Translations under genes and position numbers: made by a program
The notes under the pieces: generated by a model
The model's input: the letters and a program-made list of their open reading frames with translations, nothing else
What the model was told of the DNA's origin: nothing
The model's database searches: none
Assembly: GCA_965364895.1 (NCBI GenBank)
Contig: CBDTZL010000003.1
Location: forward strand, 1-34,262
Reading direction: 5' to 3'
Origin: an uncultured bacterium
Lineage (GTDB): Bacteria; Chloroflexota; Anaerolineae; Anaerolineales; E44-bin32
Length of the DNA: 34,262 nucleotides
Shown: positions 1-34,262 of the stretch, in pieces
Layout of the letters: every line of letters begins with the position of its first letter
Position numbering within the stretch: the first letter of the stretch is position 1

Positions 1-189
1 GAATACTTAAATCTATCGTTGGAAGTGATCATCAACGAGGATCTGGAACCGACCGCGACGGCCGTCCGTAACGCGTGCCGGACGGCGACCGCCCCGCCCC
101 CCGCACCTCGACCCACAGCCACCGCTACCGCTATCGCGGGTGGAACGGAACTTCCGCCTCCAGACGAAACTCCCACACCGGAAGGTTGA
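1..189 (+). CDS. Partial CDS (3' end), hypothetical protein with Pro/Thr-rich C-terminal tail
   Basis: Frame 1 is open from base 1 (EYLNLSLEVIINEDLEPTATAV...PPPAPRPTATAT...ETPTPEG*). Its stop TGA at 187-189 overlaps the next ATG (TGATG coupling). Confidence 0.7.
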   Translation, partial: EYLNLSLEVIINEDLEPTATAVRNACRTATAPPPAPRPTATATAIAGGTELPPPDETPTPEG

Positions 190-674
190 TGCTAGAACAA
201 GCCGCCCTCACCCTCGCGTTCTGGCTACACATGGCGGCTACGATTGTGTGGATTGGCGGACTTTTCTACCAGGCGGTCGTCGTAAACCCAGCGCTCGAAC
301 GCTTCCCAGAGCAGCGCGGTCGGCTCGCAAACGATTTACGGCGCCGATTCCAACCGTTGGCCTGGCTGAGCCTCTTTGTACTCATTGGAACCGGTTTGCT
401 CCAGATGTCAGGGAATCCAAACTATGAAGGGCTCTTTGCAGTCTCCAACCCCTGGTCACGCTCTATCCTGGCAAAGCACGTTGCGATTGGGGTGATGGTG
501 CTCGTAGCCGCTTACCAGACCTGGGTGCTGAACCCTCGCCTGTCCCTTCTGGCATTGAAGCAGGAAGCTGCCGCCTCCGATCAAGTTGCTGGCGACATTT
601 CGCGCTTGAACCGCGTGAGTTTGGCGCTCGGCATGCTCGTTCTAGGGCTTACGGCGCTAGCAAGAACCGCTTAA
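189..674 (+). CDS. CopD/DUF4149-like membrane protein (~4 TM)
   Basis: MLEQAALTLAFWLHMAATIVWIGGLFY...LIGTGLLQM...LAKH matches the CopD-like H..A..W.GG, TG and K-H pattern. Start moved from 75 to the coupled ATG at 189. Confidence 0.7.
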   Translation: MLEQAALTLAFWLHMAATIVWIGGLFYQAVVVNPALERFPEQRGRLANDLRRRFQPLAWLSLFVLIGTGLLQMSGNPNYEGLFAVSNPWSRSILAKHVAIGVMVLVAAYQTWVLNPRLSLLALKQEAAASDQVAGDISRLNRVSLALGMLVLGLTALARTA

Positions 675-829
675 TACGAGCCGTATTACGCGCGGCATCC
701 GCGTCATTGCCGCTCTCACGCGGATCGCCTGAGCACTTCTCTGTGCCGCTCCTTCAATCTCAAATGCCATCGCCCAGCACCCACGGGCATACAACTTGCA
801 TCTTTGTGAGCGGAGGCCTCGAACATCCG

Positions 830-1291
830 ATGATATTGCAGTTGTCGCTCTGGGCTGGGATTGTAGCGCTCTACCTTGGGATTGCCGGCGCGGTGGGTGT
901 ATTCACCCGCCAGGCAAAGATTGGAAAAGGCGACGCGAAGGATGGATTGCTTGCCGCCTTCTATTCGATTGCGCTCTTCATCCTCACCTCGGCTCTCGTT
1001 CTATCGATAGCTGATTGGTCGGCCGCCATGCGGGGCTTGATTCTGGCGCTTGGGGCAGCTGCAGTTTGGGCAGCCTACACTCGGCCAGATTGGATTCCAG
1101 AGTTCGCATGGCAGCGCACTTTCGCGCATCGCTACCTTGCGGGCGCGATGGCATTAGCCGCACTCTGGGGGATTGGCCAAGCTATGGCGGGGTCCTCGGT
1201 AGCGCCACTATTGATTTCGATTTCAGCGATGGCAGCCGCAGCTGCCTCATCAGGCACTTCAATAAAGACATCCTCGATCGACGCAAGCTAG
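830..1291 (+). CDS. Hypothetical integral membrane protein (~5 TM)
   Basis: Hydrophobic ORF MILQLSLWAGIVALYLG...; GGAGG at 812-816 precedes ATG 830. No family recognised. Confidence 0.65.
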   Translation: MILQLSLWAGIVALYLGIAGAVGVFTRQAKIGKGDAKDGLLAAFYSIALFILTSALVLSIADWSAAMRGLILALGAAAVWAAYTRPDWIPEFAWQRTFAHRYLAGAMALAALWGIGQAMAGSSVAPLLISISAMAAAAASSGTSIKTSSIDAS

Positions 1292-1367
1292 ACGCCTCTC
1301 AAAATCCCAAATTCTGAGTGAGGTAAAATGACTCGCCTGGTTTTCCCGAGGCAACTCAAGGTACCTA

Positions 1368-2303
1368 ATGTTCGAACTCATCTTCTTAGGCACATCGGCT
1401 TCGGCCCCTTCTGTACACCGCGGGCTTAGCGCCCACATTGTCAGCTTCCGCGACTATCGCATCCTCATTGACTGTGGCGAGGGCACCCAACGCCAGATTC
1501 TCCGATCGGGGATCGGGTTCAGACGGCTGAATCGAATACTCATCACGCATGGCCACCTGGACCACATTCTGGGGCTGGCCGGCCTTCTTTCCACCTTTGC
1601 CCGATGGGAAGCGGTCGAAGAACTGGAGATCTGGGGCAGCGCCTGGGCGCTGGAACGCATTCACGATCTGCTGTTCGGCGTAGTCCTCCGCGGGGCGCGT
1701 CCACCAGTAAAAATTGATCTCACGCCCATTGAACCGGGCGTCTTGATCGAGGACGAACACTTTCAGCTCTCGGCATTCCCTGTGGAGCATCGCGGGCCTG
1801 GAACGTTCGGCTTTTCCTTCGAGCAGACGGCCCGCCGCCCATTCCTGCCGCAGCGTGCAACGGAGCTTGGCGTTCCTGTTGGGCCTGTGCGACGTGAACT
1901 CGTTCGAGGGCAGAGCGTTGAACTATCGGATGGGACGGTGGTTGAGCCCGAGCAGGTCTTGGGACCCCCTCGGCGGGGTACACGCTTAATTCATGTGGGG
2001 GATTGCGGCAGCACCGAAGGCCTTCTCAAGCAGTGCGAGGGAGCGGATGGCCTGGTGATTGAAGCCACCTATCTCGAATCGGAGGCCGAACTAGCTAAGA
2101 ATTTCGGACACCTCACCGCCAGACAAGCAGCAGAACTCGCCAAGCGGGCCGGCGTCGGACATCTGTACCTTACACATATATCGCGGCGTTACAGGGAGCA
2201 AGAGGTTCGTAGAGAAGCCCAGTCAATATTTCCAAACGTTACCGTTGCACGCGACTTTGACCGGTTCAAGATTCGGCGCGACGAACAAGCTTCGACTCCG
2301 TAG
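1368..2303 (+). CDS. rnz: Ribonuclease Z (tRNase Z)
   Basis: ELIFLGTSASAPS, DCGEGTQRQ, THGHLDH metallo-beta-lactamase motif, GVPVGP exosite, EATY, HLT, THISRRY, ARD. Confidence 0.95.
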   Translation: MFELIFLGTSASAPSVHRGLSAHIVSFRDYRILIDCGEGTQRQILRSGIGFRRLNRILITHGHLDHILGLAGLLSTFARWEAVEELEIWGSAWALERIHDLLFGVVLRGARPPVKIDLTPIEPGVLIEDEHFQLSAFPVEHRGPGTFGFSFEQTARRPFLPQRATELGVPVGPVRRELVRGQSVELSDGTVVEPEQVLGPPRRGTRLIHVGDCGSTEGLLKQCEGADGLVIEATYLESEAELAKNFGHLTARQAAELAKRAGVGHLYLTHISRRYREQEVRREAQSIFPNVTVARDFDRFKIRRDEQASTP

Positions 2304-2311
2304 AGCGTATC

Positions 2312-2611
2312 TCAGGGGTCACCTGTCGCGGCAGTTCCACGCACATTAAAGCTGGTCAAGGAATCCACGGGTTCATCCCAATCTACTTCGATGCTGTCAA
2401 CCTTTGCGGCGGGCGGGCCGTTCTGGGACCATTCCAGAACCTGCTCGATGCCTGCCTTCTCGCCTTCGAAGACCGCCTCCACTCTACCGTCCGCAAGATT
2501 GCGCACCCAGCCTCTCAGTCCGTGCTTGAGCGCTTCATGGTATGTGAAATAACGGAAGCTAACCCCTTGCACGCTTCCAGAGATATATGCGTGTGCTCGA
2601 CTGTCAGCCAT
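2312..2611 (-). CDS. acyP: Acylphosphatase
   Basis: SGSVQGVSFR and GWVRNLADGRVEAVFEG, GPPAAKV signatures. 30 bp downstream of nuoN with a GGGGAGGG RBS. Confidence 0.93.
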   Translation of the reverse strand: MADSRAHAYISGSVQGVSFRYFTYHEALKHGLRGWVRNLADGRVEAVFEGEKAGIEQVLEWSQNGPPAAKVDSIEVDWDEPVDSLTSFNVRGTAATGDP

Positions 2612-2641
2612 GTCCGCACCCTCCCCTTCGTCCCACAGCTC

Positions 2642-4081
2642 TTACGGGGCTATGAACCCCGCGTTCCCCGCCAGGATCAAGATTGGGCCCGGCAGTACTC
2701 CGAGAAGAATGGTTGCCAGGGCCGTCAAGCCTACCGTGCGATTCAGCCAACCTTCAGATCGAGTCTCGGGCTCTCCAGATCGCATGTACATCATCACCAC
2801 TACCCTCAGGTAATAGTACGCGGAAACCAGGGAGGTCACAACGCCGACGAGCGCCAAACCGATCAATCCGGCCTCAATCGTCACGCTGAAGACCAGAAAC
2901 TTGCCAATAAATCCTACCGTCGGTGGGACTCCGATGAGCGACAGCATGAAGATCGCCATCGCGAGCGCAAGCGCCGGGCGGCGCCGCCCAAGGCCAGCGT
3001 AATCTTCAATCAACAACCCACGGCCCTCCGATCGCTCCAGCGTAAGGACTACCGCCCAGGCTCCCAGATTTGAGAATAGGTAGGCGAACAGGTAGAACAA
3101 GGCCGCGCTCACGGCCTTATCGGCAACGCGGGGATCGGATGCCGCAGCAAGGGCCATCAGCAGATAACCAGCATGCGCGATGCTTGAGTACGCGAGCATG
3201 CGCTTGATATTGGTTTGAGCGATCGCAGCCACATTGCCCCAAATCATTGTTGCAGCAGAGACCGCAACCACGACCGGGCCCCAGGCCTGCGCAAGTCCTG
3301 GTAATGCGGCAATGAATATCCGTAAGAGCGCTGCAAAGCCCGCTACTTTTGCTCCGACCGACATGAATGCCACCGCGGCCGATGGGGCGCCCTCATAAAC
3401 GTCTGGCGTCCACATGTGGAATGGAACCGCGGCGACTTTAAATCCCAGACCTACCAGAAGCATGGGCACCGCGATGATCAGTAAGGTCAGATCGGCCTGG
3501 TCGCCGCCAATCGATTGCGCAACGCCGGCCATGTTTGTGGTTCCTGTGGCTCCGAAGATAAGTGCGATTCCGTACACCAGAAAGGCGGACGAGAAGGCGC
3601 CCAGGATGAAGTACTTCATCGCCGCTTCTTCCGAGCCCTTTTCAGGGCGCGCAAAACCTGACATGACGTAAAGCGGCAGCGAGAGCAGCTCGATGGCTAG
3701 GAAGACCAGAATGAGATCTCCAGCCAGGCTCATCAGCAGCATTCCTGCCACAGTGAACAGCATGAGCGCGTAGTACTCTCCACGCTCCATGTGCATCCGG
3801 CGGAGATAGTCGTAGGCCACTGCAATACCCAACAGTGCGGTCGCCAATATTACGATCTGCAGGAAATCGGAGAAGCTGTCGGCCACGATCATCCCATCGA
3901 AGGCGACCTGCTCGCTGCCAAATCGCATGATCACCACGACCAGCGCAAGGGTCACGCCTACCGCACTTAAGATCGCAACGATGCCCTTGTTGGAAACAAA
4001 CAGGTCGACCATGAGCAACACGATCGCCCAAATGGAGATGATCAGAAAAGGAAGCGCGGGGAGCAGGTCGGAGGTGCTCAC
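2642..4081 (-). CDS. nuoN: NADH-quinone oxidoreductase subunit N
   Basis: EAAMKYFILG, FKVAAVPFHMWTPDVYEGAP, KRMLAYSSIAHAGY. Confidence 0.97.
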   Translation of the reverse strand: MSTSDLLPALPFLIISIWAIVLLMVDLFVSNKGIVAILSAVGVTLALVVVIMRFGSEQVAFDGMIVADSFSDFLQIVILATALLGIAVAYDYLRRMHMERGEYYALMLFTVAGMLLMSLAGDLILVFLAIELLSLPLYVMSGFARPEKGSEEAAMKYFILGAFSSAFLVYGIALIFGATGTTNMAGVAQSIGGDQADLTLLIIAVPMLLVGLGFKVAAVPFHMWTPDVYEGAPSAAVAFMSVGAKVAGFAALLRIFIAALPGLAQAWGPVVVAVSAATMIWGNVAAIAQTNIKRMLAYSSIAHAGYLLMALAAASDPRVADKAVSAALFYLFAYLFSNLGAWAVVLTLERSEGRGLLIEDYAGLGRRRPALALAMAIFMLSLIGVPPTVGFIGKFLVFSVTIEAGLIGLALVGVVTSLVSAYYYLRVVVMMYMRSGEPETRSEGWLNRTVGLTALATILLGVLPGPILILAGNAGFIAP

Positions 4082-5580
4082 GGCATCGCGATGGCTGCGG
4101 TGTGCACCAATTCCACTAGTTTCTCGACTGAAGCTTCGGTCAGCCCAAAGAAAGGCTTCGGGTAAAGTCCAATCCAGAATATCAAGATCACGATTGGTAC
4201 CAACGTCAGCAGCTCTCTCCGACTGACGTCCGGGAGATGCTTATTCTTGTCGTTGTCCAGTGGCCCCAAGAAAAGTTTCTGAAACATGTAGAGCAGATAG
4301 ACCGCAGTCAGGATAATGCCGGTCGCGGCGAACACCGTGAACCACACAGAGCCAATCGCAATGGACCCCCACGACCCGACCAGTATGGTGAACTCGCCTA
4401 CAAAGCCGTTCAGCCCGGGAAGGCCCATGGAGGAAAGCGTTACGATCAACGTCAGCCCAGCAAGAACTGGCATTACCTTCCACAGGCCACCAAAGGCATT
4501 CAGTTCCCGCGTATGGCGCCGTTCGTAGATGATCCCGACAATCAAAAAGAGTGCTCCTGTGCTCAAACCATGATTGATCATTTGCAGGATGCCGCCCTGC
4601 AAACCCTGAAGATTGAGCGCAAACAATCCCAGCATGACAAATCCGAGGTGGCTCACCGATGAGTAAGCCACTAATTTCTTAAGATCTTTTTGCGCGTATG
4701 ACACGGCCGCGCCATAGATGATCCCGATCACCGCAAGCAGTGCCACCCATGGCGCCAGTTGGATAGAAGCATCCGGAAACATTCCCAGGTTAAAACGCAG
4801 GAATCCATAGGTACCCATTTTCAGTAGCACGCCGGCAAGGATCACAGAGCCTGCGGTCGGAGCCTCCACGTGGGCATCCGGCAACCAGGAGTGCAGCGGC
4901 CACATCGGCACCTTGATTGCGAACGCTGCAGCAAATGCCAAGAATAGCCAGAACTGCGCGTTGGCCGGAATCGCCTGCGCTTCGATCAAATCTGGGACCG
5001 CAAACGTTCCGGCATCCAGCCCAAGCCAGATGATAGCCAAAAGCATGAAAATCGAACCCGCCATGGTGTAGAGGAAGAATTTGACGGCGGCATACATCCG
5101 GTTTTCCCCGCCCCAAACGCCGATCAAGAAATACATCGGTACCAGCGTAAATTCCCAGAAAATGTAGAAAAGAAATAAGTCCATGCCGAGGAAGACGCCC
5201 ACCATGCCAATTTCGAGCAGCAGGAAAAAGATCATGAATTCCCGCACTCGATCCTGAATGGCGTTCCAGGTAGAGATAATGGCCAGAACGGTGAGGAAGG
5301 TTGTGAGCAGAACCAGCAGTATGCTGAGCCCGTCCACGCCGAGGAAGTACTCGATGTGCAGATCGCCGATGCTGAACCAAGGCACTCTAACAACCATCTG
5401 TAGATCCGGATCGCTTGGGTCAAACGCTGCCAGCATCACCAATGAAAGCCCAAAGGTGACAATAGCCGTGATAAGCGCAGTCCAGCGTATGGTCGATTCC
5501 TTCTCCTTACGAAGGAACAACATGACGACAACGCCTACCAGTGGAGAAAATGTTACGAGGGTGAGGGTCCAAGCTTCCAT
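4078..5580 (-). CDS. nuoM: NADH-quinone oxidoreductase subunit M
   Basis: FYIFWE, AIKVPMWPLHSWLPDAHVEAPT, LKMGTYG, AYSSVSH, GLPGLNGFVGEF. Confidence 0.97.
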   Translation of the reverse strand: MEAWTLTLVTFSPLVGVVVMLFLRKEKESTIRWTALITAIVTFGLSLVMLAAFDPSDPDLQMVVRVPWFSIGDLHIEYFLGVDGLSILLVLLTTFLTVLAIISTWNAIQDRVREFMIFFLLLEIGMVGVFLGMDLFLFYIFWEFTLVPMYFLIGVWGGENRMYAAVKFFLYTMAGSIFMLLAIIWLGLDAGTFAVPDLIEAQAIPANAQFWLFLAFAAAFAIKVPMWPLHSWLPDAHVEAPTAGSVILAGVLLKMGTYGFLRFNLGMFPDASIQLAPWVALLAVIGIIYGAAVSYAQKDLKKLVAYSSVSHLGFVMLGLFALNLQGLQGGILQMINHGLSTGALFLIVGIIYERRHTRELNAFGGLWKVMPVLAGLTLIVTLSSMGLPGLNGFVGEFTILVGSWGSIAIGSVWFTVFAATGIILTAVYLLYMFQKLFLGPLDNDKNKHLPDVSRRELLTLVPIVILIFWIGLYPKPFFGLTEASVEKLVELVHTAAIAMP

Positions 5581-5596
5581 ATGGTTTCCCTGATCT

Positions 5597-7642
5597 CTAG
5601 CGCAACAGTAAGTAGCTCACTACAAGCACCAATCCTATGAGCACTGCGATGGCGTAGTTGCGCACATACCCCGTCTGCAACGTCGCCAGCCCGCCGGCAC
5701 CTCTGCGCGTGAGCGCTCCCATGCCATCAAATCCGCGGTCGATGATTCCAAGATCAAATGCACGCGCTAGCCAATTCGTGCCTCTTACGAAGTATTGAGC
5801 GATCACGGTATCGTGCACCCAATCGTGCAAAAATCGCTCGTCAACCACTTCGGCAAGCCAGCGCGTGAGCGAGATATATCGTCTAACGATCAGCCAGTCA
5901 TAAAATTCATCAACCCACCAGCGGGCGCTGATCGCGGTCCATACCGGACCCAGCTTCGATTGCAGAGGATCCTTTCCGCCCGACTTTATTGGGGGGCGGC
6001 CGTAAACGAGCCAGGCCAGTCCAATAGAGACCAGTGCCAGAATGGTGGTGAAGATCGCGATCGCAGCAATGAATTCCGGTTCGTGAATTCCCTCCAATGT
6101 GTCTTCGAGGAAGTGTGTAAGCGGGAGCAGGCCAGGTCCATTGATGAGGCCCCCGCCCACCGCCAGAATTGCCAGCGCCACCAGCGGAGCCACCATAACG
6201 CTCGGACTTTCCTTTGCCGCTTCCGCAGCCTTCGAGCGTGGTTCGCCGAAGAAGACCATGATTATCTGGCGAGCCATATAAAAAGCTGTCAGGAAGGCGG
6301 AGATCACCAACACCCAGTAGACCACCGGGCTCACCAGGGAGGCATCGGCAAGGATTTCGTCTTTTGAGAAAAAGCCAGCAAGCGGCGGAATTCCAACTAG
6401 CGCCAGCGCGCCGACGAGATACACCCAGAAGGTGGCCTTCATCCGCGTTCGCAGGCCTCCCATGTTGCGCATGTCATTCGGATTGAAATCGTCGTTGTGA
6501 GAGTCAGCATGGTGATGGCCATGCTCCACTCCCTGGATCACAGAACCAGCCGAGAGAAACAGCAGCGCCTTGAAAAAGGCATGCGCCACGAGATGGAAGA
6601 TAGCAGCTACGTAAGCCCCAATACCCACCGCGGCAATCATGAAACCTAATTGACTGATGGTGGAATAGGCGAGCACGCGCTTGATGTCAAATCTGGCTAC
6701 TGCAATGGTGGCTGCAAAGAGCGCGGTAGCGGCACCAACAATGGCAATAATGTCTGGAGTTATCGTGGCCAACTCGAGTAGTACCGCATTGCGTACGAGC
6801 ATATAGATGCCGGCGGTCACCATGGTGGCGGCATGGATGAGGGCCGAGACCGGTGTCGGACCGGCCATCGCATCTGGCAGCCAGACGAAGAGTGGGATTT
6901 GGGCTGACTTGCCGGCCGCCCCAACAAACAGAAAGAAAGTGATGGCCGTAGCCGCGGTGGCGGCTGCAGGCCCCATGAAGAGCGCTTCGTGAAATACCTC
7001 CTCGAAGGTCAGGGTGCCAAAGAACCAGAACGTGATGAGCATGGCGATAATGAATCCGAAGTCGCCAATGCGATTAACGACGAAGGCCTTCTTACCCGCC
7101 AACGCATTCCCGATCCCGTCCTTGCCCTTTTCGTACCAGAAGCTGATCAGCAGGTAGGAGCACAAGCCGACGCCTTCCCAGCCGACGAACATCGTGAGGT
7201 AGCTGTTGCCGGTGACCAGTAGCAGCATGGCCGCCATGAAGAGGCCAAAGTAGACGAAAAACCGCGGGTAACGTGACGGATCACCCTGAAAGCGGACATC
7301 ATCGTGCATGTAGCCGGTGGCATAGATATGAATCAGTCCCCCTACACCGGTGACCATCAACAGCATGGTGACGGACAAGGTGTCGATTTGGAGAGCCCAC
7401 TCGACCTCAAGCTGTCCGACGACGATCCACTCTGCGATGTGAACCGTGCTGCCTTCGGGTTGCATCCCCAGCGCTATCAGCTGGAGAAGAGCAACCACAA
7501 ACGCCAGTCCAACCGCCGCGCTGGCTACAATCCCCACCCCACGCTCTCCGATGCGGCGGCCGACGATCAGGTTGATCAACAACCCCAGAAGCGGGAAGAT
7601 GATCAACAGCGGGGCCAGGCTGAACAGGGTTTCTGCGGTCAT
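5597..7642 (-). CDS. nuoL: NADH-quinone oxidoreductase subunit L (lateral helix extended)
   Basis: [62 protein letters not shown]-terminal QTGY. Confidence 0.97.
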
Positions 7643-7950
7643 CCTTTGAGATCGCTCACCAAATCGACGTCGATGCTGCTCCGGTTACGGTAAATGGAAA
7701 CAATCAGCGCCAGGCCGACCGCTACCTCAGCCGCTGCGACCGCAATAACAAAAAATACGAACACCTGGCCTCCGAGAACACCCCTGGATCGCGCAAAACC
7801 AACGAAAGCCAGGTTAGCGGCATTCAACATGAGTTCCACTGACATAAACATCACAATGGCGTTTCGCCGAATCAGCACACCCAGAGCCCCAAGCGTGAAC
7901 AATACGCCGGAGAGAACAAGGATGTGGGTCATTGAAACTCCAGGGATCAT
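7639..7950 (-). CDS. nuoK: NADH-quinone oxidoreductase subunit K
   Basis: [30 protein letters not shown]. Confidence 0.97.
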
Positions 7951-8459
7951 GTCGTACGCTCCCAGCGCGTCAGGACAATCGCACCAACCATAGCGGCCAA
8001 CAGCAGCAGCGAAGTTACCTCGAAAGGGATCAGATATTCGTTGAACAGCAATGTTCCGACACTGGCCGGGCTGCCAAACCCCTCCGCGATTTCAGCGAAC
8101 TCACCGGCCGGATCGGCGGGCAAAACAAAGGCCACGACAATGAATTGAATGATGAGCGCATAGCTAAGCACGAGCGCCGCCGCAAATTGCCAGCGGTGGC
8201 TTGGAGTAGATTCGACGTTCTCCGTTCCCAACAGCATGATCACGAATATGAATAGCACCATGATGGCGCCTGCATAGACCGCCACCTGCACCATGGCAAT
8301 AAAGGGCGCGGATAGGAGCAGGTAGAGCACGGCCACCGTCAGGAATACAATCACCAGGAAAAGCGCGGAATACACCGCATTGCGGCTGATGAGCATCGCA
8401 ATAGAAGCGGAAATTGCTACGGCAGCCAGACTCAGAAAGATTGCGAGTTCAATAGTCAT
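7947..8459 (-). CDS. nuoJ: NADH-quinone oxidoreductase subunit J
   Basis: [46 protein letters not shown]. Confidence 0.96.
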
Positions 8460-8462
8460 TCG

Positions 8463-8966
8463 TTACTGCGGATCGTCCATTTCTGGAATGGCACGATCAA
8501 ATTCACCTGGCGTGGTTTTCATCGGAGTCGGCTGGCCCGCCTCCGGCACAGGTACGAGCAACATGTCACGGGTGTAGATCGCATCTCGACGATTGGTGTA
8601 CGAGAGCTCATAGTTGTGTTCGAGCACGATGGCCTCTGTCGGGCAGGCGTCTTCGCAATACCCGCAGAAGATGCAGCGCATCATGTTGATCTCATAGGTG
8701 CTGGCGTAGCGTTCCCCAGGAGAATACCGATCCGCATCGGTGTTCTCCGCCGATTCCACGAAGATGGCGTCCGCCGGGCAGGCGGCTTCGCACAGTGAGC
8801 AGCCGATGCACTTCTCCAAGCCGTTGTCGTAGCGCTTTAGTTCGTGTCTCCCCTTGAAGCGCTCCCGCACCGGGCGCTTGATCTCAGGATATTGGTAGGT
8901 CACCGGGCGCTCAAACATCATAGATAGCGTGGTGGCTAATCCGCGCAAGATCTCGAGCGGTTTCAT
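8463..8966 (-). CDS. nuoI: NADH-quinone oxidoreductase subunit I
   Basis: Two CxxCxxCxxxCP motifs (CIGCSLCEAACP, CIFCGYCEDACP). Start set at ATG 8966, overlapping the nuoH stop (ATGA). Confidence 0.96.
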   Translation of the reverse strand: MKPLEILRGLATTLSMMFERPVTYQYPEIKRPVRERFKGRHELKRYDNGLEKCIGCSLCEAACPADAIFVESAENTDADRYSPGERYASTYEINMMRCIFCGYCEDACPTEAIVLEHNYELSYTNRRDAIYTRDMLLVPVPEAGQPTPMKTTPGEFDRAIPEMDDPQ

Positions 8967-9976
8967 AGGTCCAACACCACGATGAGTCCGCCCGTGATGA
9001 CGATATTGAGCAGCGCCACCGGCAGCAAGACCTTCCAACCGAAGGCCATCAGGCGGTCATAACGAAGCCGCGGCAGGGTAGCCCGAATCCAAATCATGAA
9101 GAAAAGTATCACGACCACCTTTAAGAAGAGATATAACGGGCCCAGCAGCCCGATGCGATCCACAAAGGGCCCCCAATAGCCTCCGAGGAATAGGGTGGCG
9201 GCGATGAAGCTGATTGCGATCATCTTTCCATACTCGGCCATAAAAAAGAGCGCAAATTTCATTCCCGAATATTCGGTGTGGTAGCCGGCGGTCAGCTCCT
9301 GCTCCGCTTCCGGCATGTCGAACGGCGCTCGATTGACTTCAGCAACGGCCGCGATCATGAAAATGAGGAACCCGATAGGCTGCAGGACTGCGTACCAGAG
9401 GCCTTGCTGATCGGCCACAATTTTGGCCACGCTCATCGATCCGGCGAGCATGATCGGGCCGACGATAGCCAGCCCCAGCGCAAGCTCATAGCTGATCATT
9501 TGGGCTGAGGCGCGCAACCCTCCTAGCAGCGAGTACTTGCTGTAGGAAGACCAGCCGGCGATGACGATGCCATAGACCGCGATCGAGGCGATCGCAAAGA
9601 TATAGAGAATGCCCACATCGATCTCGGCTGCTAACCCCAAGCTGATCTCCTGCCCGAAGATTACGACGTCCGGACCCAGGGGAACCACCGCCAGGAGCAG
9701 CAGCACGGGTACCACCGTAATGATGGGAGCCAAGATGAAGAGCACTTTGTCGGCTCGATCTGGTATCAGCTCCTCCTTGAACATGAGTTTGATCCCATCA
9801 GCAATGGGCTGCAGAATGCCCGCTGGGCCAGCCCGATTAGGGCCGATGCGGGCTTGCATCCGGGCCAGCGCGCGTCGCTCGAACAGCGTCAAGTAAGCAA
9901 ACCCGCCCAGAATGATGTTGATGAGCACAAAGGATTTGATGGACCATTCGATCAGGCTGCCCAATTCGATTGTCAT
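8963..9976 (-). CDS. nuoH: NADH-quinone oxidoreductase subunit H
   Basis: ERRALARMQARIGPNRAG, QPIADGIKL, SYE, NRAPFDMPEAEQEL, EYSGMKFA, PRLRYD. Confidence 0.97.
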   Translation of the reverse strand: MTIELGSLIEWSIKSFVLINIILGGFAYLTLFERRALARMQARIGPNRAGPAGILQPIADGIKLMFKEELIPDRADKVLFILAPIITVVPVLLLLAVVPLGPDVVIFGQEISLGLAAEIDVGILYIFAIASIAVYGIVIAGWSSYSKYSLLGGLRASAQMISYELALGLAIVGPIMLAGSMSVAKIVADQQGLWYAVLQPIGFLIFMIAAVAEVNRAPFDMPEAEQELTAGYHTEYSGMKFALFFMAEYGKMIAISFIAATLFLGGYWGPFVDRIGLLGPLYLFLKVVVILFFMIWIRATLPRLRYDRLMAFGWKVLLPVALLNIVITGGLIVVLDL

Positions 9977-12459
9977 TCTGGGCGCCTCACCGTTACAGAA
10001 GTTGGCTCCGAGAGAGGAAGGCTGCGAGGAACCAGCGCAGAGCCAATCGGTACGTCGGAGTTCGCTATAAATTTCAGCCGCTCTACGCGTCCATCCCAGA
10101 CAATCTCTGCCTCCCCCACATCTGTGAGGCCGAGCCGCTCAATTTCATGGGGATGTAATGCCATTTGCAGCTGAGCAACGCGCGCCTCCTGCAATTTGGA
10201 ATCTCGCAACGCGCTGCCACGGTCATACAGTTTGGTTACCGGGACAATCAGCAAGTCCTTCTTAGCGCCCGCCCGGGGAGGTGCCTTCCATTTCAAGGGG
10301 CGTCCGGCGCCGCGCGGCGCAAGCTGAACCCCCAACCCCTGTTTGTTTGCATATGCCGTTCCACCGAAGTAGAGATCCTCTCCCCCAACCTCGGGCCACT
10401 GAGGTTCTACTGCGGCCAGAGTATCGTAGCTAAGCTCGGAGTAGTCACGGACCTCGTCTGCAATACGTTCAAAAACCAGCGGAGCCGCCGTGCCTTCAAG
10501 ATCGAGTTCCAGTCGTTTGGCCAGGTCCGCCACAATCTTCCAATCCGGAAGGCTCCCAATGGGCTCGACCACTGCAGGATACAGACGCTGAACTCTGCGT
10601 TCGCCGTTGGTGAATGTGCCTGCCCGCTCTACGAAAGACTGCGCAGGCAAGACCACGTCTGCTAGCTCCGCCGTGGCGGTAAGGAATAAATCTTGAACGA
10701 TGAGCATCGGGAGCTTATCGAGTAGAGCTGCCGCTTCCGGCTCGGCGGTCGCAGGGTCGGCCCCTACGATATAGGCCGCCTTGGCTCCATCGAGAGCGTT
10801 GGTCAGCCCTCGTGAGTCCGGTCGGAAGCCCATGTCCCACGCGCCCTGTGTATTAGCGTGCGGCCAGACCCCCACGAGCCCGTTTTTGGCCTGACCGAGG
10901 CGACCTTTGGATTCGATCAACAGTGCGCAGGATCTCGCCAGGGCCTGGGTTCCAGAATAATTCAATCCCTCGCGTCCGAAGAATACGATGGCGTTCCTTG
11001 CGCGTTTGAAGGCCCTGGCCGCCGACTTTAGTTCTTTGTCCCCCTCAAAACGGTTGAGTTTCCGATCTTCACCGTTGAATTGCAGGAGCCCCAGCGCGGT
11101 ATGCACCGCCTGTCCCGATTCATAGCGCAGGCTGTGTTGAGCGTATTCGTCGAGGCGGGTTGCGCGGGCATTTGCAACGATTACAGTGGCACCCCGCTCC
11201 GCGGCTTGTTTAAGGCGCAGCCACCAGATAGGGGCTTCTTCATGCAGATCAGCGGCGATGACGAGCACCGCATCTCGCTTTCCCAACTCTCCGAGGTTAG
11301 TTCCCTGGCCGACTCCATATCGCTGTGTGAGATCGCCTCCCGCCATCGATTCCGAGAGCACGGCTTTGCCACCGATCTCTTTCATCAAGCCGCTCAGGTT
11401 GAATAGATCCTCGTTCATCAGGCGGCCGCTCGCGATTCCGATCGAATGCGACCCGGCCTTCTTCAATCCTTCCGCGGCCATCTTCAGAGCTACGTTCCAT
11501 GAAGCCTTGACCAGCTTCCCATTCTTGCGAATGAGCGGCTTCGTCAATCGCTCCGGGCTCTGGGCGTAGTGGTGAGCAAAGCGGCCCTTGTCACATATCC
11601 AGATCTCGTTCACCTGCTCGTTTTGCCTCGGCATGACTCGCTTGACGACATCCCGTCCGCCTCTGCTCGCCTCGCGGCGTGTGCTCAGTGTCAGATTGCA
11701 TCCCACCGGGCAATGCGGGCAGATGGAGGCTGCCGAATTGAGCTCCCATGGACGGGCTCCAAATCGGAAGTCGGCGGTGGTCAATGCGCCCACCGGGCAT
11801 ATATCGGTAGTATTTCCGGAGAAATAAGAGTCGAATCCGGGATCCGAATAGGTCACAATTTCGAGCCGACGCCCCCGCTCATAGAACCCGATCACCGGAT
11901 CATCAACAATCTCGTCCTGGAAACGGGTGCATCGAGCGCATTGGATACATCGCTCGCGATCAAGGAAGATCAGCTCCCCTAGAGGGTGGCGCTTGGCGAG
12001 ACGGATCTTGTCATCAAAAAGAAACCGGCTTTTGCCCGGCCCGTGCTCCATCGTGAGATTTTGCAGCGGGCACTCGCCGCCCTTGTCGCAAACTGGGCAA
12101 TCGAGCGGGTGGGAGGTGAGCAAGTATTCGACAATTTCGTTGCGCCCTTGAATCGCCTTCTCGCTCGCGACCCGCACTTGCCAACCCTCGCCGACCGGAA
12201 CCGTGCAGGCGGTCTCGAGGTTGGGTCCAAACTGAATCACTGGATTGCCAGATTCGTCGAGAAGCGGTTTGCCCGTGGCGCGATCGCGACCTGGGCGCCC
12301 GATTTCAACCAGGCATACCCGGCACATGCCGACCGGCTCCATCTTGGGGTGGTAGCAGAACACTGGAACGTCGGTGCCTTGCCGCTTGGCGGCATCCACC
12401 AGCAGCGTACCTTCCGGTACGGTCACTTGGTTGCCGTCTATGGTGAGGGTGACACTCAT
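9973..12459 (-). CDS. nuoG: NADH-quinone oxidoreductase subunit G
   Basis: PVFCYHP...GMCRVC, HPLDCPVCDKGGEC, RCIQCARC...DICPVGAL, and N7 ligands CPHCPVGC...WICDKGRF. Confidence 0.96.
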   Translation of the reverse strand: MSVTLTIDGNQVTVPEGTLLVDAAKRQGTDVPVFCYHPKMEPVGMCRVCLVEIGRPGRDRATGKPLLDESGNPVIQFGPNLETACTVPVGEGWQVRVASEKAIQGRNEIVEYLLTSHPLDCPVCDKGGECPLQNLTMEHGPGKSRFLFDDKIRLAKRHPLGELIFLDRERCIQCARCTRFQDEIVDDPVIGFYERGRRLEIVTYSDPGFDSYFSGNTTDICPVGALTTADFRFGARPWELNSAASICPHCPVGCNLTLSTRREASRGGRDVVKRVMPRQNEQVNEIWICDKGRFAHHYAQSPERLTKPLIRKNGKLVKASWNVALKMAAEGLKKAGSHSIGIASGRLMNEDLFNLSGLMKEIGGKAVLSESMAGGDLTQRYGVGQGTNLGELGKRDAVLVIAADLHEEAPIWWLRLKQAAERGATVIVANARATRLDEYAQHSLRYESGQAVHTALGLLQFNGEDRKLNRFEGDKELKSAARAFKRARNAIVFFGREGLNYSGTQALARSCALLIESKGRLGQAKNGLVGVWPHANTQGAWDMGFRPDSRGLTNALDGAKAAYIVGADPATAEPEAAALLDKLPMLIVQDLFLTATAELADVVLPAQSFVERAGTFTNGERRVQRLYPAVVEPIGSLPDWKIVADLAKRLELDLEGTAAPLVFERIADEVRDYSELSYDTLAAVEPQWPEVGGEDLYFGGTAYANKQGLGVQLAPRGAGRPLKWKAPPRAGAKKDLLIVPVTKLYDRGSALRDSKLQEARVAQLQMALHPHEIERLGLTDVGEAEIVWDGRVERLKFIANSDVPIGSALVPRSLPLSEPTSVTVRRPE

Positions 12460-13724
12460 GCGGCTTTGCTCGAATCATTCACGACATGCAGCTCGAACTC
12501 CGGCCGGAACCGTTCCACAGCCGAGGTGACCGCCAGGGCGGCAAAATCTCCTAGCGCACACAGGCACTTGCCTTGAATTCCGATTCCCACATTATGCAAG
12601 AGGTCGATCTCGTGCGGCTGTGCCGTCTCGTCCATTAGTCGGTCGAAGATGTGTTTCATCCAATAGGTCCCGTCGCGGCAAGGCGTACATTTGCCGCACG
12701 ATTCATGCTCAAAGAAGTCTGTGATTTTGGACTCCACCCAGGCGATATCTACCGTCTCATCGATCACGATGATCGAAGCAGATCCCAGCGATGAACCGAC
12801 CTCGGGAACCGATTCGTAGTCCATTTTGGTATCCAAAACCTCATCGGTCGCGCGCAGGATCGGGGCCGAGGCGCCAGCTGGCAAGATAGCTTTGATCGCT
12901 TCGCCGTTCGGGATACCTCCCGCATGTTCGTAGATCAGCTCTCGAAACGTTGTTCCGAGCGGCAATTCATAGTTGCCCGGACGTTCAACATTGCCAGACA
13001 CGGAAAACACCTTTGTTCCGGCGCTCTTTTCGGTTCCGATGCTGCTGTACCACTTGGCGCCGCGGCTGATAATGGGCGGCAGATTGGCGAGCGTTTCGAC
13101 GTTGTTCACTACAGTGGGCTTAGCGAAGAGGCCCTCCGCGGCTGGAAACGGCGGGCGCAGCCGTGGCTGACCCAGCTTGCCTTCCAGGGATTCCAGCAGC
13201 GCGGTTTCTTCGCCACAGATGTAGGCTCCAGCTCCCAGATGTGTGAACATCTCCAATGAGTACTTGCTGCCGAAGAGCTTCTTTCCTAGCAGTCCACGCT
13301 CATGCAGCTCCTCGATTTTGGCATCTAGCTCTTGTGTCAAATCCCAGAATTCGCCGCGGCAATAAATGTAGGCCATATTGGCTTGCGCGGCATAGGCACA
13401 GATCGCCACGCCCTCCAGGAACTGGAAAGGATTGCGCTCCATGATCTCGCGATCCTTGAAGGTGCCGGGTTCTGACTCATCGGCGTTGGCGACGACGTAG
13501 CGAGGAAAGACATCGGGCGTGAGGAAGCTCCATTTGACTCCGGTAGGAAATCCAGCGCCCCCTCGGCCCCGAAGCCCGGACTTCTTCACGAGATTAATCA
13601 CTTGCTGCGGCGACTTCTTCCTGACAATCGATTCGAATGCCTTATAGCCGCCGTTCTCGATATAGGTGTCGAGCCGGTCGAGACCCTCTATGTCTCGATG
13701 TCTCAATACGACGTGTTCAGTCAA
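12456..13724 (-). CDS. nuoF: NADH-quinone oxidoreductase subunit F
   Basis: GLRGRGGAGFPTG, NADESEPGTFKDR, GAGAYICGEETAL, ESCGKCTPCRDG...CLCALGD. Confidence 0.97.
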   Translation of the reverse strand: MTEHVVLRHRDIEGLDRLDTYIENGGYKAFESIVRKKSPQQVINLVKKSGLRGRGGAGFPTGVKWSFLTPDVFPRYVVANADESEPGTFKDREIMERNPFQFLEGVAICAYAAQANMAYIYCRGEFWDLTQELDAKIEELHERGLLGKKLFGSKYSLEMFTHLGAGAYICGEETALLESLEGKLGQPRLRPPFPAAEGLFAKPTVVNNVETLANLPPIISRGAKWYSSIGTEKSAGTKVFSVSGNVERPGNYELPLGTTFRELIYEHAGGIPNGEAIKAILPAGASAPILRATDEVLDTKMDYESVPEVGSSLGSASIIVIDETVDIAWVESKITDFFEHESCGKCTPCRDGTYWMKHIFDRLMDETAQPHEIDLLHNVGIGIQGKCLCALGDFAALAVTSAVERFRPEFELHVVNDSSKAA

Positions 13725-14217
13725 CTTGACCCTTTACCCTCAGCGCCTCGATGAATGCAAGCGCAGAGCCCACCGATTGATCCTCGTGATAGTGAATCCC
13801 ATTGGGCTCCTGCAGTTGAAATATCGGAGCCCGATCGCATGCGGCCAGGCATTTCACTTCTTCAACGGTGACTTGTCCGTCCGGAGTGGTTGCTCCCATC
13901 CTGATATCCAGCTTGTCACACAGCTCATCTGCGAATGCCTGCGCGCCTCGAAGGGCGCATGGCAAATCGGTGCACACTTGAATGCGGTATTTGCCACCTT
14001 CCCGATCGTGATACAGGGTGTAGAAGCCCACCAACGAGGCGACCTCCGTAGACTCGAGGCCAAGCAAATCACCGACCTCGGTAATAACTTCGGGACTCAG
14101 CAAGCCATATTCTCGCTGTGCGAGGAACAAGAGCGGCATAACGGCAGATCGCTTCTGATCGGGCGGATACTTTGCCAGAATGCCTTCGATCTCTTGAGCG
14201 TTATTTTCTTTCAGCAC
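13717..14217 (-). CDS. nuoE: NADH-quinone oxidoreductase subunit E
   Basis: RSAVMPLL, FYTLY, VCTDLPC...KCLAACDRAP 2Fe-2S ligands. GTG start. Confidence 0.96.
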   Translation of the reverse strand: MLKENNAQEIEGILAKYPPDQKRSAVMPLLFLAQREYGLLSPEVITEVGDLLGLESTEVASLVGFYTLYHDREGGKYRIQVCTDLPCALRGAQAFADELCDKLDIRMGATTPDGQVTVEEVKCLAACDRAPIFQLQEPNGIHYHEDQSVGSALAFIEALRVKGQVD

Positions 14218-14221
14218 GTCA

Positions 14222-15454
14222 TTACCGATCTACATCGCCGAGTATGGGATCCAGGCTGCTGATGATGGCGATCAGATCTGCAACCAGGTGTCCTTTGGCC
14301 AGCATGGGAAGCGCCTGCAAATTGGCAAAGCTGGGGGTGCGAAAATGTACTCGCTGCGGCATAGGTCCTCCGTCTCCCACGAGATAGCAGCCTAGAACGC
14401 CCCTAGGAGACTCAACCGGAAAATAGACCGCACCCTTTGGAGCCGAAAAGCCCTCTGTCCACAATTTGAAGTGGTGGATGACGGCTTCCATGCTGTGCCC
14501 TAACTCCGATCGCGGCGGAGGAACGAATTTGCGGTTATCGCTGCGGAAGGGTCCTTCCGGCAGCTGGACCAGCGCTTGCTGCACGATCCTAAGCGATTGC
14601 CGCATTTCTTCCATTCGAACCACATACCGATCGTAGGTATCGCCATTGGAGGCGGTCGGTACCTCGAAGTCAAACTGTTCGTAGCCGCTGTACGGTCGCG
14701 TCTTTCGTAGATCAAAGGGCATTCCGGTAGCTCTCAAGTTTGGCCCGGTAAGGCCAATCTCCAACGCCTCCGAGGTGGAAATAACCCCGATCCCTTTCGT
14801 GCGATCGATATAGAGAGGATTCTCCGTCAGCAGGTTTTCATACTCCTCGATCCGAGCGGGAAAGAGGTCGATGAAATGCTGGACCGCTTCTTCGAAGCCG
14901 TTTGGCAGATCGCGCCAAAGTCCACCCGGCCGGAAATAGGAAGTCATCATCCGTTGTCCGGAACACAACTCAAAGATGTCCATCAGAATTTCTCGCTCGC
15001 GCCATGTGTACAGAAATACCGACATGGCTGCCAGATCGAGCGCGTGTGTCCCCAACCACACGAGGTGGGAAGCGATTCTTGTCAGCTCTGTCAGCAGGAC
15101 GCGCACCATTTGAGCACGAGGTGGGACATCCAGCTCGACCAGCGTTTCAATCGCCAGGCAATAGCAGAGATTGTTGCCCAGATTGTTCAGATAGTCCATG
15201 CGGTCGGTCATGACCAGCGCTTTTTCATACGTTTTGGCTTCCATATTCTTTTCGATGCCCGTATGAAGGAAGCCGATGTCTGGCACACAGTTGACAACGG
15301 TCTCACCGTCCAACTCGAGAAGTAGCCGCAGCACGCCGTGCGTACTGGGATGCTGAGGCCCCATATTCAGGATCATCGTCTCGCCATCGATGGCACGCTG
15401 CGAAACCAGCCCCTTAAGTTCATCAACCGTTACTTCCATTTGCGCTTCAAGCAT
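14222..15454 (-). CDS. nuoD: NADH-quinone oxidoreductase subunit D
   Basis: NMGPQHPSTHGVLR, HTGIEK, DRMDY, RPGG, ESPRG, C-terminal GDVDR. Confidence 0.97.
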   Translation of the reverse strand: MLEAQMEVTVDELKGLVSQRAIDGETMILNMGPQHPSTHGVLRLLLELDGETVVNCVPDIGFLHTGIEKNMEAKTYEKALVMTDRMDYLNNLGNNLCYCLAIETLVELDVPPRAQMVRVLLTELTRIASHLVWLGTHALDLAAMSVFLYTWREREILMDIFELCSGQRMMTSYFRPGGLWRDLPNGFEEAVQHFIDLFPARIEEYENLLTENPLYIDRTKGIGVISTSEALEIGLTGPNLRATGMPFDLRKTRPYSGYEQFDFEVPTASNGDTYDRYVVRMEEMRQSLRIVQQALVQLPEGPFRSDNRKFVPPPRSELGHSMEAVIHHFKLWTEGFSAPKGAVYFPVESPRGVLGCYLVGDGGPMPQRVHFRTPSFANLQALPMLAKGHLVADLIAIISSLDPILGDVDR

Positions 15455-15467
15455 CTGCGTTCTTCAA

Positions 15468-15524
15468 TCAGTCCTTTGCGTACTTGTTCCGTCGGTCGAT
15501 TTCGTCAAAGTTGAAGGTGAACTG
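15468..15524 (-). repeat. Diverged direct copy of the last 57 bp of nuoC, including the stop
   Basis: 52/57 identical to 15553-15609. Encodes [18 protein letters not shown] versus nuo[19 protein letters not shown]. Confidence 0.95.
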
Positions 15525-15552
15525 CTTGTAGCTCACCCTTCTTGGCTCCAAT

Positions 15553-16065
15553 TTAATCTTTTGCGTACTTCTTCCGTCGGTCGATTTCGTCGAAGTTGAA
15601 GGTGAACTGAACCTCTTCGTATCCGAGTGGATAGTCCCTGCGCAGCGGATGACCTTCCCAATCATGCGGCATGATGATGCGCCGTAGATCGGAGCTTCCG
15701 ACGAAGTCAATACCGAACATGTCGAAGACCTCCCGCTCATGCCAATTTGCATTGGGATAAATGGCCTCGATGCTCGGAATTTTCGGATCTTCACCATCCA
15801 GGAAAACACTGAGGCCGAGCAGCACATCAGATTTTATCGAATAGAGCTGATAGACGATCTCAAATCGAGGCTCTTCGGGCCAGTGATCCGCGGCGGTCAG
15901 GGCGATCAACAGATCGAAGTCGCGCTTCCTTAAGAACTTACAAGCATCAACGACGGCTTCGGGTTGGAGGACGGCGGTGAATTGATCGCGGAACTCAAAT
16001 GAGTCGAGAACTCGATCATCAAGTTCCTTTTGCAGCGCGTCCAGAGAGGCTTTTGCGCTGCTCAA
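15553..16065 (-). CDS. nuoC: NADH-quinone oxidoreductase subunit C
   Basis: [33 protein letters not shown]. Start uncertain; TTG 16065 chosen because it overlaps the nuoB stop (TTGA). Confidence 0.94.
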
Positions 16066-16535
16066 GCCAATTTCTCGGCCATTACTTTGTCGTGAAGGGT
16101 GAGGATCCCATGGATGAGCCCTTCGGGGCGAGGAGGGCACCCGGCGATATAGACATCTACCGGCATGATTTCGTCTACGCCAGGCACGATCGCGTAATTA
16201 TTGAAGATCCCCCCACACGAGCAGCAATCTCCCATTGCGATGACCCACTTAGGCTCAGGCATCTGATCGTAGAGTCGCCGCAACACGGGGGCCATCTTGC
16301 GTGATACCCGACCGGCCACGATCAGCAAATCACTTTGCCGCGGACTGGCGCGCATGAGCTCCATACCAAATCGGCTCAGGTCGTAGTCTGGAGCCTGAGC
16401 AGCCATCATCTCGATGGCGCAGCATGCGAGCCCAGAGAGCAGCGGCCACATGGCTCGCGTTCGGCTCCACCCTACGGCCTTTTCCAACGAGGTGGTCACG
16501 ATGCCCATATTGCCGAGCTTGCTCTCTATTCCCAT
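16062..16535 (-). CDS. nuoB: NADH-quinone oxidoreductase subunit B
   Basis: [44 protein letters not shown]. Confidence 0.97.
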
Positions 16536-16882
16536 TCGAGCGCCCCCTTCTTCCAGGCGTAGATCAAGCCGAACGCCAGGATCACAATAAAGACCACCAT
16601 CTCGATCAATCCGACCACCCCGAGATCCCTGAAAACGACCGCCCAGGGGAGTAGGAATACGATTTCAATGTCAAAGAGGATGAAAAGCACCGCAATGAGA
16701 TAAAAGTGGACCGGCATTCGACGTTGACCGGATCCATAAGGAATCATGCCCGATTCGTAGGGCTGACCCTTTCTTCGGTTCTTCTTGCGAGGCCCGAGCA
16801 GGTGTCCGAGCGCGACAATTGAGACAGCGATGCCCACCGAGAAGATGATAAGTACAGCGATGGGGAGGTAGTCGATCGGCAT
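16526..16882 (-). CDS. nuoA: NADH-quinone oxidoreductase subunit A
   Basis: [30 protein letters not shown]. Confidence 0.97.
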
Positions 16883-16933
16883 CTTTTGTGGCTTGAGAGG
16901 GGGGAACCAGGTCGAATTTAATCGCCTCTGTTC

Positions 16934-16942
16934 ATTCTATCA
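16934..16942 (-). promoter_or_regulatory. Putative extended -10 promoter of the nuo operon (TGATAGAAT)
   Basis: TGn-TAGAAT about 50 bp upstream of the nuoA start. No consensus -35. Confidence 0.55.
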
Positions 16943-17094
16943 CAAAGGGGTTTTTGCCCTGTGACTAGGGGGGAATCTTCTCCCTGATTCAAGCTCGATC
17001 TCGCTCTTTTATCCCTATCGGCTTCTCGCCCTCGGCCCCGCTCCTCTCCCGCCGCACTCACGGATAAACCAACTTACAATAACTTGATTGGAGT

Positions 17095-17868
17095 GTGGAA
17101 TTGAAAGTCAGTACCCAGGGGAACAAGAAACTCGAAGCGCTTCTTGAAGAAATCAATGGCGACGCAGAGCTCCAGCAGCTCTGGGAGATGGCTAACAATA
17201 ACGCCGTCCGACGCCTCGGTATGAGCGATCACGGGCCGGTACATATTCAGATTGTAGCCAATGCCTGTGTCAAGATCTTGCGATTGCTCGTAGCAGCGGA
17301 TGTCCAACCGAGCGCAGTTTCTGAACATGAGCTGACTAGTGATGATGCAGAAGTGGTGGTGGTGCTTGCCGCCAGCCTTCACGATATTGGGATGGCCGTC
17401 CATCGCGATAATCATGAGAATTACAGCCTGATATTGGGCTACCCCAAATCGCGCCAGCTTCTTGCCAATCTTTACGATGAGCCGAATTTGACGACGATTG
17501 TTTCCGAAGTGTTGCACGCCATCATTGCTCACCGATGGGATGTGAAGCCGTTGAGCCTGGAGGCCGGGGTATTAAAGGTCGCGGATGCACTGGACATGAC
17601 GCAAGGGCGATCTCGCATCCCGTTTGAGTCGGGCAAGGTCAACATCCACTCCGTGTCGGCGCAGGCCGTCGAGGAAGTGAAAATCCAGAAGGGCGAGGAC
17701 CTGCCCGTTCGGGTCGATATCCTGCTTAATAACTCCGCTGGAATCTTCCAGGTGGACGAGCTGCTCAAACGCAAGCTTGCCAACTCGACACTGGCCCCCT
17801 ACGTGGAAGTCGTCGCCCATCTTGAAACTGAGAAAGAACGCAAAATTCTCGAAATCCATAAGTTCTAG
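17095..17868 (+). CDS. HD-superfamily metal-dependent phosphohydrolase (COG3294-like)
   Basis: MSDHGPVH, LHDIG, HAIIAH, VADALD, GRSRIPF. GTG start (TTG 17101 is an alternative). Confidence 0.85.
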   Translation: MELKVSTQGNKKLEALLEEINGDAELQQLWEMANNNAVRRLGMSDHGPVHIQIVANACVKILRLLVAADVQPSAVSEHELTSDDAEVVVVLAASLHDIGMAVHRDNHENYSLILGYPKSRQLLANLYDEPNLTTIVSEVLHAIIAHRWDVKPLSLEAGVLKVADALDMTQGRSRIPFESGKVNIHSVSAQAVEEVKIQKGEDLPVRVDILLNNSAGIFQVDELLKRKLANSTLAPYVEVVAHLETEKERKILEIHKF

Positions 17869-17888
17869 CCGAACCGGGAGAGAGCCTT

Positions 17889-18803
17889 TTGAGCGACATC
17901 GCCATCTTTTTAGAAGGTCAGAACGGTTTGAATTGGGAAAACTGGAAGCGCATTGGCAAGTCGGTTGAGGAGCTAGGCTTTGCCGGCCTTTACCGCTCGG
18001 ATCACTTCACCAATATGCGGCCTCCAGATAAGGACTCGCTCGAACTGTGGATTTCACTGGCATGGCTGGCCGACAACACGAGCCGGATCGAGTTTGGCCA
18101 ATTGGTCTCGCCGGTATCGTTCAGGCACCCCGTGTTTGCGGCTCGAATGGCGAAAGATGTCGACGATCTTTCCGGAGGCCGCTTCATCCTGGGATTAGGG
18201 GCAGGTTGGCAGGATCACGAGCACGGTAAGTTTGGATTCGACCTCCTGGAGCTCGGCCCTCGGTTTGATCGGTTTGAAGAGGGGGTGGAGATTGCCCACA
18301 AGCTGCTCAAAGGTGAGGGGCCGGCAACCTTCGATGGCAAGTACTACCAGCTGAACGAGGCTGAGCTGCTGCCCAAGCCGCAGCGCAAAGGAGGTCCTCC
18401 AATTCTCATTGGAGGTAGAGGGAAAAACAGAACTCTGCCGCTCACGGCACGCTTCGCAGATGAGTGGAATTTCGGCTTCCGACCGGTAGCCACATTCGCG
18501 AAATTAAATTCCTACCTGGATGAGCTTCTGGATGCCGAGGGTCGAAGACCGCAGGATGTCCGACGCACCGTCGCTAATACCACGATTTTCGGTAGAGATG
18601 AGCAGGAGCTAAAGCGCAAGCTGGATGAGGGCGGCTACACGGAAGAGCGGCTGGAGAAATTCGGGATCATCGCCGGGACTGGCCCGCAGATTGTCGATCA
18701 AATTGGAGCGTATCAAGAAGCAGGAGCGCAGCGTGTGATGCTGCAATGGCTCGATCTGGAGGATCAGGGACTGCTAGAAGCCCTGGCGAAGGCGGTGCTT
18801 TAG
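17889..18803 (+). CDS. LLM-class (luciferase-like) oxidoreductase, probably F420-dependent
   Basis: EGQNGLNW, GLYRSDHF, LVSPVSFRHP, DDLSGGRFILGLGAGW, PPILIGG, ADEWN. TTG start. Confidence 0.88.
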   Translation: MSDIAIFLEGQNGLNWENWKRIGKSVEELGFAGLYRSDHFTNMRPPDKDSLELWISLAWLADNTSRIEFGQLVSPVSFRHPVFAARMAKDVDDLSGGRFILGLGAGWQDHEHGKFGFDLLELGPRFDRFEEGVEIAHKLLKGEGPATFDGKYYQLNEAELLPKPQRKGGPPILIGGRGKNRTLPLTARFADEWNFGFRPVATFAKLNSYLDELLDAEGRRPQDVRRTVANTTIFGRDEQELKRKLDEGGYTEERLEKFGIIAGTGPQIVDQIGAYQEAGAQRVMLQWLDLEDQGLLEALAKAVL

Positions 18804-18870
18804 CTGGCAGATAATGAGGCCAGCGGAAATTCAGGTTCAACCATTTGCGGCCCGGTTACAATCCTCCAAT

Positions 18871-19692
18871 TCATTGCACCAACAGCACCGGACACTCGAA
18901 CTCATCGAGCTCCTCGGGCAGGCTCTTCCCCTCCAGCAAAGGGCTCTCCCCTGGAAGAATGAGGATGCATTCTTCCTGAGTGCGCAGCATGTTTGCCAAT
19001 TCACGGGTATCGGCCCGCACCAACCAGCGGTAGCGAGCCTTCAGCCCCAGCAAGTCCAGTATCGCAGCGACCTCACTTTGTAATGCCCTGGCCTGGTCTT
19101 CGTTCTCGGCCACAATACCAACCGCCAAGTATTCGCCAAGACTAATCGCCGTGTCCAACGCGCGCTTAGATTGATCGGACCCATCGTAAACAGTCATCAG
19201 CGTGGGCAACAGGCGCCCTCCCCGCTCGATGATCATGATTCGATTGGCTCCTGCGGCAACCAGCTTGCGTGCAGTCGAACCTAACCGGCGCTTCCCAGAC
19301 CAGCCTGCCCGCCCAAGGATAAATAGGTCCGCTTCGTTTGCCGCTTGAAGCAACTCAGTTTCGATTGATCCCCGCGCAACGGTGAATGTCCATCGGATTT
19401 GTGCGCGGCTGGCAGCTAGAGCCATCGCCTGGGCGGCGCGGGACGCCTGACTTCGCAACTGCCGGTCCATCCGACTGCTTTCGAGCCGCCGCGTATGAGC
19501 AGAGGCCTCACCGGTTTCCAGCACGGCTGGCAAGGCTGCCAATCGGATGAGGTTGATATCCTCCACGTAGATACCCACCAGTTCCGCATCCAGATCAGCA
19601 GCAAGTTCCACTGCGGCCTCTAGCCCTGCCATGCTCTGGGGAGATGCATCAATGGCAACAAGAATACGTCGGATCGTGTCTGGATTGCTCAC
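18871..19692 (-). CDS. Universal stress protein (two USP-like domains)
   Basis: RRILVAIDAS, ADLFILGR, LGSTAR, second domain TVYDGSDQSKRAL, C-terminal CPVLLV. Confidence 0.85.
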   Translation of the reverse strand: MSNPDTIRRILVAIDASPQSMAGLEAAVELAADLDAELVGIYVEDINLIRLAALPAVLETGEASAHTRRLESSRMDRQLRSQASRAAQAMALAASRAQIRWTFTVARGSIETELLQAANEADLFILGRAGWSGKRRLGSTARKLVAAGANRIMIIERGGRLLPTLMTVYDGSDQSKRALDTAISLGEYLAVGIVAENEDQARALQSEVAAILDLLGLKARYRWLVRADTRELANMLRTQEECILILPGESPLLEGKSLPEELDEFECPVLLVQ

Positions 19693-19703
19693 TTTCTGAT
19701 GAA

Positions 19704-22172
19704 CTATTTCTTCTGCTCCTTGCTGGTCCTATCCTTCTTTGGATCGTTGGCGCTTTCTTCGTCCTCTGATGCTCCATTGCCATCCTCAGCATCCGCAAAT
19801 TTCTTCAAGCGTGCCTGCACTTTGCCGTTGATTGTGTCCTCCGGATAATTCCCCTCATCGTCCAGTTCGCCAGCCGACATATCGGTCAGCAGCTCGATGC
19901 CTTGATCGATGGATTCAATCGAATAGACGTGAAATTTGCCTTCTGATACGGCTTGAACGACATCGTCTCTCAGCATGAGGTGCTGCACGTTCGAATCTGG
20001 GATCAGCACTCCTTGATCACCAGTCAGGCCGCGGGTGTCGCAAATGTCAAAGAAGCCCTCGATCTTTTCGTTGACTCCGCCAATGGCCTGCACTCGGCCA
20101 AACTGGTTGACGGAACCAGTCACCGCAAGCGATTGTTTTACAGGCACTTCCGCGATTGAAGAGAGCAGAGCGTAGAGCTCGGCAGAGGAAGCGCTGTCGC
20201 CTTCCACCCCGCCGTAAGACTGCTCAAATACCAGGCTGGCAGTTAGTGAGAGCTGGCGCTCCGGCGAGTAGCGGGAGCCGAGGAACGAACTCAGGATCAG
20301 CACACCTTTCGAATGGATTGGCCCACCTAAGTCGACTTCCCGTTCGATGTCGAGAACTTCGCCTTTCCCGACCCTCACCCGCGCGGTGATGCGGCTCGGC
20401 CGACCGAATGCAAAGTCCCCAAATTGGTACACGGAGAGCCCATTCACCTGGCCGGTTTGTTTGCCGTCGGTATCGATCAAAATGGTTTCGCGATAGATCT
20501 GCTCCTGTGTGCGCTCCTTGATCCTGTCGGAACGGAATATTTCCTCATCGATCGCTTTGGAGACGTCCTCACTGGTCATCACATCACGATCGGCCTTCCC
20601 CGCCCAATAATCTGCTTCCCGCATCAGATCCGTTATGTGGTTCATTTGGATAGACAGCTTCCTGCCATCCTCGATAATTCTTGAGCTGTGTTCGATGATG
20701 CGAGCTACGCCTCCCGGGTCCAGCGGACGCAATCCGTGCACAGTAGCCAGGCTGCCAATTAGCCGAGCGTATAGCATCTGAGATTCTGAGTCACGATCCA
20801 TCTGGTCGTCAAAGTCCGAAGCCACCCGAAAGAGTTCGCGGGATTCCGGATCGTTCTCCATGAGCAGATAGTAGAGCATCGGATCCCCCAGTAGAGCGAC
20901 TTTTAGATTCAATGGAATCGGTTCGGGATCCAGAGTGACGGTGCTGATAAAACTCTGGACCTGCCCGGGGGTTTCCATCCTGAGCTGCTCTGATCGCAAG
21001 GCCCGCTTCAGGCCTTCCCACGCAAACGGCTCTTGCAACAGCCTGCGAGCGTCCAAGATCAGATATCCGCCATTAGCCCTATGCAGAGCGCCGGGCTTGA
21101 TCAGACTGAAATCTGTAATCAGTGCGCCCATCTGAGCCGTATGTTCGATCCGCCCAAGCAAATTCTGAAAAGTGGGGTTGTCTTCGTAAACCACTGGCGC
21201 ACTCTCAGAAGACCCGTGATCAACAAGCAAATTGACCTGGTAGCGTTGCAAAGCGGACCGTGCGTTGAGAGCCGCAAGTGGTCCGCGGGGGGGAGTCGGG
21301 TCTGAAGTCTGGGCAGTGTCGCCCTCATCGATGATCTGCCGTACATGCTTGACAACGTCAAGCTGAACGGCCTCCAGATGCTCTACGATTGCTGGCAGTT
21401 CCGCGTAGTCCTTTAGCAACTGCCGGATCAATCCTCCAACTGCGATATCTGCCATCTCGCGATTCAGGCTCGTGACCTGCTCCCTGAGCTCTCTCTGCCA
21501 GCCTGGGAGGTTCACGAGCATCGCCTCGAGTTCCTCCTGCATGTCCGCAATGTCTTTTTCAAGAGCCTCGCGTTGCCCCTGCGGCAATCCCTGGAACTCC
21601 TCTGGCGAAATCACCTCACCGTCCCGAACCGGGGCAATCGCCAGCCCGCCTGGAGTCCGCAACACTGCCAGTTCCTTTTTCTCTGCGCGTGTCCGAAGTT
21701 CTTCAAGGGCAGTTTCCTGCCGCTCATTGAGAGCTTCCTGGATCTCTTGCAAGCGGCTTCGGTATTCCTCGCTTTCAAAAGTCACGGGGAGCGCACTTTG
21801 CAGGTCTTCCACAAACTGTTCCATGTCGTGTTTGAATTCGATGCCCTTCCCTGCAGGCAACTCGAGGGCTCTCGGCTTGTTAGACCGTTCGAAATCCTGC
21901 ACATAGCACCAGTCCGACGGAACCTGCTCGCTGTCTGCTACAGCCTCGAATGTCTTCCGAACGAGGTTGCCTTTGCCTATTCCCTCCGGGCCGAAGGCAA
22001 AGATGTTGTAACCCTTCTGGCGAATCCCAACGCCAAATTCCAGGGCGCCAATGGCTCGGGGCTGACCGATGAAGGCCGTCAGGTGTTCGAGATCTTCGGT
22101 CGTTTTGAATTCAAATTGAGCTGGATCGCAGCGCTGACACAGCTGCGCGGGGTCCAGGGCTTTAACTGGCAT
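19704..22172 (-). CDS. Lon-family protease, LonC/YcbZ-like
   Basis: IGQPRA, P-loop GPEGIGKG, coiled-coil insert, IKPGALHRANGGYLILDA, Ser-Lys dyad EGDSASSAE...GGVNEKIEGF. GGAGG RBS. Confidence 0.88.
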   Translation of the reverse strand: MPVKALDPAQLCQRCDPAQFEFKTTEDLEHLTAFIGQPRAIGALEFGVGIRQKGYNIFAFGPEGIGKGNLVRKTFEAVADSEQVPSDWCYVQDFERSNKPRALELPAGKGIEFKHDMEQFVEDLQSALPVTFESEEYRSRLQEIQEALNERQETALEELRTRAEKKELAVLRTPGGLAIAPVRDGEVISPEEFQGLPQGQREALEKDIADMQEELEAMLVNLPGWQRELREQVTSLNREMADIAVGGLIRQLLKDYAELPAIVEHLEAVQLDVVKHVRQIIDEGDTAQTSDPTPPRGPLAALNARSALQRYQVNLLVDHGSSESAPVVYEDNPTFQNLLGRIEHTAQMGALITDFSLIKPGALHRANGGYLILDARRLLQEPFAWEGLKRALRSEQLRMETPGQVQSFISTVTLDPEPIPLNLKVALLGDPMLYYLLMENDPESRELFRVASDFDDQMDRDSESQMLYARLIGSLATVHGLRPLDPGGVARIIEHSSRIIEDGRKLSIQMNHITDLMREADYWAGKADRDVMTSEDVSKAIDEEIFRSDRIKERTQEQIYRETILIDTDGKQTGQVNGLSVYQFGDFAFGRPSRITARVRVGKGEVLDIEREVDLGGPIHSKGVLILSSFLGSRYSPERQLSLTASLVFEQSYGGVEGDSASSAELYALLSSIAEVPVKQSLAVTGSVNQFGRVQAIGGVNEKIEGFFDICDTRGLTGDQGVLIPDSNVQHLMLRDDVVQAVSEGKFHVYSIESIDQGIELLTDMSAGELDDEGNYPEDTINGKVQARLKKFADAEDGNGASEDEESANDPKKDRTSKEQKK

Positions 22173-22270
22173 TGCGCCTCCAAATTGGTGGGAAAGAGTA
22201 CAGGAATTCTAAGACATACCTGGCGGGGTTGGGGGGAGGCTATCTTCCCGGAGAGGCTAGGGTGCGGCGT

Positions 22271-22322
22271 TTGCGACCGATAGACGCGCAGGTGAACGCT
22301 TTGTGGGTTCGGTGACTAAGGT
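22271..22322 (-). repeat. Degenerate direct copy of the 3' end of rpoD
   Basis: Aligns to 22330-22379 at 38/50 identity with one 2-nt indel (hand alignment). Confidence 0.7.
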
Positions 22323-22329
22323 CTGGAAT

Positions 22330-23862
22330 TTATGACAGATAGTCGCGGAGGTGACGGCTGCGAGTTGGGTGACGAAGCTTGCGCAGAGCCTTGGCTTCGA
22401 TCTGCCGAATGCGCTCCCGCGTAACCTGGAAATACTGACCGACTTCTTCTAGAGTGTAGTCCTTGCCATCCTGCAAACCGAAGCGCATTTCCAGGACCTG
22501 ACGCTCCCTTTCTGTAAGGACGGAGAGCGCGTTCTGAACCTGTTCTTTAAGAAGCGACTTTGCGGCTTCATCCACCGGCTCAGGCATGCTTTCATCCTCA
22601 ATAAAATCTGCAAGCTGGCTCGAATCTTCGGACCCGACCGGCGTTTCGAGCGACATTGGCTCCTGCGCAATGCGGATGATCTTTCGAACCTTATCGGCAC
22701 CGCGTCTCAATTTTCGCTCCATGGCAGGGTCAAGAGGCTCTTCGGCCGAGTATGCCTGCCGAATTGCGGCGACATCTTCGGGCTCGAGCACATCAAGTTC
22801 CAGCGCGAGCTCCTCCGATGTAGGTTCCCTTCCCAGTTCCTGCACCATTCTTCGTTGTATTCGCATAAGCCGGTTGATTGTCTCAACCATATGGACCGGG
22901 ATGCGAATCGTGCGCGCCTGATCGGCGATGGCACGGCTGATTGCCTGTCGAATCCACCACGTGGCATAGGTGCTGAATTTGTATCCCTTCGCGGGGTCGA
23001 ACTTTTCGACCGCTCGCAGCAAACCAATGTTGCCCTCTTGGATTAGATCAAGAAAGGCAATGCCTCTCCCCATGTAACGCTTGGCGACGCTCACCACCAG
23101 CCTGAGATTGGCTCGGATCAACGCCTTTTGTGCTTCGTCCGCAAGCGCTACCAGGTCCTCATGCTCTGCTTTCAGCGCATCTGTCTCTGGCAGCCAGCGC
23201 TTATAGGTTTGCTTGCTGGGAAGGCCTTTGACTTTCGCAAGCCGCGTCTGCAGCTTCTCTTGAAGCTCTCTAGGCATAGCGTACAAGCCCTGCATGGCTT
23301 CGAGCCCGGTTCGTGCAACTCCTTCCCACGCTGGATCGGTGCCCCATAGGCCATTGTTCAGCCAGCCTCGAATATACGAAGATTCCTCTCCGTACCAGGT
23401 TTCCCTCAAGCGAATTGATTCCTCGAGCACGGATGATAGATCCGGCGCAGCTTCCTTCATGCGCTTTGCGTCCTCAAGCAGGCGTTTCCAGGACGTTCGA
23501 AGGTCATCGAATAAGGCCAGGTGCGCCTCATATAGCGAGTCGTTGCCCTCCTTCTTTCCGCGCCCTTCTTGCAAACCATCCATTCGAATCAGAGCTGCCA
23601 TGCGAACCGCCAGCCAGAGTTCCTGATCTGATTTCAGCAACTTAACTCTGCCGATTTCCTTGAGGTATAGCCGTACGGGGTCATCGCCGCCGTCGATCGG
23701 CATAGAGAGCGGCCCCGTCTCTGGCATATCGGCCAGCACCTTTTTGTCCTTGTCCTTCTTGTCCCCGTTGAAATCAGGCTCGACATCCACCTTCTTGCCC
23801 TCAACCACGTCAACCGGTTCTTGAGCTAGATCGTTGGAATTCGAGTTCTTTGACTTTGCCAT
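22330..23862 (-). CDS. rpoD: Primary RNA polymerase sigma-70 factor
   Basis: [12 protein letters not shown] (1.2), [54 protein letters not shown]...[20 protein letters not shown]. Directly downstream of dnaG. Confidence 0.96.
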
Positions 23863-23868
23863 AGGCTT

Positions 23869-25749
23869 CTACTTCCGCCCTGAAAGGGCTGTGTCGAGCC
23901 GCCGTTTCTGCGTAATTAGGTGCTGAGCCTGCTGGGCCAAACCGACCATCTGCTGCGGCTCTGACTCCAGCTCCTGGGCAGACTGCTGCTGAAAGCTAAG
24001 TTGTTCTAACATCCCTTCGACTCGTCGCATGCGCAGGCGCAAAAAATCGGACGATATTGCATCCACTACTTTCGGGCGGGCGAAGTCTACTGCTTCTGCC
24101 TTACTGGCGAAAGCAACCGCCTTATCGAGCGCTGTTCCGTCCAGCAAGGCCTTCCAGCGGTCGGTAGGTTCCTCATCTACCTGACCCAAAGATGATTGCA
24201 CTGCCTTGAAGATCACCTGAGATTCGGTGCCTGTGAAATCCTGATCTGACAATCCTTCCAGCTCCAGAGCATGCAGCTGTCCGTCAATCCAGAAGGTGAG
24301 CTCTGGATCAATCAAGAGCAATCCCAGGCAAAAGCCCTCTGTGGCCGACTGGTTAGCCTTTCGAATGTCGGGAGCTTCGGGAATCGCTTGAGCGCTCCCA
24401 GCCGTTTTGGCTCGAGTCTTCCCTGTCGGGCGCCAACCCATCAGTGCTCGCTCATCCACTTTCAGGCGTCGTGCCAGCCCCTGTCGATACGATTCTCTCT
24501 CCACCGGATCGGACACATCTTCTATAAGAGGTAGCACCCGCCTTGCGATGGCGGCCTTGTCTTTCGCATCTTGCAAATCGCTCGATTCGATCAAAACATC
24601 CATCACATACTCAACCACCGGCGTTGCAGTTCGAAGCAAATCATTCCACGCTTCAGGATCCTCGAGCGCGACTTCATCCGGATCCTTCTCATCCGGCAGG
24701 CTGACGATCCGAATCTCCGCATCCAGGCGGCCTTCATATCGCACGAGGCCTCTTGCATCAAAGACGGGATCCGGTTCGCGATCGAGTGCTTCCCGGGCGA
24801 CGTCGAGTCCACGCAAGGTGGCTTGATCGCCAGCAGCATCGGCATCGAGCGCCAGGACAATGTTGCGGCTGAAACGCTTTATCGTGCGCAGTTGATCCGG
24901 GGTCAGGGCCGTTCCCATGGGTGAGACGGCGTTCCCGTACCCGGCCTGGTGCAGGGCGATCACGTCCAAATACCCTTCCACCACAACCGCCTGATCCGCA
25001 GCTCGAATGGCCTTGCGAGCCATATCTAGACCGTACAGAATTCGCCCCTTGTCGAATAAGGCCGTTTGGGGAGAGTTAATAAATTTAGGTTCGTCTTTTG
25101 GATTGAAAACGCGCGCACCGAAGCCTGCCATCTGACCGCGCGCGTCTCGAATGGGGAAGATGATCCGGTTGCGAAAGCGGTCGTAAGATCCTGCGCCTTC
25201 CCGCTCAACAATCAGTCCTGCCTCAAGCAGCTCCGACTGCTCATGCCCCTTCTCGAGCAAGAAAGTCTGAAGCGCGTCCCAGGAATCCAGGGCATATCCA
25301 ATCCCGAAACTCTCCAGCGTCTCCGCTGTCAGCCCGCGGCCGAATAAATAATCCAGGACCGGCTGGTTGTGTTGGAGGTGATTGCGGTAGAAGGTAACTG
25401 CGGATTCGAGAAGTACACGCAGCCCCTTTTGCGCTTCGTCCTGTGCTTCTTGTTGGGGGTTTCGTGGCCGGAGTTCGACTCCCGCTCGCTTAGCTAGATG
25501 CTCAAGGGCCTGAGGGAAATCCCAGCCTTCTTGCTTCATCACAAACTTATATACATCCCCACCCTCGCTGCAGGCTCCGAAACAGCGCCAGGTTCCTGTG
25601 TCAGGAAACACTACGAAAGCTGGCGTCCGAGTGTTGGCGTGGAAGGGACAGAAACCGGTGAAGTTTTTTCCAGATTTCCTTAGCTGAACCGATTCGCCAA
25701 TCACCTCGGCGATGTCGATCCGCTCCTTAATTTCTTCTACTTCATTCAT
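23869..25749 (-). CDS. dnaG: DNA primase
   Basis: CPFH...WRCFGAC zinc finger, DRFRNRIIFPI, KFINSPQT, TOPRIM VEGYLDV and LDADAAG. Confidence 0.97.
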   Translation of the reverse strand: MNEVEEIKERIDIAEVIGESVQLRKSGKNFTGFCPFHANTRTPAFVVFPDTGTWRCFGACSEGGDVYKFVMKQEGWDFPQALEHLAKRAGVELRPRNPQQEAQDEAQKGLRVLLESAVTFYRNHLQHNQPVLDYLFGRGLTAETLESFGIGYALDSWDALQTFLLEKGHEQSELLEAGLIVEREGAGSYDRFRNRIIFPIRDARGQMAGFGARVFNPKDEPKFINSPQTALFDKGRILYGLDMARKAIRAADQAVVVEGYLDVIALHQAGYGNAVSPMGTALTPDQLRTIKRFSRNIVLALDADAAGDQATLRGLDVAREALDREPDPVFDARGLVRYEGRLDAEIRIVSLPDEKDPDEVALEDPEAWNDLLRTATPVVEYVMDVLIESSDLQDAKDKAAIARRVLPLIEDVSDPVERESYRQGLARRLKVDERALMGWRPTGKTRAKTAGSAQAIPEAPDIRKANQSATEGFCLGLLLIDPELTFWIDGQLHALELEGLSDQDFTGTESQVIFKAVQSSLGQVDEEPTDRWKALLDGTALDKAVAFASKAEAVDFARPKVVDAISSDFLRLRMRRVEGMLEQLSFQQQSAQELESEPQQMVGLAQQAQHLITQKRRLDTALSGRK

Positions 25750-25883
25750 CTAGTTTTAGCGGGTATTCGAAATGTGCAACGAAAGTCGGGCCCGTATGGG
25801 GCTGCAATGATAACTACGTTTGAGTTGCCCTGCAGGATTAATTGCTAGTACCTTCTTCCTTCCACTCAAACAGCAAGCTCACT

Positions 25884-25906
25884 TGTGGCGTTGTTGATGC
25901 GCCACA
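25884..25906 (-). terminator. Hairpin just downstream of glyQS (possible terminator or processing stem)
   Basis: 7-bp perfect stem TGTGGCG/CGCCACA with a 9-nt loop, 5 nt after the stop. No U-tract. Confidence 0.3.
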
Positions 25907-25911
25907 TCGAC

Positions 25912-28900
25912 TTAAAAATCTTCCAGCTTAGAAAGATCCGCCACACCCTCGGCAAGCCGTACCACCCGCTGCAGCAAGCCCAAGCGGTTTTCTCGCAGCG
26001 ACTGATCCTCCGCCATGACCATGACTTCCTCAAAGAAGCGATCGATGGTCGGGAGTACTGGCTCGAACGCGGTGAGAAACCCATCCACCGAACCTGGCTC
26101 TCGATCCGCGTTTTCAGCTGTCTGCAGCGCTTCATACAGATCGCGAGTCGATGTCTCCTCGAGCTTTTTATCGTCGAATGGATAGACCTGCTCAAGATCG
26201 CGGGTAATTCGAGCGCAACGAGAGTAGGCCTGCAGCATTGCAATCCAGCTTTCGCGTGAGATCCACTGCTTCAGCTCGTCGGCCGCCCTTGCCGCGCGTA
26301 CAGGATCGCTTCCCTGTTCTTCTAGCACCGCCGCCACAACATCGTGCGCAAAGCCTTGATCCAGCAAGAGCTGCTGCTGGCGTCGAACGATAAAGGCCAA
26401 GCAGTTGTTGAGCGCCTCGGCCTCTCCTTTACGATCATAGCCATCCCATGCCCAGGAAAGGGCCGCATTCAGATCGAGGCTGAGGTCCTTCCCGACCAGT
26501 ATTTGCACCAATCCCACGGCGCTTCGGCGCAGCCCAAATGGATCCCGCGTGCCTGTAGGTTGGATCCCAACTGAAAAGAGACCTATCAGAGAATCCAATC
26601 GATCTGCCAAACCGAGTGCGGTTCCTGGATCGGCGGTGGGCAATTCATCGCCCGAAGCCCGCGGGAGATAGTGCTCGAAGATCGCCTGTGCCACGCTCTC
26701 CGTCTCGCCTGATTTCTCGGCATAGTACCTCCCCATGGCTCCTTGCAAAGAGGTCATGTCCACCACCATCAAGGTAGCCAAATCTGCCTTGCACAGCTGA
26801 GCTGCGCGGACTGCGGATTGTCCATCCTTCTCGGAAAGGTTGAAGTGGCCAGCCAGCGTCGCGGTCAGCCCTTCCAGCCGGTGAGTTTTGTCCAGCATGG
26901 ACCCGAGGTCCGTTTGAAACGTCAACTTGTCGAGCTTGCTGACAAAGCCTTCAAGCGATTGCTCCAGATCGCGAGCTACAAAGTATTTGGCATCCGCAAA
27001 ACGGGCTCGGATGACCTGTTCGTTCCCTCTGATTACAGCCTCCGTCGAGTCGCGACGGCCATTCGACACTACGATGAAATTCGGAAGCAAACGATCCTTC
27101 GACTCAACTGGGAAGTAGCGCTGATGCTTTTTCATTACCGCGATAAGCACGTCAGACGGGAGATCCAGATAGTCCTCATCATAGGTCCCCAGCAGCGCCT
27201 GAGGCGCCTCGACCAGATTCGCAACCTCCTGAAGTAAATCGGCATCATGTGAAACGTTGCCAGAGACTTCGTTGGACAGCTCCCCGATCTGATTCTGGAT
27301 TTCTGAACGCCTGAGCTCCGGATCGGTGATGATTTCTTGCGATTCAAGCATTTCCAAAAATGAGTTCGCATCATGAATCTTGAGCTCCGGCTTGCCTGCG
27401 CCTCGCAGACCACGCCCGGATCGGCCGCTCTGCAGGCCGGCATACTCGAAGGATACGAGGTGCTCACCGTGTAGGGCGAGCAGCCAGCGGATTGGCCGGG
27501 AAAAAGTCGTGCCCGAGCTTTCCCAGCGCATGGACTTGTCAAACCGCAGTCCGGCGATCACTCGTGGGAGCGCTTCAGAGAGTACGTGCCGGGCTGGGCC
27601 AGTACCTTCGCTAACCTGCGCCACTGCATAGATGCCGCCATCCATTTCTTGTTTTTCCAATGCTTCGACCTCAACGCCTGCGCTGCTCGCAAAACCGGTG
27701 CCAGCTGGAGTCGGCTTGCCATCAGTGTCAAATGCCTTGTCCCACGGCGGCCCCTTGACAAGGCGCTCGCTGCCTGACTGTTGAGGCGCAAGATCCTCTA
27801 CCAGCGCAATCAGGCGGCGGGGCGTACCGATGATCCGAATCGGACCGTGCTCGAGGGGGGCCTCGGTGAGCATGGCCTCGATCGAACTCTCGAGTTGCTC
27901 CAATGCGGACGTCAGGTCTGAATCCGGAAGTTCCTCCGTACCTATCTCCAGCAGGAATGTCGCTGGCTGGTCCGGCCCAGAATCCGCATCGGCGGCAACG
28001 CTCGCGGGCCGATCGTTACTGGAACTCGCATTGCTTTCTTCAGAAGACTCCGATTCCAACCAGGGAAACCCAGCTTGTTCTCGTTCCTGCAGATATGATT
28101 CGGCGATCTGGCGCGAAATACGACGCATTCTTCCGAAGTAACTGGCTCTCTCGGTCACGCCAACTGCGCCACGTGTGTCTAACACGTTGAAGGTATGCGA
28201 GCACTTCAATAGCTGGTCATACGCAGGCAGCGTTAGGCCGGCCTCGAGGGCACGTACGGCCTCCGCCTCGTATCCGTCAAACATCTGGCGGAGCTGCGCT
28301 ACGTCGGCCAGTTCAAAATAGTATTTGCTGTGCTGCTGCTCGGCCGCCAAGTTGAGGTCCCCGTAGGTTCTCCGATCGTCCCAGCGGATATCGCCAAAGT
28401 GGGTTACACCTTGAATGGCCATGAGGATTCGCTCCAGGCCATAAGTCAACTCTACTGAGACCGGATCCAGAATCTGGCTGCCAGCCTGCTGGAAGTAGGT
28501 AAACTGGGTAATCTCGAGGCCATCCAACCAAACCTCCCAGCCGAGCCCCCAGGCGCCCAAGGCAGGTTGCTCCCAGTTGTCTTCCACAAATCGAATGTCG
28601 TGCTGCAGTCGATCGATGCCGAGCGCCTCGAGTGACTGAAGATACAGTTCCTGTGGATCGCCGGGCTCCGGCTTGAGGATCACCTGGTACTGGTAGTGGA
28701 GGCCCATCCGATTTGGATTCTCTCCATAGCGGGCATCATCTGGTCGGACAGAGGGTTCGACATACGCGACCCGCCAAGGCTCTGGGCCCAGGACGCGCAA
28801 AAAAGTTGCCGGGTTCATTGTGCCGGCTCCGACCTGGAGGTAGTAGGGCTCCCAAATAAGACAGCCCTGGTCGGCCCAAAAACGGTCGAGTGCGAAAATT

Positions 28901-28920
28901 GCTTCTTGAAAAGTCAGCAT
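25912..28920 (-). CDS. glyQS: Glycine-tRNA ligase, fused alpha+beta subunits
   Basis: Alpha: [42 protein letters not shown]. Ser-rich linker. Beta: [42 protein letters not shown]. Confidence 0.96.
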
Positions 28921-28948
28921 TGATTAGCCATTTGTGTCGCGCAGGGAG

Positions 28949-29749
28949 TCAGCTCAAATCGGAGCTTGAGAGTTCGTATCCCGCTTGCCGCACTTCCCTA
29001 ACCTGCCGCACGAAGGCTGGGACATGCAGATCGCGCTCAACCAGATGGTTGAGATAACTCTCCATCAGAGCCTCTACTTCAAGAGCCGCTGAGCCACTAA
29101 TTTGTGGCCGAGCGGCCTCTTCATACCCATGGCGCTGATAGTGACGCAGCACTTTGAGCGCCCCGAGTGAGAGCGGGCGTGCGAAGGGATTTTTGGGGCC
29201 GCAGTTGGGGCACAACAGGCCACCTTCAGCTGCTGCGAAGAACTGATCCTGCGGCTGTGCTTCATCCGAGCAGTTGACACATCTGTGTAACTCAGGTCGG
29301 TAGCCGGAGAGATCTAGGAGTCGGATCTGAAAATATCGAAGCGGCGCAGCAGTCTCGTCGTTCTGGTCGAGCCGCTCAAGGGTATTGGTTGTGAGATGGA
29401 AGAGAGCTTGTGACTCGGACTCTTCTACACCAAATCGATCCACCAGCTCAGCAACATAGGCTGCCTGACCGAGCCGATCCAGATCCTGCCTCAAGGTGGG
29501 ATACGCGTCAATCGTTTCCGCCTGCGTAATGATGTCTAGCTCGCGTCCCTTGGCAATCAACAGATTGCTGCGCGTGAGCGGCTCCAGGTGCCCGGCTTTC
29601 CGGGAGCTGGGCTTGCGAACCCCCTTAGCTACCGCCCGAAGTTTGCCGTAGTCCGGTGTGAAGATGGTAACGATCCGATCGGCCTCCCCCAGGTCCTGAC
29701 GGCGAAGGACGACCGAATCTGTTCGATAAAGTCGGCTACGATTCGACAC
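28949..29749 (-). CDS. recO: DNA repair protein RecO
   Basis: LGEADRIVTIFT, AVAKGVRKPSSRKAGHLE, CVNC...CPNC zinc finger. GTG 29749 preferred because the ATG at 29758 overlaps the -10 box. Confidence 0.93.
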   Translation of the reverse strand: MSNRSRLYRTDSVVLRRQDLGEADRIVTIFTPDYGKLRAVAKGVRKPSSRKAGHLEPLTRSNLLIAKGRELDIITQAETIDAYPTLRQDLDRLGQAAYVAELVDRFGVEESESQALFHLTTNTLERLDQNDETAAPLRYFQIRLLDLSGYRPELHRCVNCSDEAQPQDQFFAAAEGGLLCPNCGPKNPFARPLSLGALKVLRHYQRHGYEEAARPQISGSAALEVEALMESYLNHLVERDLHVPAFVRQVREVRQAGYELSSSDLS

Positions 29750-29756
29750 GCGCGGC

Positions 29757-29765
29757 ATTATACCA
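29757..29765 (-). promoter_or_regulatory. Extended -10 promoter (TGGTATAAT) for recO-glyQS
   Basis: Perfect TGn-TATAAT, 7 nt upstream of an in-frame GTG. Confidence 0.65.
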
Positions 29766-29805
29766 GCGCGGCCTTTTTGAGACTCTGGAGCGATATAGAG
29801 GGGGC

Positions 29806-30216
29806 TTACCGCCTGATTAAATCTTCGGGTCCAAAGGCGAGAGGATAGAGATCCTTGAGGTTCGCCTCCAGTCGGATTTCGTCGTCAGCATCGGTGGCCA
29901 CCACGAGTAGATCCATGCCGAATTCTGCAAGTACCTGGCGGCAGGCGCCGCATGGCTCGCCTCCATTTTCAGAGGCGATGACTATTGCACTGAAGGCTTT
30001 CTCCCCATTGGTAACTGCGCTGAAAACAGCACTCCGTTCTGCGCAAATGCCCGATGGATATGCCGCATTCTCTACATTGACACCCACAAATATTTTGCCC
30101 GAGCGGGTAAGTAGCGCCGCGCCTACCGGGTATTCCGAATAGGGAGCGTATGCTTGTTTGCGAGCCTCGCGGGCACGCTGAAAGAGCTCTTGCATTTTGG
30201 GATTATCAGGGTCCAT
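29806..30216 (-). CDS. cdd: Cytidine deaminase (homotetrameric type)
   Basis: AYAPYS, GVNVENAAY, ICAERSA, PCGACRQ. Start uncertain (30216 or 30228). Confidence 0.94.
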   Translation of the reverse strand: MDPDNPKMQELFQRAREARKQAYAPYSEYPVGAALLTRSGKIFVGVNVENAAYPSGICAERSAVFSAVTNGEKAFSAIVIASENGGEPCGACRQVLAEFGMDLLVVATDADDEIRLEANLKDLYPLAFGPEDLIRR

Positions 30217-31495
30217 TCGTCGTTCCATTCTCATTCCGCCCATCGAGCGAACTTTCCACTCGCCTCGCACGCACGCGGCGAATCCGCCGCCGCACTACCT
30301 GATCCACGACGAGCTGTAAGCCGCCCGATTCGAGCTGATCGCCCGGAGAGGGCACACGCCCAAGTTCACTGTAGATAAAGCCTCCTAAGGTTTCGCCCGC
30401 ATCCGTGGGCAGATCTGCATTCGTGATTTGATTAACATCATCCAGATCGATGCCGCCGCTGAAAATGTACTCGCCATTCTCCCCTTGCTCGTAGCTCGCC
30501 TCTTCGGCGAAATCATACTCGTCCCGGATTTCTCCGACGATCTCCTCAACGATATCCTCAATGGTTACAAGGCCGGCAGTGCCGCCGTATTCATCCACCA
30601 CAATTGCCAGGTGGAAGCGGCTGGCCTGCATTTCATCGAGCAGATCATCAACCTTTTTGGCTTCCGGCACGAAATACGCCTCCCGCTTGAGTTCCTCAAT
30701 TGGACGCTCATAGTTTCCCGCACTCCAGGCTTCCAGAAGGTCCTTCACATAAATCAAGCCGGTCACGTTGTCGATGTTCTCATTGAAAATCGGCGCTCGA
30801 GAGTAGCCGGTCTCTAGCATCATTTCGGTGGCGTCAGGAATAGAAGTAGATTCTTCCAACGCCTGGACATCGATACGTGGGACCATGACTTCTCGCGCCA
30901 GAGTGTCATCCAGCCGGAAGATGGAATAGATCATTTCTTTCTCGTCCTGCTCGATGGAGCCGACTTCTTCGCCGGCATCCACCATAGTCATGATCTCCTT
31001 CTCTGTCACCAGCGGATGCAAGGGACCGTTTTGGTTTGCTGAGCCCTGCCCACCGACCTTGAGCATCAGCCGAACGAGGGGCGAGAGGGTCGCTCCAAGT
31101 ACAGCAACCAGGGGACTGAGACGTAATGCCCAAGCCTCGGGGTTACGAAGAACAAGGCTTTCGGCGAGAAACTCCAGAGTGCTCATAACGAGTCCAGTCG
31201 CGGCGAGTGTCAGGGCAAATCCCAGCAGTCCGTCTGCAAAACTCAGATAAGTGGCCGCCGCTACCCCGATCGCTAGCAATCGAATGACTCCAAGCGCAAT
31301 TCTCAGCGATAGGAGCAAGCTGGATGAATCCTGAGTCATGCGCGCCGCGCGAGCGCTGCCAGTTGCACCTTCTTGCTCCAGGCGATGGAGAGTGGTCGGC
31401 CGGCTGTTCACCAGCGCGCTGCGCGCAGCTGCCAATAGCGTCTCAGCAATCAAAAGCAGCACCAGGATGGTAATGCTGACAATTTGATTAATCAT
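30206..31495 (-). CDS. Hemolysin/CNNM family protein (DUF21 + CBS pair + CorC)
   Basis: N-terminal TM region, AREVMVPR, GYSRAPI, AYFVPE, AIVVDEYGGTAGLVTIEDIVEEIVGEIRDEYD, ETLGGFI. Confidence 0.92.
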   Translation of the reverse strand: MINQIVSITILVLLLIAETLLAAARSALVNSRPTTLHRLEQEGATGSARAARMTQDSSSLLLSLRIALGVIRLLAIGVAAATYLSFADGLLGFALTLAATGLVMSTLEFLAESLVLRNPEAWALRLSPLVAVLGATLSPLVRLMLKVGGQGSANQNGPLHPLVTEKEIMTMVDAGEEVGSIEQDEKEMIYSIFRLDDTLAREVMVPRIDVQALEESTSIPDATEMMLETGYSRAPIFNENIDNVTGLIYVKDLLEAWSAGNYERPIEELKREAYFVPEAKKVDDLLDEMQASRFHLAIVVDEYGGTAGLVTIEDIVEEIVGEIRDEYDFAEEASYEQGENGEYIFSGGIDLDDVNQITNADLPTDAGETLGGFIYSELGRVPSPGDQLESGGLQLVVDQVVRRRIRRVRARRVESSLDGRNENGTTNGP

Positions 31496-31520
31496 CCGGC
31501 TCTAACTTCCGAATTACACG
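31488..31520 (-). repeat. Diverged direct copy of the last 33 bp of glmU, including the stop
   Basis: 28/33 identical to 31535-31567. Both read RVIRKLEPDD*. Confidence 0.92.
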
Positions 31521-31534
31521 CTGGGATCATGGGC

Positions 31535-32878
31535 TCAATCATCTGGCTCTAACTTCCGGATCACGCGCGCCGGCACTCCCGCAGCAAGCATGTGATCCGG
31601 CACATCTTTAGTGACCACCGCACCTGCTCCGGTCCGGGCGCCAATGCCGATCGTTACCGGCGCCACGAGCATCGTATCACTCCCGATAAAGGCGCCTTCA
31701 TGGATCGTTGTGGCGTTCTTTCGTTTGCCGTCGTAATTGCAGGTGATGGTTCCAGCGCCAATGTTGACGTTTTCGCCAATTGTGGCATCCCCAAGATACG
31801 AGAAGTGGCCAACTTTCACACCGGCTGCCAACGTGCTGTCCTTGATTTCACCAAAATTACCGACATGTACACCGGGTCCCAGCCTTGCCCCAGGTCGCAA
31901 TCTGGCGAACGGACCCACATCAACGCCGGCCTCAAGCACGGCCTTATCCACCACCGAGGCTTCAATGACACATCCTTCCGCGATGGTGGCGTTCCGGAGA
32001 ATCGAATTTGGGCCAATTCGGCAATCCTCACCGATGACCGTCTGACCTCCAAGGTGCGTATTCGGATGCAGGACCGTTCCTGGGCCAACGCTCACATCGG
32101 CATCGATATAGGTCGTGTTCGGGTCGATCATCCGCACCCCAGCTGCCATCAACTGGCGGTTGATTCTTCTTCTTGCGGCGGCCTCTGCCTGGGCCAGGTG
32201 TTCCATGGTGTTGACGCCAATCGTTTCGTCTGGGTCGTTGACTTCAATCGCGCCAATGCCCTCGGTGGCAAGGCCAATCACGTCTGTCAGGTAGTACTCG
32301 CCTTTTGGTGAAATAGGCACATTGGCAAGCTCTTTCCACAGCCACTTGGCGTCAAAGCAGTAGGCTCCGACGTTCAGCTCAGTGAGTGCCAATTCAGCAG
32401 AGTTGGCCTGCGCCTCCTCCACAATACCGGAGACCGCGCCCTGATCATCTCGAACGATGCGGCCGAAGCCGCGTGATTGCTCGTTGTTAGAGGTCAGCAG
32501 CGTCACGACGCCGGAGCTCGTTGATTGGGCTTCAACAAGGGATCGGAGGGTATCCGCGCTCAGCAGCGGCATATCGGCATTGACGACCAGAACTAGGTCG
32601 GATTCTCCGTCCAGGCGTTCTGCCGCCTGCAGTACAGCATGGCCAGTGCCCAGCGGCTCGGTCTGCTCAATCCATTTGGATGACCCTCCGGCAGCATCGC
32701 TAATGGCGGTGCCCTTCGGAGGAACAATTAAGTACGGCTGGTTGCCGGTTGCCTCCTGGCAGGCAAGAGCCGACCATCGGATCATCGGCTGACCGGCCAG
32801 TGGCTGAAGCAGCTTTGGCATGGAAGACTTCATGCGCGTGCCGAGGCCGGCAGCCAGGATGATGGATTCAGATCGCAT
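31535..32878 (-). CDS. glmU: Bifunctional UDP-GlcNAc pyrophosphorylase / glucosamine-1-P N-acetyltransferase
   Basis: IILAAGLGTRMKS, QTEPLGTGHAV, GEYYLTD, GPFARLRP, GNFGEIK, HFSYLGDA, GAGTITCNYDG. Confidence 0.97.
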   Translation of the reverse strand: MRSESIILAAGLGTRMKSSMPKLLQPLAGQPMIRWSALACQEATGNQPYLIVPPKGTAISDAAGGSSKWIEQTEPLGTGHAVLQAAERLDGESDLVLVVNADMPLLSADTLRSLVEAQSTSSGVVTLLTSNNEQSRGFGRIVRDDQGAVSGIVEEAQANSAELALTELNVGAYCFDAKWLWKELANVPISPKGEYYLTDVIGLATEGIGAIEVNDPDETIGVNTMEHLAQAEAAARRRINRQLMAAGVRMIDPNTTYIDADVSVGPGTVLHPNTHLGGQTVIGEDCRIGPNSILRNATIAEGCVIEASVVDKAVLEAGVDVGPFARLRPGARLGPGVHVGNFGEIKDSTLAAGVKVGHFSYLGDATIGENVNIGAGTITCNYDGKRKNATTIHEGAFIGSDTMLVAPVTIGIGARTGAGAVVTKDVPDHMLAAGVPARVIRKLEPDD

Positions 32879-32888
32879 TAATGCGATC
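32871..32888. promoter_or_regulatory. Perfect 18-bp palindrome spanning the glmU start codon
   Basis: GATCGCATTAATGCGATC is its own reverse complement. Function unknown. Confidence 0.45.
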
Positions 32889-32974
32889 GCTCATGTCGGG
32901 CGGGAGTGAATTGTGAGATCTGCGGGGGGTCTTCTGACACTCTTGGTATGGGTTCAAATCGATAGATCATCAGG

Positions 32975-33045
32975 CTGGGGAGCGTGGAATCGAACCACGA
33001 TTTTTCGCTCCAAAGGCGAACGTCATGCCGTTAGACCACTCCCCA
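32975..33045 (-). tRNA. tRNA-Gln (anticodon TTG)
   Basis: Acceptor stem TGGGGAG/CTCCCCA, anticodon arm TTCGC-CTTTGGA-GCGAA, T arm CGTGG-TTCGATT-CCACG, discriminator G. Followed by CCT, so CCA is not fully encoded. Confidence 0.96.
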
Positions 33046-33059
33046 AAAAATAGGGGGAC

Positions 33060-33068
33060 ATTGTAACA
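33060..33068 (-). promoter_or_regulatory. Extended -10 promoter (TGTTACAAT) for tRNA-Gln/glmU
   Basis: TGn-TACAAT 14 nt upstream of the tRNA 5' end. Confidence 0.6.
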
Positions 33069-33087
33069 CCCCGAGATTCTTGGCCTG

Positions 33088-33216
33088 CTTGTCCTGTGCA
33101 GCAGGGCTTGTCCTGTGCAACAGGGCTTGTCCTGTGCAAGCTAGGGCTTGTCCTTCGGCAGGGCTTGTCCTGTGCATCAGAGGACTTGTCCTGCGCAGCA
33201 GGGCTTGTCCCGCGCA
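33088..33216. repeat. Tandem array of 7 imperfect 17-21 bp units (consensus CTTGTCCTGTGCAGCAGGG)
   Basis: CTTGTCC recurs at 33088, 33107, 33126, 33147, 33164, 33185 and 33204. Units carry an internal CCT(G)...(C)AGG dyad. Confidence 0.92.
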
Positions 33217-33251
33217 TGGAGCCACAGGATCTTCTGCAACCAGGCGAATGG

Positions 33252-34262
33252 CTAGTCTTCAGCTTCTTCTTGGAGCAGACCCCGTTTCTGCGCCTCGTCA
33301 AATGTGAGCATGCTTTCATCGATCGGGCCTGTTCCGTCCGAACTACTATTGGCCTCGTCCCAAAAGTCCTCGGCCCCCTTCTTGCTCACCGAACTGGCGG
33401 CAGACTCGAGTTCTGACTCCTTCACGTCCTTCTTGGGGACTTCCCCATTGTGCTCGGATTTCTTCAGCTCATCCTTGTCGCCCGAGCGCGGAGTTGAAGT
33501 TGTCACTTTAGCCTCCCCTACGCTATAAAGGCCACTTACCAGATCCGTGGCCGCCTTACGACTATATTGAAGCACCGCACCAATCTGCTTGGCGCCTTTC
33601 TTGGACTCAAATACGATAACAAGTGCATGGTCAGAACCTACGCTAGCCTGGTAGAAATCGTAGGTCTCGCCATCGAAATACATAAAGTTAGCCGGTACTT
33701 CCTTTTGGAGCACACCACTGATCTCCACCCCGGCCTCGAAGGCAGTCATCAACCCAGGGAGAGCCATTCTTAGATCAACCGCATCGATCTCGCCGGCCTC
33801 GACGATGATTTCTCCCCTATTGTCTAACAAGAACGTAGCTTCCGCATCTAATTCGCTCTGCATCGCCATCAGCCATTGGGCTATGAATTCACGTTCTTCC
33901 TCCGCCGCATGCGCGCCGCCCTTCCCCTGCAGTTCAAGGGCTCGACTTACGGCTTCCAAGAAGTGACTGGTACGGAGCGGCTTGGTCAGAAATGCGATCA
34001 CGCCCAGCTCTTCGGCACGATCGCGGGCCTCCACAGATGGCTTCGCGGTCACAATTATGGCGCGTGAGTCTGGGCTCTCCTTCCTAGCTTTTTCGAGCAA
34101 CTCAAGGCCCGAAATCCCAGGCAGGTTCAGATCGGTGACCATTAGGTCCACGCCACCCCTGGAGAGCTCCAATAGGGCTTCTTCTCCTGAAGGGGTGTCA
34201 ACGATCGTGAAACTCTGGCCCGAAAGTTGAAGGTTTGAGCGAAGGGTGTTGCTTACCTTGTG
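33252..34262 (-). CDS. Response regulator (REC) fused to a Roadblock/LC7-like domain; 5' end outside the window
   Basis: Frame open to the window edge. REC motifs SGEEAL, DLMVTDLNLPGISG, IIVTA, FLTKP. Roadblock-like ATFLLDNRGEIIVEAG...HALVIVF...IGAV. Acidic tail FWD...LTFDEAQKRGLL. Confidence 0.85.
   Translation of the reverse strand, partial: HKVSNTLRSNLQLSGQSFTIVDTPSGEEALLELSRGGVDLMVTDLNLPGISGLELLEKARKESPDSRAIIVTAKPSVEARDRAEELGVIAFLTKPLRTSHFLEAVSRALELQGKGGAHAAEEEREFIAQWLMAMQSELDAEATFLLDNRGEIIVEAGEIDAVDLRMALPGLMTAFEAGVEISGVLQKEVPANFMYFDGETYDFYQASVGSDHALVIVFESKKGAKQIGAVLQYSRKAATDLVSGLYSVGEAKVTTSTPRSGDKDELKKSEHNGEVPKKDVKESELESAASSVSKKGAEDFWDEANSSSDGTGPIDESMLTFDEAQKRGLLQEEAED

Follow-up and report, generated by a model that had tools for sequence, protein, structure and literature searches.

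A complete nuo operon with a single nuoM

The stretch of DNA analysed here, hereafter the window, comprises 34,262 nucleotides of contig CBDTZL010000003.1 from the metagenome-assembled genome (MAG) of an uncultured member of the Anaerolineales (GCA_965364895.1; 325 contigs, 84 % complete). It carries a complete 14-gene nuoA-N operon of the NADH type on the minus strand, in which nuoA to nuoK are contiguous, nuoC and nuoD are separate, nuoE, nuoF and nuoG are all present and nuoM occurs once. Each of the open reading frames for nuoK, J, I, H, G, F, E, D, C, B and A (7639..16882, minus strand) was assigned by Pfam matches (PF00420, PF00499, Fer4 families, PF00146, NuoG domains, PF01512, PF01257, PF00346, PF00329, PF01058 and PF00507). 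The remaining three genes, likewise on the minus strand, encode the antiporter-like subunits, namely nuoL (5597..7642; 681 aa; PF00662, 1.5e-19, and PF00361, 1.3e-75), located between nuoK and nuoM, the sole nuoM of the operon (4078..5580; 500 aa; PF00361, 2.1e-81) and nuoN (2642..4081; 479 aa; PF00361, 2.7e-71). The L-M-N order, the single nuoM and the full NuoEFG module given in a preliminary description of this DNA, which had been made from the letters alone, were all recovered by the Pfam matches across the operon.

The nuoL product has the features of NuoL/ND5, that is, the Proton_antipo_N and Proton_antipo_M domains followed at the C-terminus by TM15, a long amphipathic lateral helix (HL) and TM16. 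Its best solved relative is the Paracoccus NuoL (8qby_L, E 1.5e-121), and no Chloroflexota protein was among the solved chains found in the search with the window NuoL. Residues 371-395 (about 6457-6531) form a His- and Asp-rich loop ([25 protein letters not shown]) that is ~13 residues longer than in the aligned Paracoccus, Mycobacterium and Thermus NuoL chains.

Thirty bases downstream of nuoN, on the same strand, lies a 99-aa open reading frame (2312-2611, minus strand) that we considered as an extra complex I subunit and rejected, given that it encodes a soluble acylphosphatase (PF00708, 1.9e-27) and follows nuoN at no more than 9 of the 38 related loci, each of them in the window's own subclade. 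Elsewhere in the window (25912-28920, minus strand), the alpha and beta subunits of glycyl-tRNA synthetase are fused in one 1002-aa open reading frame (PF02091 + PF02092).

Anatomy of the lateral helix

The HL lies like a strap along the antiporter-like subunits of complex I, with TM16 as its anchor. Judging from the alignments, the canonical HL consists of two segments of ~26 residues each: segment A, which extends from a conserved Asp (E. coli D542) past the L/M boundary (P552), and segment B, which extends from the NuoM-touching kink to TM16. According to the passages on the helix in PMC3274701, the kink of the E. coli HL (P564-N566) contacts NuoM and P552, in segment A, lies between L and M; insertions of 6-7 residues were tolerated at several sites of the helix, and an insertion at P552, within segment A, impaired pumping.

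In the window NuoL, the WWVDEFY motif starts at residue 575 (codon start 5920) and QTGY at residue 656 (ending at 5666). The distance of 81 residues between W575 and Q656 reported in the preliminary description was reproduced by translation and by the positions of the motifs, and its figure of about 50 residues for E. coli NuoL compares with the 48 that we measured in the annotated MG1655 protein; canonical orthologues have 52-53. Thus, between the conserved Trp and the Gln/Glu that precedes TM16, the window NuoL is 29 residues longer than its canonical orthologues and 33 residues longer than the E. coli protein. In a MAFFT alignment of 65 NuoL sequences, the surplus forms one clean block between ...FL and A..FDL.VIDG, which measures 29 residues, or 33-34 in three variants, and which is present in 25 of the 65 rows and absent from the remaining rows. 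An alignment had been named at the outset as a place where the claim of a net insertion might fail; instead it returned this block.

The helix of the window NuoL can therefore be divided as follows. Segment A (residues 575-601; 5840..5920, minus strand) scores 37.6 bits with the segment-A HMM and contains D578 and R588, which align with E. coli D542 and P552, respectively (E. coli numbering as in the helix passages of PMC3274701). The inserted segment, designated A' (residues 602-630; 5753..5839, minus strand), is described below as a tandem copy of A. Segment B (residues 631-656; 5675..5752, minus strand) opens with a D-x-x-V-I-D-G-x-x-N-G kink motif and ends at Q656, the equivalent of E. coli E587; the segment-B HMM gave a single match above noise on the window NuoL (31.8 bits), two further domains scoring below 0 bits. 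The TM16 anchor helix follows (residues 657-680; 5603..5674, minus strand), with Y659 corresponding to E. coli Y590, the start of TM16 in the same numbering. D630, D635 and Q656 are nearly invariant in the alignment, and the motifs of segment B and TM16 are conserved.

Origin and conservation of the inserted segment

The internal repeat noticed in the preliminary description, [13 protein letters not shown] at residue 595 and [12 protein letters not shown] at residue 624, corresponds to two WLA motifs spaced exactly 29 residues apart, and it was substantiated by profile-profile comparison. Aligned with hhalign, A' matched A with a probability of 90.7 % and an E-value of 1.2e-6 over 28 ungapped columns at an offset of exactly 29, whereas four control pairs (A' vs B, A' vs TM15, A' vs TM16 and A vs B) yielded probabilities of 0.1-0.8 % and E-values of 0.068-0.56. 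When the inserts alone were scored with an HMM of the canonical segment A, the signal was weak (median 2.7 bits, reached by 21 of 1000 shuffles): 5 of the 24 scored inserts (25 searched) did better than every one of 1000 shuffles, and that of the window itself came out at 0.0 bits. It is the profile-profile test, not the scoring of isolated inserts, on which we base the claim that A' is a copy of A. In a phmmer alignment, the start of the Paracoccus helix was placed on the second copy, A', of the window NuoL. The two copies are only 32 % identical, so that A' is not a recent DNA repeat.

Among 22 orthologues, the mean pairwise identity is 47.7 % for A', 52.2 % for A and 45.3 % for B, and the best conserved stretch of the entire helix is a D-W-R-F-W-H-D-W-F-H-D core in the first half of A'. 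This conservation extends across orthologues of only 51-67 % overall identity. By these comparisons, A' is a tandem duplication of segment A, giving the arrangement A-A'-B, and is as conserved as its neighbours and under constraint.

Distribution and history of the insertion

A scan of one genome per species yielded 80 loci, the closest of which come from Anaerolineales and Anaerolineae MAGs. Among 39 orthologous Anaerolineae NuoL rows, 25 contain A' and 14 lack it, and none of the 39 loci has two nuoM genes; at one of them (L017), two M fragments overlap inside a single 1.5-kb gene space. Database proteins that share the C-terminus of the window NuoL numbered 108, including 90 with the identical 81-residue span, and those with an organism name are all assigned to Chloroflexi, Anaerolineae or Anaerolineales. 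Furthermore, of 301 genomes sampled from the order, at least 149 carry A' (matches collinear over 115-121 of the 121 query residues), a count that takes in the window's own genome and the unpublished genome G270.

A tree of NuoL only requires three changes of state. A better resolved tree, from 30 rows and 2197 columns of concatenated H, J, K, M, N and L minus its HL, unites the two larger canonical groups in one clade (SH-aLRT 99) that is nested among lengthened clades (SH-aLRT 99-100); here two changes suffice, a gain after a basal canonical lineage and a single clean loss. The canonical state, also seen in every outgroup, is basal. On this phylogeny, A' was gained once and cleanly lost once, with no change of the gene set at the loss; the nesting of the canonical clade within the lengthened ones implies that the block was dropped while the accompanying genes stayed the same.

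As a route to the partner of A', we also tried the alignment columns that separate lengthened from canonical operons, of which there are 5 in M, 3 in N, 1 in K, 5 in J, 3 in H and 1 in L, against 0-1 in controls. No inference is drawn from them, because the two canonical groups form one clade and W90 of NuoJ also occurs in L042, one of the two basal canonical rows shown, so that the separating columns reflect shared ancestry.

A separate 2M enzyme in the same genome

The preliminary description had read the long helix as the signature of 2M complex I (Chadwick, Hemp, Fischer and Orphan 2018, ISME J 12:2668; here as presented in parts of PMC7117926, PMC9040806 and PMC6606698). In these enzymes, the HL of NuoL is quoted as lengthened by 26 residues in the presence of a fourth pump (PMC9040806), and the Chloroflexi 2M layout is described as one in which nuoL-M-M-N stands apart from nuoB, nuoI and a fused nuoCD (PMC7117926). 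The genome from which the window derives has such an enzyme elsewhere. One contig (C83; L102:3407-9837) encodes nuoL, with the 5' end cut by the contig end, followed by nuoM, nuoM, nuoN, ATP synthase a and a fused b-delta gene, and another (C82; L103:324-3508) encodes nuoB, a fused nuoCD (600-aa open reading frame, PF00329 + PF00346) and nuoI; together they have the layout quoted from PMC7117926, whereas the window operon does not. This MAG, which is 84 % complete, yielded no second copy of nuoA, H, J or K. A second nuoE/F/G-like set (C104:48-3203), with 36 %, 46 % and 29 % identity to the window E, F and G, respectively, lies apart from both nuo clusters.

The NuoL of this L-M-M-N cluster also has a span of ~80 residues, but it is reached by doubling segment B, as indicated by two matches to the segment-B HMM (12.5 and 12.0 bits). 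Of five further 2M-type NuoLs, one, from a relative (L101), showed two segment-B matches at i-E <= 1e-3 and the other four showed one; in those four, a VIDG-like motif can be seen twice by eye. A second B copy also accounts for the span of 77 residues in the NuoL of an acidobacterial nuoA-C-D-H-J-K-L-M-N cluster (L071:3929-13216), which has one nuoM and in which no EFG genes were seen. The latter is an independent case of a long strap with one nuoM, of the double-B type.

The window operon resembles 2M complex I in that its HL is lengthened by about one antiporter width and in that the same phylum, and indeed the same genome, carries a 2M enzyme. It differs from the 2M enzyme in having one nuoM, separate nuoC and nuoD and an EFG module; moreover, its insert copies A, sits ahead of the kink that contacts NuoM and comprises 29 residues, as opposed to the 26 quoted in PMC9040806. 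Since the window insertion copies A, whereas the C83, L101 and L071 NuoLs double B, it is not, as far as the segment assignments go, a 2M signature, and its origin is separate from that of the 2M insertion. What stands of the earlier reading is the net insertion of one module length, seen in the 65-NuoL alignment, in an operon with one nuoM and a full NuoEFG module; the 2M assignment does not. The same genome holds two kinds of strap: A-B'-B, accompanied by two nuoM, and A-A'-B, accompanied by one.

A further parallel is offered by Complex_I_1 and Complex_I_2 of Ca. Manganitrophaceae, for which the relevant part of Yu et al. (2022, PMC9040806) describes HL insertions with one nuoM per cluster, leaving open whether these accommodate an extra pump or mark an evolutionary transition. 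The window operon shares with them, as they are described there, an HL insertion next to a single nuoM. It belongs to a different phylum, its insertion has been traced to segment A and the gain and loss of this insertion have been mapped. Among the papers listed by our literature searches, we found none that describes the Anaerolineae insertion, although Chadwick et al. 2018 or Fig. S2 of PMC9040806 may already list insertions of the A type.

Predicted structure

An AlphaFold2 model of the window NuoL (64 sequences) has a mean pLDDT of 88.1 and, at the C-terminus, helices at residues 526-547, 574-628 and 633-680. A and A' form one unbroken predicted helix (574-628) with no hairpin, followed by a break at 629-632; confidence is ~85 before A', 72-78 over A' and 46-63 beyond it. 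In the control model of a canonical orthologue (L012), there is one 53-residue helix and then TM16. A' is accordingly predicted to be helical and continuous with A, which, at 1.5 Å for each of 29 residues, would make the rod between NuoL and the kink ~43 Å longer.

The core fold of the model matches solved complex I L chains with Z scores of ~50-52 over 545-584 residues at 38-42 % identity (Z 51-52 for the E. coli and Mycobacterium chains). The window NuoL has in common with the solved NuoL/ND5 proteins (E. coli 3rko/7z7r, Thermus 4he8, Mycobacterium 8e9g and Paracoccus 8qby) this core fold, the TM15-HL-TM16 succession, the Asp of segment A and the kink of segment B. An attempt to place TM16 by superposition of monomers (window residues 7-631 on E. 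coli 1-589) was dropped: the L012 control including TM16 superposed only at 12.7-12.8 Å rmsd, which shows that HL geometry in the monomer models is unreliable, and only their secondary structure was used.

Inventory of nuoM genes

The proposal that an additional NuoM might be encoded elsewhere holds in so far as the genome contains two more nuoM genes; both, however, belong to the complete L-M-M-N cluster with its own lengthened NuoL, and closed genomes of relatives have none to spare. In all 20 further A' genomes examined, and likewise in all five examined that lack A', there is a separate cluster in which two nuoM-like genes adjoin each other next to a long nuoL. Therefore, gene content does not change with the state of A', and the co-occurrence of a 2M cluster was rejected as a discriminator. 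At E <= 1e-30, exactly seven PF00361 genes were detected in 9 of the 15 A' genomes searched. Among the closed A' genomes, G103 and G181 have L-M-N, L-M-M-N and an Mrp-like pair, and G038 has L-M-N and L-M-M-N, with one more weak match in each of the three; none of them contains a spare nuoM. It follows that the only sources of a fourth antiporter-like subunit would be the operon's own NuoM, used a second time, or a borrowed M.

Two other arrangements were noted in the course of the survey. In a MAG labelled Anaerolinea (G005), a nuoJ-(K)-L group (L047:7141-9941) encodes a NuoL with A' and is followed by neither nuoM nor nuoN; the same genome carries an L-M-N set and an L-M-M-N set elsewhere. 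Three loci from Bacteroidota and Ignavibacteriota (L076, L077 and L089) have gaps of 1.2-1.8 kb between nuoM and nuoN and NuoLs of canonical length.

Possible readings: a longer brace or a hidden fourth pump

The sequence comparisons establish an old, constrained and clade-wide duplication of segment A in NuoL, unaccompanied by a dedicated extra gene. What lies under A' in the assembled complex is open to more than one reading. We favour, with a probability of about one half, a three-pump enzyme in which L, M and N are present once each and the strap has been lengthened in this lineage. Segment A would have been copied once within the HL of NuoL to give A-A'-B, and the surplus segment would serve as a longer brace, which might either shift B and TM16 one pseudo-repeat along the arm or bulge at its poorly conserved, Gly-rich middle. 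This reading draws on the unchanged gene set at the loss of A', on the lack of a spare gene and on the published long straps with one nuoM. If the three-pump enzyme, for us the likeliest of the readings, is correct, then A' would not be evidence of a fourth proton channel.

Several observations sit uneasily with a three-pump enzyme. The length of A', one segment or ~43 Å, is near the 26 residues quoted for four-pump enzymes in PMC9040806; the A-A' helix is predicted to be unbroken, albeit at moderate AlphaFold2 confidence; and, in the helix passages of PMC3274701, the E. coli insertion at P552 impaired pumping. That A' is as conserved as A and B would fit a specific protein partner better than a loose bulge, and the conservation of the B and TM16 motifs is most simply explained if these elements are still docked on M and N. 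A straight rod that is 43 Å longer permits the usual docking of B and TM16 only if something of one subunit's width is inserted.

A hidden fourth pump is an alternative that we regard as possible, though less likely. Here the NADH-type complex would insert either its own NuoM once more or an M of the 2M cluster as a subunit X between L and M; A would then cross the L/X boundary and A' the X/M boundary, B and TM16 would keep their usual sites on M and N, and the strap would act as a ruler for four antiporter-like subunits in an enzyme with five proton paths. Not only does the added length equal one segment, but A' copies exactly the segment that crosses a subunit boundary, is constrained as strongly as A and B, continues A in one predicted helix and leaves the B and TM16 motifs unchanged; a similar lengthening, by 26 residues, is quoted for true 2M enzymes (PMC9040806), and two further M subunits are on offer in every genome examined. 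However, no gene is dedicated to such a subunit: the only sets in the closed genomes are L-M-N and L-M-M-N, joined by an Mrp-like pair in G103 and G181. The 2M cluster is equipped with a lengthened NuoL of its own and is balanced in its genes, and A' was lost once with no change in gene content, the 2M cluster being present with and without it. No complex I is known to us in which the product of a single gene occupies two non-equivalent antiporter positions. The general form of the idea, in which the strap is a molecular ruler and the NADH-type complex I of most Anaerolineales incorporates its single NuoM twice, or else an M supplied by the 2M cluster, strikes us as a little more speculative still.

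The preliminary description had also offered a relic of 2M ancestry, that is, an operon that once had two nuoM and a 2M-type NuoL, lost one nuoM and kept a useless extension. We found no support for this scenario and consider it very improbable. The 2M-like length and the presence of 2M enzymes in the same lineage speak for it, but the insertion copies A, whereas the 2M-type NuoLs with two matches double B; two nuoM were seen at none of the 39 orthologous Anaerolineae loci, and the basal state, shared by all outgroups, is the canonical one. Nor does a useless extension agree with a block that is under constraint, conserved over orthologues that are 51-67 % identical and carried by no fewer than 149 of the 301 genomes sampled from the order. 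Finally, duplication of the stretch by misassembly or misannotation of a fragmented, 84 % complete MAG can be practically dismissed, because 90 of 108 database proteins have the identical 81-residue span, the same block recurs at 24 independent loci and in closed genomes, and the two copies are only 32 % identical.

Implications

HL length serves as a sequence hallmark of complex I with an extra pump, and hence of the H+/e- yield and of the capacity for reverse electron flow. If the ruler reading were true, the Anaerolineales would possess an NADH-driven five-proton complex I that is invisible to gene counting, and duplication of the strap, not of nuoM, would be the first step towards 2M enzymes. 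With two long straps in one genome that derive from different segments and accompany two nuoM and one nuoM, respectively, HL length alone does not predict the number of pumps, and the helix evolves by the copying and dropping of whole segments. The lengthened form is present in at least 149 of the 301 genomes sampled from a very abundant order, and the canonical sister clade provides a natural control.

Follow-up and report, generated by a model that had tools for sequence, protein, structure and literature searches.

Copies of gene ends downstream of nuoC, glmU and rpoD in an Anaerolineales MAG are probably short tandem duplications filtered by selection

Within a 34,262-nt stretch of DNA (the window) from an Anaerolineales (Chloroflexota) MAG, the final 33–57 nt of nuoC, glmU and rpoD, all three on the minus strand, are copied downstream of the gene at offsets of 85, 47 and 57–59 nt, respectively. 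Having examined these downstream copies (echoes) in the window, across the genome (G000) and in its relatives, we consider them likely to be short tandem duplications that arise by an ordinary mutation process and are filtered by selection, with no new mobile or recoding system involved. The features concerned are as follows.

15553..16140, minus strand: nuoC CDS, 195 aa, with TAA at 15553 (NCBIfam NuoC_fam, 3.1e-37)
15553..15609, minus strand: nuoC repeat copy 1 (57 nt), covering the final 18 translated codons and the stop
15525..15552, minus strand: nuoC spacer, 28 nt, between copy 1 and the echo
15468..15524, minus strand: nuoC echo, in the +1 frame with respect to nuoC and with a terminal TGA
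14222..15454, minus strand: nuoD CDS (NCBIfam NuoD, 4.8e-169)
31535..32878, minus strand: glmU CDS, with TGA at 31535 (NCBIfam glmU, 5.2e-144)
31535..31568, minus strand: glmU repeat copy 1, the translated last 34 nt
31522..31534, minus strand: glmU spacer, between copy 1 and the echo
31488..31521, minus strand: glmU echo, offset 47, overlapping the true ATG of the downstream gene (31495)
30206..31495, minus strand: gene for a CNNM/CorC/GldE-like membrane protein (NCBIfam GldE/CorC matches), downstream of glmU
22330..23862, minus strand: rpoD CDS, with TAA at 22330 (NCBIfam RpoD models)
22275..22320, minus strand: decayed rpoD echo, about 80% identity with one 2-nt gap, and CAA at the stop position

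Alignment bore out the original prediction that each of the three genes is followed by a copy of its own 3' end. The nuoC echo is identical to copy 1 at 52/57 positions (offset 85) and lies 13 nt upstream of the nuoD ATG. The two differ at five codons (TTC/TTT, AAG/AAC, AAA/AAG, GAT/GAC and TAA/TGA), four of which are silent, and all five differences between the glmU copies (CGC/CGT, GTG/GTA, ATC/ATT, CCA/CCG and TGA/TAA) are silent, so that the predicted 9/10 silent substitutions, with a TAA/TGA swap in both genes, proved correct. The start of the CNNM/CorC/GldE-like gene falls within the glmU echo, and the glmU spacer, when joined to the end of copy 1, resembles a truncated and diverged pseudo-start of that gene, of the MIEP type found in most members of the genus. 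For rpoD, about 45 nt of the gene end can be aligned to the echo, with a local-alignment score of 34 compared with a null maximum of 29 (1671 genes).

Echoes recur throughout the genome. We aligned each gene end with its own 250 nt of downstream sequence, using genes from a crude ORF caller (2315 genes, with some genes missed), a local-alignment score of at least 30 and reversed downstream sequence as the null. This retrieved echoes at 20/1671 gene ends and at 0/1671 in the null, in agreement with the prediction of a repeated, genome-wide process more frequent than chance. Gene starts (6/1546) and gene interiors (5/1692) were affected less often (P=0.010 and P=0.002 against gene ends, respectively). 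The repeats are 15 to 65 nt long with spacers of 1 to 39 nt, units are 40–89 nt in one to three copies that have diverged by 6–29%, and the affected genes (NuoC, GlmU, RpoD, PolA, PNPase, RplB, ThrS, SucD, RibF, XdhC and others) have no common theme. When the last aligned block was extended without gaps, 16/20 echoes had a stop at the homologous position; the expectation that echoes end at the stop position thus holds for these and fails for the other 4/20. No long pair in G000 exceeds 94% identity, and a newborn duplication has therefore not been caught in this genome, which counts against the duplication account. The variable lengths of both repeats and spacers also led us to reject ectopic spacer capture of a CRISPR-like kind.

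The distribution of repeats relative to reading frames carries a signature of selection. Among 48 close direct-repeat loci genome-wide, 19 are intragenic, and in 19/19 of these the period is divisible by 3 (P=9e-10). Repeats lie over a stop alone at 13 loci and over a start alone at 1 (P=0.002); three span both a stop and a start, and 12 are in non-coding or unannotated sequence. Repeats that disrupt the reading frame are thus purged.

The layout of the echoes is that of a tandem duplication. At C17, C10, C58, C90 and C35, the repeated unit clearly includes the sequence that follows copy 1, in a head-to-tail arrangement; at C17 the unit is 73 nt long and the repeat continues through the stop and into the beginning of the gene that follows, and at C10, C58 and C90 a partial or full third copy follows. 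Because the readable spacers copy the sequence that follows the second copy, these are plain tandem duplications. An independent duplication of 58 nt, with borders unlike those in G000, was found at glmU in G003. By eye, the nuoC spacer appears weakly alignable to the nuoC–nuoD intergenic sequence plus the annotated nuoD start; this weak match to the sequence past the echo counts against the duplication account.

Copy number varies among genomes of the same genus. For nuoC, there are three copies in G002, G004, G006 and G011, two in G000, G009 and G010, and one in G003 and G007, with the nuoC echo orthologous to the last copy in relatives; C58 has three copies in G000 and G009, two in G003 and one in G002 and G007. 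Units 1 and 2 of nuoC are identical within G004 and within G006, and share 40 identical nt in G009. Decay is also evident: the nuoC echo is frameshifted in G011 and has lost its stop and 9 nt in G002, the same 9-nt deletion within the echo being found in contigs of the metagenome runs X14 and X16 and in one X2 contig. The orthologue of the rpoD echo is further decayed in G002 and better kept, with TAG, in G003, the C104 echo is common to G002 and far more decayed there, and frameshifts are present in the echoes of some relatives.

The attL/attR sites of integrative elements also form a direct repeat at a gene 3' end, where the gene is completed by the copy that the element brings, and such repeats are typical leftovers; the original prediction named cassettes or integrative elements, later deleted, as candidate sources of the echoes. 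We find this origin extremely improbable. The copies lie only 1–39 nt apart, the readable spacers are native downstream sequence, as many as three copies occur with identical units, one case is located within the nuo operon, and none of the relatives examined has a gene between the copies. Moreover, none of the 34 ORFs scanned in the window encodes an integrase, transposase or reverse transcriptase, and the earlier statement that no recombinase is visible there stands. Diversity-generating retroelements, in which a template and a variable repeat form a pair with the near-copy close to a gene 3' end, differ in the same lack of a reverse transcriptase among these ORFs, in targets that are here housekeeping genes and in the direction of change, as echo substitutions (C/T, G/C, A/G and T/C) occur in both directions and are not tied to adenine.

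Short tandem duplication would account for these patterns as follows. Slipped-strand or microhomology-mediated misalignment, the mechanism we favour, would create units of 40–89 nt anywhere in the genome; that echoes are found mostly at the 3' ends of genes would reflect the harmlessness of duplications there. Where the unit contains a stop codon, copy 1 would still terminate the protein normally and copy 2 would still provide the next gene with its ribosome-binding region and start. What remains would be an echo that is not translated, in some cases accompanied by a truncated pseudo-start of the downstream gene. An out-of-frame unit just inside the 3' end, as at C164, would swap only the last few residues and move the original end downstream. 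Unequal crossover would then add or remove units in small arrays, yielding one to three copies, and the arrays may be partly homogenised or otherwise decay. The best 10-mer arm match averaged 6.6 compared with 5.6 in the null, the strong ones being true third copies or the unit end. In the best case, C164, the candidate arm matched at 7/10 positions in this test (P=0.11), and by eye we noted an imperfect direct repeat of 12 nt (9/12). Microhomology arms are expected to erode as duplications age; that most of them are no longer readable counts against the duplication account.

The echoes are real features of the DNA rather than the product of two strain variants stitched in tandem during assembly, a reading that can hardly be credited here. 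In its favour, G000 is a fragmented MAG of 325 contigs and the copies differ in the way alleles do. However, contigs (rather than raw reads) of X14, X16 and X2, from independent studies, bridge all three echoes: nuoC copy and echo are bridged in X14 and X16 (two of four runs), the rpoD echo in X14 record 12 and X16 record 19, and the 47 nt at glmU (31498–31544) are present in X2 record 30 and X14 record 16. The arrays are also found at orthologous positions in assemblies of other species, with species-specific substitutions, and the few bases that the junctions have in common are insufficient for a k-mer join. On contigs, the strain-chimera check proposed with the original prediction revealed no artefact. 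In run X1, the contigs break off within the nuoC repeat (record 1 starts at 15560). The glmU segment 31498–31544 is exactly what is missing from X16 record 22, a contig whose two flanks are each about 99% identical.

Over the 20 pairs, 31/87 codon differences are silent, which exceeds the random 0.24 (P=0.0099) yet is indistinguishable from the value of about 0.39 expected for one selected and one free copy (P=0.58). The proposal that both copies evolved as coding ends therefore does not apply as a general rule, the silent fraction being above random as predicted and far from the expectation for two coding alleles. Individual pairs had silent to non-silent ratios of 1:7 (C120), 1:4 (C17), 0:4 (C12), 2:6 (rpoD) and 2:9 (C35). 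Heterogeneity among loci was marginal (Monte Carlo P=0.07 and 0.03). The silent-rich pairs probably reflect alleles that have recombined, not an echo that is translated.

Retention of the echo as a functional element, for example between nuoC and nuoD, is very unlikely, although several features of this junction are suggestive of it. A short frame or hairpin could serve translational coupling or mRNA processing, or the echo could provide a spare end reached by frameshifting. In 5/7 echo-bearing genomes of the genus, the last copy of nuoC retains a stop and an end of the YAKD type; between species this copy changes mostly at third positions, and by eye the intact nuoC echo is in the +1 frame in every genome having one. 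In addition, the 3' part of the nuoC spacer is conserved across the genus and can pair with the beginning of the echo (about 15516–15537), forming a conserved 8-bp spacer–echo hairpin of −11 to −13 kcal/mol in most units, compared with −3 to −7 kcal/mol before the first copy. However, the 141-nt nuoC–nuoD region folds no better than shuffled sequence (z = −1.15), the echo is broken by the frameshift in G011 and by the 9-nt deletion in G002, X14, X16 and X2, and single-copy members of the genus exist. Our survey of this echo covered 80 related loci, one of which lacked a stop in reach; of the 79 tested, 21 were mis-framed and uninformative, and 55/58 evaluable Anaerolineales loci were without an echo. 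Partial homogenisation, as in G009 and in the identical units of G004 and G006, can mimic coding-like conservation, and the glmU echo has no start codon and an in-frame stop four codons upstream. We also rejected a structured RNA at the nuoC–nuoD junction: the z value is as given above, the local hairpin is conserved with no covariation shown, and a tRNA elsewhere in the window was the single Rfam match at the gathering threshold, with no family at this junction. Translation of echoes by frameshifting or from a start of their own was judged unlikely given the glmU arrangement and the broken echoes of several relatives, and for nuoC the GTG is too near its purine-rich stretch.

A further explanation concerns the import of a diverged allele, which we regard as unlikely overall. 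Homology-facilitated illegitimate recombination following DNA uptake would insert a donor allele of the gene end ahead of the resident allele, the two being joined at a microhomology. In one step, DNA from a diverged relative would pair at a homologous anchor in the gene and join illegitimately at microhomology on the other side, by this process or by unequal recombination between non-identical molecules, so that the copies would be different alleles from birth; in a two-step variant, an ordinary tandem duplication would be followed by homologous replacement of one unit by the allele of a single-copy strain. This would explain the mostly silent, allele-like differences at glmU and C164. Copy 1 of glmU has the genus-consensus state at 5/5 variable sites, while the echo has a derived state at each, silent in every case in the frame of glmU. 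Two of these derived states, as well as the beginning of the downstream gene, are also found at the functional end in G002. At C164 it is the echo, not the translated copy, that continues into sequence orthologous to the gene end of G002, with 8 silent and 2 non-silent codon changes between them. The G003 glmU duplication, with 4 silent and 0 non-silent differences, the unequal third-position bias across loci (P=0.03) and the lack of long pairs above 94% identity in G000 point the same way.

Yet most pairs are not silent-rich and resemble one free copy, in line with the pooled silent fraction, no donor tract or lineage was found, and arrays of identical units cannot arise by homology-facilitated illegitimate recombination. 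Identity between G000 and G002 is flat across the glmU duplication, at about 0.92 on both sides; at C164 it dips to 0.78–0.89 in the 400 nt upstream, with background variation equally large. When metagenome contigs were scanned for exact matches to the glmU spacer-type junction, 0 stretches were returned, a count that, with this collection and exact matching, cannot show absence; a broader metagenome pattern retrieved a single locus, which carries a G002-type allele in one copy. The glmU locus is equally well explained by an old in situ duplication that was later deleted twice, independently, in G002 and in run X16, although this leaves the third-position bias unexplained (about P=0.01). The proposed displacement of an old gene end downstream finds a counterpart at C164, where the echo is collinear with the functional end of the sister species, and at glmU, and does not describe the echoes in general. 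Because the echoes at these two loci resemble an old functional end, import of a diverged allele is possible at a minority of loci by homology-facilitated illegitimate recombination, which the data do not require. The changes specific to the glmU echo are all at third positions (4/4, stop excluded) and those specific to the C164 echo are silent in 6 of about 7, which counts against a free-running echo.

Echoes are not equally frequent among lineages. In the genus we counted 24/2031, compared with 3/1120 in three outside genomes, about 4.5 times more (P=0.0075); outside the genus, G036 has 2 clear cases. The genus-level excess counts against the duplication account. Loss of mismatch repair was rejected as its cause, as MutS matches were found in 41/41 genomes, above the cut-off in 33/41 including G000. 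We think it quite unlikely that a share of the echoes in this genus were born as stacks of alleles, in which a relative's DNA joined out of register at microhomology would install the incoming gene end and displace the resident one downstream. Such stacks would outlive ordinary slippage duplications because non-identical repeats resist deletion. If this were so, they would help to explain the greater number of echoes in the genus than in its neighbours and could be read as a record of recombination between lineages at the ends of genes.

Among known systems, short tandem duplication as we propose it is closest to microhomology-mediated (slipped-strand) tandem duplication (MTD), in which a short single-copy segment is repeated head-to-tail, expands to three copies and reverts to one. 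MTD is described as near-neutral, with purifying selection depleting it from coding sequence (PMC13167724; bioRxiv 10.64898/2026.02.28.708716). On that description, the echoes match in layout, in their one to three copies and in their depletion from coding sequence. They differ in that the arms are mostly unreadable, the copies are 6–29% diverged and a subclass straddling the stop codon stands out. The main text of PMC13167724 does not mention stop codons, gene ends or intergenic regions, and our literature search found MTD papers and none on stop-straddling echoes.

The echoes show cleanly, in a natural setting, how selection filters mutational input: out-of-frame duplications persist only if the protein is protected by a stop codon. 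Junction duplications also separate overlapping genes, such as glmU and its neighbour, leaving each free to change. Copy-number polymorphisms at these loci would be handy strain markers for metagenomes, and any echoes that are stacked alleles would mark past recombination between lineages. For annotation, echoes produce false gene ends, pseudo-starts and long alternative-frame ORFs, an example being the 119-aa alternative-frame ORF at 15468–15827 created by the nuoC echo.

The original prediction that nuoC, glmU and rpoD are each followed by an echo, a near-copy of the gene's own last codons lying downstream of the translated end (copy 1), was borne out at offsets of 85 and 47 nt for nuoC and glmU and at 22275-22320 for rpoD:

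15553-15609, minus strand: last 57 nt of nuoC including its TAA, recurring at 15468-15524 and there ending in TGA
31535-31568, minus strand: last 34 nt of glmU, recurring at 31488-31521
22275-22320, minus strand: rpoD echo, matching some 45 nt at the end of the gene at about 80% identity when a single 2-nt gap is allowed

Contigs assembled per run from independent studies bridged gene end and echo in all three cases, namely X14 record 9 and X16 record 17 for nuoC, X2 record 30 (0 differences across 1500 nt) and X14 record 16 for glmU, and X14 record 12 and X16 record 19 for rpoD (X numbers denote metagenome sequencing runs). The echoes are therefore real DNA rather than a strain-chimera artefact; as the evidence consists of contigs and not raw reads, it shows presence, not frequency.

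The genome-wide comparison of gene ends with downstream sequence that had been proposed gave a clear excess. The genome (G000) is a fragmented MAG of 325 contigs and 2.46 Mb, 84% complete, in which our own ORF-based calls gave 2315 genes. The last 75 nt of each gene of at least 150 codons were compared with the 250 nt downstream, and 20 of 1671 ends scored at least 30, against 0 of 1671 with the downstream sequence reversed (maximum score 29; rpoD scored 34). The same threshold was reached by 6 of 1546 gene starts compared with their own upstream sequence (Fisher P=0.010 versus ends) and by 5 of 1692 gene interiors compared with the sequence after them (P=0.002). The affected genes, among them those for NuoC, GlmU, RpoD, PolA, PNPase, RplB, ThrS, SucD, RibF, XdhC, a NUDIX protein and an ECF sigma factor, share no common theme. 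Elsewhere in the genus the rate was 7/363 gene ends, or 4/360 once the nuoC locus, which had guided the choice of contigs, was removed; three genomes outside the genus gave 3/1120 (two clear cases in G036 and one low-complexity match in G020). The resulting 4.5-fold or so difference between genus and outside (24/2031 vs 3/1120, P=0.0075) has a possible confounder in the more complete outside assemblies. Since echoes also occur outside the genus at a lower rate, they are a general phenomenon in which this genus is moderately enriched. MutS is present.

An unbiased scan of G000 for close direct repeats, which required 26 or more matches in 30 positions at offsets of 12-400, retrieved 48 loci. 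Nineteen were intragenic, and the period of each was a multiple of three (P=9e-10); 13 covered a stop only, three a stop and a start, one a start only, and 12 were non-coding or unannotated. Units at gene ends measured 40-89 nt and their period showed no preference for multiples of three. In the young loci that can still be read, the unit passes the stop into the following sequence, and that sequence recurs after the second copy, as in any plain tandem duplication; this structure was seen on contigs C17, C10, C58, C90 and C35 and in a glmU duplication of the same-genus genome G003. We consider it probable that the echoes are short tandem duplications which persist at the ends of genes, where their copy number turns over and they decay. 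Duplication would strike blind to position in the genome, and selection would then purge the duplications that disrupt reading frames or interfere with starts; the observed distribution of repeats is what these two steps would leave. The pattern agrees with the microhomology-mediated tandem duplications reported in PMC13167724, for which depletion from coding sequence is described; the main text of that paper mentions neither stop codons nor gene ends.

Entry of cassettes or integrative elements at gene ends, as had been suggested, was rejected because a defining feature is missing, as were diversity-generating retroelements and CRISPR-like capture on the same ground. In line with the original prediction, the 34 ORFs scanned in the window include no recombinase, and no transposase or reverse transcriptase either.

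Silent differences had been read as a sign that both copies evolved as coding ends. The nuoC copies are identical at 52 of 57 bases with four of five differences silent, and at glmU five of five are silent, so that the count of 9 in 10 stands, but not as a general pattern. Pooled over 20 pairs there were 31 silent and 56 non-silent codon differences (31/87), a fraction above the random expectation of ~0.24 (P=0.0099) that fits the ~0.39 expected if the translated copy takes silent changes only and the echo drifts freely (P=0.58); two coding alleles should, by our own estimate, give about three quarters silent. Heterogeneity among loci was marginal (by Monte Carlo, P=0.07 when silent and non-silent changes are compared and 0.03 for third positions), and the 9 in 10 is thus not representative; silent to non-silent ratios at single loci were 1:7 (C120), 1:4 (C17), 0:4 (C12) and 2:6 (rpoD). 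Likewise, the statement that echoes end at the stop holds for nuoC (TGA) and glmU (TAA) but fails for rpoD, which now has CAA there, and a stop lies at the homologous place in only 16 of 20 echoes. Six of these 16 differ from the gene's own stop codon, which is no more than mildly unexpected under one constrained copy (P ~0.03 by a rough hand calculation).

Turnover is seen at the nuoC-nuoD junction. Three copies with an 85-86-nt period are found in G002, G004, G006 and G011 (units 1 and 2 being identical in G004 and G006), two in G009 and G010 and one in G003 and G007, all of the same genus; the G013 contig stops at the stop codon. The echo was not seen outside the genus, being present in 3 of 58 evaluable loci (a further 21 mis-framed loci stand outside the 58), all three from the closest relatives. 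The copy adjoining nuoD retains the YAKD-type end known from genomes with one copy; in G011 this copy has a frameshift, and in G002 it carries a 9-nt deletion and no stop. A 9-nt deletion within the echo also occurs in contigs of X14 and X16 and in one X2 contig. An 8-bp hairpin (window ~15516-15537, minus strand) pairs the 3' end of the nuoC spacer with the first echo bases and is kept in most units of seven genus genomes; a weaker native hairpin lies at the equivalent place before the first copy. This conserved link between spacer and echo, together with coding-like change in the echo between species, could suggest a functional echo; against this, the region folds no better than shuffled sequences, echoes are broken in several relatives, some genomes have a single copy only, and homogenisation is indicated by the identical blocks that units share. 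A 119-aa ORF in the nuoC +1 frame (15468-15827, minus strand), ending at the echo TGA, has no family match; most likely the duplication created it incidentally, and it is a pitfall for gene callers.

Two loci, glmU and one on contig C164, resist the simple duplication model. In 10 of 13 genus genomes glmU is single-copy, with a stop codon that overlaps the next gene's start (the G007 contig ends ahead of the stop), and the G000 spacer reads as a truncated next-gene start of the type still in use by most members. Five sites vary between the copies: at each of them copy 1 matches the genus consensus and the echo is derived. Four of the derived states are at third positions, and the echo shares its ATT, TAA and next-gene start with the functional end of G002. 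In C164 a DUF2344 gene has a 76-nt unit, entirely internal to its 3' end, duplicated out of frame; a 12-nt imperfect direct repeat borders the unit. The junction creates a new stop and the original end, orthologous to that of G002, is displaced downstream; displacement of an old end, as originally proposed, applies here. Of the changes specific to the echo, about 6 of 7 are silent; compared with the G002 functional end, it shows eight silent and two non-silent codon changes. On these sequence comparisons both echoes look like working gene ends for most of their history.

A one-step illegitimate join with a relative's DNA could produce this, as could an ordinary duplication in which a single-copy strain later replaced one unit by homologous recombination. 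Both forms, duplicated and single-copy, are indeed present side by side: X16 record 22 matches both flanks at ~99% and lacks exactly 31498-31544, which the X2 and X14 contigs retain, so that the single glmU end of that population is a hybrid, its 5' part from copy 1 and its 3' part from the echo. The metagenome contigs scanned yielded no donor-type junction. Identity to G002 stays level through the glmU duplication, with no step; the C164 profile is ambiguous. A glmU duplication that arose long ago in situ and was deleted twice independently (G002 and X16) is also coherent, and the silent bias at the two loci is possibly chance. A minority of echoes may carry stacked alleles, the only part with some novelty, the main explanation being ordinary. 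The G003 glmU junction (L015) bears an independent 58-nt tandem duplication with other borders, in which all four coding-part differences are silent. In G010 (L021) the glmU spacer is longer (~50 nt from stop to next start), has an ATGATT motif at each end and may be an older decayed duplication.

The rpoD echo recurs in G002, more decayed, and in G003, better kept and with TAG; it was not detectable in ten other genus genomes. In one X1 contig 22173 is followed directly by 22328, so that 154 nt between rpoD and lon, the echo among them, are missing; this contig may stem from a relative with a different spacer. G002 has the C104 (xdhC) echo too, in a far more decayed state. At C58 ~4546-4675 (L146, L169) an overlapping-gene junction has become a 45-nt mini-array, with three copies in G000 and G009, two in G003 and one in G002 and G007. 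Three 40-nt units, each with the last rplB codons and stop, lie between rplB and rpsS (C90 ~3128-3240, L155). The DNA polymerase I gene (C12 5367-8138, L151), which appears intact, has a 3'-end echo; the 5' nuclease of this enzyme corresponds, in bacteria, to the flap nuclease that in yeast has been linked to duplications of this kind.

The window makes up contig C3 of G000 in full. Its genes, almost all on the minus strand, comprise the nuo operon (nuoA-N), rpoD, dnaG, fused glyQS, recO, cdd, glmU and neighbours, and include:

25912-28920, minus strand: fused glycine-tRNA ligase, alpha and beta subunits in a single 1002-aa protein
32975-33045, minus strand: tRNA gene, the sole Rfam gathering-threshold match in the window

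Between this tRNA gene and the stop of a response regulator (33252), a 19-nt unit is repeated 6.4 times (33087-33210, 82% matches). Within nuoI, 8619-8675 and 8754-8810 are 72% identical; they correspond to its two 4Fe-4S ferredoxin motifs and are an ordinary domain repeat.
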